Origin: a virus
Strand: one strand, 5' to 3'
DNA: 64,000 bases
Virus record (IMG/VR): IMGVR_UViG_3300023176_007894
Span: 1-64,000 of that record
Part shown: positions 1-64,000 of the stretch, one piece after another
How the letters are laid out: the number at the start of each line of letters is the position of its first letter
Numbering within the stretch: position 1 is the first letter of the stretch
Made by a program: the position numbers and the translations under genes
Notes under the pieces: model-generated
What the model was told of the DNA's origin: nothing
Seen by the model: only the letters and a program-made list of their open reading frames with translations
The model's database searches: none

Positions 1-1
1 T

Positions 2-325
2 TGTGGACTTCATGTTGACCCTCAAATAGAGCGTCCAAATAAAAATAAACCTATACAAAGTTTAGTGGAAAGATATATTCAATTATCTTCAGTAAAATAT
101 GTGGATGAAATAATCCCATATAATTATGAAAAAGATTTACATGATATACTTTTAGGCTATCCTATTAATATTAGAATTATAGGTGCAGACTACAAAGGAG
201 AAAACTTTTCGGGTCTTGACATTTGTCAATCAAAAGGCATTGAAATTTACTACAACGAAAGATCGCACAACTTTTCAAGCACAGAGCTTAGAAAAAGAAT
301 ATCAAAAGTAGAAAATAGCAAATGA
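2..325 (+). CDS. Glycerol-3-phosphate cytidylyltransferase-like (TagD/RfaE family), 5' truncated by the window edge
   Basis: Frame is open to the window start (CGLHVDPQIERPNKNKPIQSLVERYIQL); has VDEII, IGADYKG and SSTELR motifs. Confidence 0.8.
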   Translation, partial: CGLHVDPQIERPNKNKPIQSLVERYIQLSSVKYVDEIIPYNYEKDLHDILLGYPINIRIIGADYKGENFSGLDICQSKGIEIYYNERSHNFSSTELRKRISKVENSK

Positions 326-1146
326 AAATATTAGTTACAGGACACAAAGGTTATATAGGTTCACATCTATATTCAGAAGTCAAGCAAGATTTAACGCATG
401 ATGTTTATGGTATTGACTTGAAAGACGGAGATGATGTTTTGTATTGTTTGCCCGATAAAGAGTTTGATGTTGTTTTTCATTTTTGTGCATACCCAAGAGT
501 AGAATACTCTGTCCTTCAGCCAAGTTATACATTACAACAAAATGTTTTAGTTACTTCTAAACTTTTGGAGTGGAGTAAAAATCATGGAGTCAAAAAATTT
601 GTATTTTCATCTTCTTCTGCCATTATGGGAGACGGAGATGGAGTTCCAAAATCTCCTTATGGTTTACATAAATTAATGTCAGAAATGGAATGTAGATTAT
701 ATAAAGAATTGTATGGAATGCATTGCGTTTGCCTTCGCTATTTTAATGCTTATTCAGAAGATCAGCCCTATGGAGGAGCGTATACAACTGCTATTTCTGC
801 ATGGATGGAAATGATTCGTCAAAATAAGCCATTGCGTCTCGATGGCGATGGAGAACAGACTAGAGACTTTGTTCATGTTGAAGATATTGTTTCGGCAAAT
901 ATATTAGCGATGAATAATAATGATATGAACGATGATTACTATAATGTTGGCTATGGCGAATCTTTTTCATTAAATTACATAAAAGAATTTATCGATTGTA
1001 ATCAAAATGTAAAATGGAATTTTGCTCCCGCAAGAAAAGGAGACGCAAGGCATACTCTTGCGGACAATAAATCTTTGCTTGATTGTGGTTGGAATCCCAA
1101 AATTAATTTCGATGAAGGTTTAAATCGATGCTTTTCCAAAAAATAA
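322..1146 (+). CDS. NAD-dependent nucleotide-sugar epimerase/dehydratase (extended SDR)
   Basis: TGHKGYIG Rossmann motif, SSS, YGLHK (YxxxK), LRYFNAY, GDGEQTRDFVHVED. Confidence 0.9.
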   Translation: MKILVTGHKGYIGSHLYSEVKQDLTHDVYGIDLKDGDDVLYCLPDKEFDVVFHFCAYPRVEYSVLQPSYTLQQNVLVTSKLLEWSKNHGVKKFVFSSSSAIMGDGDGVPKSPYGLHKLMSEMECRLYKELYGMHCVCLRYFNAYSEDQPYGGAYTTAISAWMEMIRQNKPLRLDGDGEQTRDFVHVEDIVSANILAMNNNDMNDDYYNVGYGESFSLNYIKEFIDCNQNVKWNFAPARKGDARHTLADNKSLLDCGWNPKINFDEGLNRCFSKK

Positions 1147-1150
1147 TTGC

Positions 1151-1179
1151 TTGACATTCTCCCACAAATCAAATATAAT
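1151..1179 (+). promoter_or_regulatory. Consensus sigma70 promoter, leaderless; representative of more than 25 similar sites
   Basis: TTGACA-N17-TATAAT-N6-ATG(1186). Confidence 0.85.
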
Positions 1180-1185
1180 ATCCCT

Positions 1186-1458
1186 ATGCCTTATATAGCA
1201 AAATCAGAAAAAGAAAAAATAGACAAAGGATTGGTTGCAATTCATTTGTCCAAACTTGAAAACGCAGGTGGACTGAATTATGCAATCCATCAAATAATCG
1301 CACAATATATTTCACAAAATAAAGAAGACTATCAAACATACAACGACATCATTGGCGTATTAGAGTGTGCAAAAATGGAATTGTATAGAAGATCAATTTC
1401 CGAATATGAAGATAAAAAAATTCTTCAAAATAAAGATGTCGCACCTTATGACAAATGA
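1186..1458 (+). CDS. Conserved phage hypothetical protein (MPYI...GxLNY...GVLECAKMELYRR type)
   Basis: Start moved to the ATG 35 nt after TTGACA. Confidence 0.75.
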   Translation: MPYIAKSEKEKIDKGLVAIHLSKLENAGGLNYAIHQIIAQYISQNKEDYQTYNDIIGVLECAKMELYRRSISEYEDKKILQNKDVAPYDK

Positions 1459-1551
1459 AGCAGAAAATTTCTTCAATTAAAGAACTAATTTTAGCGGTGG
1501 GAGCGTTTTTCGTCTTGACAATCTTCCAAATATGGTATATACTTACAGGCA

Positions 1552-1770
1552 ATGAATGATTATTTATACAATATGTTGAAAAGTTCCGCTGAAGCGGATA
1601 TAGCCAAAGCAAAATTGACCCTTAGTCTACTTGGCGATAATGCAGTAGGAATTGGAGATCACTCAACTAAAGACTTTTATGCGAACGCAGAAGAAGCTCT
1701 TGAGTTACTTGATAATGCGTATAGTCGATTGGAAACGCTTAATCGATACGCAAAAGAGCAAGACTCTTAA
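1552..1770 (+). CDS. Hypothetical phage protein
   Basis: ORF behind TTGACA-N17-TATACT. Confidence 0.7.
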   Translation: MNDYLYNMLKSSAEADIAKAKLTLSLLGDNAVGIGDHSTKDFYANAEEALELLDNAYSRLETLNRYAKEQDS

Positions 1771-1771
1771 T

Positions 1772-1987
1772 ATGAATAGATTTGACCTAGAAGAATCGTT
1801 GGGTCAGATGGCTCAGTTCACAACCGACATTGATACGATTATTTATGCCGTTGGAGATGCTCCCAAACCTGCAACAGAAGATGAGCTATTAAATATGTTA
1901 ATTGGACTCAAGCAACTGCACGAAGTTCGATACCAAAAAATGTGGGATATATTTGAAGAATTAATTAAAAACAAAAAACTACAATGA
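1772..1987 (+). CDS. Hypothetical protein
   Basis: ATG immediately after the previous stop (MNRFDLEE). Confidence 0.65.
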   Translation: MNRFDLEESLGQMAQFTTDIDTIIYAVGDAPKPATEDELLNMLIGLKQLHEVRYQKMWDIFEELIKNKKLQ

Positions 1988-2289
1988 GAAAAGTTTTGTT
2001 AAATAATAAAGTTTATGCTTTTAAATATTTAGATTTTGAAGATTTAATCGAGCCAAATAATATTAAATTATGCCACAAAGAAAAGCAAATAAGGAACAGA
2101 ATATCATATTCTTTTTGGAAAAGCATTGTAGATTCAATGAAAGACCTCAAGTCAATCGAAAAAATTTCTTTATGCAAGCAAATATGGAATCAAATGGATA
2201 ATCGGCTTTGTTTTAATACTTATACTCAATCTCGATTCGATTTAGAATCTTTGGCGTTATGCTTGAAAGAGTGCAATGAATATAGGTGA
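1984..2289 (+). CDS. Hypothetical protein
   Basis: ATGA-coupled ORF. Confidence 0.55.
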   Translation: MRKVLLNNKVYAFKYLDFEDLIEPNNIKLCHKEKQIRNRISYSFWKSIVDSMKDLKSIEKISLCKQIWNQMDNRLCFNTYTQSRFDLESLALCLKECNEYR

Positions 2290-2503
2290 TCGCAGTAAAA
2301 AATATGTAGAATACCATATGTTTGTGACCTTTGATCCTATATTTAGATATAACTCGATAGTCGCAGGTTTATGGCACGAAGTAGCAGGTCAAATAAGATA
2401 CGAAGCACTTATGGAAGAAGATAAAGACGGCAAACAACTCAGCTACCTTTTTCCGATTTTTGACCCCGAATGCTCTGATTATGATGAGTTTACGCTAACC
2501 TAA
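2276..2503 (+). CDS. Hypothetical protein
   Basis: ORF in a tight operon. Confidence 0.55.
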   Translation: MNIGDRSKKYVEYHMFVTFDPIFRYNSIVAGLWHEVAGQIRYEALMEEDKDGKQLSYLFPIFDPECSDYDEFTLT

Positions 2504-2547
2504 AATTTTTACTTGACAATCCCCAAATAATATGAGACAATGTTGGA

Positions 2548-2673
2548 ATGAAAGAACAAATACTAAAAGTCCTTGAAGAACTAAAAGATTCTCAACTAAA
2601 TATAGCAAGTAAATGTGCAAGAGAATTTCTTGCAGAAAAAATAGTATCACATTTAAATAAAGTATCGAATTAA
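2548..2673 (+). CDS. 41-aa hypothetical protein (not in the ORF track)
   Basis: MKEQILKVLEEL...; ATG 35 nt after TTGACA at 2513. Confidence 0.6.
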   Translation: MKEQILKVLEELKDSQLNIASKCAREFLAEKIVSHLNKVSN

Positions 2674-2675
2674 AA

Positions 2676-2906
2676 ATGGAAGATTCTCAAGATTTAATAA
2701 AACAAAAAATTAATGAAATTAACATTCTTGTATCTACCCAAATTGAAGACTTATCAATCGAAGACCTTGAAGACCTAAAATGTAGGCACGATATGCTATT
2801 AAAGCAATTTAAATTTTGGGAAGAAAACTTTAACAGAGAAAGATCAATTTATGATCTAAATGATTTTACAAATTGGATCAACAAACTAATAGAAAAAAAT
2901 ATATGA
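2676..2906 (+). CDS. Hypothetical protein
   Basis: ORF in operon. Confidence 0.55.
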   Translation: MEDSQDLIKQKINEINILVSTQIEDLSIEDLEDLKCRHDMLLKQFKFWEENFNRERSIYDLNDFTNWINKLIEKNI

Positions 2907-3079
2907 AAATCAAAAGCAAACAAGTAATTCACGCAAGCGAAGTAGAGGAATTTTTTTGGGCAGAAAATGACGAACCCGTAGCAGAAGGTTTTCCTGTCGG
3001 AATTGAAACCGAGTATTCAGATAGATTTGAATTAGTTCTTTTTGATGACATTTATTGGAGCGACAAATATCTAATATAG
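2903..3079 (+). CDS. Hypothetical protein
   Basis: ATGA-coupled start MKIKSK. Confidence 0.55.
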   Translation: MKIKSKQVIHASEVEEFFWAENDEPVAEGFPVGIETEYSDRFELVLFDDIYWSDKYLI

Positions 3080-3092
3080 TGTAATAAATTAC

Positions 3093-3470
3093 ATGGATAA
3101 AGTTTCATTAAGAAAAATACTTAAACATAAACAATACAAAAGTATTTTTAATGAAATATACAAAAGATATCTAAAGAAAAACAACTCTGATCAAATATAT
3201 AAAATATCATTGGATATTTATAATTTGCTTCAATTATTAAAAAAACAAAAAGATATTTTAGTTGAGGATGAAATATTAGTTACAGAACTTGAAAAAAACA
3301 AATTCGATGTAAATATATATTTAAAAGAATCAGATCAAATTATATTAATACAGGAATATGACATGGAATCAATAATGAGTTGCAAAGTTTGTTTCCCAAG
3401 CTACCTTTCGGAATTAGAAGCTTGCTCTATTATAATGTGGGAATTATTTAACAATGCAGGAGAACAGTAG
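3093..3470 (+). CDS. Hypothetical protein
   Basis: Preceded by GTGTA-N9-ATG. Confidence 0.6.
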   Translation: MDKVSLRKILKHKQYKSIFNEIYKRYLKKNNSDQIYKISLDIYNLLQLLKKQKDILVEDEILVTELEKNKFDVNIYLKESDQIILIQEYDMESIMSCKVCFPSYLSELEACSIIMWELFNNAGEQ

Positions 3471-3687
3471 GTTATGCGAATATCGCATTGAATATCTTAG
3501 AAAAGGTGCAGTTGAACACAACTATCATTACTATATGGCATACTCTCCTAAACAGGCATTAGACTTTCAAAATGAAATGATAGAACACAAAGCTTGGTCT
3601 ATTGATTTATTAAAAATAGAAAGAAAATGTCCTTATTCAAATAAATGGATAGATGAAAGCGAGGTTTTAGAGTCACATGGATGCTGA
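3454..3687 (+). CDS. Hypothetical protein
   Basis: ORF in operon. Confidence 0.55.
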   Translation: MQENSRLCEYRIEYLRKGAVEHNYHYYMAYSPKQALDFQNEMIEHKAWSIDLLKIERKCPYSNKWIDESEVLESHGC

Positions 3688-3895
3688 CGATTCGATAGTC
3701 GAACACATTTATTACGAGAGGGGAAAAAATGAGTGCAAAGATAATTGCACAAAAAAAAATATGAAACTATGGCAGAGTGGATACGACAAAGGCTTTTCTG
3801 ATGCACAAGAAATTCTTGCAAAAAAGTTTGAGAAAATGATTTCTGAATTGTCTGACATAAAACAAGTTAAGAGCAATTCCAAAAAAAAAGCTTGA
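3677..3895 (+). CDS. Hypothetical protein
   Basis: ORF in operon. Confidence 0.55.
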   Translation: MDADDSIVEHIYYERGKNECKDNCTKKNMKLWQSGYDKGFSDAQEILAKKFEKMISELSDIKQVKSNSKKKA

Positions 3896-3926
3896 CAACT
3901 AGCTTCGATTGTGCCATACTTTAAGT

Positions 3927-4499
3927 ATGAGCGGAGAAGGATTATCAGTAAGTTTTAGAAGAACATCAATGACTCAAATGTCAAACCAAGAACTTCTTGA
4001 GGAGTTCCAAAAGATTGTCTATGCGAGTCGAGTAACTACCCACATGAAATGGTATGGGGAAGCCTATAGCGTTTACATGGAAGAGCATGGGGATGAAGAG
4101 TTGCAAAAATGGCAACAAAGAGGTGTCGCAATTAAAGATACCTTTAATTTCTGTATTAGTGTTTATGACTCTTGGGGCGAAGATTCAGACCTTTATGAGT
4201 CACATCAAAGAAAAGATAGCTTTGTTTCTCTTGCGAAAGAGTTTGCTATGGATAATTGGTTGTTGTATTTTCCTTATGGCTTTCCTGCTGAATGGATTGA
4301 GACAGAAACTATTGATGGAAAAGAATGTTGGAATCATTTTGTTGTAAAACCCGATGATAAAAACATTGACAAGATATGTAAAATATGGCATCATTATGGG
4401 ATGTGCTTGGTTAAAGCAGAGCAATTAGGTCAAACCGATGAAATGAAAAGTTTTTATTGGGATCAAGCTAGAGATGAAATTAAATCAATAATGGAGTAA
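3927..4499 (+). CDS. Hypothetical protein
   Basis: ATG 35 nt after TTGACA(3892); CATACT -10 box. Confidence 0.7.
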   Translation: MSGEGLSVSFRRTSMTQMSNQELLEEFQKIVYASRVTTHMKWYGEAYSVYMEEHGDEELQKWQQRGVAIKDTFNFCISVYDSWGEDSDLYESHQRKDSFVSLAKEFAMDNWLLYFPYGFPAEWIETETIDGKECWNHFVVKPDDKNIDKICKIWHHYGMCLVKAEQLGQTDEMKSFYWDQARDEIKSIME

Positions 4500-4542
4500 G
4501 AAAAAGCTTGACAAAAACCAACAACTAATCTAGTATATTGAC

Positions 4543-4728
4543 ATGATTGACAAACGATACATTGTAAGACATTGCAAAAAGCAGAACTCAACATGGTATG
4601 AAGCACATTACTCCGATGGGAAAAATTGCAGATTATTCCAAGCAGAGAATTATGGAAACTTTCTTAAATTTACCGATCTCTTAAATGAGGCAGGATATAA
4701 GTACATAGAAAATGAGGAGGAGTATTAA
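4543..4728 (+). CDS. Hypothetical protein
   Basis: ATG 35 nt after TTGACA(4508). Confidence 0.65.
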   Translation: MIDKRYIVRHCKKQNSTWYEAHYSDGKNCRLFQAENYGNFLKFTDLLNEAGYKYIENEEEY

Positions 4729-4961
4729 TGAATACCGCAGAAGCATTTTTAGATAGCATTAACCAATCAATAGCCAACGCAGAGAAACAAGCGAACTCTG
4801 TTCCTCGCATGGGCATGAATATCTATCTTGACAAGTCAACGATGGTGATGCAACAATTCACAAGTCCCAATTCATTCAAACACGCACAGAAGATTACTGC
4901 TCGCAAGGGTCAGTCAAGCACTCTTCGTAATGTTTTGGATGGCAATGGACGATTGCAGTAA
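4728..4961 (+). CDS. Hypothetical protein
   Basis: TAATG-coupled ORF. Confidence 0.6.
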   Translation: MNTAEAFLDSINQSIANAEKQANSVPRMGMNIYLDKSTMVMQQFTSPNSFKHAQKITARKGQSSTLRNVLDGNGRLQ

Positions 4962-5033
4962 CTTTTTTCTTGACAAACTCGAAAGCCTATATTATAATAG
5001 GTTCTTACTTAAACAAAAACTAATTGAACAAAA

Positions 5034-7316
5034 ATGATAATTGCAGAAAACAAAAACAAAAAAGTAGTCACTTCGCACGACTTTGATTCAATAAATTGCA
5101 CGATTGATGCGGAAGATATGCGTTATGTCGCAAGTTTGCTTCGTAACAACTATTCTAACACTCAACTTGCAGTTGTTCGAGAAATTAGTGCCAATGCACT
5201 TGATGCGAATACTGAAGCAAAAAGCAAGCGTAGGATAGAAATCACCCTGCCAAGCAAACTTAGCACAAATTTTTGTGTGCGAGATTTTGGCGGTGGACTT
5301 AGTCAACAAGATGTATTCGGACTATACTCAAAGTATGGCAAGAGTACCAAACGCACAAGCAACAATTATATTGGTGCTTTCGGTATCGGCAAATTTGCTC
5401 CTCTTTCGTATGGAGATAATTTTACTTGTGTTTCCTATCATGGTGGAATCAAAAGTAGCTACAACATTTTTGTTGACGAGCATGATGATACCAAGATTGT
5501 AAAGTTGCATGAAGAACCAAGTAATGAACCAACAGGCTTAGAGGTTCAAGTTGCGATCTCTGAATCAGACATTGAAAGTTTTCGAGATAATTGCAAAAAG
5601 TTTTTCAAGTTTTTCCCTGACAAAGATATGCCCAAATTCATTGGTGCAGAAAAAGACTTTGTTGAAAAGCCCAAGGTCATTCTTGAAGGCGAAAATGCAG
5701 ATTGGTTCTTTACTGAACAAGAAAGTTCTTACAATTACTATTCTCGCTCCTATGAGAAAGCAAAAGTTATCATGGGCAGAGTAGCTTACCCTCTTGACGC
5801 AGATAGTATTGACATAAAGAACTATGTTCAAGACGAGAGTCAAGCTTCGATAATTAGGTCTGTAATACAGGAGTCAAATTTCCATCTTCGTGTTCCTCTT
5901 GGATGCGTAAAGCTTCACCATAGTCGTGAGGCATTGGAATACAATAAACCCACACAAAAGTTTATTGCACAAAGAATGGTGGAAGTGATGGCAGAGGTCA
6001 AGGCAATCGCATCAGAAAAATTAAGCGATTCGCAAGATTTGTACGAAGCAAAAGCAAACTATGCACGAATAATCAATTCGTTGCCACAAACTTTGCAACG
6101 AGCATTTGAAGGTTCGTTTGAATGGCAAGGCATCAAGATTGATTCGTTCGGTTTCAGCAGACCTTATGGCATGACAGATGATATCATTCTGACTGAAACA
6201 ACTAGGGAAAAGGATAGTGATGCTCGCAATGGTTTTCGTGTGCGTAGCAATAAAACTTCTCGAATAAATTGTCGTGATGATGGCTTGTTTATCATACAAG
6301 ATATTAGCTCATCTCATGGCAACAATCTTCGTGCAAGAACATTGTTCAACGAGGACGAGAATCTACAAGTTGTATATTTTATTAACGCACTTACCGATGA
6401 CGCACAAGCACTCATTGATGATAAATGGCACTTCGACAGTATTAGCGACAAGCATATTCGCTATACATCCAAGGTAGCAAAGGAAAAACCCGATTATAGT
6501 GGTGTTCGCAAGAGCAATGGTAGTCGGGCACACATTCCATTATTTGAAATGAAGAAGGAAGGTTATTCATATCGCAACATTGATTATTGGAAAAGCGTAA
6601 ATGATGACATTGCGACATTACAAGAAAATGGCGATAAAATAGAAGGTTCTGTGAATGGCAAACTTGTTTACATTCCTATCAAGAATTACAAGATTGACTA
6701 TGAAGATTATGAACTTAAAACAGTCTACGAATTGATGCAACGCATTCATAGTCGAGCAGAAGAAAATTCGCAAGAAAAAACTTTTCGATTAATTGGTGTT
6801 CGTGCAGGTGATGTATCCAAACTAGATAAGAGTTCGTGGATAAACTTCTTTGACTTTCTTACAGAGCATTGCAAAGAATATCTTCTTCGTAACGCTAGTG
6901 GTGCAAAGCAGAGCTATAATAAATTTCTTGTTAATTCAAGTAAGCATAATGAAGGCTTGCGAGAGTCTAGTTATACGCTTGATATATTGTTCTCTGACAG
7001 AAGGTTTCCGCTTGACAAATTGAGCAAAGATAATCCCATAGTTTCCAATAAAACAAACTATGAAGTTACTATTTTAGGCAAGACTTGTTTTGAATGTTGC
7101 TTCTGCATCAATTACCTCGCCAAAAAGCACAAGGATTGGCTTGAATTCAATCTTGATAGTGGATTCGATGTAGAGCAATTCGCTTCAGAAATTCTTTCGA
7201 TTACCAAGCAATATCCATTACTCAAAGTGATGTACAATAGTGTATCTTCATATAGAACAGAACAAGAAACTTTTGACGATTGGATTGACTACATTCTCTT
7301 GTGCGACAAAAAATAA
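5034..7316 (+). CDS. rIIA: rIIA-like protein (N-terminal GHKL/HATPase domain)
   Basis: LRNNYSN..AVVREISANALDA, VRDFGGGL, YGKSTK, IGAFGIG, SREALEY; followed by an rIIB-like gene. Confidence 0.85.
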   Translation: MIIAENKNKKVVTSHDFDSINCTIDAEDMRYVASLLRNNYSNTQLAVVREISANALDANTEAKSKRRIEITLPSKLSTNFCVRDFGGGLSQQDVFGLYSKYGKSTKRTSNNYIGAFGIGKFAPLSYGDNFTCVSYHGGIKSSYNIFVDEHDDTKIVKLHEEPSNEPTGLEVQVAISESDIESFRDNCKKFFKFFPDKDMPKFIGAEKDFVEKPKVILEGENADWFFTEQESSYNYYSRSYEKAKVIMGRVAYPLDADSIDIKNYVQDESQASIIRSVIQESNFHLRVPLGCVKLHHSREALEYNKPTQKFIAQRMVEVMAEVKAIASEKLSDSQDLYEAKANYARIINSLPQTLQRAFEGSFEWQGIKIDSFGFSRPYGMTDDIILTETTREKDSDARNGFRVRSNKTSRINCRDDGLFIIQDISSSHGNNLRARTLFNEDENLQVVYFINALTDDAQALIDDKWHFDSISDKHIRYTSKVAKEKPDYSGVRKSNGSRAHIPLFEMKKEGYSYRNIDYWKSVNDDIATLQENGDKIEGSVNGKLVYIPIKNYKIDYEDYELKTVYELMQRIHSRAEENSQEKTFRLIGVRAGDVSKLDKSSWINFFDFLTEHCKEYLLRNASGAKQSYNKFLVNSSKHNEGLRESSYTLDILFSDRRFPLDKLSKDNPIVSNKTNYEVTILGKTCFECCFCINYLAKKHKDWLEFNLDSGFDVEQFASEILSITKQYPLLKVMYNSVSSYRTEQETFDDWIDYILLCDKK

Positions 7317-7355
7317 ACTTGACAAACTACAACAAATAGAATATACTATATTATA

Positions 7356-8441
7356 ATGAAAAAAGTACCATATACTATAAGCGAAAATTCAATAACCATC
7401 TTTTGGGATGGCAAACCATATACGATCCGAAAGGATAACATTAATTTTCAAAGTGCAAAAAAAGCTATTTTTGACGCAGATTACGATAAGCTAGGTGATC
7501 TTATTGATGTAAAAAAATCGGTTGAAAATTTTGTCCAAGGAGACATTGAAGTGCGTGACGAGATTGTTTATTACAAAGGTCATCGTCTGCATGGGGTTGT
7601 GGTTGATAAACTACTAGAGATGCTTAGAGCAGGAATGAAAGATTCTGCTCCTCTCGTAAACTTTATCACTCGCCTACAAGCCAATCCTAGTGCCAATAGC
7701 GTGAACGAATTGTATACCTTTTTGAGCTACAAGTCATTGCCAAACGATGAAGATGGCATGGTGCTTGGATACAAAGGTGTTCAAGGTGATTATTGGTCAC
7801 AAACAGGCAATGCGGATACAATCGTCTTGCAAGGCAAAACCAACGAACGACATCAAATTCTCAATGAAGTTGGTGCAACCATTGAAGTTGCTAGACGATG
7901 CGTTGACGATAACAAAGACAATCATTGCTCTTTTGGTCTTCATGTTGGTAGTTACGACTACGCAAACGAATGGGCAGGACAAGATGGCAAGTTGCTTGTT
8001 GTTCAATTCGATCCCTCTGATGCAGTTAGTGTTCCAACCGATTGCGACTTCCAAAAACTTCGTGTATCCAAGTACAAGGTAATAGCAGACATTACTGATA
8101 CTCGCACCGAATTACACAAACCTGTTTACGAGGCGAATAAGCCTATCTATGGGTCTAATGATGACGATGTAGAGGACGAGGAAAATACTTGTTGTGGCGA
8201 TTACGATTCTTGTGATTGCGATGGAGAGGACTTGGTTGAACTTGCAATCCGCAACTACATTGAGAACAAACATGAAGAAGGAGAATCTCCTACGCTCAAA
8301 CAAATCCAAAGCAGAATGAAAGGTTATGACTTGACTTGTGGGGAAATTTTTGATATCGTTAACGATATGGGATACTATATCTGCGAAAGTTACGACTGTC
8401 CAAGATCAATGTGGAAAGTCGAAGCAAAAACTGAATTTTAA
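7356..8441 (+). CDS. rIIB: rIIB-like protein
   Basis: NPSANSVNELYTFL, GYKGV, VDDNKDNHCSFGLHVG, DAVSVPTD..KLRVSKY. Confidence 0.85.
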   Translation: MKKVPYTISENSITIFWDGKPYTIRKDNINFQSAKKAIFDADYDKLGDLIDVKKSVENFVQGDIEVRDEIVYYKGHRLHGVVVDKLLEMLRAGMKDSAPLVNFITRLQANPSANSVNELYTFLSYKSLPNDEDGMVLGYKGVQGDYWSQTGNADTIVLQGKTNERHQILNEVGATIEVARRCVDDNKDNHCSFGLHVGSYDYANEWAGQDGKLLVVQFDPSDAVSVPTDCDFQKLRVSKYKVIADITDTRTELHKPVYEANKPIYGSNDDDVEDEENTCCGDYDSCDCDGEDLVELAIRNYIENKHEEGESPTLKQIQSRMKGYDLTCGEIFDIVNDMGYYICESYDCPRSMWKVEAKTEF

Positions 8442-8453
8442 TTACAAAAAATT

Positions 8454-8702
8454 ATGAATGAAACTACTAACATAAAGTTGCTTGATGCAATCACTCAAGC
8501 GAATGAGCCTCAAGTCGATTCGGTATGGGCAATTCTAAAATACAGAGAAATTGGTATTTATAGAAAAATTGCTTGCATATGCGAAGTCCTCGATCTTGAT
8601 CTCGCAGAAGTGCTAGATGATCTTCCTCAAGACGAAGAAGGCAGAATTCTAGATTACAAAACTCGTCACATGATCCACGATAGCCTTATTTCGGTTTCGT
8701 AA
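8454..8702 (+). CDS. Hypothetical protein
   Basis: ORF in operon. Confidence 0.6.
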   Translation: MNETTNIKLLDAITQANEPQVDSVWAILKYREIGIYRKIACICEVLDLDLAEVLDDLPQDEEGRILDYKTRHMIHDSLISVS

Positions 8703-8703
8703 T

Positions 8704-9111
8704 GTGAGGAGTAGTAAAGAAAAGATTCTCTCTCTTTACTTTCAACTATCTAAAAACACACAAAAATTATTACAACTAATCATCGAACGAGGTTTTGAAA
8801 AAATTGGCGAAGGATCATACAAGTCAGTTTACTCAAAAAAAGAGTTGAGTTATGTCATCAAACTAGCCAACTCCCTCAACGATGAGTTTGCGGAAGTTCC
8901 AAGTAAATTGAAAAAATTTTATGTTCAACCATATTATTGCGATAACCAAATAACGATTCAGCGAAAAGCAAATACCAAAAAGCAAGAACTTAATTACAAG
9001 AAAATATTAAACGAATTAGGTTTTGATACCTGCCAACGCTTAGATATAATTCCACAAAATTGTGGATCGATTAAAGAAAAGCCTGTCGTATTTGATTTCG
9101 CACAAATTTAA
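8704..9111 (+). CDS. Minimal protein-kinase-like fold protein
   Basis: IGEGSYKSVY Gly-loop, VIK lysine, DIIPQN catalytic loop, VVFDF. Confidence 0.6.
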   Translation: MRSSKEKILSLYFQLSKNTQKLLQLIIERGFEKIGEGSYKSVYSKKELSYVIKLANSLNDEFAEVPSKLKKFYVQPYYCDNQITIQRKANTKKQELNYKKILNELGFDTCQRLDIIPQNCGSIKEKPVVFDFAQI

Positions 9112-9155
9112 AAAAAAGGGTTGACATCCCTCAAAAACCTGTCATACTTATAACC

Positions 9156-9929
9156 ATGAATATTGCAGAAAATACATTGAAATCCAAAACTACCCAAGAA
9201 TTAATTGATTTGGTTGACTCGATCAACCCTGTCAAAAATCTACTTCATTCAGCCAAGGCAGTAGCAAAGGTCGATCAATTTAAGCAGGTCGATCAATTTT
9301 TTGCGAACCTCAAGCTTGGTGCAGTTCATGCAGAGCAAGCATATTGGAATGATCTTATCCCTCAAGACGATAGCGAAGTTTTTGCTCGTTGGGTATTCGC
9401 CATTATGAGCGTTCACACGACTTGGGAGAGCAATGTACGAGGTTATGAGGTTGCCATGAGCGATCTTTCTTGGACTATATCCAAAGACAAGCTCAAGCAA
9501 ATGATTGTCAAAGCTAAGGTTGGGTTGTATGAGCGTAGAGAGCGTGGATTGTGGGACTTGGCAACCAAGTTTCGTGAGAATCCCGATCAGTTCAAAAAGC
9601 AAGATAACGAGACTTGGCAAGAATGTCGCAATCGTTTAATTGGAACAATTTATGGGTTAGGTAATGCAAAGACAACTTATGCTCTCGCATTGAGTTACCC
9701 AACAGAGGCACGACTTTGTTGCTTGGATGTTCACTTGTTGCGTTTTATGGGTCACGATCTCAAGAAAGGTCACGCAAACACGCTCAAGGACTATGAACGC
9801 ATGGAAAACGAATGGCTTGCTCGTTGCGACAAGTATGGAGTTTCTCCGAATGTAGCAAGAGAAATGTATTGGAACAAAGTTCAAGGCAGAAGGAATTCTC
9901 GCTATTGGAGTTATTGCTTGGAAAGATAA
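9156..9929 (+). CDS. HhH-GPD/OGG-like DNA glycosylase homologue
   Basis: IYGLGNAK helix-hairpin-helix and CLDVHLLRF. Confidence 0.65.
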   Translation: MNIAENTLKSKTTQELIDLVDSINPVKNLLHSAKAVAKVDQFKQVDQFFANLKLGAVHAEQAYWNDLIPQDDSEVFARWVFAIMSVHTTWESNVRGYEVAMSDLSWTISKDKLKQMIVKAKVGLYERRERGLWDLATKFRENPDQFKKQDNETWQECRNRLIGTIYGLGNAKTTYALALSYPTEARLCCLDVHLLRFMGHDLKKGHANTLKDYERMENEWLARCDKYGVSPNVAREMYWNKVQGRRNSRYWSYCLER

Positions 9930-9932
9930 TTT

Positions 9933-10115
9933 ATGAAAGTCACAAAGTACGAAGTAAACGCATTAGAAAAAGTTTTAGATTGTATGCACCATTATATGCT
10001 TATTGGTCACATAGAAGAAGAACATTCAAAAGCAGAATGGATTGAAATTAGACGAGCAGTTCGCAGAATGGAAGTTTTACATGAAAAAATGAAAGAAAGT
10101 TATTTAAATGAATAA
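9933..10115 (+). CDS. Hypothetical protein
   Basis: ORF in operon. Confidence 0.55.
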   Translation: MKVTKYEVNALEKVLDCMHHYMLIGHIEEEHSKAEWIEIRRAVRRMEVLHEKMKESYLNE

Positions 10116-10314
10116 AGAATTTAATATAGATTTGATTTTAGGAGAAGAAGATATCCAAAGTTTATTGAATGGAGAAATTTGTGGTTTTAATTTTGTACCA
10201 ACAAATGATACCGAATACGATGAAAGGATCAGCATTAACATCAAGCATTCAAAGGGTGATTTGACATTATCTGAATCTATGAATTTAAGTATTGACAACC
10301 TCTCAAAAGTTTAA
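10108..10314 (+). CDS. Hypothetical protein
   Basis: ORF in operon. Confidence 0.55.
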   Translation: MNKEFNIDLILGEEDIQSLLNGEICGFNFVPTNDTEYDERISINIKHSKGDLTLSESMNLSIDNLSKV

Positions 10315-10326
10315 TAGGATACTATC

Positions 10327-10617
10327 ATGCAAAACGAATTAACACAACAAGAGTACATTTTGGAGCAAGCATCAGAAATCAATCCCGATGCAATCGTTCT
10401 TGAGCCTCGCTCAACATTTAACGAAGCAATTATCGGAATTGATCCCGATGGAAGACTTGTCTATTCAGCTAATAAAATAGTTAATGCCTTTGTGTCTCAT
10501 GATGACATGACAGAAGAAGAAGCTGTAGAATATTTTGAATACAATACGCTTGGTACTATTCAACCTATGGATGATGCGAATAAGCCAATGTTCGTATATG
10601 ATGAGTTTATTTTTTAA
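10327..10617 (+). CDS. Conserved phage hypothetical protein (AIIG...MTEEEAVEYFEYN)
   Basis: ATG 35 nt after TTGACA(10292). Confidence 0.7.
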   Translation: MQNELTQQEYILEQASEINPDAIVLEPRSTFNEAIIGIDPDGRLVYSANKIVNAFVSHDDMTEEEAVEYFEYNTLGTIQPMDDANKPMFVYDEFIF

Positions 10618-10817
10618 TGAATTTCGACATTCTAATGAAAGTACAAGAACAAAAAGAAAAACTCGCAGATACTTGGAAAGCGATTAAAGATATTGAAATG
10701 GAATTAGAGTTTCTATATTCAAGAGAACCCGATGAAGTTGTATATATTTCGTCATTGGAAAAGAAGCTCGATAAATTATACGAAGAAATAGATCAAATTA
10801 GCGATGAGAACAACTAA
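10617..10817 (+). CDS. Hypothetical coiled-coil protein
   Basis: Coupled ORF. Confidence 0.55.
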   Translation: MNFDILMKVQEQKEKLADTWKAIKDIEMELEFLYSREPDEVVYISSLEKKLDKLYEEIDQISDENN

Positions 10818-11007
10818 TCAACAAATGCGAGACGAAGAACCAACCATTGACGATATGCGTTATGATCTTGCAGAACGAGAAGCAATGAATATGGGCGTAA
10901 GCGAAGTTATTCAGCTTCTTTTAGATGGTTTTCAAGGCTTAGACGAAATGGATGACATTGAAATTAGAGACGAATGGGAACGCTATTTTATTGTTGACAA
11001 AGATTAA
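10804..11007 (+). CDS. Hypothetical acidic protein
   Basis: Coupled ORF. Confidence 0.55.
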   Translation: MRTTNQQMRDEEPTIDDMRYDLAEREAMNMGVSEVIQLLLDGFQGLDEMDDIEIRDEWERYFIVDKD

Positions 11008-11028
11008 CATCTAGTTCATACTTTAAAC

Positions 11029-11232
11029 ATGAGATTAACAAAATACCAAAAAGCTAGACTAATTGAACATGAATGGGATGTTGTCGAAACTGATGATGGA
11101 CAAAATTGTGCATGGATTAGCGTTGAACCCGAAGATGGAGAAATTTTTCAAGCCTGTATTGATGTTTTTGGCTTGACAGGAAATGGAGACGACATTAAAC
11201 TATTGGTAGTAGCAACAAGCGAAGACGATTAA
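11029..11232 (+). CDS. Hypothetical protein
   Basis: ATG 35 nt after TTGACA(10994). Confidence 0.65.
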   Translation: MRLTKYQKARLIEHEWDVVETDDGQNCAWISVEPEDGEIFQACIDVFGLTGNGDDIKLLVVATSEDD

Positions 11233-11255
11233 ACACAATCTAATTGAATAAAAAA

Positions 11256-11876
11256 ATGAATTATTTTAAAAAGAAAAGAATTGCGTGGAACACATGGAGT
11301 GTTGATGATATTGTATTCAAAAGCAATAACTTAATTAAAAAGGTTTTACCATCAAACCAAGTCATGTCTTGGACTAGCAAGGGTGATCGTGACCAAAAAA
11401 TGTGTCAACGCACAGGTTGCCAAAGCCACTCAGTCAAACATGGGCAAGGTCAATCGTATACATATTATTCGACAGACAATTACAAAGGAATTATGGTTCA
11501 ACTGAAAGAAATGAAATCAGATTTTCCATCAGCAAACATTGACTTTATTGATTGCACAAATAGAATCGATAGTGTTGGAAACCCCAAAGGTCAACTTGGA
11601 GTATTGGTCTATCTTAATTCTTTTCATCAACCTTGGGAGTGGAAAAGATGCCCACAAACAGGTGATTGGACTCGTCAGCCTGTGGGTCAAATTGCACCAC
11701 TACAAGAAGGTTATCGTATGTGCTATGGTGGGCAAGGAGATGGAAACCCTTTGGATTTTGACGAATTCCACGAAATGATTCAGATCACAGAAGCAATCAG
11801 AGATTTCCTTGTAGATATTGTAGTTCCATTTAAAAACGGAACTCTTCAGCAAACTGAAAGCTTGGTCAACACTTAA
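11256..11876 (+). CDS. Hypothetical protein
   Basis: Long ORF; first ATG chosen as start. Confidence 0.65.
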   Translation: MNYFKKKRIAWNTWSVDDIVFKSNNLIKKVLPSNQVMSWTSKGDRDQKMCQRTGCQSHSVKHGQGQSYTYYSTDNYKGIMVQLKEMKSDFPSANIDFIDCTNRIDSVGNPKGQLGVLVYLNSFHQPWEWKRCPQTGDWTRQPVGQIAPLQEGYRMCYGGQGDGNPLDFDEFHEMIQITEAIRDFLVDIVVPFKNGTLQQTESLVNT

Positions 11877-11892
11877 TTGAATAAAAAATTTT

Positions 11893-12117
11893 ATGAAAAC
11901 AACGGACATTACTTTTGAAATTCCATTGGAAGGTGGAGAAAATTATAGACGAGATCAATGTGCAGAACATATTGCACAACTTCTCGATCAGTCTTTTGGT
12001 ACTGCAATCGAAGATTTGGGAAACATACACGATCTAATTGCAGAAGAAATCGCAGAATCCAACAGAAGGCAAGCGAGAGAGAATCTTGCTGATGCAGTAA
12101 ATGGAGGATCAAGGTAA
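11893..12117 (+). CDS. Hypothetical protein
   Basis: ORF in operon. Confidence 0.6.
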   Translation: MKTTDITFEIPLEGGENYRRDQCAEHIAQLLDQSFGTAIEDLGNIHDLIAEEIAESNRRQARENLADAVNGGSR

Positions 12118-12324
12118 TTAAGGATTGACATATTGAAACAATTTCAGTATAATATATCTCATCAGACAGAAACAGAAGAGAAGATCATAGGCTTTCATTC
12201 AGAAGCAAACATGATTACCTACTTAAATAAAAACAAAAATTATTTAAATACATTAAATCATGTTTATTTGAATTTCAAACAAATTAAGATTTCATTAAAA
12301 CAAAGTAATTGGAGAACAAAATAA

Positions 12325-12483
12325 ATGCAAGAAATTATAGATAAAATATACGAGCGTATGGAATTTTGTGCAAACGCACACACGAACGACCAAGCAGAAG
12401 AACAAGCTTTCATTGCAGAGTTGAGTTGCTTGAACGAAATTTTAGATCAAATTGAAACCTTTCCTTGGGATGGTATAGAATGA
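12325..12483 (+). CDS. 52-aa hypothetical protein (not in the ORF track)
   Basis: MQEIIDKIYERMEF...; fills the gap and is ATGA-coupled to the next gene. Confidence 0.5.
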   Translation: MQEIIDKIYERMEFCANAHTNDQAEEQAFIAELSCLNEILDQIETFPWDGIE

Positions 12484-12872
12484 GTTTTTCTACTATAGAA
12501 GGAATAATCAGACAAAATACAGGCAATAAATTGAATAAACAAGAAATGCAAATCATAGGAGACGATTACCCAACTTACGAGGATTCAGTCAACATGACTC
12601 TTGCAGAACAAGAGCGAGAAGTATCTAATAGCAATTTAGCAAGATTGTTGCAAGAGAACGCAAATTTGAAGCATCGACTTGCTTGTATTGAGGATGATAT
12701 TAAAATTATTGCTAGACATATCGAGAATAATTGCCCCGATCAATTTGAAAAACCAAGTCTCAATGAGGGTGGAAGTGTTTTTGCGGATTGTGCATGGCAC
12801 AACATTAGTAACATAGAAATTGCTTGCGATTTAAATAGTGATGAATCGCTTGATTGGAAAAAACGAAGTTAA
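12480..12872 (+). CDS. Hypothetical protein
   Basis: ATGA-coupled start. Confidence 0.55.
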   Translation: MSFSTIEGIIRQNTGNKLNKQEMQIIGDDYPTYEDSVNMTLAEQEREVSNSNLARLLQENANLKHRLACIEDDIKIIARHIENNCPDQFEKPSLNEGGSVFADCAWHNISNIEIACDLNSDESLDWKKRS

Positions 12873-12899
12873 ATACAAACAAAATAAGGAATAATTAAT

Positions 12900-13073
12900 A
12901 TGGGAAAAAAAGCAACAAGTAAAGGCAACACGCCAAAAAGTCAAAGTGAAAAATTGCATATCGTTTCAAAAAAAGAATCTCATACAGGAGCAAAACCTCT
13001 TGTGCCACACATAAATAATCCAAATGCGATGGTTACTCAAAAGGTTCGCAATGCACAAGACCGCAGAAGGTAA
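12900..13073 (+). CDS. 57-aa basic hypothetical protein (not in the ORF track)
   Basis: AAGGA SD then MGKKATSKGNTPK... Confidence 0.55.
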   Translation: MGKKATSKGNTPKSQSEKLHIVSKKESHTGAKPLVPHINNPNAMVTQKVRNAQDRRR

Positions 13074-13293
13074 TTTAAAAGATTTATTTTTTAAACTAAC
13101 TGATCTTTGGCAAGATGGACATTATGCACAAGTCGCAGATTTTATCTCACAGTCAGAAACATTCTCAAGTCGGGCTAATCTCATTGATTTTTGCGTGTTT
13201 TTATCTAAATATTTGGGATTCAAAGAATTGCAAGTTCTACAAAAACTAATTTAAATGCTTGACAGACTAGCCGAAATTTCATAAGATACCATT

Positions 13294-14478
13294 ATGACGA
13301 AAAAATTGCAGACACTCTACAAAGTAGATACTAAAGGTAAATTGCGTGAATGGACAATGCACATTGATGGCAATTCATTTTATGCGGTCAAGGGTCTTGT
13401 CGAAGGCAAGAAGACTCAAGACAAGCCGACTGTTACGATTGCCAAGAATGTTGGTCGTTCAAACGAAACGACTGCAAAGCAACAAGCAGAGCTAGAGGCA
13501 AAAGCGAAGTTTCAAAAGAAACTAGATTCGGGTTATGCCTTGAACGAGATAGATGCACAAGAAAAAAAGTTCTATGAACCCATGCTTGCACACAATTATA
13601 CTGATCGTAAGCATGAATGCAAGTATCCTGTTTTTTCGCAACCAAAGCTTGATGGCATTCGTTGCGTTGTTCGCAAAGAAGGCGATACGCTCGTAGGACG
13701 CACTCGCAATGGCAAGGAGATAGAATGTATACCTCACATTCTCAAAAGCCTAAATAGGTTCTTTCTTGCTCATCCAAACGCCATTCTCGATGGAGAACTG
13801 TACAACCATGATTTGCGGGATAATTTCAACAAGATCACATCACTTGTTCGCAAGCAAAAACCTGTTCAATCATCAAAGATGACAGATAAAGCTTTCGCAA
13901 AAAAGCAAACCGAATTCCAAGAAAGACTTGTTGAGTCAGAAAATACTATTCAATATCATGTATATGATGCACCAAAAATTAATGAATCATTAACAGAGGC
14001 ACAAACATTTGATATTAGAATCAATGAACTTAAATCAAAATTACCGCAAAACAAACATATTGTATTGGTTGAAACAAATGAAGCTTATGATCAACAAAAT
14101 TTAGACAACTTGTATGAACAATATCTTGATGCAGGATATGAGGGTCAAATGGTTCGCAAGTCTTCATCAACCTATGAAAATAAAAGAAGTAAATTTTTAT
14201 TGAAAAGAAAAGAATTCATGGATGCGGAATATCGGGTAATTGATATTGAGATTGGAAATGGCAATCGTAGCGGAACTGCAAAGCATCTTGTGTGCTTCTG
14301 CGACAAGACCAAGCAAACCTTCAATAGCAACATCAAAGGTTCTTTTGAATACCTCAAAGAAGTCTATGATAATCGCAAAGAATATATCGGGCAATTAGCA
14401 ACGATCAAGTTCTTTCAGCTTACTCCTGATGGTATTCCACGCTTTCCTTATGCTATTTCCTTTCGGAACTACGAGTAA
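13294..14478 (+). CDS. lig: ATP-dependent DNA ligase
   Basis: PMLA, QPKLDGIR (motif I), LDGELY, YEGQMVR, LLKRK, TPDGIPRFP. Confidence 0.95.
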   Translation: MTKKLQTLYKVDTKGKLREWTMHIDGNSFYAVKGLVEGKKTQDKPTVTIAKNVGRSNETTAKQQAELEAKAKFQKKLDSGYALNEIDAQEKKFYEPMLAHNYTDRKHECKYPVFSQPKLDGIRCVVRKEGDTLVGRTRNGKEIECIPHILKSLNRFFLAHPNAILDGELYNHDLRDNFNKITSLVRKQKPVQSSKMTDKAFAKKQTEFQERLVESENTIQYHVYDAPKINESLTEAQTFDIRINELKSKLPQNKHIVLVETNEAYDQQNLDNLYEQYLDAGYEGQMVRKSSSTYENKRSKFLLKRKEFMDAEYRVIDIEIGNGNRSGTAKHLVCFCDKTKQTFNSNIKGSFEYLKEVYDNRKEYIGQLATIKFFQLTPDGIPRFPYAISFRNYE

Positions 14479-14597
14479 ACTACATACTAACTACATATTA
14501 CATACAACATATCAAGTATACAATATATACAGTAAACTATATACAATATAACATACTCAATATATCACTAAATACATGATAAATAATAAAATATAAT

Positions 14598-14631
14598 GTG
14601 GTTTAATGTGGGAGAAAGTGGGTTGTAGTGG
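14598..14631 (+). repeat. Four GTGG direct repeats with exact 10-bp period (MraZ-box-like or iteron-like)
   Basis: GTGG at 14598, 14608, 14618 and 14628, after a G-poor AT-rich tract at 14479-14597. Confidence 0.7.
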
Positions 14632-14694
14632 AGTGCGAGACTTAAATATATAAAATAAATCATTAAATAAAAAACCAAACACAAATAAAAAATC

Positions 14695-15102
14695 ATGCAA
14701 ATAACTATTGGAAATTATAGAATAAGAAGATATGACTCTTTAAACTTGTGTCTTGAAGAGAGAAAAATCAAGCAAAAAGCAAAAAACCCATACGGAAGAA
14801 ACGGAAAGAAGGGAAACACGCTAATTGAACAAAATAATTCATCAAATAATATACAATACAAATGGCATTTAATTTGTTATTCTAGTACATTAGATTATTG
14901 TTTGAAGAAATTGGTTGAAGAATGCTTGACAAATGATGAAGAAATAAATACAATAAAAGACATTCAAAATAAAATAACTCAATTAAATGAAAAAATTAGT
15001 CAAATTAGCGAGGCAAATAACAGGTTCATTGAGGAGAGTATGCTCGCTCAAGAGGAAAAAAGAGTTGATCAGCTTGCCGAAGAAGCAATATATCGGGCGT
15101 AA
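14695..15102 (+). CDS. Hypothetical protein
   Basis: ORF. Confidence 0.6.
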   Translation: MQITIGNYRIRRYDSLNLCLEERKIKQKAKNPYGRNGKKGNTLIEQNNSSNNIQYKWHLICYSSTLDYCLKKLVEECLTNDEEINTIKDIQNKITQLNEKISQISEANNRFIEESMLAQEEKRVDQLAEEAIYRA

Positions 15103-15214
15103 TTCTCACGGCTTTCCGCAACTTTTCGAGAAATAATAACTTATTTCATTGATTTTCAACTATTTACATTTTTTTGTTGACATCTTTGAATTTGTATTAT
15201 AGTATATTGTATAT

Positions 15215-15424
15215 ATGACAGAAGAAAACGAATCAAATAGTATCCCAAGTCCACCCGATTTCATTCCAAGTCCACCCGAAAACATTGCAAGTCCATTAGA
15301 TGGCTTGAATGACGAAGAGATTTTGGAGAAATATAGGTTAATGCACGAACTCGAACACGAAGAAAGTAGAAAACAAGCATTAAATACAATAATAATCGAT
15401 CTAGAAAAGAAAATAAACACTTAA
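15215..15424 (+). CDS. Hypothetical protein with IPSPP repeats
   Basis: TTGACA-N17-TAGTAT promoter upstream. Confidence 0.6.
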   Translation: MTEENESNSIPSPPDFIPSPPENIASPLDGLNDEEILEKYRLMHELEHEESRKQALNTIIIDLEKKINT

Positions 15425-15436
15425 TTGCACAAAAAA

Positions 15437-15640
15437 ATGGATGAATTACAAAAAATAAGTAGCGAAATATGTAATATCTTTAATAGTAAGATAGATAATC
15501 TAACAAAAGAAGAAGCGGAACAAATAAATATATACAATAATAGCATGAATTTTTATATGCAGTTGGGCGACAAGCAAAAATGTCTGTGGAATGCTCGCCA
15601 AACCTTGAAATATCTAGAAAATATATCAGAAAATAAGTAA
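15437..15640 (+). CDS. Hypothetical protein, tandem paralog of the next gene
   Basis: Aligns by eye with 15642-15860 (IDxxTxEE...S.xF...GD). Confidence 0.55.
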   Translation: MDELQKISSEICNIFNSKIDNLTKEEAEQINIYNNSMNFYMQLGDKQKCLWNARQTLKYLENISENK

Positions 15641-15641
15641 T

Positions 15642-15860
15642 ATGGACGATGAAGACCCCGAAACTCAAGAAGCCCTCGAATTGAGTTACGAAATTTTGAA
15701 CTTGATTGAATCAAATATAGATAGTTTTACTGAAGAAGAGAAAGAAACCCTATATACATCAAATGAAAGCATTCAATTCTTTCTTGATGTTGGAGATGAA
15801 GAAAGATCACTAATAGAAGCTAAACAATTAAAAGAATATTTGCTAAAAATAACAACCTAA
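15642..15860 (+). CDS. Hypothetical protein, tandem paralog of the previous gene
   Basis: Aligns by eye with 15437-15640. Confidence 0.6.
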   Translation: MDDEDPETQEALELSYEILNLIESNIDSFTEEEKETLYTSNESIQFFLDVGDEERSLIEAKQLKEYLLKITT

Positions 15861-15870
15861 ATATAACATC

Positions 15871-16056
15871 ATGCATATAAGAAGAGAAATTGATAATTTG
15901 CTAGACAAAATGAGCCAAATAATTGCAAAGAAAAAACTCTCAAATAAAGATAAGGCAGAAATAAAGAAAATAACCGCAGAAATAAACGCAAAAACCCTTA
16001 ATGGCGAGCGAGCCAAGGGAATGTGGACTGATAGTCCTGAATTTCTTGGAAGATAA
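15871..16056 (+). CDS. Hypothetical protein
   Basis: ORF. Confidence 0.5.
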   Translation: MHIRREIDNLLDKMSQIIAKKKLSNKDKAEIKKITAEINAKTLNGERAKGMWTDSPEFLGR

Positions 16057-16181
16057 AATATGTTATACGAAATAATACATTCAATTATACATTGTATTGG
16101 ATCAATTACTATATTAATGATACTTTGTCTTGTAGGAAATAAGTTATTCAGTTTAATTACAAAAAAAAATTAGTTAAATAA

Positions 16182-16331
16182 ATGAAGCAAATAAATGTAA
16201 ATAAGTACCTAGTCGGCAAAAAGAAATTGGGCAAAGGCAAGGTTGGAAGTAAAGGTGGAGTGGGAGTTCCCACGGGAGCTTTCGGGGGAAAATCCAAGTT
16301 TCTGAAAAAAAAGCTTGACTCTGAATCTTGA
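16182..16331 (+). CDS. 49-aa Gly/Lys-rich basic peptide (not in the ORF track)
   Basis: MKQINVNKYLVGKKKLGKGKVGSKGGVGVPTGAFGGKSKFLKKKLDSES. Confidence 0.45.
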   Translation: MKQINVNKYLVGKKKLGKGKVGSKGGVGVPTGAFGGKSKFLKKKLDSES

Positions 16332-16349
16332 TCTGCTATACTAGAGGGT

Positions 16350-16601
16350 ATGAATTATTGCGAAGAACAACTTGAATACCTTGAGTGGCAAGCTCAAGCT
16401 AAAAAAGAAAAAGATATCAACCCATGCGATCTCGCAGAAGGAGTATATATGCTAGTAGATGATGCGAGTCCAAGCGAATCGCCTCTCTACTTTCGCTCAC
16501 TTCAAAGTGCAGTCGATTGGGCAGAGAATGACAATCAATACATTTCCTACCAAGGAGTAGAACAATGGTCTGTCTATCGGGTAGGTGGAAAGGTCTTGTA
16601 A
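16350..16601 (+). CDS. Hypothetical protein; C-terminus resembles 21145-21429
   Basis: ATG 35 nt after TTGACT(16315); shared FxSxxxxVxWAE...VYRV. Confidence 0.65.
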   Translation: MNYCEEQLEYLEWQAQAKKEKDINPCDLAEGVYMLVDDASPSESPLYFRSLQSAVDWAENDNQYISYQGVEQWSVYRVGGKVL

Positions 16602-16762
16602 AAAAAGACTTGACAAATAATTTTTATCTACTATAGTTAAGTACATGACAAATTCAGAAATTGCGTTAAATATGATTGCTCTATGTGGAGTATTGATTAT
16701 TGACTTGATTGTATTAACCATGATAGTTTTACATAAAAAACGATAAAATAAGGAGGAAAAAA

Positions 16763-16975
16763 ATGAGTATTGCGAAAAATGCACGAGCAAGCCAAGTAAT
16801 GGCAGATATTAGTAACGGCAAATGGACTAGCGTAAACAAGCAGGGCAAGTTTGCAAATTATGGTTCTGTCCCCGAAGACAGTATCTATTACCACACCATG
16901 TTGGCTCAAAAAGCCGATGCCGAGCGTCTTGCACGAATCGAGGCGAGCAAAATCCGTTTGAGAAAATTTGCTTGA
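16763..16975 (+). CDS. Hypothetical protein
   Basis: AGGAGG SD. Confidence 0.65.
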   Translation: MSIAKNARASQVMADISNGKWTSVNKQGKFANYGSVPEDSIYYHTMLAQKADAERLARIEASKIRLRKFA

Positions 16976-17006
16976 CTTTTAACCCCGAAACTGACATAGT
17001 AGTATT

Positions 17007-17303
17007 ATGCACGAAAAAGTTGAACAACCTGTCGGATCTTACACCGAGTTTGAAAAGCTCGCATGGGTAAGCACTAAAGCGATTCCTGAGATTGGAAGCA
17101 AGCTGAATGTAAAAGTTAATGCAATTGGCGAATCAATCGTCCAAAAGTATTTCGTAGAGCATGGCTTTATTGGAATGCTTGTTCAGCCCATTAATCCACC
17201 CGAATGGTATCGCAAGCAAAATGCATCCAAGACGGACTCCGCTCTTTACGATTGGGAGCCTTGTCATGTTTATCCTGCCGAAGTTGAGGAGCTAAGAGGA
17301 TGA
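17007..17303 (+). CDS. Hypothetical protein
   Basis: ATG 35 nt after TTGACT(16972). Confidence 0.65.
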   Translation: MHEKVEQPVGSYTEFEKLAWVSTKAIPEIGSKLNVKVNAIGESIVQKYFVEHGFIGMLVQPINPPEWYRKQNASKTDSALYDWEPCHVYPAEVEELRG

Positions 17304-17545
17304 TCAAGTCTCTTGCCCCAAAACTTTCGATGTTCGCAACCGAACAAGAACTTCGTAACGAGTTAACCACAAAAGAATATGTTTATGTTAAACTCGCTAA
17401 ACTAGATGAACATATTACTGATCTTCTTCATATGACAGAAAAATGTAATGGAGAACTTAGCATGACTGCATCAAGTAAATACAATTACATCAAACAAATA
17501 CAAGAAGACTTGTTGAGAGTAAATAGAAATAACCACACAAAATAA
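17300..17545 (+). CDS. Hypothetical protein
   Basis: ATGA-coupled ORF. Confidence 0.55.
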   Translation: MIKSLAPKLSMFATEQELRNELTTKEYVYVKLAKLDEHITDLLHMTEKCNGELSMTASSKYNYIKQIQEDLLRVNRNNHTK

Positions 17546-17559
17546 ATTCAAAAAAACTC

Positions 17560-17644
17560 TTGACAAATAATCAAATATAGAGTATAATAGATACATAAAT
17601 TTGAGAACAAAACTCAATCAAATAAAATAAATCGATCTTTAACA
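17560..17644 (+). promoter_or_regulatory. Consensus sigma70 promoter with a boxB-like hairpin and boxA-like antitermination sequence
   Basis: TTGACA(17560)-N17-TATAAT(17583); TTGAG-AACAAAA-CTCAA hairpin at 17601-17617; GATCTTTAACA at 17634-17644. Confidence 0.65.
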
Positions 17645-17657
17645 TTTTAAACACTTT

Positions 17658-17868
17658 GGAAGCCTCGACGGAGTCTTCCTGTGGGTGACCCGAACAAGCC
17701 TGTCGTGAGCGGGCTAAGGTATGCAGATTCCCTGTGGCGGGGCGATAGAGTCCAATCGGATGAGTCGATGACAAATGCCAAGTCTAATTTGTAGTTCGAA
17801 GTAGGTAACATAGCAACTGATGTTCACGCCGAAAAGTTGGAGGTATACAGTAGTCCTTCCCCACACCA
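17658..17868 (+). ncRNA. Unassigned structured non-coding RNA ending in CCA
   Basis: No sense ORF; GC-rich; several hairpins and a putative pseudoknot; TGTGGG/CCCACA terminal stem plus CCA; has its own promoter and terminator. Confidence 0.7.
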
Positions 17869-17890
17869 TTTTCTTTCTTAATCATAGCTT

Positions 17891-17923
17891 ACCCATCCAA
17901 GCAAATGCTTGGGTGGGTTTTTT
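17891..17923 (+). terminator. Rho-independent terminator
   Basis: ACCCATCCAAGC-AAAT-GCTTGGGTGGGT followed by a T run. Confidence 0.85.
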
Positions 17924-17959
17924 ATTGACTTCCTTCGAAAACCTGTCATACTAGATATC

Positions 17960-18214
17960 ATGAAAACGCTAAAAGACATTCTTGCCAACTACGGATACAT
18001 TAACCAAGCTCAACTAGCTGAGATCAACGAACACTTTCCGCACATGAAAGTAGTAATCAAATGGGGTGGAATGCCTCGTGAACGAGTGCATGCATGGAAA
18101 GCAATCGAACGCATCGAAAAGGTCGAGGCGGAGAACACCGACTATTGTCGAGAAGTATTTCTTTGTGCCCAAGATTGTCAAAATCTTCGCACAGCACTCC
18201 ACATTGCACAATAA
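17960..18214 (+). CDS. Hypothetical protein
   Basis: ATG 35 nt after TTGACT(17925). Confidence 0.7.
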   Translation: MKTLKDILANYGYINQAQLAEINEHFPHMKVVIKWGGMPRERVHAWKAIERIEKVEAENTDYCREVFLCAQDCQNLRTALHIAQ

Positions 18215-18232
18215 CCTAAAACAAAAAACATT

Positions 18233-18811
18233 ATGATTAATCCTGCAGAAGTAACAAATTACAATCGAACACAATACGAACTAGAAGAATTTATTCTTTT
18301 TTGCATTAATGTAGCAGGAAAGAAAAGTTCAATCGAAGCACCCAAACTAGAAGTATTTATTCAAAGAGCAAAAGACATAACAAAAGAAGCAACACCATTT
18401 AATTGCATTAGGAAATTGATTAAATTGGGCAGGCTTAATGAAATCATGCATTGGGCAAAGTTGAGTCCGTATGCTCAGCGATACAATTCATATTTTGATG
18501 TTGTTAAGATCAAGGATCTACGAGCAGTAACCCTGAACAGATTATTGAAGGTACCAGGCATAGGTCTCAAGACTGCAAGATTCTTCCTTTCGCATAGTCG
18601 CGAAGACTTCGACGAACCTATGCTTGACACGCACATCCTTAGGTTTCTTCGAGACCAAGGTTATGTTGATGCTCCCAAGAGTACTCCTTCTAACGAGAAC
18701 ACCTATCTTTATTTCGCGAACATCTTCAAAAACATTGCTCGTCAATTGGGCAAATCAGTTACAGATCTTGATCTTGAAATTTGGAAGGAATATTCGGGCA
18801 CCACTGCATAA
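18233..18811 (+). CDS. HhH-GPD/OGG-like DNA glycosylase homologue
   Basis: LLKVPGIGLKTARFFL helix-hairpin-helix with Lys, LDTHILRFL Asp, DLDLEIW. Confidence 0.75.
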   Translation: MINPAEVTNYNRTQYELEEFILFCINVAGKKSSIEAPKLEVFIQRAKDITKEATPFNCIRKLIKLGRLNEIMHWAKLSPYAQRYNSYFDVVKIKDLRAVTLNRLLKVPGIGLKTARFFLSHSREDFDEPMLDTHILRFLRDQGYVDAPKSTPSNENTYLYFANIFKNIARQLGKSVTDLDLEIWKEYSGTTA

Positions 18812-19014
18812 TGGAACTATCAATACTTCTTGCTGTGGCATTTATTATTGGCATCATTAAAGCATATTGCGAGCGCGACGATTGATCCAAATACAAAACA
18901 CAAATAGCCAAATACTAAATAAAGAAATTTTTAATACTAAATAAGGCAAATATGGAGAGCAATACAGAATTATTGATTCAACTAGAATAAAAGAAAAGGT
19001 AATTGAAAAAATTA

Positions 19015-19110
19015 TTTTGTGCAATCGGGGCCCCCCCTTAATTGAATAGGTCAACAAATTAGGTGGATATTAGCCTTGACTTTGGGCAGAAAATCTTCAT
19101 AATGGAGTCA
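19015..19110 (+). repeat. Cassette-boundary element copy 1 (G4C7) plus promoter
   Basis: GTGCAATC-GGGG-CCCCCCC...ATAGGTCAA...TTGACT..CATAAT..ATG. Confidence 0.65.
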
Positions 19111-19505
19111 TGATTAAGACAAAGCCTGACGAAAAAAGGTACGAGATTAATTTCAACAAGCCCGTTTTTGTTTACAAGAATCTCCACAAAGACTGTTGGA
19201 GCGTCAAACAAGATGGATTAGTCAAAGCTCACACCACAAGCCTTGCGATGCACAGTTGCACTTTTAAGGTAAGCGAAGCAGGAAGAAAGCGTGTGTTAAA
19301 CGAGCAAAGAAAAAATGTTCACGCAGGAATCCAAGGTTACATTGAGGAGCAAGTTGGTAATTGGATTGATTCGCATCCTACTGCTCGACCTGTAACTTAC
19401 AATCCGTACAAGTATGAGAATTTTGTTGACAAGGACACGGAACAAATGGTAGACTATGCTATTGCCGTGAGACTAGAACCTAAACAAGTATTAGCAGTAT
19501 TATGA
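19110..19505 (+). CDS. Conserved phage hypothetical protein (VYKNLH...GRKRVLNEQRKNVHA)
   Basis: Recognisable widespread phage motif; leaderless promoter. Confidence 0.75.
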   Translation: MIKTKPDEKRYEINFNKPVFVYKNLHKDCWSVKQDGLVKAHTTSLAMHSCTFKVSEAGRKRVLNEQRKNVHAGIQGYIEEQVGNWIDSHPTARPVTYNPYKYENFVDKDTEQMVDYAIAVRLEPKQVLAVL

Positions 19506-19699
19506 ATCAAAGAACAATAGACATCACCCCTACATGGTCAGCAATCATTCGTCCTATGATTGAGGTGCTGAAGAACCCAAAGGCAGATCCCTTCGGAAAG
19601 AAAGAGGTCGAAAAAGAATTGCTTAGACTTGCGAAGATCGTAGACGATCAAAACGAGAAAGCAAGAATGGTAGAACTTGACAAAAAGGCTAGATCATGA
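19502..19699 (+). CDS. Hypothetical protein (IDITPTW motif)
   Basis: Coupled ORF. Confidence 0.6.
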   Translation: MNQRTIDITPTWSAIIRPMIEVLKNPKADPFGKKEVEKELLRLAKIVDDQNEKARMVELDKKARS

Positions 19700-19929
19700 C
19701 ACAAGCACAAATTAGAGAAGAAATTCTGGGCATAGTTAAAAGAGAACTTGCATGGGCAGATCCAATGTCTAGGATATGTCTTGATCAGCACAAAAGGCAT
19801 CCCGAAAAGTTTCCGATTGGTTCAACTTTTGAATCAGCCGAAGAAGTTTTGGATGACATCATTTGTAGCTTGACATTGTTCCAAAAGGAGCTTAGAATTA
19901 AGTCATCTTTTCAATCAACTAACCTCTAA
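19696..19929 (+). CDS. Hypothetical protein
   Basis: Coupled ORF. Confidence 0.6.
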   Translation: MTQAQIREEILGIVKRELAWADPMSRICLDQHKRHPEKFPIGSTFESAEEVLDDIICSLTLFQKELRIKSSFQSTNL

Positions 19930-19942
19930 ACAAAGGAAAATT

Positions 19943-20362
19943 ATGGGACTCGACCAAAATGCTTATTCAGTCGTCCAAGGTGGGCGAAACGATGGAGAAG
20001 AAGAACATCTTAGCGAATGGAGAAAACACAATCGCCTTCAAGGATGGATGCAACAGCTTTGGGAAGACAAGGGAAGACCGAATGCTCCTGAGTCATCAAG
20101 CCCAATGGGAGACTTTAATTGCATTCCGTTGGAACTCGATGAAGAAGACATTATTCGCCTAGAGCAAGACATTCTAGATTGCAATTTACCCGAAACACAT
20201 GGCTTCTTCTTTGGAAGCGATTCTTACTCTTGGACAGATGAAAGCGAAGAACCCTTTCCCGAAGGCGACTATTGGTACAAGGAAACCGATTTGCAATTTG
20301 TCGAAGATGCCAAAAAGTGCCTCAAACAAGGTAAGAAAGTTTTTTACTCTTGTTGGTATTGA
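19943..20362 (+). CDS. Conserved phage protein (MGLD...WRKHN...GFFFG...YxxW)
   Basis: Recognisable phage family pattern; AAGGA SD. Confidence 0.75.
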   Translation: MGLDQNAYSVVQGGRNDGEEEHLSEWRKHNRLQGWMQQLWEDKGRPNAPESSSPMGDFNCIPLELDEEDIIRLEQDILDCNLPETHGFFFGSDSYSWTDESEEPFPEGDYWYKETDLQFVEDAKKCLKQGKKVFYSCWY

Positions 20363-20400
20363 GCCTTGACATTCAAACAGAACCTGCCATACTTAACTAC

Positions 20401-20568
20401 ATGAAAGAATTAATGGAAGAAATCAAAACCCTTCAATCACGATTAAGAAATTGCGGTGGAGGAAAAATCGTAATCACTAGCGGAAAATTTGACATCTCGC
20501 TTGGCAAAGAGCATGAGGAAGATGAGAGTGAGGATGTCGAAATGCTTCGTGCAATATTCAATGCTTAA
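20401..20568 (+). CDS. Hypothetical protein
   Basis: ATG 35 nt after TTGACA(20366). Confidence 0.6.
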   Translation: MKELMEEIKTLQSRLRNCGGGKIVITSGKFDISLGKEHEEDESEDVEMLRAIFNA

Positions 20569-20569
20569 A

Positions 20570-20776
20570 ATGGAAAATCAAACATACATCGATGCGGTTT
20601 GCGAAGGCAAGCCATTAGACAAACCTTCGTTCAATGCGGATCTTGAAGCATGGGAATTGTACTTTGAGGAGTCGGCGACTCCTTGGCATCCCTATGACGA
20701 AAGAGACTTGTTGAGCGTCTTTTTCAACTCTGAACAAGAGGCACTAGATGCCTACAACCACTACAATGCAAACTAA
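20570..20776 (+). CDS. Hypothetical protein
   Basis: ATG directly after the previous stop. Confidence 0.6.
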   Translation: MENQTYIDAVCEGKPLDKPSFNADLEAWELYFEESATPWHPYDERDLLSVFFNSEQEALDAYNHYNAN

Positions 20777-20778
20777 CA

Positions 20779-20940
20779 ATGAATACTAAGGTAGACAAAC
20801 TCAATAAAAAAATTCGTAAAATTGGATTCGAGCTTGCAAGGGCGCAAGCCATGAACATCAAGGCAGAAGATTACTTGTCGAAAAAGATTGCTCACGATTT
20901 GCTCTTGAGCGAACTGTATTCGATAGAGAAAAAAGTTTAA
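20779..20940 (+). CDS. 53-aa hypothetical protein (not in the ORF track)
   Basis: MNTKVDKLNKKIRK...; fills the gap before the tRNA. Confidence 0.5.
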   Translation: MNTKVDKLNKKIRKIGFELARAQAMNIKAEDYLSKKIAHDLLLSELYSIEKKV

Positions 20941-20947
20941 TTACATC

Positions 20948-21023
20948 GGACCCGTAGCTCAGCGGTTAGAGCAGGGCACTCATAATGCCTTGGTCCTCGG
21001 TTCGAATCCGAGCGGGTCCACCA
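20948..21023 (+). tRNA. tRNA with CAT anticodon, most likely tRNA-Ile2 (lysidine type)
   Basis: 76-nt cloverleaf GGACCCG/CGGGTCC-A-CCA, loop CTCATAA, TTCGAAT; C4-G69 and C5-G68 as in Ile2 tRNAs; no initiator features. Confidence 0.9.
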
Positions 21024-21028
21024 AAAAA

Positions 21029-21145
21029 GTTGCACGATTCGCTCAGGGGGGCCCCCCCGCTGCACTATCATACCGGGAAATTGCATAATTTAACAAAATG
21101 AAAAAAGGGGTTGACTTTACCTTATTTTCTGTCATACTATAGGTA
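21029..21145 (+). repeat. Cassette-boundary element copy 2 (G6C7) plus promoter
   Basis: TTGCACGAT...GGGGGGCCCCCCCGC...TTGACT..CATACT..ATG. Confidence 0.75.
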
Positions 21146-21429
21146 TGATTAACAATGAAGAAGCAAGAGCGTCCTCACTTCAAGAGGACATGGAAAGAAA
21201 CCCCGAAATGTACAAGGAGTATGTTGAAGAAGACGATTTGGTCGAGCCTGAAAGAGTTGACCTAGTCAATCAAAGGTACATCATCGTGGACAACAAAAAC
21301 TGTTGGAAGGGTCACGAAGGTCAGCAGATCATTGGAAGCTTTCTTTCTATCGAGGATTCAGTTGCGTGGGCAGAGATCAACCTCGATCATAGCGCCTACA
21401 ATGTCTATCGAGTACAGGTAGTTCATTAA
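21145..21429 (+). CDS. Hypothetical protein
   Basis: Leaderless promoter; similar to 16350-16601. Confidence 0.65.
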   Translation: MINNEEARASSLQEDMERNPEMYKEYVEEDDLVEPERVDLVNQRYIIVDNKNCWKGHEGQQIIGSFLSIEDSVAWAEINLDHSAYNVYRVQVVH

Positions 21430-21521
21430 AAAAAAACTTAATTGCAAAAAAAAGCTTGACGGATCGCAAAAAATTTAGTAAAATTAATCCATCAAAGAAA
21501 AACTCTAACCTCTAAAAAATC

Positions 21522-22274
21522 ATGAATAACAGAATCAATCTCAAAGTTTGCTCAACCAAAGAATCTTCTTTCGACGAAGTTAAAGCCGTTGCTACTCCTC
21601 AAGCGACAGAGTCTTGGCAACCGATTAGCCATGCTTTCCTTGTTGATCGTGTGCAAAATCAAATGCAGGACAACGGATGGGAAATCGTTGACACCTACCA
21701 CTCCCTACACCGCTTTGGACAACGCTACTTTGGCTTGTTCCATGTCAAGAACACGGGCGTTGACAACGATGAGCGAGGCACGATTGTGGGCTTGCGAAAC
21801 TCTCACGACAAATGCTTTCCTGCAGGTTTGTGCATGGGTAATGCACCTTTTGTCTGCTCGAATCTCATTTTCACCAATGAAGTTGTTCTTGCAAGGCGAC
21901 ACACCAAAAACATTCTTTCCGATTTGTCGCAAGTTATTGCTCGCACTCTTGGCAAGATGACTGAAACATGGGCTAGTGACGAGCAACGCATTCAAGCTTA
22001 CAAAGAATACGAGCTTGGCAACGAACAAGCTCATGACCTCGTCATCCGTGCCTACCAAAACGGAGCAATCAGCAAGGCAAAGATTGCAGATGTTGTGGAG
22101 CAATGGCATAAGCCCGAACATGACGATTTTTCGCCAAGAACCATGCACTCCTTGTACAACGGATTCACGCATATTCTCAAAGGTGGAATCACCGCATTGC
22201 CTAATCGCTCTCTCGCACTTCACGGAGTTCTTGATTCCGAAGTTGGACTAAGTTCTAAACTTGAAGTCGCTTAA
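21522..22274 (+). CDS. DUF932-family protein
   Basis: GLRNSHDK..AGL..G...FVCSN....RRHT pattern. Confidence 0.8.
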   Translation: MNNRINLKVCSTKESSFDEVKAVATPQATESWQPISHAFLVDRVQNQMQDNGWEIVDTYHSLHRFGQRYFGLFHVKNTGVDNDERGTIVGLRNSHDKCFPAGLCMGNAPFVCSNLIFTNEVVLARRHTKNILSDLSQVIARTLGKMTETWASDEQRIQAYKEYELGNEQAHDLVIRAYQNGAISKAKIADVVEQWHKPEHDDFSPRTMHSLYNGFTHILKGGITALPNRSLALHGVLDSEVGLSSKLEVA

Positions 22275-22318
22275 CCTAACCTAAAAACACACTAACCAAA
22301 ATCAAAACACATCTAACT

Positions 22319-22549
22319 ATGAAAAAGCAAAAGTACCTTCAAAATGTAGTCGATAGCCTCAAGGGACGATTCGTTTCCCTTCTTGTCAAAAACGGAGAGC
22401 AACGCAAGGTGTTCTCGGCAAAGGTCACTAGCGTGACTCCTCGCCATGTAATGTTCACCGATACTAACGGAGGAAATCGTCGAGTAAATCGTCGTCATGT
22501 CCTTCGGGCAACTTGCGCCAACAAGACTTTTAAGAGGTCGGTGAGTTAA
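22319..22549 (+). CDS. Small basic beta-rich hypothetical protein
   Basis: ORF followed by a terminator. Confidence 0.65.
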   Translation: MKKQKYLQNVVDSLKGRFVSLLVKNGEQRKVFSAKVTSVTPRHVMFTDTNGGNRRVNRRHVLRATCANKTFKRSVS

Positions 22550-22580
22550 ATCAAATAGCTCCAAATAGGGAGCCAAATAC

Positions 22581-22608
22581 AAAGCCTCTCTTCGGAGAGG
22601 CTTTTTTT
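22581..22608 (+). terminator. Rho-independent terminator with UUCG tetraloop
   Basis: AAAGCCTCTC-TTCG-GAGAGGCTTT-TTTT. Confidence 0.9.
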
Positions 22609-22639
22609 GCGAAAGGCTATTGACTTATCCTGCATTTTT

Positions 22640-22739
22640 TGTGACCGATCCGGGCGGGGGCCCCCCGCAGTACCATCGTATAAAAAATTAGTTGAATATT
22701 AGCCTTGACTTTAGTTCTTGATCTGCCATACTTAGACTA
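22640..22739 (+). repeat. Cassette-boundary element copy 3 (G5C6) plus promoter
   Basis: TGACCGATCCGGGC-GGGGG-CCCCCC-GCAGTACCATCG...AGTTGAA...TTGACT; matches the reverse complement of copies 5-11. Confidence 0.8.
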
Positions 22740-22882
22740 TGAATGCAAAAGAAAGAATGAAAGAATGGAAAAAGCTTCCGCCGAACACAATTTCATGGGA
22801 GACTTTTAAAAGGTTGCTTGGACAATTCGGGCCGGAAAAAGGTATTGAAAAAGCAAAAAAGATGCTTGACAAAAAGGGCTAA
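22739..22882 (+). CDS. 47-aa hypothetical protein (not in the ORF track)
   Basis: MNAKERMKEWKKLPP...; leaderless promoter. Confidence 0.6.
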   Translation: MNAKERMKEWKKLPPNTISWETFKRLLGQFGPEKGIEKAKKMLDKKG

Positions 22883-22900
22883 TTCAACATAATTAAAGAC

Positions 22901-23617
22901 ATGATTAAGACAACGCTACTCACTCAAGGAAACGCAAAGATAGTCAAAGGCGAAAAGCTTGGCTATACAACCAAAGGAATTCATCTCGCTCCAGCTCAAC
23001 TTTCGGGCTATGAGGTTTGCCAATGGCGAAGCAAAGGTTGCACTGCTTCTTGCCTCAATACTGCGGGTCGTGGTCAAATGGACTCAATCCAAAAGTCTCG
23101 GATTGCAAAGACAAAATTGTTTTTTACTCAGCGAATGGATTTCCTTGTGAAGCTATCGAAAGAAATTTCTAGTTCAATTAAGACATCAGCAAAGAAGGGT
23201 ATGAAGTCAGTCTTCAGGCTTAACCTTACAAGTGACATTGCTTGGGAAAACATCATCAATGAAGATGGCGTGACTATCTTTGAGAAGCATGGCAAAACTC
23301 AATTTTACGATTACACAAAATCATTTGAACGCATGAAGCAATTCATTCATGGAGAGTTGCCAAGTAATTACCATTTGACTTTTAGTCGCTCCGAACACAA
23401 TGACAAGTTGTGTAAGTTGGTTCTTGCTATGGGTGGCAATGTGGCGGTAGTCTTTCGCAATCAGTTGCCCGAAACTTGGCAAGGTTATGAAGTCATCAAT
23501 GGCGATGAAAATGATTTGCGTTTTCTTGACAGGCAAGGTGTTGTCGTCGGTCTTATTGAAAAAGGGATGGCAAAGAAAGACTCAACGGGATTTGTCCAAG
23601 AAGGAATTAACTCTTGA
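22901..23617 (+). CDS. Gp88-like phage protein
   Basis: VCQWRSKGCTASCLNTAGRG, RLNLTSDI, QFYDYTK, NYHLTFSRSE, GDENDLRFLD. Confidence 0.75.
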   Translation: MIKTTLLTQGNAKIVKGEKLGYTTKGIHLAPAQLSGYEVCQWRSKGCTASCLNTAGRGQMDSIQKSRIAKTKLFFTQRMDFLVKLSKEISSSIKTSAKKGMKSVFRLNLTSDIAWENIINEDGVTIFEKHGKTQFYDYTKSFERMKQFIHGELPSNYHLTFSRSEHNDKLCKLVLAMGGNVAVVFRNQLPETWQGYEVINGDENDLRFLDRQGVVVGLIEKGMAKKDSTGFVQEGINS

Positions 23618-23648
23618 CAAAACAGAAAACTTAACCTAGTATTAAAGC

Positions 23649-23816
23649 ATGACAGATACCTATTACGATTCCGCAGAAGATGTAACGATCACGCAAGAAA
23701 GAGCGTTTGAAGAACTCGCAAAACATGGTTGCCAAGATTATGAGCAATTCATTTTGGACATGGGCGACAAAGAAGAGTATGATGCACAAAAAGTGTTGCA
23801 ATGGCTAGGCTACTAA
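23649..23816 (+). CDS. 55-aa acidic hypothetical protein (not in the ORF track)
   Basis: ATG 35 nt after TTGACA(23614). Confidence 0.65.
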   Translation: MTDTYYDSAEDVTITQERAFEELAKHGCQDYEQFILDMGDKEEYDAQKVLQWLGY

Positions 23817-23921
23817 AAAGTTGACCGATTCCCCAAGGGGGGGCCCCGCAGTTGAATGGTGCAAAAAATTTGTTGAATTGTTTGCTTGACCTTGGGCCGG
23901 TTTCTGTCATACTTAATTACA
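23817..23921 (+). repeat. Cassette-boundary element copy 4 (G7C4) plus promoter
   Basis: AAAGTTGACCGAT..GGGGGGGCCCCGCAG..GTGCAAAAAA..GTTGAA..TTGACC..CATACT..ATG. Confidence 0.8.
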
Positions 23922-24121
23922 TGAAAGAAACAGTAAAAATCCTAATGTCCCGCGATGGCTTGACTAAAGCTGAGGCGGTCAAACAAGTAAAAGATTTTTT
24001 TCTTGGAATGCAAGCCGACATCTCTGAAGGTGGTGATCCTTGGGAATGGGAAAACGAGTTTGTTCAAGAGTTTGGCTTGGAGCCTGACTACTTTGAGGAT
24101 TTTCTTTTCAGCCTTTGCTGA
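23921..24121 (+). CDS. Conserved phage hypothetical protein (LMSRDG...FGLEPDY)
   Basis: ATG 35 nt after TTGACC(23886). Confidence 0.7.
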   Translation: MKETVKILMSRDGLTKAEAVKQVKDFFLGMQADISEGGDPWEWENEFVQEFGLEPDYFEDFLFSLC

Positions 24122-24165
24122 TTAATTTCCTTGACAAAACACAAAAAAATTCATAGAATTACAGC

Positions 24166-24561
24166 ATGATTAAAGACGAGACTAAACTAAAAGATTTCAA
24201 CGATTTAGACTTCAAGCAACATCCTTGCTTCGCCGAAGGCACGGCAGTTCAAGCAAAATTAACTTTCGGGCATCGTGACAAAGACAATCAAGATCAATTT
24301 ACGATCTCGGTTGTTCAAAACAAAGGAGATGGTTCGGGCTTGTATGGTCATGAAGATGACGGCACTTACGAAGTTGCAATGTGGTTTCAAGATCGAGACT
24401 CCATGCTTCCTTTGTCTGTATCTGACGATGTTCTTGGTTCGCAAACTCCTGCTGACATCACCCGTCTTATGCACACCGCACAGCTCAATGATTTCGCTTG
24501 GGTCACTCTTCTTCAGAATGCAAGAGATGATTTCAGAAAAGATTTAGGGCTTGACAGTTAA
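24166..24561 (+). CDS. Hypothetical phage protein (ISVV...LYG..YEVA)
   Basis: ATG 35 nt after TTGACA(24131). Confidence 0.7.
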   Translation: MIKDETKLKDFNDLDFKQHPCFAEGTAVQAKLTFGHRDKDNQDQFTISVVQNKGDGSGLYGHEDDGTYEVAMWFQDRDSMLPLSVSDDVLGSQTPADITRLMHTAQLNDFAWVTLLQNARDDFRKDLGLDS

Positions 24562-24585
24562 CGAAAAATTTCATACAATTATGGC

Positions 24586-24690
24586 ATGATTAAGATCAGG
24601 AAAACCATTCTCTTCACCAAGTCAAGACCTCACAAGGTCAAAGCAAAGGTGATTCACAGAAAGCTCAAACACAAGGAGAAATTGCAGTAA
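24586..24690 (+). CDS. 34-aa highly basic peptide (not in the ORF track)
   Basis: MIKIRKTILFTKSRPHKVKAKVIHRKLKHKEKLQ; ATG 35 nt after TTGACA(24551). Confidence 0.65.
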   Translation: MIKIRKTILFTKSRPHKVKAKVIHRKLKHKEKLQ

Positions 24691-24938
24691 TGTACATCAA
24701 AGACAATCAAGAAAATTCAGAAGAAACGCCTTTAAATGCTGAAGAGGCTACGAAAATTTGCATGGGAATGATTTACGAGATACTGATTTCTCCTGCAATG
24801 GAAAAGAATTTAATTAATTCCGAGGATTACGAAGCACTTCAACAAGTCGGGGAAACCCTTCGCTTTGTCGCAAAAAAAGCCTTGATTTTCGAGAAGATGA
24901 AAGAGCAAGACAATGGCATAACTTTTGGTCGCAACTAA
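24690..24938 (+). CDS. Hypothetical protein
   Basis: Coupled ORF. Confidence 0.6.
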   Translation: MYIKDNQENSEETPLNAEEATKICMGMIYEILISPAMEKNLINSEDYEALQQVGETLRFVAKKALIFEKMKEQDNGITFGRN

Positions 24939-25129
24939 TGAAACCATTGCTAACGAAATCCAAAGACGGATGTTTCGTAATCGTTTTTGCCGAAAAGAAA
25001 ACTCATGTCAACGATCTGTTCATCTCTCAAGCGACATTACAGAAAAACATCAAAGAAAAAACATTCATCAAGCATGACAAACTCACTTACAATGAACGAC
25101 CTCTCTACATTTACCATGAAGACTGTTAA
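24938..25129 (+). CDS. Hypothetical protein
   Basis: Coupled ORF. Confidence 0.55.
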   Translation: MKPLLTKSKDGCFVIVFAEKKTHVNDLFISQATLQKNIKEKTFIKHDKLTYNERPLYIYHEDC

Positions 25130-25381
25130 TGGCTACAAAGTTTTAAAGAACGGAAAACCCTGTGGAATTACCGGCTCTCTCGAATATGTCGTGGATGAAA
25201 TTCGCAAACTCGAATCAAATCTTGATCGATCAAGAGAGCATTCGCCTTTCACGATTGTCCTTCGCAAATAGAAAGCTAATCCAAAAAAATAATTTTTAAA
25301 ATAGGATCGAGCAAATAGAAATAGATGCACAAATAAATACATCAAATATTTTGTAGAATTGGTCATTGACTTATTGTACAA

Positions 25382-25445
25382 TTTTATTGCACAATCCTAC
25401 TGGGGGGGCCCCCCCGGCCCGCATCGGTCAACTTTTAAGTTGAAA
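25382..25445 (-). repeat. Cassette-boundary element copy 5 (G7C7), promoterless, at the convergence point
   Basis: TTGCACAATCCTACT-G7-C7-GGCCCGCATCGGTCAACT. Confidence 0.85.
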
Positions 25446-25448
25446 AGT

Positions 25449-25514
25449 TTAGCCTAGGATCATGCAGTAGAATACTGCAAGCCAAGGCAAGAATAGGAGA
25501 ATGTCCCAAGTCAT
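25449..25514 (-). CDS. 21-aa hydrophobic micro-peptide, copy A
   Basis: MTWDILLFLPWLAVFYCMILG; identical copy at 29869-29934; ATGA-coupled. Confidence 0.55.
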   Translation of the reverse strand: MTWDILLFLPWLAVFYCMILG

Positions 25515-25579
25515 GCTTCTAGGTATCCTTTAATTATTCCAATGAAGAAAGCCACGGCAAGAAGGATTGCAAACTCCAT
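25511..25579 (-). CDS. 22-aa hydrophobic micro-peptide
   Basis: MEFAILLAVAFFIGIIKGYLEA; paralog at 28200-28268. Confidence 0.55.
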   Translation of the reverse strand: MEFAILLAVAFFIGIIKGYLEA

Positions 25580-25876
25580 TTATTCGCCAAAGATTTCACG
25601 CATCAATGGGCTTACTGCCTTCATGTCACGCAAGTTTTCGTCAGAGTCAAAATCCTCTTCCTCATCTGCACGATTGTCTTGACTTTCAAGTTGAGAGATT
25701 TCGTCCTCGACATCCGACTTTTGGGCATCGAGCAATCCGTGTTGAACGATTAGTTCTTCAGCAAGGATTTCAGCTTTCAAGTCTTCAATGAAGGAAGACA
25801 TTGCAGGGGAAACCTGCATGGCGTTTGAACTGTTCGCCATTTGGCGAATTATTTCGATTCTTTCTGATTGAGTCAT
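25580..25876 (-). CDS. Acidic hypothetical protein, paralog of 28270-28563
   Basis: SERIxII...VSP...GLL.A.K.DVEDE...MREIFGE shared. Confidence 0.75.
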   Translation of the reverse strand: MTQSERIEIIRQMANSSNAMQVSPAMSSFIEDLKAEILAEELIVQHGLLDAQKSDVEDEISQLESQDNRADEEEDFDSDENLRDMKAVSPLMREIFGE

Positions 25877-25890
25877 AGCTTTAATTATGG

Positions 25891-26064
25891 TTATTTTTCG
25901 CTGATTGTCAAGTTTAATTCAGTTTGATTTTTTTCAGCCCGATCAAGATCCTCAAGCTCGATGCTTGCGTTGATCACGACTTGCCTTGCTCTAATGTGCC
26001 CAAGGTCTGCGATGGGTTGCATGATTCGGATGAGTTCGGTTAGGATTTTTTTTCTTTCATTCAT
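25891..26064 (-). CDS. Hypothetical protein
   Basis: ORF with a promoter-like upstream region. Confidence 0.55.
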   Translation of the reverse strand: MNERKKILTELIRIMQPIADLGHIRARQVVINASIELEDLDRAEKNQTELNLTISEK

Positions 26065-26107
26065 GGCTTTAATCATAATGATTTCAATGGCAATTGCAAG
26101 CTTTTTT

Positions 26108-26650
26108 TTAAGAAAGGAAGTGATTCAAGGCACTTTCCAATTTTCCTTTGTTTAGGTTATCCTTGCGATCTCTTGGGACAAAGTTCGACCAATGATTTGA
26201 GCCTCCGCTTTGTTTTTCTCGAATGTGATCCATGTTCCAAGCATTTTTGACATCTCGATTTGTCCAATTGTCCCAACTCATTCCATCCTCGAATTGAGCT
26301 TCGCACAAAATTCTGTATTGATCAATCGAGCAACCGAGGGTAGATTTTCTGATTCCCAAGCATCCGCACGCAATCATGAAGGCTTTTCTCTTTTCTCCGC
26401 TGACCATGTCAAAGTATGGATCATGAGCAATTTGGTTTCTGATTTTTTTGTATTTAGATTGAATGTTTTGCTTTTCTTGTTTCTTGTGTTCGATCAGTTC
26501 TTCGAGCCTTTTGATAGTGCTATCAAGTTGGTCGATTTGATTTTTTTCTACTACTTTCAGCATGTCTCCAAGATCAAGATCTGTGCGAGAGTCTTTAACA
26601 TTCTTTTTGGTGAAAATTTTATTCCAAGCTTTCGAGAGTTTATATTTCAT
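26108..26650 (-). CDS. HNH-type endonuclease-like protein
   Basis: LGCSI...FEDGMSWDN...WNMDHI...NHWSNFVP...DNLNKG. Confidence 0.65.
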   Translation of the reverse strand: MKYKLSKAWNKIFTKKNVKDSRTDLDLGDMLKVVEKNQIDQLDSTIKRLEELIEHKKQEKQNIQSKYKKIRNQIAHDPYFDMVSGEKRKAFMIACGCLGIRKSTLGCSIDQYRILCEAQFEDGMSWDNWTNRDVKNAWNMDHIREKQSGGSNHWSNFVPRDRKDNLNKGKLESALNHFLS

Positions 26651-26720
26651 TTTTTTCCTTCGTTTTAGCAATTTATAATTAACAAGAATATATTATACAA
26701 AGAGAATTGCAAGCTTTTTT

Positions 26721-26888
26721 TTAAGAAAAAAACGGATGCTTGCGAACCGAAGAAAGAGGAACAGCAACACGCTTTTGCGAGCGATAGATGCGAGCGAGAA
26801 CGAAAGTCTCTGCTCCGTCTTTGTGAAAGCCTTCGACCTGAAGGATTCTTTTTTTGTAATCAATGAGAACATCTTTAATCTTAATCAT
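26721..26888 (-). CDS. Small SH3/KOW-like hypothetical protein
   Basis: True start MIKIKD directly after the element promoter. Confidence 0.65.
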   Translation of the reverse strand: MIKIKDVLIDYKKRILQVEGFHKDGAETFVLARIYRSQKRVAVPLSSVRKHPFFS

Positions 26889-26995
26889 ACCTACAAGGTA
26901 ACACAGAAACCCCGAAAAGTCAAGAAAAACTTTCAACTATTTTTTTGCACGATCCTATTGCGGGGGGGCCCCCCCGAGGGCCGGTTGTCAAGCTT
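26886..26995 (-). repeat. Cassette-boundary element copy 6 (G7C7) plus promoter
   Basis: Minus strand GATCGTGCAA..ATAGTTGAAAGTTTTTC-TTGACT-N17-TACCTT-GTAGGT-ATG. Confidence 0.9.
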
Positions 26996-27011
26996 TATTT
27001 TTCATTATTTT

Positions 27012-27725
27012 TCATTGCAACTTTGCTTTTTCCTCGCGAAGGCGGTGGATTCTATTGTGAATCGATTTTATTTTTAGGTATTGGTTAAGTGCTCGTTTAG
27101 GGTGTCTTTCTATCCTGCGATGGGCTTGAGGCATCTTGCGATTAAAATGCTTTAGATTTAGTTGATCGAGTAATTCCTTGTTTTCTTTCAAGGCTTTGCG
27201 TTCAATTCGCAATGCTTTTTGAATTGAGGGTCTAATTGGATCTTCTGAATCAAGAGATTTCAAACGATCCTCGTACCTTTTTTTGCGAATTTCCCTGTTC
27301 CAAACTTTTTCAGCACAAGCAATGCGGTCAATCGTTTGTTGTTCTAGCATGTCATACAATTCTTGATCTATTCCTGTTTCTGATGGGTATGGAGTTCCGC
27401 GTAGATCATCTTCTTTGGCATGATGCAATGCAATGTCGATTTTCCAATTATTTTTTAATGCTTCTTTATTGTTCTTTTTGAAAGCCCTTAATGTATTGAT
27501 GTACCTTTGTTCCTGTCTGTGGAAGTTAGTGAATTCCTTTACCTTGATCAAATTACTTGCGCAAAGAAAACCTGAAATGTATACTGCACCATCAGAATTT
27601 GATCCCCAATGATAGGAATTTTCATAGTTTTGTAGCCTAGCAATTGGATTAATTGAAGAACCAGCTTTCAAGTGCAAAGTTCTGAGGTTAGTGTCGAGGT
27701 TCATTGCAACATATACTTTTTTCAT
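27012..27725 (-). CDS. GIY-YIG/T5orf172-like N-terminal domain protein
   Basis: VYVA...LKAGSSINPIARLQNY, then a helical C-terminus. Confidence 0.45.
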   Translation of the reverse strand: MKKVYVAMNLDTNLRTLHLKAGSSINPIARLQNYENSYHWGSNSDGAVYISGFLCASNLIKVKEFTNFHRQEQRYINTLRAFKKNNKEALKNNWKIDIALHHAKEDDLRGTPYPSETGIDQELYDMLEQQTIDRIACAEKVWNREIRKKRYEDRLKSLDSEDPIRPSIQKALRIERKALKENKELLDQLNLKHFNRKMPQAHRRIERHPKRALNQYLKIKSIHNRIHRLREEKAKLQ

Positions 27726-27825
27726 TCTATACCTTTGTTAGTGAGTTAAAAGGACTTTTTCCTTATCTTTGATAATACATAGTATGACAAATTTTTTCGT
27801 AAAGTCAACTGTTTTTTTAAAAAAA

Positions 27826-27907
27826 ATGAAAAAAACTTTCGCCTATTTTATTGCACGATCCTGCCGCGGGGGCCCCCTAAGCCTGCAAGCCATTGACCGT
27901 CAAAGGC
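27826..27907 (-). repeat. Cassette-boundary element copy 7 (G5C5)
   Basis: CTATTTTATTGCACGATCCTGCCGC-G5-C5. Confidence 0.85.
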
Positions 27908-28096
27908 TTACCAAACGAAGCCTCCTACAGCGCCCGTCCTGCCAACGGCAAGAGGGTGAAGCTCCAAGTCGGTGACGGGCACCGACCAGATGCGCGAGGA
28001 GTAACCCCGTGCACGGACGACTGCGACGCCGTCGGTTAAGGACTCAACCACGCAGGAGAATCCGTTGAAGAGAACGATATCATTAATCTTAATCAT
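27908..28096 (-). CDS. Small SH3/KOW-like protein, copy A
   Basis: Near-identical to 30965-31153. Confidence 0.7.
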   Translation of the reverse strand: MIKINDIVLFNGFSCVVESLTDGVAVVRARGYSSRIWSVPVTDLELHPLAVGRTGAVGGFVW

Positions 28097-28200
28097 ACCT
28101 ACAAGGTACCACAGAAACCCCGAAAAGTCAAGAAAAACTTTCAACTATTTTATTGCACGATCCTTTTGCGGGGGGGCCCCGAGGGCCGGCTGTCAAGCTT
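28094..28200 (-). repeat. Cassette-boundary element copy 8 (G7C4) plus promoter
   Basis: Same ~90-bp block as copies 6, 9, 10 and 11. Confidence 0.9.
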
Positions 28201-28268
28201 TATTCTTCAAAATTTGCTTTAACCATTCCAATGAAGAAGGCCACGACAAGAAGGATTGCAAGCTCCAT
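28200..28268 (-). CDS. 22-aa hydrophobic micro-peptide
   Basis: MELAILLVVAFFIGMVKANFEE; paralog of 25511-25579. Confidence 0.55.
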   Translation of the reverse strand: MELAILLVVAFFIGMVKANFEE

Positions 28269-28269
28269 T

Positions 28270-28563
28270 TTATTCGCCAAAGATTTCACGCATCCGAGAA
28301 CTCAACAAGTCCATTGATTTGAGCTCTTCGTCCTCGTCAAAGTTTTCTTTTTGACTTGCCCTGTCTTCGAGGCAATCAAGATTTTGAAACTCATCTTCGA
28401 CATCTTGCTTGTTCGCTTGAAGCAAGCCGTACTCTGCCACAAGGTCTTGAGAAAGCTTTTCTTCCTTGAGTTCTTGAATGAGTAAAGACAAAGAAGGGCT
28501 AACTTTTTCGGTTGGATTTTTCGAGGCTTCTTCGATTATTTTGATTCTTTCTGATTTTAACAT
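28270..28563 (-). CDS. Acidic hypothetical protein, paralog of 25580-25876
   Basis: TTGACA-N17-CATAAT-N6-ATG start (MLKSER). Confidence 0.75.
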   Translation of the reverse strand: MLKSERIKIIEEASKNPTEKVSPSLSLLIQELKEEKLSQDLVAEYGLLQANKQDVEDEFQNLDCLEDRASQKENFDEDEELKSMDLLSSRMREIFGE

Positions 28564-28602
28564 GATTTGATTATGGTTGAATTTTTTTGATTTGTCAAGC
28601 AA

Positions 28603-29226
28603 TTAAACAATGGATTCGAGTTTTCTGAGGTTAACGCAAAGGGTGATTTGCCTTTTTTCTTTTTCCATTCTGCACTTGCTTGCACTCCATCGGTCAGGCA
28701 AGGAATTATTAGCCAACCGAAAGGCAGATCCTGCATTGAGTTTATTTACCGACTTGACTTGCTCTTTTGTTTCTTCAAGTGTGTTTGAATAGTCTTTGAC
28801 AAAGCTAGCGGTTTCAAGCCAAATTTTTTCCATTTTTTCAATTTGAACATTCATGCTCAATTTGTAGAATTTTACATCAACAAGCTTGTCAGGCGTTCCA
28901 TCATAAAAGCCGACTACAAGGATGAGGTCTTTTTTGATTGCAAGCAATTTTCTTTCGACATCGCCAAGAATGATGTCTTTTCTCTTGATCTCGTAGTATT
29001 TTACTTCCCAATCACCAATTAGACTTTCGGGAACATTGCCTTGCTCAACGATTTCTTTGCGGAAGTCAACCGCATCTTTGTGTTGATCATGTACAGGGAA
29101 TTTAAAGTAATCTTCGAGATATTTCTCAAAGGGCTTTCCATGCTTTCCCATTTGTTTATTGTGGGCGTTAACATTACGAAGGTGTTTTTCGATTTGTGAG
29201 TAGGATTTTTCTTCAATTATTTTCAT
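28603..29226 (-). CDS. Putative PD-(D/E)xK restriction-endonuclease-like protein
   Basis: HGKPFE...DAVD...WEVK...IILGD pattern. Confidence 0.45.
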   Translation of the reverse strand: MKIIEEKSYSQIEKHLRNVNAHNKQMGKHGKPFEKYLEDYFKFPVHDQHKDAVDFRKEIVEQGNVPESLIGDWEVKYYEIKRKDIILGDVERKLLAIKKDLILVVGFYDGTPDKLVDVKFYKLSMNVQIEKMEKIWLETASFVKDYSNTLEETKEQVKSVNKLNAGSAFRLANNSLPDRWSASKCRMEKEKRQITLCVNLRKLESIV

Positions 29227-29281
29227 AGCAATTTTGTTTTTATTATTTTAGATTAATTTATACGAGCCTGAAAGTCAAGCT

Positions 29282-29509
29282 TTATTCTTCTTTGTTGAGT
29301 TGAAGGGCAAGGGCTTTGTCCACTTGCTCAACCATTTCTTCCATCCATATCAAGATGTTTCCTGCATGAACTTGTGCAAACTCGCCGTCTTCTGCAAGGC
29401 GATCTTTTGCAAGGTTTGCGATAGCTTCGGCTTTTGAGCCAATGTCGAAAGTCGCCTCAAGAGTTTTGAAGTTTTTGGCGAGCATGATGTCTTTGAATTT
29501 TGTTTTCAT
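29282..29509 (-). CDS. Hypothetical protein
   Basis: ATG (MKTKFKD) after a TTGCAA..TATACT promoter. Confidence 0.6.
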   Translation of the reverse strand: MKTKFKDIMLAKNFKTLEATFDIGSKAEAIANLAKDRLAEDGEFAQVHAGNILIWMEEMVEQVDKALALQLNKEE

Positions 29510-29560
29510 AAGTATAAGGTAAACTAGTTTCGGGTTAATTGCAAGCAAAAAATGATTTAT

Positions 29561-29752
29561 TTACGCAATCCATTCGACAAGCTCAAACTTGCGAGGAAGG
29601 TTAAACTTAGCAAGATCACGATTGAGATTCTCAATTGAATCGTGGTGTTCGCATTTGAGAAGTTGATTCTCTGCGATGATGTCGCCCGTCTTGCGGTCAA
29701 CGATATTAACTTTGGCGATGAAGCCGTTTACTTGTTTATCATTCTTAATCAT
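29561..29752 (-). CDS. Hypothetical protein
   Basis: First gene after element copy 9. Confidence 0.65.
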   Translation of the reverse strand: MIKNDKQVNGFIAKVNIVDRKTGDIIAENQLLKCEHHDSIENLNRDLAKFNLPRKFELVEWIA

Positions 29753-29865
29753 ACCTACAAGGTATCACAAAAACCCCGAAAAGTCAAGAAAAACTTTCAA
29801 CTATTTTCTTGCACGATCCTACTGCGGGGGGGCCCCGCCCGCATCGGTCAACTTTTAAGTTGAAA
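29750..29865 (-). repeat. Cassette-boundary element copy 9 (G7C4) plus promoter
   Basis: Same block; right flank identical to that of copy 5. Confidence 0.9.
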
Positions 29866-29868
29866 AGT

Positions 29869-29934
29869 TTAGCCTAGGATCATGCAGTAGAATACTGCAA
29901 GCCAAGGCAAGAATAGGAGAATGTCCCAAGTCAT
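29869..29934 (-). CDS. 21-aa hydrophobic micro-peptide, copy B
   Basis: Identical to 25449-25514. Confidence 0.55.
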   Translation of the reverse strand: MTWDILLFLPWLAVFYCMILG

Positions 29935-30107
29935 GATTTGATTAGCTTAAGCGATTGCTCGAGTTGTTGAATTTTCGCATCGACATCGACTGCAACCGAG
30001 GCGATTTGTTGAGCCTCGGACATTCTGCCAAGGCGCAAGGCGTTAGTTCTTTGATTTGTTAAAGCTTGCAAGACTGCAATTAGTTGATTGATTTTTTCTT
30101 GAATCAT
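29931..30107 (-). CDS. 58-aa coiled-coil protein (not in the ORF track)
   Basis: MIQEKINQLIAVLQAL...; ATGA-coupled on both sides. Confidence 0.55.
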   Translation of the reverse strand: MIQEKINQLIAVLQALTNQRTNALRLGRMSEAQQIASVAVDVDAKIQQLEQSLKLIKS

Positions 30108-30259
30108 TTTGAGATTACGATGGGTTTTCTGTTTTTTGCACGAAGCCTGTCGGCAATTTGTAAAGCGTGAGCCATGCGTTTAGAGTTGTCCACTACGACG
30201 CCATCCATGAGAATGTTCCACCATTGTGGAAAGTTTGCGTTTCTTTCAATTCTAATCAT
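30104..30259 (-). CDS. 51-aa hypothetical protein (not in the ORF track)
   Basis: MIRIERNANFPQWWNI...; TTGACT..TAGAAT promoter. Confidence 0.6.
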   Translation of the reverse strand: MIRIERNANFPQWWNILMDGVVVDNSKRMAHALQIADRLRAKNRKPIVISK

Positions 30260-30289
30260 AGTTTTATTCTATTTGTTTTGGAGCAAAAG

Positions 30290-30490
30290 TCAAGCATTTT
30301 GTTCGCGAATTTTGAAAGCCATGTCGTGAAGACGAGAACGCGAACCGCCAAGCTCGCGAAAGTTGCGAAGTTCGCGGGCGACTTCAAAGCGAGCTTTCCA
30401 AGCTTGCTTGAATTCAGGAGCATCAACGGAGAGAGAGTTGACAAGGCGGTTAAGCTCTTCGAATTTTTGATTAAGTTCTTGTTTAGTCAT
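30290..30490 (-). CDS. Hypothetical protein
   Basis: ORF in operon. Confidence 0.6.
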   Translation of the reverse strand: MTKQELNQKFEELNRLVNSLSVDAPEFKQAWKARFEVARELRNFRELGGSRSRLHDMAFKIREQNA

Positions 30491-30527
30491 AACTTTTTTA
30501 ATTTAAGGGTTTAGAGAGTAAAAGGTT

Positions 30528-30686
30528 TCAGTCGATAAGACCGTCTTGGTGATCCAAGCGAAGTAGCTCATCTTGGAGTTGCCCGATTTCGGAGCGGATC
30601 GCTACCTTGTCGGCGATAGTTAACTCGCAATCAACGAGCGTTTCACGGAGAACGGAGATTTCGATTTCAATTTCTTCTTTGGTCAT
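30528..30686 (-). CDS. 52-aa protein, paralog of 32030-32161 (not in the ORF track)
   Basis: MTKEEIEIEISVLRETLVDCELTIA... Confidence 0.65.
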   Translation of the reverse strand: MTKEEIEIEISVLRETLVDCELTIADKVAIRSEIGQLQDELLRLDHQDGLID

Positions 30687-30847
30687 AACTTTTAACTTTA
30701 GGATTTTAACTTTCTTATCTTAACTTTATATGTATAACTTAGCACACAATGTGCGAAATGTCAAATTTTTTTTTCACTTTTTTTCACTTTTTTCATCTTA
30801 GCGATGACAAACTTGCAAAGGATTTTTTCTCTTTCGGTTAACTTAAT

Positions 30848-30964
30848 CATGTCTATAACATAGCACAGAAAACCCGAAAAGTCAAGAAAAACTTTCAACT
30901 ATTTTATTGCACAATCCTACTGCGGGGGGGCCCCCAAGCCTGCAAGCCATTGACTGTCAAAGGC
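30848..30964 (-). repeat. Cassette-boundary element copy 10 (G7C5) plus promoter
   Basis: Same block; right flank as in copy 7. Confidence 0.9.
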
Positions 30965-31153
30965 CTACCAAACGAAGCCTCCTACAGCGCCCGTCCTGCC
31001 AACGGCAAGAGGGTGAAGCTCCAAGTCGGTGACGGGCACCGACCAAACCCTCGAGGAGTAGCCCCGAGCACGGACGACTGCGACGCCGTCGGTTAAGGAT
31101 TCAACCACGCAGGAGAATCCACTGAAGAGAACGATATCATTAATCTTAATCAT
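30965..31153 (-). CDS. Small SH3/KOW-like protein, copy B
   Basis: Near-identical to 27908-28096. Confidence 0.7.
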   Translation of the reverse strand: MIKINDIVLFSGFSCVVESLTDGVAVVRARGYSSRVWSVPVTDLELHPLAVGRTGAVGGFVW

Positions 31154-31264
31154 ACCTACAAGGTACCACAGAAACCCCGAAAAGTCAAGAAAAACTTTCA
31201 ACTATTTTATTGCACGATCCTGCCGCGGGGGGCCCCCGGCCCGCATCGGTCAACTTTTCAGTTG
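31151..31264 (-). repeat. Cassette-boundary element copy 11 (G6C5) plus promoter
   Basis: Same block; right flank as in copies 5 and 9. Confidence 0.9.
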
Positions 31265-31265
31265 A

Positions 31266-31574
31266 TTAGAGCACAAGAGGATCAGGCAATGAATTAGGCA
31301 CAGCGAACCAATCGGATGAGTCAATCACTTGCCCGTTCAGTACAGGCTCGAAGTTGACTTGATGCACTCCGGCATTGACTATTCCGTTTACGCGTTCGCG
31401 CGTGGTTGGTGTGTTCCAACCTGCAAGCGACCAACGCACAAGGCCGTCCGCGTCACGCTTCACAATGGCGTTGCCATGTAGCCAAACGGTCTCGCCGTCC
31501 GTGCTAGTGTTGCCAATCGCTTTTGATTCGCGGCGTTCAAATGCTTGTTTTATTTGTTCTGTTACTTTTCTCAT
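31266..31574 (-). CDS. Conserved phage hypothetical protein (LHGNAI...GWNTPTTRERVN)
   Basis: Recognisable phage motif; promoter upstream. Confidence 0.7.
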   Translation of the reverse strand: MRKVTEQIKQAFERRESKAIGNTSTDGETVWLHGNAIVKRDADGLVRWSLAGWNTPTTRERVNGIVNAGVHQVNFEPVLNGQVIDSSDWFAVPNSLPDPLVL

Positions 31575-31613
31575 TTTATGCAATTTTAGCTTAAAAGAAT
31601 TGACTTGTCAACC

Positions 31614-31802
31614 TTAAAGGTGGACAATCTCGACAGACTCGGTCAAAGCCTTTTCATCTGCAAGTATCTTTGCAAGATGAGGCGAGCGACCGAAGCGATC
31701 AATGCCCGCAGAGCGAACACGTGGAAACTGTTGAGACTCGCTGTCCCAAATTTTAACGGAGAAATGGGTTGACCATTTTTTGATGAAGATTTTTTTGATC
31801 AT
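31614..31802 (-). CDS. Hypothetical protein
   Basis: ORF in operon. Confidence 0.6.
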   Translation of the reverse strand: MIKKIFIKKWSTHFSVKIWDSESQQFPRVRSAGIDRFGRSPHLAKILADEKALTESVEIVHL

Positions 31803-31823
31803 AGCTGTATGAGTTAAGGTTGA

Positions 31824-32003
31824 TTAGTTAAACAAAGGATGAAGTTTGACATCCTCGAAACGGATACCGACTTCTCGGTTAGTCCTGTAAGGACGAACTT
31901 TGGCGATCTTGCCAAGCGATTCATGCTCGACTGCCTCGATGAATTGAAAGACTTTTTTGTCTCGTGAGATTAGGACATCGCCCTTTTTGAATTTGGTTTT
32001 CAT
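31824..32003 (-). CDS. 59-aa SH3/KOW-like protein (not in the ORF track)
   Basis: MKTKFKKGDVLI...KVRPYRTNREVGIRFEDVKLHPLFN; resembles 26721-26888. Confidence 0.65.
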   Translation of the reverse strand: MKTKFKKGDVLISRDKKVFQFIEAVEHESLGKIAKVRPYRTNREVGIRFEDVKLHPLFN

Positions 32004-32029
32004 AATTTTTAAGAGTTTGAGGTTAAAGG

Positions 32030-32161
32030 TTAGGAAGCCAACTTGGCTTCGAGTTGGGAAATTTCTTCCCGAAGAGCTACACGCTCTGCGATGGTGAGGA
32101 CGCAGTCCTCAAGGGTTTCCCGAAGGATTGAGATTTCGATTTCGATTTGTTCTTTGTTCAT
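32030..32161 (-). CDS. 43-aa protein, paralog of 30528-30686 (not in the ORF track)
   Basis: MNKEQIEIEISILRETLEDCVLTIA... Confidence 0.65.
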   Translation of the reverse strand: MNKEQIEIEISILRETLEDCVLTIAERVALREEISQLEAKLAS

Positions 32162-32232
32162 AATTTTTAGCAATTTGAGATTAAAACTTTCTTAACTTTA
32201 TATATACAAGATAGCACAGGTTTGGTCAAAAG

Positions 32233-32352
32233 TCAAATTTTTTTTTTCACTTTTTTTTCGATTATTTTAGTGAGAGTAGAAAGAACATTCTTCTTGCCTT
32301 TGGCTTTCATTCGACGGGCGAGCTTTTGGAGTTCATTCTTTCTCTTAATCAT
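32233..32352 (-). CDS. 39-aa basic peptide (not in the ORF track)
   Basis: MIKRKNELQKLARRMKAKGKK...; first gene after element copy 12. Confidence 0.5.
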   Translation of the reverse strand: MIKRKNELQKLARRMKAKGKKNVLSTLTKIIEKKVKKKI

Positions 32353-32435
32353 ATATACAAGATAGCACAAGAACCTCGAAAAGTCAAGAAAAACTTTCAA
32401 CTATTTTCTTGCACGATCCTACCGGAGGGGGTGGG
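32350..32435 (-). repeat. Cassette-boundary element copy 12 (half site, G-run only) plus promoter
   Basis: GAAAAGTCAAGAAAAACTTTCAACTATTTTCTTGCACGATCCTACCGGAGGGGG; no C-run. Confidence 0.8.
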
Positions 32436-32597
32436 TTGACCTATCCCATTAAATGAATTCATTTTTCTTTTACAGCTTTTCTAGATCGCGGGGGGTCCCT
32501 TTTTTCAATATCAAAACACTTTTACATTATATAATATATTTGTTCGACTCAAAAAAAATCGGCACATATTTGTGTATATATACAAATATATCAAATT

Positions 32598-33332
32598 ATG
32601 CCTCGACGCAAGAAAAAAACCGAGATCGTGAATGAAGAAGAAATTGAAAAAATTCGAACTTCATTAACCAAAACTAACATAAAGTTAAAAAAAGTTTCAT
32701 TAACTGACAAACAGCTTGAATTATTGCGCATAATATTTGAGAACGACAGCAAGATCATATTCATAAGTGGTCCAGCAGGAACGAGCAAGACATTTGTCGC
32801 AATATACGGCGCTTTACAGCTTTACAACATGAACAATGAACGCGGCATTACTTATGTTCGCACAATTGCAGAGAGTGGCGAAAAGAGCTTGGGTGCATTA
32901 CCGGGCGAAATGGCGGAAAAGATCAATCCATACATGATGCCGATGAACGAAAAGCTTGACGAATTACTGATACCTGGCCAATCAAGCATAATCAAAGAAA
33001 AAGAAATAATAAAAGGCATGCCGATTAACTATCTTCGTGGTGCCAGTTGGCGTGACGAAATTGTCATCGCGGACGAAAGTCAAAATTTCACATTCAAAGA
33101 ATTAACCACCTTGATGACCCGCCTTGGCGAGGGCAGCAAATTACTTATTTGCGGCGATCCGATGCAAAGCGACATCAATGGAAAGAGCGGATTTTCAGAC
33201 ATGTACTCATTATTCGACGACGATCAAAGTAAAGAACAAGGAATACATACATTTTACTTTGGACCAGAAGACATCAAACGAAGTGAAATACTAAAATATA
33301 TAATTGAAAAACTAAAAAACCACAAAAAATGA
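32598..33332 (+). CDS. phoH: PhoH-family ATPase
   Basis: GPAGTSKT, LGALPG, YLRG, DESQN, TRLGEGSK, GDPMQSD. Confidence 0.95.
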   Translation: MPRRKKKTEIVNEEEIEKIRTSLTKTNIKLKKVSLTDKQLELLRIIFENDSKIIFISGPAGTSKTFVAIYGALQLYNMNNERGITYVRTIAESGEKSLGALPGEMAEKINPYMMPMNEKLDELLIPGQSSIIKEKEIIKGMPINYLRGASWRDEIVIADESQNFTFKELTTLMTRLGEGSKLLICGDPMQSDINGKSGFSDMYSLFDDDQSKEQGIHTFYFGPEDIKRSEILKYIIEKLKNHKK

Positions 33333-34516
33333 ACGACGAAACATATTTACCAAAAATAGAAATTCACGAAGAACTAAATTCTCTTAGTCAAGTAATCGAC
33401 TGGGGCTTGAGACAATCCAACATTCCAGAAACCTGGAAAATCACCCAAGGTGAAGGCATTACTGTTCTTGTTATTGACACGGGCATGGTTGAACACCCCG
33501 ACGTAGGAGATAATGCAATTCCTGGAGAAAACTTTATACCGAACGAACCATTAGAGGACGAAAATGGTCACCAAACTCACTGTGTTGGCATAATTTGCGC
33601 GAAAAACAACGAAGTTGGCATGGTTGGTGTGGCACCCAAAGCAAAAGCGATTTGTGTCAAGGCCTTGGGCAAAAGTGGCGGAGGAAATTATATTGGTCTC
33701 GCGGCTGCTCTTGATTATGCTATAAAAATCAAGCCTGATCTTGTTTCAATGAGCCTTGGAGGCTCTACTCCATCCCCCATTTTGCATGAAAAAATAAAAA
33801 AATTATATGAAATGAACATTCCTGTTATATGTGCCGCAGGAAATACTGGACAGGGCGGAGTTAATTGGCCCGCAGCCTTTGACGAGACTATAGCTGTTGC
33901 CGCGCACGACAAATATGGAAACATCGCATATTTTTCATCTCGCGGAGAAAAAGTTGAATGGGCTGCTCCAGGAGTGGGAATATATAGTACATATATAAAC
34001 AACATGTATAGAAAATTAAGCGGAACATCCATGGCGTGTCCATTTATCGCAGGTGTTGTTGCACTCATGTTATCCAAGCACAAAAAACAAGAACAAGAAG
34101 AAAATAAAAATGACTGCAAAACTGTAGAACAAATCAGAGAACACTTGCTAAAATATACTCTTGATCGCGGAACACTTGGAAAAGATAACGACTGGGGTTA
34201 TGGAATAATTGACGTTGAAAAATTGATCAAGGGCGAAAAACCCGAACCGAAACCCGAACCGAAACCTGAGCCAGAACCAGAACCGAAACCTGAACCGAAA
34301 CCTGAGCCAGAACCAGAACCGAAACCTGAACCGAAACCTGAGCCAGAACCAGAACCGAAGCCCAAGAAAAGCAAAATTCACTATATTCCATGGATTGTTG
34401 TGGGCGTGGTAGCTATTATTGCAATCGCCATGATATTTTCTTCATCAAATGATGATCAAGAAGGTTTAGATATTGACTTTGACGAAAAATACCAGCAAGA
34501 AATCAATCGAAACTAA
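33329..34516 (+). CDS. S8 subtilisin-like serine peptidase with Pro/Glu/Lys linker and C-terminal TM helix
   Basis: VIDTG, GHQTHCVG, AAGN, SGTSMA; (PEPK/PEPE)n; WIVVGVVAIIAIAMIF. Confidence 0.92.
   Translation: MNDETYLPKIEIHEELNSLSQVIDWGLRQSNIPETWKITQGEGITVLVIDTGMVEHPDVGDNAIPGENFIPNEPLEDENGHQTHCVGIICAKNNEVGMVGVAPKAKAICVKALGKSGGGNYIGLAAALDYAIKIKPDLVSMSLGGSTPSPILHEKIKKLYEMNIPVICAAGNTGQGGVNWPAAFDETIAVAAHDKYGNIAYFSSRGEKVEWAAPGVGIYSTYINNMYRKLSGTSMACPFIAGVVALMLSKHKKQEQEENKNDCKTVEQIREHLLKYTLDRGTLGKDNDWGYGIIDVEKLIKGEKPEPKPEPKPEPEPEPKPEPKPEPEPEPKPEPKPEPEPEPKPKKSKIHYIPWIVVGVVAIIAIAMIFSSSNDDQEGLDIDFDEKYQQEINRN
34241..34363 (+). repeat. Coding tandem repeat (36-nt unit about x3, built of 12-nt subunits)
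   Basis: GAACCGAAACCTGAGCCAGAACCAGAACCGAAACCT repeats encoding PEPKPEPEPEPK. Confidence 0.9.
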
Positions 34517-34549
34517 TCTCATACAAAAAATTAAAGTGTATTAAAAAAC

Positions 34550-36226
34550 ATGTCGAATTATAGTCTTAAAGGTATCGCGGAGTCAATTGATAACCTAACA
34601 ATTAACCCTCAAAGTTCTTCATCAACAAGTGTCACGACACTTGTTGCAATGAATGATGCCCAAGGAAACTCGCAAAGTCTATATGACCTCTATGTAGGAA
34701 TTTGCTTTGTACGATTTGGTGACGAAGGAATAGATAGTGATGATGGACCAAATGATCGCGCCGTAATTGCTAACTCAACTAACGTCCTTACTGCCGACAA
34801 CAGCATTCAGGTCACCAATCATGGATTTGACATTGGTGATGTAGTTCGATTTACCACATCTAGCGGAAGTAATTCGACAGGTACTTTACCAAGCGGATTA
34901 TCTACAGATACTGACTACTATGTAGTATATAATGCCCATCCAAATTTTATTAGAGTATCAACTACTTCTGGTGGCTCCGCTGTCAACATTACAGATGTAG
35001 GTAGTGGAACTTTTTATGTTACTCGAAATGCATTTATCGCACTTGATGCACAAGATTGGCTAAGCACGGGTAGTAGCGCTATAAATGTATTGGCTGTTAA
35101 TTTTAAATTTAGATATGGCGTTCAAGCTTACAAATGGCTTTCCAGATATACCACTGTTCGCAAAATGGCATTTTTAGTCGGATTGCCTGAAGATCGAGCT
35201 GGGTCGACTGCTAATGGCGCGCGTTACGCCGAATGGAATTCGCTCAGCAGTTCAAGCACAAGTTATGATCCAAGACCATCTATAATGGGAGGACGTGAGT
35301 GGGAAAATTTTGACGATGTATATTTTTATGGCCTGCTGCTTCCACAAGAAGATGCGCTAACCAACTATCTTGGCAAAAGGACAGGAGCAATTAGTTTTTC
35401 TTTTGGCGGAAATAGTTATCCTGCGGAAGGAACTGGTTTTTCTTCAGATACATCTAGTTATGGTTTGGGAACAACTGGAACTGTTAATGGACATTCCCGT
35501 GACGCAAACTTGTGGAGAAATGCCGCTTATGCAGCTTTTGAACGATGTCGTATAGTCGCGTATGTTACAACAAATGTTGGTCATCTTTTTTGGTTTCGAT
35601 ATACCAATAAATTATATATGCAGAATATCCACTGGGTTATACAAACCTATTCGGGAGGCGAGCTCTCTACTGCATTCATGATAGGTGCAAAAGTAACAAC
35701 TTTCGTCAACCTTAGACTCGCAGTCTGGACTGCAGCAACGACGGGAAGTAGTTGGCGTGGCTTTATGCATGGTAATTCTGCGCCGATTGAAATAGGCGAA
35801 GGAGCCGGAACAGTTTACATAATGGGTAGCGTTTTTCAGATTTCGACAGGATCCGACCTGACCGATCCGGACATGTTAAAATGCGGCGGCAAAGGGACAC
35901 TAACTATAGATCCGAACAATCAGTTTATGTACGTGAATTATTATTCTGGTATTGGCTATCCATACAAGGAACGTGCAAAAATAGTTCAAGGAATGTACTG
36001 TACCAACGCCAGTCACATAGCCAGAGGTTTTAGGCTATCACAGGAAAACTGGACACTAGCGAACGGGACAGCTTTGGACGTAGGTCTGCAGGCCGGAACT
36101 GTGACCTGGTTCTATAAAGATATGAATGGAAACAGTCGGGTGTACGGTTCCCAACCTGGAACTTATTATTATTGGAATGGGTCGGCATGGGTCGGCATGA
36201 GTTCTCATAGATTCTATATATCATAA
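34550..36226 (+). CDS. Putative virion structural or tail-associated protein
   Basis: Ser/Thr/Gly-rich; NHGF..GD.V.F...LPSGL...YYV module typical of tail proteins; GTGTA motif upstream. Confidence 0.6.
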   Translation: MSNYSLKGIAESIDNLTINPQSSSSTSVTTLVAMNDAQGNSQSLYDLYVGICFVRFGDEGIDSDDGPNDRAVIANSTNVLTADNSIQVTNHGFDIGDVVRFTTSSGSNSTGTLPSGLSTDTDYYVVYNAHPNFIRVSTTSGGSAVNITDVGSGTFYVTRNAFIALDAQDWLSTGSSAINVLAVNFKFRYGVQAYKWLSRYTTVRKMAFLVGLPEDRAGSTANGARYAEWNSLSSSSTSYDPRPSIMGGREWENFDDVYFYGLLLPQEDALTNYLGKRTGAISFSFGGNSYPAEGTGFSSDTSSYGLGTTGTVNGHSRDANLWRNAAYAAFERCRIVAYVTTNVGHLFWFRYTNKLYMQNIHWVIQTYSGGELSTAFMIGAKVTTFVNLRLAVWTAATTGSSWRGFMHGNSAPIEIGEGAGTVYIMGSVFQISTGSDLTDPDMLKCGGKGTLTIDPNNQFMYVNYYSGIGYPYKERAKIVQGMYCTNASHIARGFRLSQENWTLANGTALDVGLQAGTVTWFYKDMNGNSRVYGSQPGTYYYWNGSAWVGMSSHRFYIS

Positions 36227-36265
36227 TCAAAATGGAATACTCGATACCTCGAAAGGACAAATAGA

Positions 36266-36556
36266 ATGAATGTAATATATAAAATATATAACTCTCATGG
36301 TGAATTTGATCATTATTGGCACCCAGCGAAATCTGGAACATTACTTCCGGATCAATATTGCGAATGCGAACATGATTCCATCATAGAACTTCATCAAGAT
36401 CCTAATTTCATTACGGCTTGTAATTGCGATAATAACCAAGGCACACCTGTAGAAACTGGGCAACTTTTAGCCGAAGATTTAATTTTACAAAGTGGTTTGA
36501 TAGTTGAGGGAGGTCCTCCACCTTGCGACCTTCCTCGTCCAGAGCCAGAGGAATAA
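36266..36556 (+). CDS. Hypothetical protein
   Basis: AAGGA SD. Confidence 0.55.
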   Translation: MNVIYKIYNSHGEFDHYWHPAKSGTLLPDQYCECEHDSIIELHQDPNFITACNCDNNQGTPVETGQLLAEDLILQSGLIVEGGPPPCDLPRPEPEE

Positions 36557-36578
36557 AAGACTTCTTGACAAAAGATTT

Positions 36579-36890
36579 GTGAAGTTAATTATCGAATCTT
36601 GCTTGACTGAACCTCCGAGTGAAATTTCTTGCTTTCGTGATTTAACATTATTTGCAAAGACTTTTGTCTTTGAGGATGTTATACTTGAATGTGTTCCTGG
36701 CACACGAACACTTTATTGGAATTGGTTAAAGAGTCATGGTGCGCATGATTTCGTATCCGACTTGATACGAATAGGCGAGCGAGAAGAGGGGTATACAATA
36801 AAAACCAATCCGCCAGCCAATCTTGTGGTTGATCGAATTGGTTGTTATAATTTAAACTATATTATTTCTCAGTTAAACTTGTTGAGATAA
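36579..36890 (+). CDS. Hypothetical protein (start uncertain)
   Basis: ORF; GTG start chosen to avoid overlap. Confidence 0.5.
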   Translation: MKLIIESCLTEPPSEISCFRDLTLFAKTFVFEDVILECVPGTRTLYWNWLKSHGAHDFVSDLIRIGEREEGYTIKTNPPANLVVDRIGCYNLNYIISQLNLLR

Positions 36891-37166
36891 GTTTTTTTCA
36901 AACTCTTGAGCTTCTTCCAAAAGCTTTTCGAGCTGTTCTTCTTGCATAGTTTGTACATCTCTAGTTGCCTGTTTAATAACTTGTTGTTGAACGAGCTGTA
37001 GCAATTGATTAAGAGAAATTACTGATAATGCCTCTGATAATTGTACATTGTTTAAAAATTTATTTGCCAAGTAATTGACTACTCTTGATTGTTCGGCTGA
37101 TAATTCAACTGGTTGATCAGTCGCGGCGTTTTCTGTTGTTTCTTGTTCTTGTGTTGCTGTTGTCAT
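36873..37166 (-). CDS. Hypothetical Gln-rich protein
   Basis: ORF. Confidence 0.6.
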   Translation of the reverse strand: MTTATQEQETTENAATDQPVELSAEQSRVVNYLANKFLNNVQLSEALSVISLNQLLQLVQQQVIKQATRDVQTMQEEQLEKLLEEAQEFEKNLSQQV

Positions 37167-37172
37167 GTTCTA

Positions 37173-37379
37173 TTATAATATGATTTTTTGATTTTTAAAG
37201 TTGTATAATGGATAATTGTTTTCTTGTGATTGATCAATAAATTCGCGTATTAATTTTTCTCTTTCTAGTTGTAGAATTTTTTCTTTTTGCCATTCAATTA
37301 GTTGATGTTGTTCCCATACTATCCACATTAGATATACGATCAACAGGATTCCGCTGATGATTGATAGGGACTTGTTCAT
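37173..37379 (-). CDS. Small protein with N-terminal TM helix
   Basis: LSIISGILLIVYLMWIVW. Confidence 0.55.
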   Translation of the reverse strand: MNKSLSIISGILLIVYLMWIVWEQHQLIEWQKEKILQLEREKLIREFIDQSQENNYPLYNFKNQKIIL

Positions 37380-37444
37380 TACATATTGTATATAATATGC
37401 TATTGGTTTCTAGTATTATTTTGTTTTTTGTGTAATATAAAAGT

Positions 37445-37978
37445 ATGGCTCAAATTACGATTAATAATTTAACAACTCAATCTTCTGGGTTTTCTGATTT
37501 TTGGATTCCAGTTTGTGATAACAATGGAAATACTTACAAAGTTAAAGTAAAAGATTTAATTGCCGGATCTGGCGCAAGTTCTGCATCTGTTGCTCCTATT
37601 GTAAAAACTACAACAGTTGTACCTAAGTTTAAAGGATGGGGATTTCCCGCTTATAGGGTCTTCGATGAGGCAGCTATTAACGAAACCAATATGTTTGCTT
37701 CTAGCACTGTTGTTTCTGGAATGATCGGAGGTGTCTCAATAAGCAAGGCGGCTGGGAGTAGTACGGTTGTTTTCGGAAATGCAAACGCTACAGTAAATGG
37801 GGCAAGGGTCTCTCTACAAAGTAGTTCATTCGGAACAGTAAGTGTTCCTAACCGTTTTGGCAAGGGCGGCGGTACAACTACTAGTGCAACCGTACATATT
37901 ACTTGCACAACAAATTCTTTAAAAGTCGAATCGAATGCTCCAGTAAATGTCGTGCTAAATATATACAAAGCAGGCTAA
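37445..37978 (+). CDS. Putative virion structural protein
   Basis: MAQITINNL...IPV.D..G.TYKVKV N-terminus typical of fibre/decoration proteins; GTGTA-N10-ATG. Confidence 0.55.
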   Translation: MAQITINNLTTQSSGFSDFWIPVCDNNGNTYKVKVKDLIAGSGASSASVAPIVKTTTVVPKFKGWGFPAYRVFDEAAINETNMFASSTVVSGMIGGVSISKAAGSSTVVFGNANATVNGARVSLQSSSFGTVSVPNRFGKGGGTTTSATVHITCTTNSLKVESNAPVNVVLNIYKAG

Positions 37979-38133
37979 TGCCATTACCTAAACCAAATAA
38001 AGACGAAAAAAACAGCGATTTCATGAATCGCTGTATGAGCGATCTCTCGACCAAAAAAGAATTCAAAAATGTCAAGCAGCGTGCAGCTGTATGCTATACT
38101 CAATTAACTCGCAAGAATAAAAAGAAATCGTAA
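37978..38133 (+). CDS. 51-aa conserved phage protein (MPLPKP...FMNRCM...QRAAVCY)
   Basis: TAATG-coupled; the same domain occurs inside 49133-49648. Confidence 0.65.
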   Translation: MPLPKPNKDEKNSDFMNRCMSDLSTKKEFKNVKQRAAVCYTQLTRKNKKKS

Positions 38134-38153
38134 AGTGTTTCGCGGCACTATAA

Positions 38154-38351
38154 TTAATCTTTTCTTTTTTTGCTTTTAATTCTTTGTATTTCTTCAGGCA
38201 GAATTTTAATTACTTTTTCTACCTTATTTTCCATCATCATTTCTGCGGGAGTAGATCCATTCAATCTTGCGTTCTCTGTTTTTAACCAGCTTGTGGATTG
38301 ATATGAATTTAAATTTTTGCTTAAAAGCTCAAGTATAGACCTGTGTGACAT
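38154..38351 (-). CDS. Xre/MbcA/ParS antitoxin C-terminal domain-like protein
   Basis: WLKTENARLNGSTPAEMM pattern; GTGTA-N9-ATG. Confidence 0.6.
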   Translation of the reverse strand: MSHRSILELLSKNLNSYQSTSWLKTENARLNGSTPAEMMMENKVEKVIKILPEEIQRIKSKKRKD

Positions 38352-38402
38352 ATATTATAATACACTTAATCTACAAAATTTACAATTAGTGTATATATTA
38401 AC

Positions 38403-38837
38403 ATGGGTCCTATATTAAATACGATACTCGGAGCAGGCATAAAATTAGTCTGTAATTTAATCAACAGTTGGCTCGAACAAAAAAGACAAGATCAATTAGC
38501 TTTAGCCGCAAGAGACGAAAAAATGCTTGAGGCGTTAATAGCAAATCAATCGTCCACTTCTCGAGATCCTTTTGTGAAGATTACTCGCAGAATATTGTTT
38601 ATGAGTATAACATTTACAATGTGTTTTTTAATGATTTATTATGCAATGAATCCTGATATAAAATATAATCTTATTGTGCCAAAAGGTGATAGCGCAAAGC
38701 TTGGTTTTGGTTCGTGGTTTTTTGGAGGTAATAGTTGGGAAATGGTTGAAATGACAGGTGGTTTAATGCTCGCTTCTTTCATGGATCTTTGTTTTATGGT
38801 GGTTGGATTTTACGCTATACCAAGTAAAAGAAGATGA
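38403..38837 (+). CDS. Membrane protein, putative holin
   Basis: Two to three hydrophobic helices and a basic C-terminal tail. Confidence 0.5.
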   Translation: MGPILNTILGAGIKLVCNLINSWLEQKRQDQLALAARDEKMLEALIANQSSTSRDPFVKITRRILFMSITFTMCFLMIYYAMNPDIKYNLIVPKGDSAKLGFGSWFFGGNSWEMVEMTGGLMLASFMDLCFMVVGFYAIPSKRR

Positions 38838-39112
38838 AGTTATTGAATTTGTTTTTTATTGTTTTTGTTTTGTGTTCGTGTTCTGTTGTTACCCGCACAA
38901 CATCCATCGAGAATCCAAAGCCTGTAGATTTTTCCGAATCAGGTTTTTCTAAATTAGATTTAAATAAAGATGGTCAAATATCCAAGAGTGAATATATAGC
39001 CCCCGAAGAAACAACAAATTTATGGGGCCCAATCATTTCATTTTCTTGCATAGCTGCTGGAATATTATGTTCTTGTATTTTTTTGAATCGTGTATTAAAT
39101 AATAATGAATGA
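38834..39112 (+). CDS. Putative lipoprotein with EF-hand and C-terminal TM helix
   Basis: Signal peptide plus LCSC lipobox-like motif; DLNKDGQISKSE EF-hand loop; hydrophobic tail. Confidence 0.55.
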   Translation: MKLLNLFFIVFVLCSCSVVTRTTSIENPKPVDFSESGFSKLDLNKDGQISKSEYIAPEETTNLWGPIISFSCIAAGILCSCIFLNRVLNNNE

Positions 39113-39698
39113 TTTTGCATTAGTTCTTGCGTCAATAATATCTGCCGTAGGCGGAATTATTGGAATGTGGGTAAAAAATAGATTAGACTACAAGAAAAGT
39201 AATAGCGTCGAAAAGGTTGCTGCATCTGGGGTTAATATTTATGAGGCACTCGATTATGTACTCTCCGAAACAAAATGCTCGAGGGCGTATGTTTTTGAGT
39301 TCCATAATGGTGAACATTTCTTCTCTGGTAGGGGTCAGCAAAAGTTCAGTTGCACCTATGAATTTGTGAAGCCTGGCGTTAGCGCGGAAGCGCTAAATTC
39401 ACAAAATCATAGAATATCCAACTATAATCATTATATACATGAATTAATTTCCGAAGAAAAATTCGAATATATAAATATCAATAAAATTCCTGATGAAGCA
39501 TTTAAAATGTTATTAGAGTCAAGGGGAGTATGTGCAATTTATAATGTACCTATAAAGACATTAAATGGTAAAATTATAGGAATACTAGGAATAGATTATA
39601 CATTCGATATCGAAGAGTTTGATTTTGGGCAAGAACATCCTGATGTAGCGAAATTTATGCGTAGACAAGCAAGAATTATAAGTGGTTATTTGATATAA
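39105..39698 (+). CDS. N-terminal TM plus GAF-domain protein (T4 holin T-like architecture)
   Basis: TM at residues 4-22; SRAYVFEFHNG; GVCAIYNVPIKTLNGKIIGILGIDY GAF signature. Confidence 0.6.
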   Translation: MNDFALVLASIISAVGGIIGMWVKNRLDYKKSNSVEKVAASGVNIYEALDYVLSETKCSRAYVFEFHNGEHFFSGRGQQKFSCTYEFVKPGVSAEALNSQNHRISNYNHYIHELISEEKFEYININKIPDEAFKMLLESRGVCAIYNVPIKTLNGKIIGILGIDYTFDIEEFDFGQEHPDVAKFMRRQARIISGYLI

Positions 39699-39725
39699 TC
39701 TTTTATACGATTATAATAAAGTACT

Positions 39726-40067
39726 ATGGCATTTTCCTATTGTCCGCACTGCGGCTTTAAAAATTTATATTCTATACGCGCACCAAAATTTTGCGGTGGA
39801 TGCGGCGAGTCCATCCAAGGCTCTCGCGCATCAGCAATTAAAAAATTAAATCCATCAATCAAAAAAACCAAAACAGAATTTGAGGATGATCCCGATGGAT
39901 CTGATATTTTTCATGTTCCAGAACTAACTTCTTTAGCTTATTCAATTGAGCATGACCAAAACAAGTTTGCCCTAAAAGATATGGTGCCCCTTCCAGAGCC
40001 TAAAGATTCTGTAGATAAACCAAAAGTCAAAAAAGCAAGGCGACGTGGAAGACCAAAAAAAGCATAA
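39726..40067 (+). CDS. Zinc-ribbon protein
   Basis: CPHCG...FCGGCG. Confidence 0.7.
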   Translation: MAFSYCPHCGFKNLYSIRAPKFCGGCGESIQGSRASAIKKLNPSIKKTKTEFEDDPDGSDIFHVPELTSLAYSIEHDQNKFALKDMVPLPEPKDSVDKPKVKKARRRGRPKKA

Positions 40068-40788
40068 TTTTCAATACGAAGATAAAGCGCAGGAAATTGA
40101 TCAAGAAATAAAAAAGCGAAGGGGCAAATGGTTCTTGGACTCTCTGGCGTGGTTTGATTTTGAGGACGTAGAGCAGATAATAAAAGCACATATACATAAG
40201 AAATGGCATCAGTGGGATCAAAGCCGCTCCCTGAAGCCATGGATAAATAAGATCATTACTAATCAAATGAAAAATATATTGCGAAATAATTATAGCAACT
40301 TTGTGAGGCCTTGCTTGAATTGCCCATTCAATCAATCTTGTTCAGCTAAAGATGGATCTTCAGGGTCTTTATGCGGATTTACGAAATCAGGACTTCAAGA
40401 CTCTTCTTGTCCGCTGTATGCAAAATGGGAAAAAACAAAAAAGTCTGCATACGATATTAAAATGGCTCTAGCATTAGAAAATCATTCTCACGAAGTTGGG
40501 GGAATGGAAGATCATGGCTTTGACATAATGCAAGCGCAAGAAAAGCTAAATGAATTTATGAAAAAAGAATTGTCTCAAAAGCAATATATGGTATATGAAT
40601 TACTTTATGTCAAGCACGAAGAAGAGGAGAAGGTTGCAAAGATAATGGGCTATAAAACTTCTGAAAAAGGAAGAAAGGCAGGTTACAAGCAAATAAAAAA
40701 CCTAAAGAAAGTATTTAAGCAGAAAGCTCAATCTATACTTGAAAAAGAAGATATAATATCTGTTAAAGGAGGTCTTTCATGGAGCTAA
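40045..40788 (+). CDS. Sigma70/ECF-like phage sigma factor with a Cys-rich insert
   Basis: Region 2-like FEDVEQ...WDQSRSLKPWINKIITNQMKNILR; region 4-like LSQKQYMVYELLY...EKVAKIMG. Confidence 0.7.
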   Translation: MEDQKKHNFQYEDKAQEIDQEIKKRRGKWFLDSLAWFDFEDVEQIIKAHIHKKWHQWDQSRSLKPWINKIITNQMKNILRNNYSNFVRPCLNCPFNQSCSAKDGSSGSLCGFTKSGLQDSSCPLYAKWEKTKKSAYDIKMALALENHSHEVGGMEDHGFDIMQAQEKLNEFMKKELSQKQYMVYELLYVKHEEEEKVAKIMGYKTSEKGRKAGYKQIKNLKKVFKQKAQSILEKEDIISVKGGLSWS

Positions 40789-41831
40789 CAGAAGAACAAA
40801 AACAAATTTTAATTGATAATTCCTCCAAGATATCTGATCTTGCAGCGCTGACAGAGCTTGTTTTTCCTGATAAAAAAGGTTTGGACGGAAGAACAAAGGA
40901 GGGTAGAGCTGTTAGGTCTTTTTTGCTGAGTTCGAAAATATCTTACGATACAAAACATTGTCACCCCAAAGAAGATATTATTCTTGACAAAGATCAAGAG
41001 GTTTTTGTAGAGCAATATTCCAAAGAGGGAATGAACGCTTTTCAAATAGCATCTTTATTGTTTCCTGATTCAACGATAACAGGCACGAGCAAGCAATATG
41101 TTGCCGTTTTAAACTTCATTGAAAGTAATGCTGGATTAACAGTTCATCCATCAGAGGATGCTGTTAATAAAAAATATATTCCTCCAAAAACAGAGGCTAG
41201 AATACTCAAGAAGATAAATGATTGCTGTATCAAGGGTATTGATGAAAAAAAATTGAGCATATCCGATAGAAAAAGCATCGAGTCGCTTGGTTATTTTTTG
41301 GCATCTCCAAGATTTATACAAGTCATCAATAATTATGATTCCCAAGCAGATCGAGATCTTTTTGAAGCCGAGTTTGTTCGGGCAACTTGGGACAAGCCGG
41401 ATTTAACTAGTGACGAAATTAATCTTTATATCAATGTCTGCATGGATTACATTCATTTGAAAAACATTCAAGGGGCAATCAATAAGTTGAATCGAATGTT
41501 TGATGATACTGAAGACCAGCAAGATTTGACCGTAAGGCTCGCAGAGCTGCTAAAGACAAAGAGCGAAGAATACAATCAATGTGAAAAAAGAATGGAGTCA
41601 CTTATTCAAAAGCTTCAAGGCGATCGCTCCAAAAGGATCTCAAACCAGCAAAGACAAAATTCTAGCATACTTGCACTGGTCCAACTTTTCCAAGAAGAGG
41701 AGGAAAGAAAAGTGATGGTCAAAATTGCAGAATTGCAAAAAAAGGCTGCCAAAAAAGAAGCAGACAACCTAGAGTCCATGCCAGACTGGAAGGCTCGAGT
41801 GCTAGGCATATCCAAAGAGGATATAATTTAA
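40779..41831 (+). CDS. Hypothetical coiled-coil protein (possible terminase small subunit)
   Basis: Position upstream of terL; helical C-terminus. Confidence 0.5.
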   Translation: MELTEEQKQILIDNSSKISDLAALTELVFPDKKGLDGRTKEGRAVRSFLLSSKISYDTKHCHPKEDIILDKDQEVFVEQYSKEGMNAFQIASLLFPDSTITGTSKQYVAVLNFIESNAGLTVHPSEDAVNKKYIPPKTEARILKKINDCCIKGIDEKKLSISDRKSIESLGYFLASPRFIQVINNYDSQADRDLFEAEFVRATWDKPDLTSDEINLYINVCMDYIHLKNIQGAINKLNRMFDDTEDQQDLTVRLAELLKTKSEEYNQCEKRMESLIQKLQGDRSKRISNQQRQNSSILALVQLFQEEEERKVMVKIAELQKKAAKKEADNLESMPDWKARVLGISKEDII

Positions 41832-41841
41832 TGCTGCGAAA

Positions 41842-42759
41842 ATGAACTCCTGCAAAATATGTGACAAGAATTTTGATTCCGACAGAAGCTTGCATGGCCA
41901 TCTCAAGAGTCATGGTTTAACTATGGCAGAATATTATACTCAATATTTTCCAAGAAAAAATTTACTTACTGGAGAACCTCTTCCATTTAAAAATAAAGAT
42001 GATTATTTCTCGAGAGACTTTTCCAATAGAACTCAACTCATAAAATGGTGCAATACAGAAAAAGAAGATAAGGTTAAAGATTACATCTTAAAATTATTAT
42101 CAAACAGAATAAAACTAAAAGGCCTTTCGGTTGGCCCGTGTTACTTAGAACTAAAAATTAACAGCTTACCCACTGTAGAAATTTATCAAAAGTTTTTCGG
42201 ATCATATACCGCAGCTTGTAGGGAGTTAAATGTTGAGCCAATGTTTGGAAGTCGCCTGCCTGAAGATTTTAAAACATGTGATGCAAGTGAGCTTGAAATA
42301 TTTATTGATACAAGAGAGCAGCAGCCGTTGAATTTTGCAAAGTCGGAATCTTTAAAGCTAGACTTCGGAGATTATGCAATTGGTGGAGATAATTACAACT
42401 ATACATATATTGACAGAAAAAGCGAGCAAGATTTTAAGTCAACTCTGAGCAAAAACAGTCTCGAGAGGTTTCGCAATGAGTTGCAAAGGGCCAAAGATTT
42501 TGATAGCTATTTATTTATTGTCACCGAAAGTAGTCTTGATAAAATAGCAAAAAACAATCGATGGGGAGCGCATAAATCAAATTTAAAATACATTTATCAT
42601 AATATGAGAGTGCTTAGTCACGAGTTTAATAAGAATTGTCAATTTATTTTTACAGGAAGCAGGGAAAGGTCAGAAGAGCTAATACCTAAAATTTTATTGA
42701 TGGGCAAAAAATTATGGAATGTAGATCTACAACATTATATAGATAGGGAAATAATTTAA
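41842..42759 (+). CDS. C2H2 zinc finger plus ERCC4/XPF-type nuclease
   Basis: CKICD..F...LHGH...H; IDTREQ, GDY, DRKS..DF. Confidence 0.75.
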   Translation: MNSCKICDKNFDSDRSLHGHLKSHGLTMAEYYTQYFPRKNLLTGEPLPFKNKDDYFSRDFSNRTQLIKWCNTEKEDKVKDYILKLLSNRIKLKGLSVGPCYLELKINSLPTVEIYQKFFGSYTAACRELNVEPMFGSRLPEDFKTCDASELEIFIDTREQQPLNFAKSESLKLDFGDYAIGGDNYNYTYIDRKSEQDFKSTLSKNSLERFRNELQRAKDFDSYLFIVTESSLDKIAKNNRWGAHKSNLKYIYHNMRVLSHEFNKNCQFIFTGSRERSEELIPKILLMGKKLWNVDLQHYIDREII

Positions 42760-42760
42760 T

Positions 42761-44629
42761 ATGGCATGGGAACAAGGTAATCAATTGTCGCGAAAAGAAT
42801 CGGAGGATTTAAACTCAAAAATTTTATCCATCGAGGGATACATTGAGGAAAGAGAAGCAAAGGTTTTGCTTTATCAGTTTCTGAGGGAGAATATTACTTT
42901 TACTGCAGATTTAATTTCTGGTGTTAAGCTTTTTCCATTTCAACATATGGCAATTAAGGCGATGTTTGAAACAGATTATTTTATGGGCGTATGGAGTCGA
43001 GGAATGAGTAAATCATTCACAACTGCAATATACGCATACCTTGATGCGATACTTAATCAAGGAGTGGAAATTGGCATCTTATCTAAATCCTTTCGTCAAG
43101 CGAAAATGATTTTTAAAAAAATAGAGGATATTGCATCAAAGCCCCAGGCTCATTATTTAAGCCAATGCATTTCTCATAAATCAAAAAGCAATGACGAGTG
43201 GCTACTGGAAATTGGTAGCTCAAAAATTAGAGCATTGCCTTTAGGTGATGGTGAAAAGCTGCGTGGATTTAGGTTTCATAGAATCATTATTGACGAGTTT
43301 GCGCTTATGCCAGAAAGAATATATAATGAGGTTATTATACCGTTCTTGAGTGTGGTAGAAAACCCAACACAAAGAGAAGAGCTTTATAATGTAGAAACAG
43401 ATCTAATTAAGCAAGGAAAGATGAAAGAATCTGAGCGTCATATTTGGCCAAACAATAAATTGATAGCCCTATCATCTGCAAGTTATAAGTTTGAATATAT
43501 GTACAAGGCTTATGAGCAATTTGAAGATTTGATTATGACAGGAGGAACAAAGAAGTCTGATGCCCACAGGGTAATTATGCAATTTAGTTATGACTGCGCC
43601 CCAAAACAGCTATACGACCAAAATTTGATCAATCAAGCTAAATCGACTATGAGTCAAAGTCAGTTCGATAGGGAATTTGGTGCAGTATTTACTGATGATA
43701 GCTCAGGCTATTTTAAGACATCCAAGATGGCAGCATGCACATTAAAAGATGGTGAAATGCCATGCGTTCAGGTAAAAGGAGAAATCAAAGAAAAATACAT
43801 TCTTGCATTTGACCCAAGTTGGGCCGAGAGTGAAAGTAGTGATGACTTCGCGATGCTACTAATACAATTGAATGATGCAAAGAAAATTGGCACCGTAGTG
43901 CATAGCTATGCTTTGTCTGGAGCAAACCTAAAGCAACATATTTTTTACTTTGATTATTTATTAAGTAATTTTAATATTGTAGCTATCATTGGAGACTACA
44001 ATGGTGGTGTGCAATTTATTAATGCTGTAAATGAAAGTAGTTTATTCAAAAAGAAAAACAAAGAAATAAAATGTTTAAATACAAACTTTGATGATATTGA
44101 GCATTACCAAGAAAGATTATCAGAGGGTAAAAGAGAATACAATATTGATAATCATACTATTTGCTATTTAAGAAAACCTACTAGCCAATGGATTCGAAGG
44201 GCAAACGAATTATTGCAATCAAACTTTGATCACAAAAGAATCTTATTTGCTTCAAGAGCTATAGATGATAACTATAACGAGCAAAGAAAAAAGAAGATCC
44301 CAATAAATGAACTTCAGTTTCTGAGAACCTCTCAAAGCATGAGTCAAACAGATCAAGCAAAAATGATTGACTTCGTAGAACATCAATTTGATATGTTAAA
44401 CTTAGTAAAAAGTCAATGTTCATTAATACAGATAACTTCTTCTGCCGCAGGAACTCAAAGTTTTGATCTGCCATCAAATCTCAGAAGGCAAACCGGCCCA
44501 GATAAAGCAAGAAAAGACTCTTATTCAGCTTTGGTGCTGGGCAATTGGATGGTTAAGCTCTACTATGATATGCTTGACGCGAAGGATCAGTCAACATTTC
44601 AAACTTTTACTCCCATGTTTATAAACTGA
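42761..44629 (+). CDS. terL: Terminase large subunit
   Basis: LFPFQ, SRGMSKS Walker A, LRGFR..IIIDE Walker B, LAFDP nuclease domain, KDSYSA. Confidence 0.88.
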   Translation: MAWEQGNQLSRKESEDLNSKILSIEGYIEEREAKVLLYQFLRENITFTADLISGVKLFPFQHMAIKAMFETDYFMGVWSRGMSKSFTTAIYAYLDAILNQGVEIGILSKSFRQAKMIFKKIEDIASKPQAHYLSQCISHKSKSNDEWLLEIGSSKIRALPLGDGEKLRGFRFHRIIIDEFALMPERIYNEVIIPFLSVVENPTQREELYNVETDLIKQGKMKESERHIWPNNKLIALSSASYKFEYMYKAYEQFEDLIMTGGTKKSDAHRVIMQFSYDCAPKQLYDQNLINQAKSTMSQSQFDREFGAVFTDDSSGYFKTSKMAACTLKDGEMPCVQVKGEIKEKYILAFDPSWAESESSDDFAMLLIQLNDAKKIGTVVHSYALSGANLKQHIFYFDYLLSNFNIVAIIGDYNGGVQFINAVNESSLFKKKNKEIKCLNTNFDDIEHYQERLSEGKREYNIDNHTICYLRKPTSQWIRRANELLQSNFDHKRILFASRAIDDNYNEQRKKKIPINELQFLRTSQSMSQTDQAKMIDFVEHQFDMLNLVKSQCSLIQITSSAAGTQSFDLPSNLRRQTGPDKARKDSYSALVLGNWMVKLYYDMLDAKDQSTFQTFTPMFIN

Positions 44630-44644
44630 GTGTATTTAAATCAA

Positions 44645-46261
44645 ATGCCACACAAATACAAATATACTACAACGTTTGATAATGTTGTTTATGCTTCAAA
44701 CAATATAGATGATTCGAATGTTAGTCTTGCCTCGATTGAAGCTCTCAGGCCTCTTATTCCAAAAGGAGTTAATCTAGAAAGAAACATAGATTTAATTGGT
44801 GTTGCATTCAACGCCGCAGTGGTCAATAAATTTAATAAAAACGGAGATGGTATTGATAGCGAGGCCGCAGTAAAAATAAAAGACTATTTCATTCATAAGC
44901 CAACAAACATAGAACATAACCGAGAGCAAATTGTAGGTCATATTGTTTCTGCAGGATTTTCAAAATACGACAACTACTCTGAGCTAATGAGCGACGAAGA
45001 AGCATTGGTTTCTGATGGAGCTTATAACATTGCATTGGGTGCAGTAATTTATAAAACAGCTAGTAAAGAATTTGCAGATTTAGTTGTTAATTCAACCAGT
45101 AAAGATAGTGATTTTTATCATACTGTATCTGCAAGCTGGGAAGTCGGTTTTAATGATTATGTAATCGCTGTTGGCAGTAACGACCTTTATGATTCTATTA
45201 TAGTTTCTTCTCCAGAAGAAATCGAACAGTACAATCCGTATTTAAAATCTTTCGGGGGAAGAGGGGTTCTATCCGATGGAAGAACCGTTAATCGACTTAT
45301 CGTGGGCGACATATTCCCACTTGGAATTGGCTTTACGTCAAATCCTGCAGCAGATGTAAAAGGCTTAGTAGTTGAACACAGAGAAGCTCCTGAACGTAAA
45401 GAAGGGCCCAAGGAAAAAATACAGCCTATTGATAAAATCATTACAGAACATGAAAAAATTTCCCAATCTGTTGAAGAAAATGTACTAAACAAAGAAACTG
45501 AAACAAACTTTATTATGGATAAGAACACAATTATTAATGAATTCCGAGCAGCTTTAGATGAAAAGCTTGGCAAGCAAGACTTCTCTGAAGAAGCAGTTGC
45601 TAGCATTTCTAAGGTTTTTAGCGAGGCGATAAAAGAAAAAAGTGACAAGTATATCGCTGACCTTGAAAAAGCCAAAGCTGAAAAAGAAGAAGCTGCAAAA
45701 GCTCAAGCAGCTATTCAAGAAAAAATGGCCGAAGTGGAAGAGCAACTTAAAGCCACTGAAGAAAAGCTTTCCAACCTTGAAGAAGAAAATGCTGCAAGAG
45801 AAGCGGAAGTTCTTTTTAATAATCGCATGGAAGCTTTGGACGAAATCTATGATTTAGACGATGAAGATCGTCAAATCTTAGCATCTGAACTTTCTGAACT
45901 TGATACTTCGGACGATTCTTTCGCAAGCTATCAAGAAAAATTAGCGAAAGTTTGGAAACACAAAAATAAAGAATTCATCTCTGAGCAGGCTCAGGCTTTG
46001 GAAGCAAAAATAGCCGAAGAAGTTGAAAAGCGACTTGCTCAAGTTGAAGAAAAAGTATCTGAAACTTCAGAAGAGGTTGTTGCAGAAGTCTCGCAGGCTT
46101 CCGATCAATCCGAAGAGTCTGATGAGTCTGACGATATCTTAGAGAATATTGAAGTTGAGCAAGCATCTGTTGTGAACAACAACGAATCGTCTTCCGAATC
46201 TGAGTCCCTGAGGGATAGATTCGCAAAAACTTTTAAAGATTCTGTAAACATTTCATTCTAA
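44645..46261 (+). CDS. Prohead protease-scaffold fusion
   Basis: NKNGD, NIEH..IVG, SASWE protease-like N-half; acidic coiled-coil C-half; lies before the capsid genes; start at GTGTA-N10-ATG. Confidence 0.65.
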   Translation: MPHKYKYTTTFDNVVYASNNIDDSNVSLASIEALRPLIPKGVNLERNIDLIGVAFNAAVVNKFNKNGDGIDSEAAVKIKDYFIHKPTNIEHNREQIVGHIVSAGFSKYDNYSELMSDEEALVSDGAYNIALGAVIYKTASKEFADLVVNSTSKDSDFYHTVSASWEVGFNDYVIAVGSNDLYDSIIVSSPEEIEQYNPYLKSFGGRGVLSDGRTVNRLIVGDIFPLGIGFTSNPAADVKGLVVEHREAPERKEGPKEKIQPIDKIITEHEKISQSVEENVLNKETETNFIMDKNTIINEFRAALDEKLGKQDFSEEAVASISKVFSEAIKEKSDKYIADLEKAKAEKEEAAKAQAAIQEKMAEVEEQLKATEEKLSNLEEENAAREAEVLFNNRMEALDEIYDLDDEDRQILASELSELDTSDDSFASYQEKLAKVWKHKNKEFISEQAQALEAKIAEEVEKRLAQVEEKVSETSEEVVAEVSQASDQSEESDESDDILENIEVEQASVVNNNESSSESESLRDRFAKTFKDSVNISF

Positions 46262-46280
46262 AAAAAAGAAAGATCTTATT

Positions 46281-46904
46281 ATGGCAAAAAGAATACTACC
46301 ATACCGAGACTACAGCGAACACGACGTTGTTAACTTGTTCTCATTGGAAATTGGAGGCTCGGACACGCTGTCGAGTTTCGTTACAACATCCAGTGGCAAG
46401 TGGGACTCAGGCGTTGTCGTTTCTGTGAGTGCGGGAGCTCTACCAGGTGATATCCCCCAACTTCGCGCATCGGCAGGAAATAATCTCAGAGATTATATGG
46501 GAGCTGATCAATCATCTGCGCATGTTGGATACAACGCATACCCGTACAACGGTATGACAGTAGCCCCTGCTGACGGATCCGGTCGTGCATTAGGAATCAC
46601 ACTTCGTGAAACCTTGGCATTCGACGAAAACGGAGAAAAAATGTTATATTATCCTCAAAAACTTGATGAATCTCAAGGAGTTCTTCCAGGTCAAACAGTT
46701 CCTGTTTTGACAAGGGGACTTGTCCTTTTGGGCGGAGATGCATTTAGTTCTGCTCCTGCTTTAGGTGCCGAGCTTGAAGTTTCTTCTACAGCTGGAAAGC
46801 TTGTTACTGCATCAACTGGAACAGTTGTTGGACATGTTGTGGCTATCGGAGAAGAGAGTGATAATTCTTCTAACAAAAAATATTTGTGCAAACTTAGCTT
46901 CTAA
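46281..46904 (+). CDS. Head decoration/cement protein
   Basis: Between scaffold and capsid genes; Gly/Ala/Val-rich. Confidence 0.55.
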   Translation: MAKRILPYRDYSEHDVVNLFSLEIGGSDTLSSFVTTSSGKWDSGVVVSVSAGALPGDIPQLRASAGNNLRDYMGADQSSAHVGYNAYPYNGMTVAPADGSGRALGITLRETLAFDENGEKMLYYPQKLDESQGVLPGQTVPVLTRGLVLLGGDAFSSAPALGAELEVSSTAGKLVTASTGTVVGHVVAIGEESDNSSNKKYLCKLSF

Positions 46905-46921
46905 GAAAGGACAATAAAGAA

Positions 46922-48070
46922 ATGAAAATTACTCTTAAACCTACATCCGAGCAAGTCGAGCTTGTTAAAGCTATGGCTTCGAAAAATAGAGAAGTTGCAT
47001 ATGAAGCTCAAACAGCACTGGCTGAATTTATTGGTCCAGTATTGGCCGAAGTTGTAAACACAGCTCCTACGGTTAGCAATATGTTTACTTCTCTTCAGTT
47101 CAATGCAGACGAAAGTCCAAGCATTCCTTTGGATCTTTATCACGATATTACTGATGAAGACTACATCCAAGTATGGAGTCAATCTGTACCAGGAGGACTT
47201 CCTACCAACCAAGTTGCTCCATCGCAAAGCGAGCTTAAGTTCACAACTTATACTCTTGACAGCGCATTGAGCTTTGATAAGCGTTACGCTTCTCGTTCGA
47301 GACTTGATGTTGTTAGTAAAACATTTACCCGTATGGCTCAAGAAATTCTTCTCAAGCAAGAAAAAACTTCGGCCACTATGGTAATGACTGCTTTGGCTAA
47401 CGCTTCCACAAACAGCGAGCAACATGTTATCCGTTCTGCTCAAGCAGGAAGGTTCTTGCTTTCCGACCTCAACAAGCTGTTCACTAAATCCAAAAGGATT
47501 AATTCCGCTTGGAATGGTGGAACTCCAGCTGAAAGACGCGGTCGTGGAATCACAGATCTGCTTGTTTCGCCAGAGATTGTTGAAGAAATCAGAGGATTGG
47601 CTTACAACCCAATCAACACCAAAGGTGCTGATGGAAGTGCTCCATCTGGCAATACTAATGGTTTGGCTGCATCCGACAGCGTTCGTGACGCAGTTTTCAA
47701 TAGCGCAGGAATCCCAGAATTCTATGGAGTATCAATCCAAGAGTACAATGAAATGGGAGATGGCCAAGCATGGAATACTGTATTCTCTGCAGCCGCAGGC
47801 TCAACAACATATGCAGATAATTACTCTGTCGCCCAAAACGGTGGTGCAGCACAGGCAATTCAAGCCGGAGAAGAAATTCTTGTCGGTGTTGACTTGTCTC
47901 GCGAGTCGATGATTCGTGCAGTTGCTACAGACTCCGAAAATGGAGCAGAGTTTAATCTCGTCGCGGATGACCAGTTTGCAACTCGTCAGTCGAAAATCGG
48001 TTATTACGGATCCCTTGAAGAAGGCCGTATGATTATCGACGACAGGGTTCTTCTTGGACTTCTTGTTTAA
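46922..48070 (+). CDS. Major capsid protein (HK97 fold)
   Basis: Size, synteny, AAGGA SD, downstream terminator; DLLVSPE and C-terminal GYYG..E.G....D motif. Confidence 0.75.
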   Translation: MKITLKPTSEQVELVKAMASKNREVAYEAQTALAEFIGPVLAEVVNTAPTVSNMFTSLQFNADESPSIPLDLYHDITDEDYIQVWSQSVPGGLPTNQVAPSQSELKFTTYTLDSALSFDKRYASRSRLDVVSKTFTRMAQEILLKQEKTSATMVMTALANASTNSEQHVIRSAQAGRFLLSDLNKLFTKSKRINSAWNGGTPAERRGRGITDLLVSPEIVEEIRGLAYNPINTKGADGSAPSGNTNGLAASDSVRDAVFNSAGIPEFYGVSIQEYNEMGDGQAWNTVFSAAAGSTTYADNYSVAQNGGAAQAIQAGEEILVGVDLSRESMIRAVATDSENGAEFNLVADDQFATRQSKIGYYGSLEEGRMIIDDRVLLGLLV

Positions 48071-48095
48071 TTTTTAATTAAACCAAATCCCCTTA

Positions 48096-48127
48096 AATCC
48101 ACCCTGGGCAACTGGGGTGGATTTTTT
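48096..48127 (+). terminator. Rho-independent terminator after the capsid gene
   Basis: AAATCCACCC...GCAA...GGGTGGATTT followed by a T run. Confidence 0.85.
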
Positions 48128-48177
48128 ATTTACAAATGTTATTATAATGTGTACTAAAATAAAAGGAATAAGGTATT

Positions 48178-48594
48178 ATGGCAAATCAAAAAAAATCGCG
48201 CAAGACTTTGGCTTCGAAGGGCTCGGAAAAAGCTAGCACTCCAAAGCTTGAAGATCTTCAGCAAACTACAGGCAAAAGCTACGAGGATAAAGTAGCTAGA
48301 GCAAAAGAACTGGAAGAAATTCTAGGGATTCCTAAAATAAGCCCATTTAAAACTCATGATCGAGAAGTTTTTGCAAGCATGATCAAAGATATGAATTTAA
48401 CAGATTTACAGGCTTTCGCTGTAAAGGTGGGGATTTTTCCTTCTGGTAATAAAACAATTTTAAGAAATAAAATCAAAAGGGCTTTTGAGTCTAGTTTGGT
48501 TGGACAGGGAAGTGTCCAAGTGATGGGTGATCCAATTAAGTTGGACCCGTCCAATCCAGAACACAAGAAAGTTATTGACTATCTAGGAGGATAA
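48178..48594 (+). CDS. Hypothetical protein (head module)
   Basis: ORF; GTGTA at 48149 plus SD. Confidence 0.65.
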   Translation: MANQKKSRKTLASKGSEKASTPKLEDLQQTTGKSYEDKVARAKELEEILGIPKISPFKTHDREVFASMIKDMNLTDLQAFAVKVGIFPSGNKTILRNKIKRAFESSLVGQGSVQVMGDPIKLDPSNPEHKKVIDYLGG

Positions 48595-48598
48595 AGTT

Positions 48599-49123
48599 AT
48601 GGCTCATGATCCTCATCCAGAAACAATTTTAGGTCAATTGGCATTAAAGATTTACGATGAAGAAATTGGCCAGTATACCCAAGGAACGGAAAGAACAACT
48701 GAAATTGTATTAATTTCTGGATGGCTAGAGGGTCATTTGGGCGAGCTTAATAATTTGATTTATACTTCTTTTAGTGGAGACAACCCGCAAGGCTTTTTAT
48801 TGGAAGAGCAAGCTATTATAAGGGAAATGTATGTTTCCGAATATAATCGAAAGAAAGAGAGGGCTGCCCTTCGAAGAATGGACGGCGAAGGAGATACCAT
48901 CAATTGGCAAACTATACAAGAAGGAGATTCTGTTATTAAAAGGCAAATTGATACATCAAATCCAACCCCAAAGCTCTACCATCAGGCATATCTTGCGTCA
49001 CAAGAAAGAATGAAAGAGCTAATATATGCTTATAACATGTATAAAGCAAGTCCAAGACAAATTGTTGGAAAAGATTCTGATGAAGCCCCAAGCATGACGG
49101 GCATTTATCAAAAAACTGTGTAA
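48599..49123 (+). CDS. Hypothetical protein, possible head-tail adaptor
   Basis: Synteny; GGAGG SD. Confidence 0.55.
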   Translation: MAHDPHPETILGQLALKIYDEEIGQYTQGTERTTEIVLISGWLEGHLGELNNLIYTSFSGDNPQGFLLEEQAIIREMYVSEYNRKKERAALRRMDGEGDTINWQTIQEGDSVIKRQIDTSNPTPKLYHQAYLASQERMKELIYAYNMYKASPRQIVGKDSDEAPSMTGIYQKTV

Positions 49124-49132
49124 ATATATTGT

Positions 49133-49648
49133 ATGGAAGAAAATGCTAACAATCAAGAATTAGAAAATACATCTAAAAGAATAAAATCCGAGCTATACCA
49201 TATTTGGAAAAAAGCAAAGAGACTGTTTGAACTAATCGGGCAAGACAGAATGCTTGAAGATTGGGTTCAAAAAAATATAAATTCTGCGCACAATAATTTA
49301 GATGAAGCTTTAAGGTTTGTTGAGTATGAAGAAATTTTTCCTCAGAAAAAAAATGAAGACGTTGATCCAGATGAAGGAAAAAATAATTTTCTTTCAAATC
49401 AAGACAAAAGGTATCCAGTTCCTGCCGAATCAGAAAACGGAGATCAATTTATCACTCGTTGCATATTAGATGCAAATATGAAAAAACGATACCCTGTCCA
49501 GTCTGATAGGTTCAACGCTTGTATGGTAATTTATACAGAAAATAAAAATAAACCTTCAGATACCGGAAATCCTGGAGAAAAATTCGAAGACCCTATGTCT
49601 TCAAAAGAGCCCGAAATTAAAGATCCGATTAAGCCAATTCTTCCTTAA
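49133..49648 (+). CDS. Hypothetical protein
   Basis: GTGTA-N10-ATG; contains a P.P...E....FITRC domain. Confidence 0.65.
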   Translation: MEENANNQELENTSKRIKSELYHIWKKAKRLFELIGQDRMLEDWVQKNINSAHNNLDEALRFVEYEEIFPQKKNEDVDPDEGKNNFLSNQDKRYPVPAESENGDQFITRCILDANMKKRYPVQSDRFNACMVIYTENKNKPSDTGNPGEKFEDPMSSKEPEIKDPIKPILP

Positions 49649-52115
49649 TTGAATATTTTACCGAGCCCCCGCTAAAACCAAATGAAATAGTTTGATCGTG
49701 GGTTAATTTTTTCCCCAAAATTAGCTCCGCCAATTTATTTTCGATATGGGTCTCTATTAGCCTTTTCAGTGGTCTGGCGCCCATTTTTTCTTCAGAAGAA
49801 AGATCTATAATCATTTGCACAAAAGATGCAGTCATTTTTATGGATATATTCTTGTTGGATAATTTATCCTCAATTTTACTGATCTCTAATTTTACTATTT
49901 TTTTCAGGTCTTCTTTTTTGAATTCTTCGAATACAACAATATCTGTTAGTCTGTTTATGAATTCTGGCCTAAAGAAACTTTTTAATTCGTCTTTGATTAT
50001 ATTCTGAGGGCGATTTTCTTCTTGTTGCGAAAAACCTATGGCTTGTTTTGAAAGCTTTTCTCCTCCGACATTGCCTGTTAGTATAATTATACAATTATTA
50101 AAATAAACTTTTCGACCAGAGTTATCTGTCACAAAGCCTTCTTCTAAAATTTGTAATAATATGTTTATTACGTCTGGATGGGCTTTTTCTATTTCATCGA
50201 AGAGTACGACACTGTAGGGATTTTTTCTTACTCTTTCTGTTAATATACCCCCTTCTTCGTAACCTACATATCCTGGAGAGGCTCCTGTTAGCCTGCTTGC
50301 CGTAATTTTTTCAGAATATTCGCTCATATCTAATTGAATAAGATTTGAGGAGCTGCCATATATAAATTCAGATATGCATTTTGCGGTATATGTTTTTCCT
50401 GTTCCTGTTTTTCCAACAAGAAGGAAGCTTCCTACGGGCTTGTTTTTGTCTTTTAATCCTGACTTTGATCGAAGTATAGCTTGACTCATTTGTTCAAGTG
50501 CTTCTGATTGTCCAATAATCCTTGATTTAAGATTTTTGAATAACCCTAAAATCTTTTTAGAGTCTTTTGCGGACATTTCTGAAGCGGGAACTCCGGTTCT
50601 AGAGGATACAACTGCATAAATATCTTCCTTTGATACCTTGAATTTATTTTTGATTGTTTCATTGGCCCATTTTGTAATGACCTGATCGTATCTTTCTAAT
50701 AAAATAATTTGAGTATCTTCAATAATGCTGTAATCTTCATTTGTAGATTGCATAGTGGATTCTTTCATGGCTAACTTTTCAAGTTCTTTTTCTATGTTAA
50801 CAGCTTCTTGGGGTCTCTGTATATTTTTAATTTTAACTTTTGACCCAGCTTGGTCCATGATATCAATTGCTTTATCTGGAAATTGTTTATCTAATATATA
50901 TTTTTCAGATAGATCGATAATCAAATCTATGATTTCTTTAGAGTAAGATATGCTGTGGAAGCTTTCGTATTTTTTCTTTACTCCATTTAGTATTTTTCTT
51001 GTTTCTTCTTTAGTTGGCTCTTTTACTTTGATGGGTTGAAATCTTCTGTCCAGCGCTCCGTCTTTCATGATGCTTTTCTTGTACTCTTCTTGAGTGGTCG
51101 CTCCAATGCATTTAATTTCTCCTCTTGCAAGCAATGGCTTGAGTAGATTTGCTGCATCCATGCTACCCTCTGCGCTACCTGCGCCAACTAATGTATGTAT
51201 TTCATCTATAAATAAAATTATACTCTGGTTCTTTTTTACTTCCTCTATGATATTTTTAAGCCTCTCTTCGAATTGACCTCTATATTTTGTACCAGCTATT
51301 AGTGAGCCTAAATCCAATGAGAATATAATTTTCCCTAAAAGAAAGTCTGGGCACTCGTTATGTACTATTTTTTGAGCGAGACCTTCTACGATAGCTGTTT
51401 TTCCTACCCCTGGATCCCCAAGTAGAATTGGATTATTTTTGGTTCTTCTGCATAAAATTTCGCAGACGTCACTTATTTCTTGCGTTTTGCCAACTATGTT
51501 ATCGAATTTTCCCTGAGCTGCCTTTTCGCAGAAGTTGACTCCAAATTTGTCGAGTGTGGGCGTATTTGTAGATATTGAGCTAACTTTAATTGATTTTTTA
51601 GGGCTAGGCTTTTCTTGTACATTTCTTTCGTTAGAAATATGTAAATACTCTCTTACTTCTGCAATGACGTCGTCTTCCGAAGAGTTAAAAAGCCTAAAGT
51701 AAAATGGAACAGGAGAGTCTTCATATTTCAAGAGAGCCAATAGCATATGTTCTAGACCAACATATTCATGTCCAAGCTTATAGCTTATTGATGCGGCAAC
51801 TTTCAAAACCAAATGAAAGTGCTCGTCGTAAACGGGCTCATATGATTCATCAAATTTGTCAGAATTTTTCTCATCTAAGAATTGCTCTTTGTTTTGGCGC
51901 TCGAGGGATTCTATAATTTCTTCCTTTAATGATTTCTGGTCTATATTTAATAAATATAAAATCTCACTAAGTATTCCCGCGCTAAGTTTAACCATGCCGT
52001 AGAATAAATGTTCTAAGTTTACATAGTCGCTATAATACTCTCTTGCTATTTTTTTTGCTTCGTTGATTGCCTGTTGCGCTCTTGGCGTAAAGTTTGGCTT
52101 AGGTTTCATTGTCAT
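49629..52115 (-). CDS. clpC: ClpC/ClpA-like Hsp100 AAA+ ATPase
   Basis: Clp N-domain FTPRAQ, GDPGVGKT, KYRGQFEER, GKTGTGKT, PGYVGY, AIGF ClpP-binding loop. Confidence 0.9.
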   Translation of the reverse strand: MTMKPKPNFTPRAQQAINEAKKIAREYYSDYVNLEHLFYGMVKLSAGILSEILYLLNIDQKSLKEEIIESLERQNKEQFLDEKNSDKFDESYEPVYDEHFHLVLKVAASISYKLGHEYVGLEHMLLALLKYEDSPVPFYFRLFNSSEDDVIAEVREYLHISNERNVQEKPSPKKSIKVSSISTNTPTLDKFGVNFCEKAAQGKFDNIVGKTQEISDVCEILCRRTKNNPILLGDPGVGKTAIVEGLAQKIVHNECPDFLLGKIIFSLDLGSLIAGTKYRGQFEERLKNIIEEVKKNQSIILFIDEIHTLVGAGSAEGSMDAANLLKPLLARGEIKCIGATTQEEYKKSIMKDGALDRRFQPIKVKEPTKEETRKILNGVKKKYESFHSISYSKEIIDLIIDLSEKYILDKQFPDKAIDIMDQAGSKVKIKNIQRPQEAVNIEKELEKLAMKESTMQSTNEDYSIIEDTQIILLERYDQVITKWANETIKNKFKVSKEDIYAVVSSRTGVPASEMSAKDSKKILGLFKNLKSRIIGQSEALEQMSQAILRSKSGLKDKNKPVGSFLLVGKTGTGKTYTAKCISEFIYGSSSNLIQLDMSEYSEKITASRLTGASPGYVGYEEGGILTERVRKNPYSVVLFDEIEKAHPDVINILLQILEEGFVTDNSGRKVYFNNCIIILTGNVGGEKLSKQAIGFSQQEENRPQNIIKDELKSFFRPEFINRLTDIVVFEEFKKEDLKKIVKLEISKIEDKLSNKNISIKMTASFVQMIIDLSSEEKMGARPLKRLIETHIENKLAELILGKKLTHDQTISFGFSGGSVKYSIKEELA

Positions 52116-52125
52116 AATTTTACAC

Positions 52126-54687
52126 TTATTTCACCTCGGACATCTTCATATAAATTTTTTCGTCCAAAATTTTTATAGAATCAATAAATAATATATCTTC
52201 ACTTTTTCGTCCATATGTGACTACAATATTCTTTTTTGATGGGGTTTTGTTTGTCTGTTTTTCAAAATATCTATCATAGAAATTACCTCTTCTTGAGTTT
52301 AGGAGCATGGCATCATATCTTCCGCTTTCATCAGATATAGAAAGCTTCATGTATTTATTACCATTTCGGGAAGTTCGCTTTATGCAGTCTTCAACAACTC
52401 CGATAAATCTGCCTTTTTCATCAAGATCCATGATCTTTAGATCTGACGAGTCTTTTAGTGAGGAGCTCCCGTCAGAAAAGCAGGTTTTCAATTTCGAACT
52501 ATGACTGTAGCCTAAAAGCTGAGTTTCAAAATACCAATTTGCGAAATGCTCATATTGTCTATTTTTGTCATAAATGCTTTTGTAGACATCGTACTTTTTC
52601 TTAAATGTTTTAAATCTAGATTCCTTCATTACTGGCTTGCCGTCATCAGCAATTAGATTTTCATTTTTTGCATCGACTATACAGTTGAGGAGCTTATACT
52701 CATATTTTTCTCCCAATTGAACAAAATTTCTTTTTTCTCTTTCTGTAAGTAGATTAAAAGACTGCGCCTCTAGTACCATCAGTGACCTGTTTTTCCCTTT
52801 ACTGCCTAATGCTCCGGCTTGAATTAATGCAGAAAGAACTCCTATATTGAGCCCTGCCTGTTTCGCGGAGAGAAATATATCATATTTGGTTGGGGTTTCA
52901 GAAGACCTAAAGTCTCTAAGTGCTTGCAGGGATTTTTCGCTAACTCCTTTGATGCTGTTTAGTCCAAACCTAATGTCTTTTCCTTCTATGGAGAAATCCA
53001 TTTTAGAATTTGCGAGGTCTGGAGATAATAATTTAATATTAAAGGAGTCTAATTCTTTTGAAATTTTACTTATTTCTTCTTGTGGGGATGGCTCATATTT
53101 GGTCATCTTCAATAAAGATAGAAAAAATTGTTGTGGATGATTAAATTTAAGGTATGCTGTCCATGCAGCAAGAACAGAATAACTAAGGGAGTGTGATTTA
53201 TTGAAAGAATAGTTTGCGCTATCCTCTGCGACGCTCCATAATATTGTTCCAATGTCTGGACTCAGTCCTCGCTCACTTACTTTTTGTTCAATCTTGGCTT
53301 TCCAGGCAGGCATTTGATCCACCTTTTTCTTTCCAACAATGCGCCGAAGCTGCTCTGCTTCATCAAGCGTGAATCCAACCTTCACCGCCATTTGCATAAG
53401 CTGCTCTTGATAGAGTGGAATTCCACCTGTATAATCTAATACATCCGAGAAAAACTCATGAATAACTTGGGCTTCTTCGGTTTCCACATAGGTTGCATAA
53501 TTGTCTAAAAATTCGAGAGCTCCTGGGCGACCAATCGCTACAACCGCACTAAGCTGCTCGAGGTTTTGTGGCTTGATTTTCTTGCAAACCCTGTAGTTGG
53601 TATCAGATTCTAATTGAAACAATCCGTGAGGTGCTCTTAGGGCCTGTAATGGCTTGAATACATCTGCGTTATGAAGATCAATGTCATTGCAATCAATTCC
53701 AAGGCTTTTGCATACATCATAAATCACACTCAAAGTGCGCAATCCTAGAATATCAAATTTTACCATCAGCTCCGATACCCAATTCATGTCGTATCCTGTC
53801 ACCAATGTTCCATCATTTGATGTTTGAATAGGGCAAATGTCCGTCATTGTATCAAACGAAATCGCGATTCCGCTTGGGTGAACACCTGTGTTTTTATTTA
53901 GCCCTTCAAGTTTCAATGCAATATTAAATACTTCTGGGTTTTGCGCGGCCCAATCTGTAAACTTTTCGCTTTCTTCAATAGCGTTGCGCAAAGGCACTAC
54001 CACTCCAAAACGTTTTGGGATTGTGTCACTAACTTCGTTTACTTGCTGCTCTGTAAATTCCCCAACAATCTTGCCGCATTCCTTCACGCAAAGCTTTCCG
54101 CTGAGAGTGTTTAGCGTTAGTATCTTTGCGGTTCTGGCGGGATGCTTGCGTTCGATATAATCAATAACTTCTGCGCGGCGTTCGTAAGCGATATCGTTAT
54201 CCACGTCTGCAAGTAAACTGCCATCAAGATATGTGATTCCATCTTGTTCGATCTTGCGAGCCCTGCTTTTAGAAACGAATCGTTCAAAGAATAGATTATA
54301 TTCCACAGGATCAACATTTGTTACTCCGATTAAATAGAGTACAAGAGATCCTGCGGCACTACCACGACCCGGCCCAGTGGGAATATCGTTTTCATGACAA
54401 AAATTAAGAATATCCCAGTTTAAAAGAATATAATCAATAAAACCAAGTTCTTCCAGAATGGCGAGCTCTGATTTTGCGCGATCAAAGTATTCTTTCTTGT
54501 TATCAAACTTATCGATTCCGCGATCATAGACGCCCTTGTGGCAGAGTTTGCGAAGAAACTCGTAGTTGCTCACATCTGGAGAGCACTTAAGCATTTTATA
54601 ATACTTTTCTTCGATTTTAATGTTAGGCAATCGAACGCCTGGGGGAACACATCCCTCGTAACTTTTAAATTCTTCGATAAAACTCAT
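52126..54687 (-). CDS. dnaE: DNA polymerase III alpha (DnaE) catalytic part, lacking the PHP domain
   Basis: GPGRGSAAGSL, LFFERF, DVDND, GVHPSG, KFDILGL, YSFNKSH, C-terminal OB fold. Confidence 0.93.
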   Translation of the reverse strand: MSFIEEFKSYEGCVPPGVRLPNIKIEEKYYKMLKCSPDVSNYEFLRKLCHKGVYDRGIDKFDNKKEYFDRAKSELAILEELGFIDYILLNWDILNFCHENDIPTGPGRGSAAGSLVLYLIGVTNVDPVEYNLFFERFVSKSRARKIEQDGITYLDGSLLADVDNDIAYERRAEVIDYIERKHPARTAKILTLNTLSGKLCVKECGKIVGEFTEQQVNEVSDTIPKRFGVVVPLRNAIEESEKFTDWAAQNPEVFNIALKLEGLNKNTGVHPSGIAISFDTMTDICPIQTSNDGTLVTGYDMNWVSELMVKFDILGLRTLSVIYDVCKSLGIDCNDIDLHNADVFKPLQALRAPHGLFQLESDTNYRVCKKIKPQNLEQLSAVVAIGRPGALEFLDNYATYVETEEAQVIHEFFSDVLDYTGGIPLYQEQLMQMAVKVGFTLDEAEQLRRIVGKKKVDQMPAWKAKIEQKVSERGLSPDIGTILWSVAEDSANYSFNKSHSLSYSVLAAWTAYLKFNHPQQFFLSLLKMTKYEPSPQEEISKISKELDSFNIKLLSPDLANSKMDFSIEGKDIRFGLNSIKGVSEKSLQALRDFRSSETPTKYDIFLSAKQAGLNIGVLSALIQAGALGSKGKNRSLMVLEAQSFNLLTEREKRNFVQLGEKYEYKLLNCIVDAKNENLIADDGKPVMKESRFKTFKKKYDVYKSIYDKNRQYEHFANWYFETQLLGYSHSSKLKTCFSDGSSSLKDSSDLKIMDLDEKGRFIGVVEDCIKRTSRNGNKYMKLSISDESGRYDAMLLNSRRGNFYDRYFEKQTNKTPSKKNIVVTYGRKSEDILFIDSIKILDEKIYMKMSEVK

Positions 54688-55328
54688 ACTTCTACTTCCC
54701 ATATCATTTTCTTAAATACTTCATAATTGACTCGAATATCATACAGTGCATCGTGTAATTTTTTCTCATCAAAGTCAACATCAAAATCTTTACAGCACTG
54801 TTTTAGATTGCAGCTTAATCCTCTTTCGATGAGATGATTGAGTCGATATTGCCATGCCAAAAAGTTGTCATCTTTGTCTAAGCGAATACGTTTCTTGAGG
54901 GCTTTTGCAAGACAGAGTGTGTCTACAAGATGTTCAGTATAACTAAAATCTGTTTTTGCTTTTGGGTTAACGAGCTTACGATGAATGTTATGCATATAAA
55001 CATCAAAGCCTAGAAGATTGTGTCCAACCTTTAGGTAGCTGTCGTCGTACAGATATTTCTCGAAGTGATCAAGCGCTGCTTTTGGGCAAGTTGCGCGCTT
55101 TTTGTATTTTGCTTCAGTAAAGCCTGTGATTTTCGCAGCATCAGGAGACACATTGAGCTCATCCCATTTGAGCCAATAATCTTTTTGCTCAACAATCTTG
55201 TTGTTTTCGATAACAAGGAATGCGAGTTGCCATGGCTTGTTGTGTGTAATTAGATTAAGGTTGCAAGTTTCGTAATCAAACAACAGATACTTTTTATTTT
55301 TTTGAAATCTAAGCAGTGATTCTTTCAT
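54684..55328 (-). CDS. DEDDh 3'-5' exonuclease (epsilon-like)
   Basis: FDYET, GHNLLGFD, DTL, HDALYD. Confidence 0.88.
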   Translation of the reverse strand: MKESLLRFQKNKKYLLFDYETCNLNLITHNKPWQLAFLVIENNKIVEQKDYWLKWDELNVSPDAAKITGFTEAKYKKRATCPKAALDHFEKYLYDDSYLKVGHNLLGFDVYMHNIHRKLVNPKAKTDFSYTEHLVDTLCLAKALKKRIRLDKDDNFLAWQYRLNHLIERGLSCNLKQCCKDFDVDFDEKKLHDALYDIRVNYEVFKKMIWEVEV

Positions 55329-55831
55329 TTTAAGTCTGGTCTTTCTTCGTTGCCATAGTTTATTAATAACTCTTGGCCTTTTTTAATTTTTTGGTTTGTT
55401 TTATATCTGAATAAAAAATCTTTGTAGTCTATTGAACAGTCTACGTTGTTGCGTTCAGAGTGATTATATATCATTCCAAATCCTAAAACAGTTGCGGTAG
55501 AAAAAATTTCAGAAATATCTTCGTAACCTAGTTCTTTAATCTCTTCGAAAAAAGAATTTCGAACTTCTTCATCGTCAATCATCAATTTGAAAAAGCTCTG
55601 AAAGTTAAGGCGTTCGTTTTCTTCGTGTGATAGTTTATCATTGTAGAATAAAGTGAAGACATATCTTGCTAATTCTTTGTCTTGCATGTCTTTCGCGCAT
55701 CCAGATATTATAAAATGACATTCTTCTATAATCTCTCCCGCGTCTAAGTCTTGGGCTGCAAAAACGCCCCTTCCTTTTAGGTTTGATTTCTTAACAACAA
55801 TTTTTGTTGGAGCGATAAGTTCGTCTTTCAT
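55325..55831 (-). CDS. SET-domain lysine methyltransferase-like protein
   Basis: KGRGVFA, YNHS, GQELLINYG; ATGA-coupled start MKDEL. Confidence 0.85.
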   Translation of the reverse strand: MKDELIAPTKIVVKKSNLKGRGVFAAQDLDAGEIIEECHFIISGCAKDMQDKELARYVFTLFYNDKLSHEENERLNFQSFFKLMIDDEEVRNSFFEEIKELGYEDISEIFSTATVLGFGMIYNHSERNNVDCSIDYKDFLFRYKTNQKIKKGQELLINYGNEERPDLK

Positions 55832-56583
55832 ACTTTCTCCTTCCAGCTTTCGAAGCAAAATTCATTGCTGCCAAAGTGGTCTAAGTTTGGTTTTGATAGT
55901 GTTTTGTTTCCAAAGCTCCTTCCAGTTATACATTTATAGGTCTGCAAGGCGCTGACGTCTTTTTTGTTTTTATAATATATGCTTTTCGTTAGTTCTATTT
56001 TAAATTTTTCTCCAGCAAAAGCTCGGACCCTTTCACTTAACATACGGTCAAACGGAAGAGAATTATCTTCAATGAAAAATACGGGGTCAAAGTGCGCAAA
56101 ATTGGGTGTGCAGTTTGCGAATTTCATGGTATTGTTATAAATAAACGAATCATAAAATGGTACTGCAAGCATAAGGTCTTTTTTGTTCCAGTGTTTTTTG
56201 AGTATTTTCGCATCTACCGAATTAAAATTATCTGTAAAAGCTTCGCTGAAAATAGAATTTAATCTTTTGCATCCGCTTGAGTTTTTTGCAAAAATAATAA
56301 TTTTGTGGGCAGATTGATGCGATTCCTCTTTCGGGTTGACAGAAGCATTTTCTCTCATGTCTATGCGCAGCCCAAATATCAATTTAATATCCATTGATGA
56401 CGCTATCTTGTTTGCTTGCAAGAATCCAGTAAGAGAATCTTCTACTAAAATAACCTCTTTTAATCCGTTTTCTTTGGCGATTGAAAAAATACTATCTGCA
56501 CCGCCTTCTTTCTGTGTAATTGGATTATCCAGAGTTAATATGCTTTTGCCGATAGAGAAGTGACTTTTAAATAACGCTAACAT
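55828..56583 (-). CDS. Stand-alone PHP domain of DNA polymerase III alpha
   Basis: KSHFSIGKS, AKENG...ED...GF, IKLIFG, FAKN..G..L; TTGACA-N17-TAGTAT-N7-ATG. Confidence 0.75.
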   Translation of the reverse strand: MLALFKSHFSIGKSILTLDNPITQKEGGADSIFSIAKENGLKEVILVEDSLTGFLQANKIASSMDIKLIFGLRIDMRENASVNPKEESHQSAHKIIIFAKNSSGCKRLNSIFSEAFTDNFNSVDAKILKKHWNKKDLMLAVPFYDSFIYNNTMKFANCTPNFAHFDPVFFIEDNSLPFDRMLSERVRAFAGEKFKIELTKSIYYKNKKDVSALQTYKCITGRSFGNKTLSKPNLDHFGSNEFCFESWKEKV

Positions 56584-56692
56584 GGCATATATACTAACAG
56601 AAAAACAATTTCCTGTCAAGGAATAAAAGTTATTCACGAGGTGCGATAAATGTTGACAGTATCGCTGTGGGATGTTATTATTTTAGAGTTAT

Positions 56693-59152
56693 ATGAATAT
56701 CAAAGTAAAAAAAAGAAACGGTAGACTTCAGGAGTTTAATGTAGAAAAAATTAATGCAAATGTTGAGCGTGCATGCGACTCAATTGATGACGTGTCTGTT
56801 AGCGAAATAGTGCTTGATGCTCAGCTTCAATTGTATGATAAAATTACTACTAGCGAAATTGACAAGGCCTTAATCTTAAGTGCGCGCGAAAAAATTGAAA
56901 AGGAGCCGAATTATAGCTATGCAGCAGGCAGGTTGCTGCTGAATACGGTATACAAGGAGGTTTTTAAAGAGGGTGTTGATTCTGACATCTTCAGGCTTCA
57001 ATATAGGAAGAGCTTCATTCAGGGTATTAAAAAATTAGTGGATTGCAATAGGCTTAGCCCTAGAATGCTCGAGTTTGATTTGCAAAAGTTATCTGAAGCA
57101 ATAAAAATTAGAAGGGATCTCAGGTTTAAATATCTTGGAATACAAATTTTGACAGATAGATATTTTATAAGAGAAGATGGTAAAATTATGGAGGCGCCGC
57201 AGTCTTTTTGGATGAGGGTTGCCATGGGGCTAGCCCTAGACGAAGAAGACAAAGATCAAAAGGCTATTGAGTTTTATGATTTATTTAGCAAGTTTTTGTA
57301 TACTTCTTCAACTCCAACTCTTTTTAACAGCGGAACAATTAGGTCTCAGCTGAGCTCTTGCTATCTTAATACTTTTGATGACAGTATTGACGGCATCTTT
57401 GACGGTGCTTGGCAAGAAGCTAGAAAATCTAAATATGCAGGGGGTTTGGGTCTAGACGTTACTCCGTTTAGATCTACAGGGTCTCATATTCAAGGGACTA
57501 ATGGAATATCAAGTGGATTGGTTCCTTGGTTAAAGATATTTAATGACCTATTGGTCGCAGTTAATCAGGGCGGAAAAAGACCTGGTGCGGGCTGTGCGTA
57601 TCTTGAGCCTTGGCATTTAGATTTTGAAGACTTTCTAAACTTAAGAAGGAATACCGGAGACGATAGATTAAGGTGTCATGATATGAACACTGCATCTTGG
57701 ATTCCCGACGAATTTATGCGAAGAGTTCAAAATGAAGGTGATTGGTATTTTTTCGACCCCAGAGAGGCAGATTTACATGATTGTTTTGGAGAGGAATTCG
57801 ATAAAAGATACAATGAATTAATTGATCTTGCCGAAAATGGTCATATCGATAATTGGAGGAAGATGCCCGCAAAAGAACTTTGGAAAAAAATGCTTAAGGT
57901 ATTATTTGAGACCTCTCATCCGTGGAACACTTTCAAGGATCCGTGCAATATTAGATATACAAATCAGCACGAGGGTATTGTGCATAGTAGTAACTTATGC
58001 ACTGAAATTACGCTTCACACAAAGTCCTCAAAGTACGATAAGGGAGAAAAAACCGAGATTGGAGAAACCGCAGTCTGTAATCTCGGGTCAATTAATTTAT
58101 TAAACCATCTGAATGAAGATGGTAATGATATTGATTACATTAAGCTCGAAAAAACAATTCACACTGCAATTAGAATGCTTGACAATGTGATTGACTTAAA
58201 TTTTTATCCAACAGCAGAAGCTTCTAAATCAAATTTAAGAAACAGACCTATAGGGTTGGGACTTATGGGTCTACACGATGTATTGCATGTTAAAAATATT
58301 CAAATTGACAGTGATGAAGCTGTAGAATTTAGCGATAAACTATTTGAGTTCTATTCAATGCATGCTATATATGCAAGCTCTATTTTGGCTAAAGAGCGTG
58401 GCTCATATCAAACCTACGAAGGATCTCTTTGGCATGGCGGAGTTTTCCCAATAGATTCTTACAATAATCTCATGGTTTACAGAGGTAAGCAAGAGGTGCC
58501 CGAAGAGTCAGTTACGGGTAAACCCTTAACCGGAAAAGGGCAGACTCTTAAAGAATGGCAAAAAGTAAGGGTTCATGTAAATAAGCACGGTATGAGAAAC
58601 TCAAATGTTATGGCTATTGCCCCAACAGCCACTATTGGATATATCAATGGCATTGAGCAAAGCATAGAGCCAAATTTTTCTGTATTATTTGTATATGAAA
58701 ATAAAAGCGGCAATTTCTTTATAACGAATGAGCATTTTATTAATGATATGAAGAATGCAGGTTTGTGGAATAGTGAGGTTGCAAAGCTAGTTAAAAATGT
58801 TGATGGAGATCTTTCATTATTGAATGGCGATATCCCATCAGAATTAAAAGAAAAATATAAAACGGCTTTTGACAGAGATATGTTCAAATTGATTGAAGCT
58901 AATGCGGCAAGACAAAAATGGATGGATCAATCTATAAGTTTTAATTTATACAACAAGTCTACTTCATTAAAATATTTAAATGACATTTATATGGCTTGCT
59001 GGGAAGCTGGGCTAAAAACTACATATTATTTAAGAAACCGTGCGGCATCTAAGGTAGAAAAATCTCACGAAGATAAACCTAAGAGCGAAGAAGCAACCGC
59101 ATGCAGTATTGAGGCAATGAAGAATGGTGGTATTTGCGAAAGCTGTCAGTGA
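56693..59152 (+). CDS. nrdA: Ribonucleotide reductase class I alpha subunit with ATP cone
   Basis: VKKRNG cone, TPTLFNSG, LSSCYL, SSNLCTEI, VCNLGS, APTAT, KTTYY, C-terminal CESC. Confidence 0.96.
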   Translation: MNIKVKKRNGRLQEFNVEKINANVERACDSIDDVSVSEIVLDAQLQLYDKITTSEIDKALILSAREKIEKEPNYSYAAGRLLLNTVYKEVFKEGVDSDIFRLQYRKSFIQGIKKLVDCNRLSPRMLEFDLQKLSEAIKIRRDLRFKYLGIQILTDRYFIREDGKIMEAPQSFWMRVAMGLALDEEDKDQKAIEFYDLFSKFLYTSSTPTLFNSGTIRSQLSSCYLNTFDDSIDGIFDGAWQEARKSKYAGGLGLDVTPFRSTGSHIQGTNGISSGLVPWLKIFNDLLVAVNQGGKRPGAGCAYLEPWHLDFEDFLNLRRNTGDDRLRCHDMNTASWIPDEFMRRVQNEGDWYFFDPREADLHDCFGEEFDKRYNELIDLAENGHIDNWRKMPAKELWKKMLKVLFETSHPWNTFKDPCNIRYTNQHEGIVHSSNLCTEITLHTKSSKYDKGEKTEIGETAVCNLGSINLLNHLNEDGNDIDYIKLEKTIHTAIRMLDNVIDLNFYPTAEASKSNLRNRPIGLGLMGLHDVLHVKNIQIDSDEAVEFSDKLFEFYSMHAIYASSILAKERGSYQTYEGSLWHGGVFPIDSYNNLMVYRGKQEVPEESVTGKPLTGKGQTLKEWQKVRVHVNKHGMRNSNVMAIAPTATIGYINGIEQSIEPNFSVLFVYENKSGNFFITNEHFINDMKNAGLWNSEVAKLVKNVDGDLSLLNGDIPSELKEKYKTAFDRDMFKLIEANAARQKWMDQSISFNLYNKSTSLKYLNDIYMACWEAGLKTTYYLRNRAASKVEKSHEDKPKSEEATACSIEAMKNGGICESCQ

Positions 59153-59427
59153 TGGCAACCAAGGAAAAATATTTTAAATCATATCAGGAAAGTTTGCTTC
59201 GCGCAAACTTGATTAGAAAAGAGCTAATGTTCTTATATTCAGATATAGAGTCAAGGAATTATTTTAAGAATAGAAAAAATGCCGAAACTGCATATATAGC
59301 AACTATAGAACAGTTGATTAACAAGGGATACGCATATCTCAGCCTTAATCCTGAGTCAAAAACTACAATACAGGTATCATTAGATATCGAAAAATACTCA
59401 AACATATTAAAAAACTTAAAGTCATGA
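59152..59427 (+). CDS. Hypothetical protein between nrdA and nrdB
   Basis: Coupled ORF. Confidence 0.45.
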   Translation: MATKEKYFKSYQESLLRANLIRKELMFLYSDIESRNYFKNRKNAETAYIATIEQLINKGYAYLSLNPESKTTIQVSLDIEKYSNILKNLKS

Positions 59428-59471
59428 ACTAAATCTTGACTTTTGTCGTTATATATGTTATAAATATATCT

Positions 59472-60485
59472 ATGAATGATAAAACAGGAGAACTTCTCAC
59501 AAACAATATCGCTGGTGTAAATAGGATCTTACCTCATAAACACAAATTTGCATGGGATTTATTTTTAAAAAGTTGCGCAAACAATTGGATGCCTACTGAG
59601 ATCAGTATGCAAAATGATATTAAACAATGGAAAAATGATGAAATTTCAGAGGATGAAAAATTACTTGTTAAACGTTGTCTTGGATTTTTTGCTGGAAGTG
59701 AGTCTTTGGTTGGTAATAATCTTTTGCTTTCTGCCTTTAAATATGTCACGGACGCTGAGTGCCGCCAGTACATCTTGCGTCAAGCTTTTGAAGAGAGTCT
59801 TCACAACCTTACGGTAGTATATGTTTGCGACAGTTTAGACTTAGATATCGAAGAGGTTTTTGCTGCTTACGAAACCATACCGAGCATCAAAGCAAAGGAT
59901 GATTTCTTGATGAGTATAACCAATGATATTAGCAGGCAGGATTTTAATCCCCATACAAAAACAGGAAAACAAGAAATCTTAAGAAACTTTTTAACATATT
60001 GGATTGTCTGCGAAGGAACATTTTTCTTTAGCGGGTTTGCAATGCTCTTGGCTCTCGGAAGACAAAACAAACTTCAGGGAATTTCTGATCAGATTAAATA
60101 TACCTTGAGAGACGAAAGTTCTCATATCGCATTTGGAACATATTTAATTAATACATTAATCGAGCAAAATCCATCTATATGGACAAAAGCAATTCAGGAA
60201 GAATTTGTAGAGCACATGAAAAAAGCCGTAGAGCTCGAAATAGAATATGCTCATGATGTGCTGCCCACAGGTATTCTTGGTCTAAACGCCGATATGTTTG
60301 TTGATTATATGCATTATATTGGTAATCGCAGGCTCGAAGCAATTGGATTGGATTACAGATTTCCAAGCGACAAAAATCCGTTTCCTTGGCTAAGTGAAGT
60401 TGTAGATGTTCAGGCTATGGGTAACTTTTTTGAACGCAGGGTTCGAGAATACCAGCAAAGTGGCGCTTTAGAAGACGATTTTTAA
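59472..60485 (+). CDS. nrdB: Ribonucleotide reductase beta subunit, class Ic-like (Chlamydia type)
   Basis: FFAGSESLV, EESLHNLTV, EGTFF, RDESSH, NFFERRVREY. Confidence 0.93.
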   Translation: MNDKTGELLTNNIAGVNRILPHKHKFAWDLFLKSCANNWMPTEISMQNDIKQWKNDEISEDEKLLVKRCLGFFAGSESLVGNNLLLSAFKYVTDAECRQYILRQAFEESLHNLTVVYVCDSLDLDIEEVFAAYETIPSIKAKDDFLMSITNDISRQDFNPHTKTGKQEILRNFLTYWIVCEGTFFFSGFAMLLALGRQNKLQGISDQIKYTLRDESSHIAFGTYLINTLIEQNPSIWTKAIQEEFVEHMKKAVELEIEYAHDVLPTGILGLNADMFVDYMHYIGNRRLEAIGLDYRFPSDKNPFPWLSEVVDVQAMGNFFERRVREYQQSGALEDDF

Positions 60486-60489
60486 ATTA

Positions 60490-61761
60490 TTAAAGCAAGC
60501 TATACAATGGAGGCTCTCCATTGGAAATTTTAAAAGGTCTGCCGCTAGGAGAAAATAAAGTTTTAGATAAGCTTAATCCCATAGCATAAGCAATAGTTGC
60601 ATTAATAGATTCTATGCCAACTCCATTTTCCTCAACATAATGTCCACGCTTATCGGATTGCCCATATACTTGTCCGCCTTTAATTCCTCCTCCTGCAAAG
60701 AGCGCACTAAAAGAAGATGGATGATGATCTCTACCGTTTCTTCCCGATTTAATCTCTGGAGTTCTTCCAAATTCGCTAGCTACAACAACCATTGTGTCAT
60801 TAAGTAGCCCTCTTGTATTTAAATCTTCGAGGAGCGCACTTAACCCTGAATCTAAGGTTGTAGCTTTGTCTTCTAGTGATCCAAAAACATCATTATGCAT
60901 GTCCCATCCTCCATAAACAACCTCGACAAATCTCACTTTACTCTCTACTAATCTGCGAGCGAGCAAACAGCCTTGTCCGAAATTATTTTGTCCATATTTT
61001 TCTCTAATGGATTCTGGTTCTTTAGTTAAATCAAATGCATCAAGATCTTTGCTCTTCATCAGTTTGATTGCATTATCGTAAAGATCGGAGTATGCTCGAA
61101 TTTGTTTTTGAGGAAAAGATTTTCCGAAAGATTGATTAAATGATTTTGCAATATCAGTTCTTTGTTTATATGTTTCTTCGTCAAGATATGAGCTTTTTTT
61201 AATATTTTGAATACCTGCATTAGGGTTGCCTAATGGAAGTGGTCCATATTTGCTCTCTAAAAATCCTGCCCCTAAAATTCCGCTTCCACCATTAATTTTA
61301 ACATTATCTGGAAGAGTAAGGTTCAGTTTTTGAGACATTCTGCTAACCCAGCTGCCCATGCTAGGATGAATAATTGTTCCTCGTTTTTGGTAAGAGGTGT
61401 GAAGTAAATAATTAGCTTGCTCGTGCGCACCTTGGTTTGTGTTTATTGATCTAACTAGTGAAGCTAAATGCATTTGCTTAGATGTTTTAGGTAACCAGTG
61501 ACCAAGCTGAATTCCGTCTGCAGAGGTATTAATAGCATTAGTTTCTCCCATAACGTCTTTGTTTTCGGGTTTTGGGTCAAATGTATCTATGTGGGTCATA
61601 CCTCCAGCCATGTATAAAAATATAATATGCCTTGCCGTTGGTGTCCTTTTGGGTTGCTCTGATACTCCAAGCAGTTCTGAAGCGCTAAAAATTGCATTAA
61701 CTCCGAGTAGAGATCCAGCTAGTTGCTTTGCAAAAATTCTTCGTGAAGATTGATTATTCAT
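60490..61761 (-). CDS. DUF1501-family protein with Tat-like signal
   Basis: SRRIF; IIFLYMAGGMTHIDTFDPK; FGQGCLLARRLVE; GGWDMH; SEFGRTP; GRDHH. Confidence 0.9.
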   Translation of the reverse strand: MNNQSSRRIFAKQLAGSLLGVNAIFSASELLGVSEQPKRTPTARHIIFLYMAGGMTHIDTFDPKPENKDVMGETNAINTSADGIQLGHWLPKTSKQMHLASLVRSINTNQGAHEQANYLLHTSYQKRGTIIHPSMGSWVSRMSQKLNLTLPDNVKINGGSGILGAGFLESKYGPLPLGNPNAGIQNIKKSSYLDEETYKQRTDIAKSFNQSFGKSFPQKQIRAYSDLYDNAIKLMKSKDLDAFDLTKEPESIREKYGQNNFGQGCLLARRLVESKVRFVEVVYGGWDMHNDVFGSLEDKATTLDSGLSALLEDLNTRGLLNDTMVVVASEFGRTPEIKSGRNGRDHHPSSFSALFAGGGIKGGQVYGQSDKRGHYVEENGVGIESINATIAYAMGLSLSKTLFSPSGRPFKISNGEPPLYSLL

Positions 61762-61775
61762 ATAAAGGTATACAC

Positions 61776-63053
61776 TTATTTGATTAATTCTTCAATGACT
61801 CTGCCTCCGTCAACAATTTCCATAGGTCTATCACCAGGAGCCATCAACTCTTTATCTGCATTTATTCCAATTTGATTGTAAACTGTTTTTGCATAATCCA
61901 TTGGTGAAACGGGATTATCTTCTACGGTGGTTGCAAAAGCATCACTAGATCCATAAACAAAGCCTTGTTTGATTCCTCCTCCGGCAAGAACGCTACTGAA
62001 AACTCTGGGCCAATGGTCTCGGCCAGCATCTTTATTAATTTTAGGAGTTCTTCCAAATTCACTATTCACCATCACTAGGGTGCTCTCGAGAAGACCTCGA
62101 TCATCTAAATCAGAAATAAGAGATGCTAGCGCTTGGTCGAGAATTGAACCCTGCGTGCTGAATGCGTTTTCTATATTTTGATGATGATCCCAGCCTCCAT
62201 AGGTTAATGTTACCAATCTGACTCCTGCCTCAACAAGCCTTCTTGCCAAAAGCATTCTCATGCCAGCTTGATTTTTGCCATATTTTTCTTTAATTGACTC
62301 GCTTTCTTTTGATATATCAAAGGCTTCTCTAGCTTTAGGGCTGCTTATCATTTGGTATGCATTTTGATAAAATGTATCCATTGAAGATAATGCATCACTT
62401 TTTTCGAAAGAATTAAAATCTGATTCTATCATCTGTAAAAGACTTCTTCTTGAAGAAAATCTATTAAAGTCAATTCCTCCTGGAAGCTCTAGGTCTCTGA
62501 CTTTAAAGTTAGAGTTGGCGGGGTCGCTTCCAAGGCTAAAGGGAGAATATCTAGAGCTTAGATAACCAGAGCCTGCATACTGATTGGGCTGATTAGGAAT
62601 GCAAACGTAAGGTGGTAAATTTTCTCTGCCTCCTAATTCGTGAGATATAACAGAACCATAACTTGGATACTGTATCGCTGGGCTAGGCTTGTGGCCATTG
62701 AACATATTATGCGTGCCTCTTTCATGCGCTGCTTCTCCATGGGTTAGGCTTCTTACTACAGATATTTTATCTGCAATGTTGGCCATGTTTTTCATATTTT
62801 CGCTAAATTGAATACCTGGAATTTTTGTATCAATTGCCGAGAATGGTCCTCTGTATTCAAGCGGAGCATATGGTTTAGGATCCCAAGATTCTTGATGCGC
62901 CATTCCTCCTGGTAGATATATATGTATAATTGATTTTGCAGGCCCATCTATTGTTGGGTAATATTTTGCTTTTGCAATAGATTCTTGTTCAAGTAAATAT
63001 GGAAGTGAAAGAATGCCTGCGCTTCCTATTTTAATAAAGTTTTTTCTATTCAT
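61776..63053 (-). CDS. DUF1501-family protein with Tat-like signal
   Basis: NRKNF; IYLPGG..HQESWDPKP; LARRLVEAGV; GGWDHH; SEFGRTP; GRDHW. Confidence 0.9.
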   Translation of the reverse strand: MNRKNFIKIGSAGILSLPYLLEQESIAKAKYYPTIDGPAKSIIHIYLPGGMAHQESWDPKPYAPLEYRGPFSAIDTKIPGIQFSENMKNMANIADKISVVRSLTHGEAAHERGTHNMFNGHKPSPAIQYPSYGSVISHELGGRENLPPYVCIPNQPNQYAGSGYLSSRYSPFSLGSDPANSNFKVRDLELPGGIDFNRFSSRRSLLQMIESDFNSFEKSDALSSMDTFYQNAYQMISSPKAREAFDISKESESIKEKYGKNQAGMRMLLARRLVEAGVRLVTLTYGGWDHHQNIENAFSTQGSILDQALASLISDLDDRGLLESTLVMVNSEFGRTPKINKDAGRDHWPRVFSSVLAGGGIKQGFVYGSSDAFATTVEDNPVSPMDYAKTVYNQIGINADKELMAPGDRPMEIVDGGRVIEELIK

Positions 63054-64000
63054 TGTATAAATATAAATTCATGAGTGTTTAATAATATCCAAGATACATG
63101 TTTAAATCCATTTTTTTTATCTATAATGGGCTTTAACTCTTTTAGCTCTTTTGGGTTTGGTTGACGACCTAATATTGATAAGAATGCACTAACAATCTGA
63201 TCGTTGATTGTTTTTTCTCCTTCAATAAATTTCATAAAATCTGCATTTTTATTGTTTAGTATATTTTTTTCAACAAAACCGTTTAATAAATTTAAGACTT
63301 GAGTTGTGTTTGGCTCAAAGTTGCTGTTTTCGATTTGCTCTTTATCGCTTCCCCCAAATTGTCTTATCAGGTGTCCTCCTGGGGCTGGATATGGTAAGTA
63401 GCTACTTCGTATTAAGGATTTGTCTTTAAATTTTTTATTATCATTTTTTTCTTCTGATAATATCTGTAATAAATTTCGATTTTCTGGATGCATTTCGACA
63501 AGTCTTTTGAAGTCGTTATATATTGCTGTAGAGTTTAAGTCTTTGTATCTATTGTAAATGATTGAGTAGTCTTGATTATTTTGAATATAGAGTCTTTCTT
63601 TGGAGTCGATATTATTATATACTAGCGTAACTAAAGAGTCCCAGATTTGTTCGCCAGTCATTCTGCGCAATGGGGGTCCGGCGAAATGAAAATTTTCAAT
63701 ACTGGCGAAGTCTTCCTTGAAGCTTTTGCGCGAAAAAAGATCTGTGCTTAAAAGTATCCTTTTGAATTCTTTGGTGTCAAAGTCTAGGCTTATTATCAAT
63801 TTTTCAATGAACTTTAATAACTCTGGGTTGCTTGCAATTGTTTCATCGGTCATGGTGTCGATTGGTTCAATTAATCCAATTCCGAAAATTCTTTTCCATA
63901 ATCTGTTGCTAATAACTGTTGCAAATCTTGGATTGTCTTCGCTTGTGATCCAATTCGCAAAAATAATTCTGCTATTATCATTATCTTTTGGTAATGAAAT
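63050..64000 (-). CDS. DUF1553 (PSD1)-domain protein, probably DUF1549/DUF1553 type, 5' truncated by the window edge
   Basis: Frame is open to 64000: WITSEDNPRFATVISNRLWKRIFGIGLIEPID; RRMTGEQIWDS; LLNTHEF. Confidence 0.85.
   Translation of the reverse strand: MSLPKDNDNSRIIFANWITSEDNPRFATVISNRLWKRIFGIGLIEPIDTMTDETIASNPELLKFIEKLIISLDFDTKEFKRILLSTDLFSRKSFKEDFASIENFHFAGPPLRRMTGEQIWDSLVTLVYNNIDSKERLYIQNNQDYSIIYNRYKDLNSTAIYNDFKRLVEMHPENRNLLQILSEEKNDNKKFKDKSLIRSSYLPYPAPGGHLIRQFGGSDKEQIENSNFEPNTTQVLNLLNGFVEKNILNNKNADFMKFIEGEKTINDQIVSAFLSILGRQPNPKELKELKPIIDKKNGFKHVSWILLNTHEFIFIQ

Follow-up and report, generated by a model that had tools for sequence, protein, structure and literature searches.

A divergent manA RNA, probably a stand-alone early gene of an uncultured marine phage lineage

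The window, which here denotes the whole 64,000-nt stretch of viral DNA that was analysed, carries a structured RNA core at 17658-17869 (+) that is assigned to the manA family by an Rfam match and by covariation. The reading that we favour, and that we hold to be reasonably probable, is that this RNA is a divergent manA member carried by large marine phages of an uncultured lineage and transcribed as an early RNA gene of its own, not as a 5′ UTR, with proposed roles for its leader and its tail. The family itself is already catalogued; what sets the clade apart from classical copies is the separate-gene setting with an rRNA-style leader, and the antisense tail found in a subset of the clade. 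That a widespread clade of marine phages has manA as a separate, strongly promoted gene with its own terminator and such a leader argues that the fold may serve as an end product itself, beyond a cis switch. The first-pass annotation, made from the letters of the window, had described the unit as a structured non-coding RNA of a phage, standing alone with promoter, rrn-like leader and terminator of its own, and this description is supported by 110 relatives.

Family membership and fold of the core

In a covariance-model search, 17658-17869 (+) matches Rfam manA RNA (RF01745) at 64.4 bits (gathering score 55.2, E 4.3e-14), the alignment covering model positions 1-192 of 192, i.e. the full length, and the other Rfam families retrieved at the site, with E up to 1, are noise only. 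The first-pass annotation had reported no match to a known family and had itself set a strong Rfam hit against the novelty of the RNA; the full-length match above the gathering score refutes the former statement, and the ‘unclassified RNA’ reading thus fails by its own yardstick. Classical manA copies score 160-187 bits on this model versus 64 for the window's copy, and one relative (L121) reaches 84.4 bits.

manA was proposed as a riboswitch candidate by Weinberg et al. 2010 (PMC2864571), and its alignment was revised in Rfam 14.3 (PMC7779021). The window's copy shares with RF01745 the same helices, the conserved blocks GUGAC, UAAGGU and GGUAUACAGUARUCC, the GUGGYG and RCCA loops, the same two complementary loop pairs and marine phage DNA as its source. 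It differs from classical copies in a remodelled outer helix of the 3′ arm and one longer arm, in coming from a lineage unrelated to the T4-like cyanophages, and in having a ∼63-nt leader (hairpin and boxA-like element) and its own terminator, with the antisense tail present in a subset. A megablast search for cultured relatives gave no match, the terminase and DnaE of the window phage find matches at 22-33% identity only, and its putative capsid finds none. Both genome matches are to short contigs from MAGs, which carry phage genes and whose labels conflict.

The Rfam-derived structure places P1 at 17658-17679, the closing stem GUGGG/CCCAC at 17681-85/17860-64, a GNRA hairpin at 17698-17714, a multiloop stem at 17723-28/17787-92, three core hairpins at 17730-42, 17743-67 and 17770-84, and a 3′ hairpin at 17839-59 with the stem GGAGG/CCUUC (17839-43/17855-59). 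When this structure is mapped onto 39 clade sequences, 88.8% of cells are paired, double (compensatory) changes occur in 25 of the 56 Rfam pairs, and the covariation of the structure is 0.30 (shuffles 0.156, slid controls 0.07-0.10). The closing stem is invariant within the clade, and from classical copies to the clade it changes from GGGAG/CUCCC to GUGGG/CCCAC, each side compensating for the other. As the minimum free energy (MFE) of the whole transcript is unremarkable (z -1.09), support for the fold depends on this covariation. In the cmscan alignment of the window's copy, pairs of the 3′-arm outer helix (model ∼135-141 with 163-169) are non-canonical or deleted, and in the 39 clade sequences pairing amounts to 70% in helix 11 and 31% in helix 12; judged from these alignments, the clade has remodelled this part of the 3′ arm.

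Several helices that had been paired by hand coincide with the Rfam structure: P1, the GNRA hairpin and GGAGG/CCUUC all agree with it and covary, and the closing stem agrees with it in the form GUGGG/CCCAC. The proposed covariation check in relatives thus bears out the Rfam fold and goes against other hand-drawn pairings. The GGTAT/ATGCC multiloop closure, GTCTA/TAGGT with TTTG/CGAA, and the AACAT/ATGTT hairpin show no double changes (covariation 0.073 versus 0.076 for shuffles), although the Rfam helices that overlap this hand-drawn multiloop region do covary. Similarly, the suggested CAACT/AGTTG pseudoknot shows 0 compensatory changes, is 66% paired, and is broken by the changes that do occur. 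The earlier description of a GC-rich, ORF-free block holds, with 51% GC and no conserved ORF, relatives differing by 1-2 nt indels.

Promoter, leader and terminator

The unit opens with a promoter and a ∼63-nt leader that holds a hairpin and a boxA-like element; the manA core follows, then a single-stranded tail and lastly an intrinsic terminator. Promoter, leader hairpin, boxA-like element and terminator were each counted over 110 distinct clade units with full flanks. The promoter at 17560-17588 (+) is of the sigma-70 type (TTGACA-N17-TATAAT) and is the sole 12/12 match between 14 and 22 kb of the window; promoters of at least 10/12 are found in 101/110 distinct relatives. By the TTGAC-35-ATG rule of the neighbouring genes, transcription is predicted to start at ∼17595 (A), 7 nt past the -10 element, where the sequence reads ATA in place of the ATG of the leaderless neighbours, as the first-pass annotation had remarked. 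A leader hairpin at 17601-17617 (+), boxB-like by position (TTGAG, 7-nt loop, CTCAA), is present in 95/110 relatives and covaries, being replaced by TTAAG/CTTAA in four of them (L011, L026, L029 and L077), in keeping with its earlier assignment.

The boxA-like element CGATCTTTAACA at 17633-17644 (+), a predicted single-stranded A/U-rich tract that is unpaired in the MFE fold, contains the word GATCTTTAACA (17634-17644) previously picked out. This element is kept in 36/42 and, in the larger set, 103/110 relatives, against a chance expectation of ∼3% by our own estimate from base composition. Relative to the boxA consensus GYTCTTTAANA (PMC5725501), which is gamma-proteobacterial and may not be that of the host, the window's element matches at 10/11 positions, with an A at position 2 where a pyrimidine is expected. 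Some relatives (GTTCTTTAATA) match this consensus at 11/11. Within the window the boxA word shows no enrichment (9 found, 7.1 expected); its significance depends on conservation among the relatives.

In its order of strong promoter, hairpin, boxA-like element, structured untranslated RNA and intrinsic terminator, the unit resembles rRNA operons, whose leader and antitermination system comprises a boxB hairpin, boxA and the factors NusB/NusE/NusA/NusG/SuhB (PMC5725501, PMC4807359). The window unit differs from rRNA operons in that its product is a ∼210-nt phage RNA and not rRNA, and in having no leader-trailer processing helix; a search for such a helix or for boxA-trailer pairing found none (mean z +0.19). 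By analogy with rRNA operons, the boxA leader may load the host NusB/NusE antitermination complex, which would shield from Rho an RNA that is highly transcribed but untranslated, and would aid its co-transcriptional folding.

The intrinsic terminator at 17891-17924 (+) has a 12-bp stem, a 4-nt loop and a T-run (-21.5 kcal/mol), confirming the earlier call, for which it was delimited as 17891-17918. Terminators of -12 kcal/mol or stronger lie within 300 nt in 102/110 relatives, and their stems differ in sequence between relatives. Downstream, the ORF at 17960 has a TTGAC element 35 nt upstream, i.e. its own promoter, and is leaderless with no Shine-Dalgarno sequence. Classical manA copies, by comparison, start 5-8 nt past the -10 element, have no terminator and continue into gp32 or transaldolase genes. 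We propose that the released ∼330-nt RNA of the window unit would act in trans rather than in cis. Some relatives have additional RNA modules between the core and the terminator, and this second RNA element gave no Rfam or tRNA match.

Complementary loops of the core

Two pairs of loops in the core are complementary, and both (GUGGY/RCCA and ACUG/CAGU) are present in classical manA copies too. The loop UGGC at 17735-17738 (+) pairs with the loop GCCA at 17777-17780 (+). Among relatives, GUGGC accompanies GCC(A/G) in 6/6 cases, and GUGGU accompanies ACCA in 24 of the 29 scorable GUGGU rows, the others comprising 2 with G·U and 3 with mismatches. The loop ACUG at 17816-17819 (+) is complementary to the loop CAGU at 17848-17851 (+), which lies in the conserved GGUAUACAGUAGUCC hairpin, and this complementarity is retained in 32/39 sequences. 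In L110 and L112 it is replaced by ACUAAA/UUUAGU (6 bp), and in L121 and L123 it lengthens to 5 bp; since there is a single independent compensatory event, this second contact is modestly supported.

A cryo-EM preprint reports kissing between molecules, through L5-L7′ and L8-L9′, in manA assemblies (pentamers, decamers and a 60-mer), of which the decamers and the 60-mer cage are RNA-only and formed in vitro (bioRxiv 10.64898/2026.07.01.735769). By our own mapping of the loop numbers, the UGGC/GCCA contact is probably L5-L7′, and ACUG/CAGU is, from its sequence, a candidate for L8-L9′. The core of the window RNA may thereby self-associate via conserved kissing loops, as other manA RNAs do in vitro. 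Against this part of our favoured reading, oligomerisation is known in vitro only, and for other family members.

ROOL and GOLLD are large phage- or prophage-borne RNAs that are reported to form homo-oligomeric cages. The window RNA resembles them in being stand-alone, phage-borne and highly structured, self-assembly having been seen for other manA members only; it is unrelated to them in sequence, they are far larger, and neither gave an Rfam match within the window.

A tail complementary to leaderless early messages

Between core and terminator lies a conserved single-stranded block, TTTCTTAATCAT (17874-17885, +), that is the reverse complement of AUGAUUAAGAAA, a leaderless early mRNA 5′ end. 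The MFE fold leaves it unpaired, and it is exactly complementary to AUGAUUAAGA, the 5′ terminus of nine leaderless early mRNAs, over the first 9-11 nt of these messages. Within the block, TTCTTAATCA is invariant in 13 distinct tails, amid flanks, spacer lengths and terminators that vary, and the conserved block stops where the +1 of the mRNA would pair. In the window, ATGATTAAG occurs 10 times versus 1.5 expected; nine of these lie at leaderless starts, and the remaining one is the tail itself read on the opposite strand. This enrichment is confined to the exact 9-mer at gene starts, as a 13-mer anti-tail pattern allowing 3 mismatches gives 66 matches versus 59 expected. A minus-strand ORF from 17885 was considered as an explanation of the block and rejected, having no promoter and a frame that is not conserved.

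The nine tagged genes represent at least 7 unrelated families, and their duplexes with the tail range from -8.7 to -13.2 kcal/mol, the tail always being the best site on the transcript. On the plus strand, the candidate targets are the 5′ ends of leaderless genes of 131 aa (Phage_L5_gp82 family; ATGATTAAGA, 19110-19119, -10.6 kcal/mol), 238 aa (22901-22910, -10.6 kcal/mol) and 34 aa (24586-24595, -12.0 kcal/mol). On the minus strand, they are those of leaderless genes of 55 aa (26879-26888, -10.7 kcal/mol), 63 aa (29743-29752, 11 contiguous nt, -13.2 kcal/mol), 29 aa (30842-30850, 9 nt, -8.7 kcal/mol) and 39 aa (32343-32352, -12.8 kcal/mol), together with two 62-aa genes that are complementary at 31144-31153 and 28087-28096, the latter belonging to a duplicate of the gene whose start is at 31153.

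Across genomes, tagged starts make up 53/218 (24%) where an anti-tag RNA is carried and 11/409 (2.7%) where it is not, and the ratio of AAG to AAA at starts is 53:4 with the anti-tag RNA and 11:35 without. On the tree of neighbouring genes the tail requires only 2 changes, and thus the tail-tag association depends on ∼2 independent contrasts; independent contrasts of tail versus tag number about 2-4, all in the same direction but too few for significance (sign test p 0.25-0.5). The 11 tagged starts in genomes without the tail block count against our favoured reading, and no tail variant complementary to ATGATTAAA was found in genomes lacking the block. Moreover, the anti-tag is carried by only 24/125 distinct RNAs, and the core function of these units must therefore lie elsewhere than in the tail.

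In the phages that do carry it, the tail may pair with the AUG-containing 5′ end of tagged leaderless early messages and so block or tether them. Trans-acting antisense small RNAs are a class that occludes translation starts. The window RNA resembles this class in its conserved single-stranded seed of 10-12 nt just before the terminator, complementary to several mRNA initiation regions. It differs in that the targets are leaderless, so the seed would pair with the extreme 5′ end, AUG included, and in that the seed is attached to a large family-conserved fold, with in vitro oligomers known from manA relatives. A broader proposal, which we advance only tentatively, is that manA is a portable 5′ module, fused in cis to the 5′ ends of selected cyanophage mRNAs such as gp32 and transaldolase and detached here to act in trans, its tail pairing with the AUGAUUAAGA regulon and its oligomers displaying many tails that capture, silence or cluster messages. 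If true, this would be the first concrete function for an orphan riboswitch candidate and the first RNA cage with an RNA cargo. The tail-tag complementarity itself provides a testable hypothesis on manA targets, and it marks leaderless early genes that have a common nucleotide-level 5′ tag.

That the core is instead a ligand-binding aptamer controlling the terminator and read-through into early genes, in line with the catalogued ‘Cis-reg’ role, appears improbable to us. It would fit the original proposal of manA as a riboswitch candidate (PMC2864571), the true 5′ UTRs of classical copies, the position of the terminator after the core in the window and the two relatives (L007 and L040) with an ORF 20-29 nt past the core and no terminator. 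However, in 32 relatives the terminator arms show no complementarity to the core (mean z -0.27 and -0.17), with spacers of 8-47 nt and unrelated terminators, the modules are predicted by modelling to fold independently, and extra RNA modules intervene in some relatives. Because the downstream gene is leaderless and has its own promoter, a read-through RNA would hold an internal, poorly translated AUG. The 5′-UTR location on which the ‘Cis-reg’ typing is based is found in classical copies and not in the window unit; it is a contextual annotation and not a structural criterion. Far less credible still is what the first-pass annotation had supposed, namely that the RNA belongs to no known class or mimics a tRNA, being processed to a CCA end and bearing an H-type pseudoknot. 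The closing stem is indeed followed by CCA in the window, with a hairpin stacked on that stem, but relatives read ACCA, ATCT, ACTA, TTCA and others at this position, so that the CCA is not conserved. Neither ARAGORN nor Rfam makes a tRNA, tmRNA or tRNA-like call at the site, the match is to manA, and the pseudoknot lacks covariation. The ‘T-arm-like’ hairpin has a loop of 11 nt, which is not a T-loop and is engaged in the different, covarying loop-loop contact.

A more serious competitor, although one that we consider rather unlikely, holds that this is a structural or assembly RNA only, and that the tail complementarity is a relic or a DNA-level cassette-shuffling site, namely an inverted ‘promoter + ATGATTAAGA’ junction at which early cassettes recombine. 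All nine tagged genes do sit in one repeat-rich cassette region at 19-32 kb, which also weighs against our favoured reading. Six of them have a nearly identical promoter element, and a recent cassette duplication is evident from the genes at 28096 and 31153, which are 97% identical. The clustering of the tail motif on the neighbouring-gene tree (2 changes) and the absence of the block from 101/125 clade members point the same way. In contrast, the similarity is limited to the first 10-12 transcribed nt and does not extend into the opposite-strand promoter; there is no minus-strand promoter, and a conserved minus-strand ORF is excluded by the spacer lengths. The invariance of the block in 13 distinct tails, while every flank has diverged, argues for selection, and the synonymous choice between AAG and AAA follows the presence of the tail.

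Family assignment and fold

A scan of the entire window against Rfam gave a sole match in the region, manA RNA (RF01745), which lies at 17658–17869 on the + strand, covers model positions 1–192 of 192 and scores 64.4 bits (E 4.3e-14), above the gathering score of 55.2. In the tRNA/tmRNA search of the window, ARAGORN made no call at 17560–17923 and only a tRNA-Met call at 20948. The RNA at 17658–17869 is a divergent manA member. The first-pass annotation had described an unclassified phage RNA or tRNA mimic at 17560–17923; its layout agrees in outline with ours and the observation was largely real, but the central interpretation fails, as this RNA is a member of a known family. The statement that it matches no known family is refuted by the Rfam score, a strong match of the kind that the annotation had itself named as removing novelty. 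The family was described as a riboswitch candidate by Weinberg et al. 2010 (PMC2864571), and Rfam 14.3 brought a corrected alignment for it (PMC7779021).

The entire cassette was recovered by nhmmer in ∼60 fetched loci, from which 38 distinct sequences and the window make up alignment A1. RNAalifold on A1 yields 44 pairs, 18 with compensatory changes. With the Rfam structure transferred to A1 via the cmscan alignment, 88.8% of cells are paired, both sides have changed in 25 pairs, and covariation reaches 0.300 versus 0.156 for shuffles (0/500 reach 0.300) and 0.07–0.10 for slid controls. Covariation supports the fold; helices 11 and 12, which form the 3′ arm, are the exception and are remodelled in the window's clade. 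Several pairings drawn by hand in the first-pass annotation did not survive the same comparison: the CAACT/AGTTG pseudoknot shows 0 compensatory changes and existing variation disrupts its pairs, while GGTAT/ATGCC, GTCTA/TAGGT with TTTG/CGAA, and AACAT/ATGTT show no double changes and covariation equal to that of shuffles. The CCA 3′ of the closing stem, also singled out there, is not conserved among relatives.

Two loop–loop contacts covary as well. In the first, GUGGC occurs with GCC(A/G) in 6/6 cases, and of the 29 scorable GUGGU rows, 24 have ACCA (2 G.U, 3 mismatched); in the second, ACUG/CAGU is replaced by ACUAAA/UUUAGU in the relative loci L110 and L112. A 2026 cryo-EM preprint describes manA RNAs forming octamers, decamers and a 60-subunit cage in vitro; the pentamers that make up these assemblies are joined through kissing loops between molecules, L5-L7′ and L8-L9′ or L3-L8′ (10.64898/2026.07.01.735769). 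Matched by position, the two covarying contacts are most likely L5-L7′ and L8-L9′.

A stand-alone transcription unit

The window promoter is the only 12/12 match within 8 kb. In the window's clade, a near-consensus promoter precedes a conserved leader, whose hairpin covaries (TTGAG/CTCAA to TTAAG/CTTAA) and which carries single-stranded GATCTTTAACA or GTTCTTTAATA; downstream of the core, a short spacer leads to a strong intrinsic terminator with a stem sequence that differs among relatives. Among 110 distinct clade units with full flanks, a promoter of at least 10/12 is present in 101, the leader hairpin in 95 and the boxA-like word in 103 (∼3% of units expected by chance, as estimated from base composition). 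A terminator of −12 kcal/mol or stronger lies within 110 nt in 83 units and within 300 nt in 102, extra folded modules being inserted where it is more distant. Only L007 and L040 have a UTR-like appearance. The downstream ORF, at 17960, lacks a Shine-Dalgarno and is preceded at 35 nt by a TTGAC of its own, a layout repeated in relatives.

Classical manA copies (160–187 bits) are present in twelve other viral loci that share the clade's 3′ word; in these, the promoter −10 ends 5–8 nt before the first hairpin of the motif (P1; 17658–17679 in the window), whereas the promoter of the window's clade lies well upstream. The classical loci have neither leader nor terminator, unlike the clade, which has both, and a Shine-Dalgarno and ATG follow the motif by 30–60 nt or less. 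These copies are true 5′ UTRs; the downstream genes in the two checked are gp32 and transaldolase, and given the −10 spacing, their mRNAs would start with the manA fold at the extreme 5′ end. Loci of this cyanophage type with a consensus −10 at that spacing are L005, L016, L038, L044, L047 and L058. The setting of the window's RNA contradicts the family's ‘Cis-reg’ label. We know of no in vivo function for manA RNA.

The terminator was considered as an expression platform and rejected, as pairing of its two arms with the core did not exceed that of shuffled arms (mean z −0.27 and −0.17; 32 relatives, core–terminator spacers 8 to 47 nt). Leader and trailer show no pairing (mean z +0.19), and leader hairpin, core and terminator are separate modules in the MFE fold. 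On these predictions, termination looks constitutive, and the boxA tract has the appearance of a binding site in single-stranded RNA. The gamma-proteobacterial boxA consensus, GYTCTTTAANA, comes from Baniulyte et al., who note that their search excluded non-coding RNAs (PMC5725501); the window matches it at 10/11 and some relatives at 11/11, although this consensus may not be that of the host. As the word is not enriched over the window as a whole, its weight lies in conservation across relatives. In rRNA operons, boxA has an established role, conferring Rho resistance and aiding co-transcriptional folding (PMC4807359, PMC8632103), and by analogy the element here may load Nus factors.

Ten units (L011, L028, L055, L059, L066, L099, L102, L109, L120, L129) carry extra 50–100 nt hairpin modules between the boxA-like element and P1 and retain boxA as well as the TTTGG that invariably precedes P1, so the unit looks modular. 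A second conserved element of ∼75 nt lies between core and terminator in the same transcription unit at L121:5303-5377 (+), and also in L120, L123, L128, L136, L168 and L238, with a related element in L073. It starts GCGGAGGTTGTGTGTTGCCTC, has a cloverleaf-like MFE fold (closing stem and three hairpins), gives no Rfam match above threshold and no tRNA call, and is absent from the window.

The tail and leaderless gene starts

The single-stranded tail contains TTTCTTAATCAT (17874–17885), the reverse complement of ATGATTAAGAAA. The 9-mer ATGATTAAG occurs 10 times in the window, where 1.5 ± 1.2 copies are expected and 200 simulations gave no more than 5; nine of the ten coincide exactly with the starts of leaderless genes that have TTGAC 34–35 nt upstream, and the tenth is the tail antisense. 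As the nine tagged genes represent at least seven unrelated protein families, paralogy is ruled out as the source of the shared 10 nt (including an AAG codon, in an AT-rich genome). Predicted tail–tag duplexes range from −8.7 to −13.2 kcal/mol, whereas untagged leaderless starts average −5.3, and for every tagged start the tail is the best-pairing part of the 331-nt transcript. TTCTTAATCA is invariant in 13 distinct tails and followed by T in 12/13, conservation ending at the position that would pair with the mRNA +1. In a set of 125 distinct RNAs, those carrying the complementary block (anti-tag) accompany 53 tagged among 218 starts and 4 ATGATTAAA, versus 11 among 409 and 35 for those without; the pattern appeared first in IMG/VR loci and was repeated in metagenome loci. 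The tail needs 9 changes on the RNA-core tree but only 2 on the neighbouring-gene tree, so the association rests on ∼2 independent contrasts, which share a direction and are not significant. Because contrasts are few, most clade members lack the block and all tagged targets sit in the repeat-rich cassette region, we rate tail–mRNA pairing as plausible, at somewhat under an even chance. In a subset of phages, the tail suggests a trans-acting role for the RNA on leaderless early messages.

A conserved minus-strand ORF in the tail was discarded because core–tail spacer lengths vary by non-multiples of three. Between 19110 and 32352, 35 leaderless starts are predicted (TTGAC-N29/30-ATG), 14 beginning ATGATT and 9 ATGATTAAG. 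The six minus-strand starts among these nine have in common a near-identical ∼45-nt promoter element (AAAGTTTTTCTTGACTTTTCGGGG...), consistent with a cassette junction that is repeated.

Phage context and relatives

The window is phage-like, with genes for a T4-type terminase, DnaE-type polymerase, RNR, ATP-dependent ligase and ClpB/ClpC-like ATPase. It has no close cultured relative: megablast gave zero matches, terminase and DnaE reach 22–28% and 30–33% identity, and the putative capsid gene had no match. Relatives are common in IMG/VR (contigs up to 184 kb) and occur on at least 119 contigs from Tara and other marine metagenomes, while a search of 185,579 species genomes gave the clade's 3′ signature in only two. 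In each it sits on a short MAG contig that holds phage genes; given this and the conflicting labels (Rickettsiales, Neomarinimicrobiota), no host is assigned. The two contigs, L128 (NZIN01000056.1) and L129 (JAQXAG010000040.1), at 30–34% GC, carry the phage manA unit with orthologues of the window's phage genes and probably come from phages whose DNA was binned with the MAGs.

The tRNA-Met (CAT) gene at 20948–21023 follows the manA unit at a distance of 3 kb. L125 and L126, which are more distant relatives, retain a tRNA but gave no manA match at the gathering threshold. The conserved neighbour gene at 18233–18811 (192 aa) weakly matches the helix-hairpin-helix end of 8-oxoguanine glycosylase (Pfam E 1.6e-6) and also phrog_11575, and the first tagged target gene, at 19110–19505 (131 aa), belongs to the Phage_L5_gp82 family (E 8e-35).

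Follow-up and report, generated by a model that had tools for sequence, protein, structure and literature searches.

What kind of element divides the early region of this phage into small-gene units, and is it a device for exchanging genes or for expressing them? The window (the whole stretch of DNA analysed, 64 kb) holds 11 copies of GGGGCCCC, all within 19027-31236 by pattern count, where shuffling gave a chance expectation of 0.06 (mean) and 1 (maximum). The cores read, in order, G4C7, G6C7, G5C6, G7C4, G7C7, G7C7, G5C5, G7C4, G7C4, G7C5 and G6C5; their number and run lengths are exactly those of the original prediction, and every copy is intergenic, as had also been stated. Searching the 64 kb with an element model returned these 11 copies and a half site at 32390-32482, with no other match. 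The complete 184-kb relative G002 yields 8 matches to the model, all of them in one 10-kb stretch (103.7-114.1 kb). The array genes are ORFans, ten array proteins having no PHROG match, and the region is indeed an early ORFan region in which units of small genes are bounded by repeated modules. In window coordinates, these are:

Module 1, 18991..19112, plus strand: core G4C7 at 19027-19037, -35 TTGACT at 19076, -10 CATAAT, predicted leaderless ATG at 19110; 51.9 bits.
Module 2, 21024..21147, plus strand: core G6C7 at 21046-21058, -35 at 21111, ATG at 21145; 55.2 bits; its start directly abuts the CCA end of tRNA-Met (20948-23).
Module 3, 22621..22741, plus strand: core G5C6 at 22656-22666, -35 at 22705, ATG at 22739; 67.7 bits; a canonical hairpin+T7 terminator lies upstream at about 22583-22609.
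Module 4, 23814..23923, plus strand: core G7C4 at 23837-23847, -35 TTGACC at 23886, ATG at 23921; 72 bits; its distal arm continues straight from the TAA of the preceding gene (23814-16).
Copy 5, 25367..25451, minus strand: hairpin only, G7C7 at 25402-25415, no promoter; 77.5 bits; located where the rightward and leftward gene blocks converge.
Module 6, 26886..27011, minus strand: core G7C7 at 26962-26975, -35 at 26923, predicted leaderless ATG at 26888 (55-aa ORFan).
Module 7, 27723..27913, minus strand: core G5C5 at 27868-27877, then a different promoter (27808) and a long leader; its gene (237 aa, ATG at 27725) is missing from relative G001.
Module 8, 28094..28216, minus strand: core G7C4 at 28170-28180, -35 at 28131, ATG at 28096; 62-aa GC-rich ORFan, copy 1.
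Module 9, 29750..29872, minus strand: core G7C4 at 29826-29836, -35 at 29787, ATG at 29752; -28.2 kcal/mol; 94 bits; the best copy, with all three palindrome tiers present.
Module 10, 30848..30971, minus strand: core G7C5 at 30924-30935, -35 at 30885, ATG at 30850.
Module 11, 31151..31273, minus strand: core G6C5 at 31227-31237, -35 at 31188, ATG at 31153; 62-aa GC-rich ORFan, copy 2.
Module 12, 32350..32482, minus strand: proximal arm and promoter, -35 at 32387, ATG at 32352; 40.4 bits; a G-rich run (32426-32435) replaces the palindrome; the module is conserved in all relatives, coreless ones included.
Duplicated unit, 27836..28164, minus strand: 329 bp, 95-100% identical to 30892-31221.

Modules begin where the preceding unit ends, at its stop codon or at the end of its tRNA. 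Those with a core are confined to true 100-200-bp spacers; the coreless promoters (20366, 22866, 23614, 24131 and 24551) overlap the end of the preceding gene. The sequence TTGAC(T/A/C)-N16/17-(-10)-N6/7-ATG is present at nine of the 11 cores, the -10 being CATA(A/C)T or TG-n-TACCTT. At these nine copies an arm runs into the promoter as originally claimed, but not at 25402, which has no promoter, or at 27868, which is followed by another promoter (27808) and a long leader. Likewise, the half site predicted at about 32427 does match the model, but proves to be conserved divergent-region sequence that also occurs in relatives without G/C cores. Each unit has its own predicted promoter and carries 1-7 genes. 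The predicted start, an ATG 6-7 nt past the -10, lacks a Shine-Dalgarno sequence and, judged from sequence, array mRNAs would be leaderless, with the transcript starting at the ATG. About 44 bp separate the hairpin from the -35 downstream of it, and the space from the proximal arm to the -35 holds an AT-rich tract, (T/A)AAAATAGTTGAAAGTTTTTC.

The summed G+C run is mostly 10-11 nt and its G/C boundary moves (G4C7, G5C6, G7C4), as would follow from a stem of 4 bp closing a free loop of 3 nt. In an RNAalifold consensus, 23-25 of 25 copies retained the G/C stem. Around the core, the inverted arms TTGCACGAT ... ATCG(G/T)(T/G)CAA, with outer TCAACT/AGTTGA, are present in the best copies (29826 and 31227) with a spacer of 25 bp, in agreement with the earlier description, and the three non-promoter (distal) flank variants were all recovered (25402/29826/31227; 26962/28170; 27868/30924). 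We considered whether core and arms might be read as double-stranded DNA, serving a phage or host DNA-binding protein as the operator through which it turns this subset of early promoters on or off. Two-fold symmetry is real at the consensus level, with 67% of cells paired versus 44-51% when the partner columns are slid, and the proximal arm, ATYGTGCAA-N6-AGTTGAA, is conserved above the genome average, its distance from the -35 staying the same even in a relative of 70-78% identity. The AC/CA arm mismatches are constant and show no compensatory change, as in a site recognized by sequence. However, the distal arm consists of three unrelated variants, unrelated hairpins replace the core in sister lineages, and the spacing does not sit easily with a simple dimer, the arm centers being about 38 bp apart and the palindrome center preceding the start by about 85 bp. 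The analysis turned up no candidate binding protein. An operator is therefore unlikely, and the originally suggested site for a dimeric protein gains no support from long arms that lack covariation supporting pairing, keep their central mismatches constant and, in coreless relatives, leave the proximal arm without a partner.

A terminator scan flagged 0 of the hairpins. In most copies the sense strand shows no U-tract immediately behind the hairpin, and these would not count as canonical intrinsic terminators. At the best copies (29826 and 31227), pairing of the outer arms would put GTTTTTC right behind the hairpin, with the -35 next. The canonical terminator 45 bp upstream of module 3 would make the hairpin there redundant.

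We consider it probable that the repeats are composite regulatory modules of the PeSL (promoter-early stem-loop) type, and that shuffling is a by-product of repeated regulatory DNA with no dedicated recombinase. Each module stands at the boundary between two predicted early transcription units and comprises a GC-rich hairpin, GGGG-(3 G/C)-CCCC, often lengthened by GC...GC and flanked in the best copies by imperfect outer arms; a UP-like A/T-rich tract; and a predicted strong sigma70-like promoter (TTGACT-N17, TG-extended -10), whose transcript would begin at the ATG. The hairpin may end, attenuate or 3'-protect the upstream transcript, and would shield the next promoter from read-through.

In phages RB49 and phi1, the PeSL joins a sigma70-like promoter to an upstream tract rich in A and T and a "polyG followed by polyC" stem-loop, and both terminator and promoter activity have been demonstrated for it, along with flanking indels (PMC2839356; PMC4122927). 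Carriers are the T4-type RB49/phi1 and also PST/T4 and nt-1/KVP40 (Arbiol et al. 2010, PMC2839356; Comeau et al. 2014, PMC4122927). The contention that the array matches neither PeSLs nor integrons did not hold, as the RB49/phi1 PeSL anatomy is the anatomy found here (PMC2839356; PMC4122927), and the array closely matches the PeSL cassettes of T4-like phages rather than a new recombination system. Shared features are a near-consensus sigma70-like early promoter with an AT-rich tract upstream of the -35, a stem-loop built of a G run and a C run (in PeSLs "generally involving GGGG...CCCC"), clustering in a hyperplastic ORFan region, motifs that flank indels or replacements between close relatives, and the lack of a known recombinase, phage general recombination being suspected. 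The modules differ in that the G and C runs adjoin with no further loop bases, imperfect outer arms are added, and the hairpin stands well upstream of the -35 instead of mostly between or over the -35 and -10 as in RB49; PeSLs also end in a Shine-Dalgarno sequence and start codon, in contrast to the leaderless mRNAs predicted here. The formation of mini-circles by recombination between motifs is likewise counted among the PeSL traits. The phage does not class as T4-like on its capsid and portal markers: G002 has no match to Gp23 (PF07068) or Portal_T4 (PF07230), the Gp23 negative being weak because its control matched nothing anywhere. Genes resembling rIIA and rIIB and a T4-type terminase N-domain are present.

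There are 32 related loci, among which lineages with flanking genes about 90% identical differ in hairpin type. Assembly artefacts do not explain the copies: a Logan DNA contig equals 20992-25446 with zero differences, and cores stand at orthologous sites in two IMG/VR relatives that were assembled independently. G001 (92% identical) differs from the window by 6-7 indels or replacements, all within 22.7-31.2 kb, and 10 of the 11 boundaries fall in promoter modules; six of the 11 fall in core modules, which make up ~15% of the region (p about 0.002 by a hand binomial estimate). G001 and population contigs show gain, loss and swap of whole genes, the latter contigs including core-to-core and promoter-to-promoter deletions, and in the L010/L015 comparison homology is broken at every core; gene content thus does change at the repeated modules, as had been foreseen. 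The 329-bp unit was duplicated module to module: it extends from within module 7, on the left, to a point 5 nt from core 28170, on the right. The location of a joint is no proof of mechanism, as intergenic joints partly reflect survival of only such recombinants.

The original prediction placed crossovers in the G/C core, and the palindrome might be a preferred crossover or cleavage site of a dedicated or structure-specific enzyme, such as the HNH protein of the array or an ERCC4-type nuclease, in which case it would be a true joint for cassette exchange. All four combinations of distal flank (V1 or V3) and proximal spacer (CCTACTGC or CCTGCCGC) are present, and they could not have arisen without exchange or conversion spanning the 11-14-bp core. 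Several joints touch a core or lie no more than 5 nt from one (26974, 30939, 26969>28177, 28181>, the right edge of the duplicated unit and a loose end at 31236), to which the breaks in L010/L015 can be added. Some joints are thus where they were predicted, but coreless promoters, the -10/ATG and the T-run ahead of the -35 account for at least as many. Furthermore, the core may merely mark the end of module homology, short-patch gene conversion yields the same four combinations, and sister lineages without a G/C core are equally mosaic. We judge such a site very unlikely. The window does encode an HNH protein in the array and an ERCC4-type nuclease at 41842-42759.

No tyrosine recombinase was seen in the window, and profile searches of G002 found no tyrosine (PF00589), serine (PF00239) or Y1 (PF01797) recombinase, the PF00589 control matching in 14 of 14 genomes; G002 does encode a RecA/UvsX-like gene (RecA match E=1.4e-17). 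These results, together with the mosaic coreless sisters, speak against the undescribed cassette-shuffling system first proposed. Under the preferred reading, in which the modules are regulatory, nearly identical stretches of about 100 bp, repeated every 0.3-2 kb, would allow the phage's general recombination machinery, represented in G002 by the RecA/UvsX-like protein, to carry out unequal and inter-phage exchange between modules, and such exchanges would duplicate, delete and swap whole expressed gene units. As in integron attC arrays, small genes stand in tandem between imperfect palindromic repeats and cassette content varies among relatives. Unlike integrons, with their single Pc and promoterless single-gene cassettes, the array has a promoter for every multigene or single-gene unit, the repeat takes in the promoter and first codons, joints fall at more than one repeat position, and G002 has no IntI-type tyrosine recombinase.

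Sister lineages carry other GC hairpins, including a CCTAGG type, at about 4 of 7 orthologous sites, and one coreless relative has no comparable hairpin at 2-3 orthologous sites. We speculated that the G/C palindrome and the CCTAGG-type hairpins could be lineage-specific joints for a phage structure- or site-specific nuclease, exchange being targeted and the joint type switching with the enzyme, a proposal that we hold to be highly improbable. Between homologous genes the element is also present or absent as one block of 50-140 bp; it is missing from some ~90% identical relatives and varies in copy number (11, 9-10, 7 and 5), which would suit a small selfish palindromic element (REP- or MITE-like) spread through intergenic spacers with no regulatory role. 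Like REPs and BIMEs, the copies are GC-rich imperfect palindromes, intergenic and at 3' ends of genes, with possible mRNA 3'-end stabilization. However, absence is usually replacement by another hairpin module and not an empty site, orthologous copies are retained between genomes 70-78% identical, and the copies keep a constant orientation relative to the adjacent promoter and always stand at unit boundaries. No target-site duplications were seen, and G002 has no Y1/RAYT gene; the copies also differ from REPs and BIMEs in lacking a conserved GTAG head, in their fixed linkage to a promoter and in residing in a phage, not a chromosome. We regard a selfish element as very unlikely.

The terminal-redundancy module of SPO1 and the pre-early and early regions of T5 likewise contain many short early operons with their own strong host-type promoters, encoding small proteins of unknown function. 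To our knowledge, no single conserved G/C palindrome joined to a promoter has been described in these host-takeover modules, and we know of no documentation there of population-level shuffling of the present kind. Regarding the repeats as PeSL-type modules would extend these mobile regulatory cassettes beyond T4-like phages, to an uncultured salt-marsh/estuary lineage of roughly 180-kb phages with predicted leaderless early mRNAs. The 32 related loci form an unusually rich natural data set, and the contrast that they offer may be used to ask whether the hairpin or plain homology drives the shuffling.

The hairpin-promoter array in the window is genuine and well defined. It belongs to a new phage lineage, and its modules are of the type of the promoter-early stem-loop (PeSL) cassettes of the T4-type phages RB49 and phi1. 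The surrounding gene content is that of a phage (T4-type terminase N-domain, PhoH, class I RNR, ATP-dependent ligase, rIIA/rIIB-like genes and a Clp-like ATPase) with a GC content of ~37%. The word GGGGCCCC occurs 11 times in the window, always within 19027-31236, against a chance expectation of 0.06 (mean of dinucleotide-preserving shuffles); the core positions and run lengths of the original prediction matched exactly, and 11/11 cores lie between ORFs, as it had claimed. A covariance model trained on 25 copies from three genomes returned, in a scan of the 64-kb window, the 11 copies and the half site (32390-32482) with no other significant match, and no Rfam family fits the element. The copies are authentic rather than assembly artefacts: an independently assembled Logan DNA contig equals 20992-25446 with zero differences, and cores at orthologous positions in two IMG/VR relatives from different samples argue the same way. 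Core run length differs among orthologous copies and among runs, which may reflect either true slippage or homopolymer assembly error. No INPHARED phage matched the array (megablast) or the neighbouring 558-aa protein (tblastn). Near-identical sequence to 18500-33000 was present in at least 13 salt-marsh metagenome runs and in estuary and freshwater runs, and salt-marsh metatranscriptome runs contained up to 75% of the words sampled from this region.

With every copy oriented promoter downstream, the conserved order is the G/C core, then GCAGTAGG-ATYGTGCAA-(T/A)AAAAT-AGTTGAA-AGTTTTTC, then TTGACT-N17, a TG-extended -10, 6-7 nt and ATG, the repeat extending into the first few codons (MIK...). 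Because the ATG follows the -10 so closely, the transcript is predicted to start at the ATG and the mRNA to be leaderless. The proposal of a uniform promoter at every copy survives with two exceptions, namely core 25402, which is promoterless and lies where rightward and leftward blocks converge, and core 27868, which is followed by another kind of promoter, one that has a long leader. The distal side is far less conserved than the proximal side and exists as three variants, each only a loose mirror image of the proximal arm (TTGACCGAT against TTGCACGAT, for example). The G and C runs mostly total 10-11 nt while the G/C boundary shifts (G4C7, G5C6, G7C4), a pattern that would fit a GGGG/CCCC stem of 4 bp whose 3-nt loop is unpaired. 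This is the structure that RNAfold gives, and RNAalifold, run on the 25 copies, keeps the G/C stem as the single helix (3 bp supported).

A three-tier palindrome drawn by hand (TCAACT/AGTTGA, TTGNNCGAT/ATCGNNCAA and the core) folds well solely with the first distal variant (29826 and 31227, -28 to -30 kcal/mol), where GTTTTTC comes next and the -35 after that. Over the 25 copies its pairing (67.4%) was no better than in column shuffles (68.2%) and its arms showed no excess of compensatory changes; since RNAalifold also kept the G/C stem alone, the long hairpin was dropped as a conserved structure. The arms were likewise rejected as promoters: TTGACC and TTGCAC resemble a -35, yet neither strand has a suitably spaced -10 after them. 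Run-length phase variation was set aside, the core lying ~44 bp upstream of the -35 and the distal arm giving no sign of acting on the promoter. Cruciform extrusion is unlikely because the palindrome centre is pure G/C.

Core modules sit in true 100-200-bp spacers and start at the preceding gene's stop codon or, in one case (21024), at the tRNA-Met CCA end, whereas coreless early promoters (20366, 22866, 23614, 24131, 24551 and others) reach back into the end of the gene before them. The cores thus mark boundaries of multi-gene units, the expected place for a terminator or insulator. RNA contigs from metatranscriptome runs span cores 21046, 22656 and 23837, and elsewhere their ends coincide with DNA contig ends, at repeats; this pattern is silent on termination and may stem from DNA carry-over. 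Upstream of the array, an Rfam manA RNA motif (RF01745, 64.4 bits against a gathering score of 55.2) lies at 17658-17869 (+), preceded by a perfect promoter, TTGACA-N17-TATAAT, at 17560.

We collected 32 related loci by scanning IMG/VR for the DNA pattern and for the DUF932 protein. In G002, a complete relative (184 kb, CheckV 100%, 70-78% identical to the window), the element occupies sites orthologous to those of the window, with 8/8 model hits within 103.7-114.1 kb. G/C cores are missing entirely from most of the other relatives (DUF932 identity 85-93%), and G003 (93% complete) gave no covariance-model hit. These coreless relatives retain in places the proximal ATYGTGCAA-N6-AGTTGAAAG and the promoter, and at several orthologous spacers they carry other GC hairpins, such as a TAGGGC/GCCCTA stem or CCTAGG-containing stems. 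Between L010 (7 cores) and L015 (none), flanking genes are ~90% identical and homology is interrupted at every core; together with the differing hairpins, this indicates that the hairpin type is swapped between lineages. That the element is a selfish palindrome we regard as very improbable. Arbiol et al. (2010, PMC2839356) raised the possibility that GGGG...CCCC is a protein target, and we consider it unlikely that the palindrome is a protein operator. A GC hairpin recurs at about 4/7 orthologous sites, which speaks more for a role of the structure than for recognition of the particular word GGGGCCCC. Sister lineages (L012-L024 and L026-L030; L015 16109-16194; L020 ~11065-11210) use another module in their intergenic spacers, in which CAACGAGTTA arms go with GC hairpins that repeatedly contain CCTAGG, and L031 has the hybrid order CAACGAGTTA, GGGCCAGGGCCC, ATTGTGCAA. 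A PeSL-like array of another phage group, joined at the palindrome GCCCGGGC, is an unverified lead.

Gene content was compared with G001, an 18-kb relative 92-94% identical to the window. The pair shares seven colinear blocks separated by 6-7 insertions, deletions or replacements, all at 22.7-31.2 kb and none in the flanking 5 kb and 4.3 kb. The boundaries, and the variants found in estuary-sample contigs, are as follows.

G001 boundary: -10/ATG of modules 3 and 4
G001 boundary: 24130 and 29546, -35 of coreless promoters
G001 boundary: 26115/26704, 40-bp promoter repeat pair flanking the HNH gene
G001 boundary: 26974, 27822-77 and 30939, at or beside cores
G001 boundary: 31140, ATG end of module 11
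Estuary contigs: 26969>28177, core-to-core deletion
Estuary contigs: 30838>31142, loss of a 303-bp unit
Estuary contigs: 29523>30289 and 29530>29785, promoter-to-promoter deletions
Estuary contigs: 19112>19499 and 31998>32157, start-to-start deletions
Estuary contigs: cores 28170 and 31227 with another distal flank

At modules 3 and 4 one gene has been relocated from one core to another, carrying its -10 along. Promoter modules contain 10 of the 11 boundaries and core modules, which make up ~15% of the region, contain 6/11 (p ~0.002, binomial, a hand estimate from the G001 boundaries). Breakpoints were thus found at or beside cores, as had been proposed, and also at -10/ATG positions, coreless -35 elements and promoter repeats. 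The 329-bp unit at 27836-28164 has a second copy at 30892-31221; one edge of the unit is 5 nt away from a core, and its other edge is inside a module. Distal flanks V1 and V3 occur with proximal spacers ACT and GCC in 4/4 combinations, for which exchange or short-patch conversion must have spanned the core. We note two cautions, that the core is a mere end point of module homology and that viable recombinants are limited to those with intergenic joints. Coreless lineages served as a control: at 92-97% identity they are split into just as many blocks as window and G001 are, so plasticity does not need the G/C core. The search for a tyrosine or serine recombinase that the original prediction had called for found neither in G002, nor a Y1 transposase, with control genomes matching all three families. 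G002 encodes a RecA/UvsX-like protein (E=1.4e-17) and the window an ERCC4-type nuclease. That the palindrome is a targeted joint is quite improbable alongside the equal fragmentation of coreless lineages.

Several further features were noted. The HNH-endonuclease-like gene is a weak match (Pfam E=0.002, below cut-off) and is missing in the 92% relative. In G001 (reverse complement 6334-6621), behind the core orthologous to 23837, a 288-bp ORF-free stretch with a tRNA-like GTTCGAATC T-loop and a possible acceptor stem replaces a 66-aa gene, which is located there behind the previous core. Two copies of a 62-aa ORFan, 95% identical and visibly much higher in G+C than the surrounding DNA, resemble at their N- and C-terminal ends a 55-aa product, which suggests that the three may form a small paralogue family behind leftward modules. 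Putative hydrophobic ORFs of ~21-23 aa, of uncertain coding status, are duplicated beside the distal arms of several modules.

26108-26671 (-): HNH-endonuclease-like gene
26085-26124 and 26698-26737: 40-bp promoter direct repeats flanking it
27908-28096 and 30965-31153 (-): 62-aa ORFan copies
26721-26888: 55-aa product
25453-25518 and 29873-29938 (-): tiny hydrophobic ORF pair
25513-25581 and 28202-28270: tiny hydrophobic ORF pair

The statement that the element matches neither PeSL cassettes nor integron attC arrays proved wrong, since it shares both the anatomy and the behaviour of PeSLs. In RB49 and phi1, PeSLs are concentrated in hyperplastic ORFan regions, flank indels separating the two phages, act as terminators and promoters in reporter assays and yield mini-circles detected by inverse PCR (PMC2839356); the RB49 stem was termed "GN-loop-CN" by Comeau et al. 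(2014, PMC4122927). Our literature search found PeSLs reported for T4-like phages only, whereas the window phage is without T4-type capsid/portal markers, a negative that is weak because the Gp23 control matched nothing anywhere. The elements also differ in that the starts are leaderless in the window and SD-led in PeSLs, and in that the window hairpin is set well upstream of the -35 and has additional imperfect arms. Probably, then, the hairpin ends or insulates transcripts and is coupled to a strong promoter for leaderless mRNAs, and general recombination between the repeated modules would give rise to cassette shuffling as a by-product.
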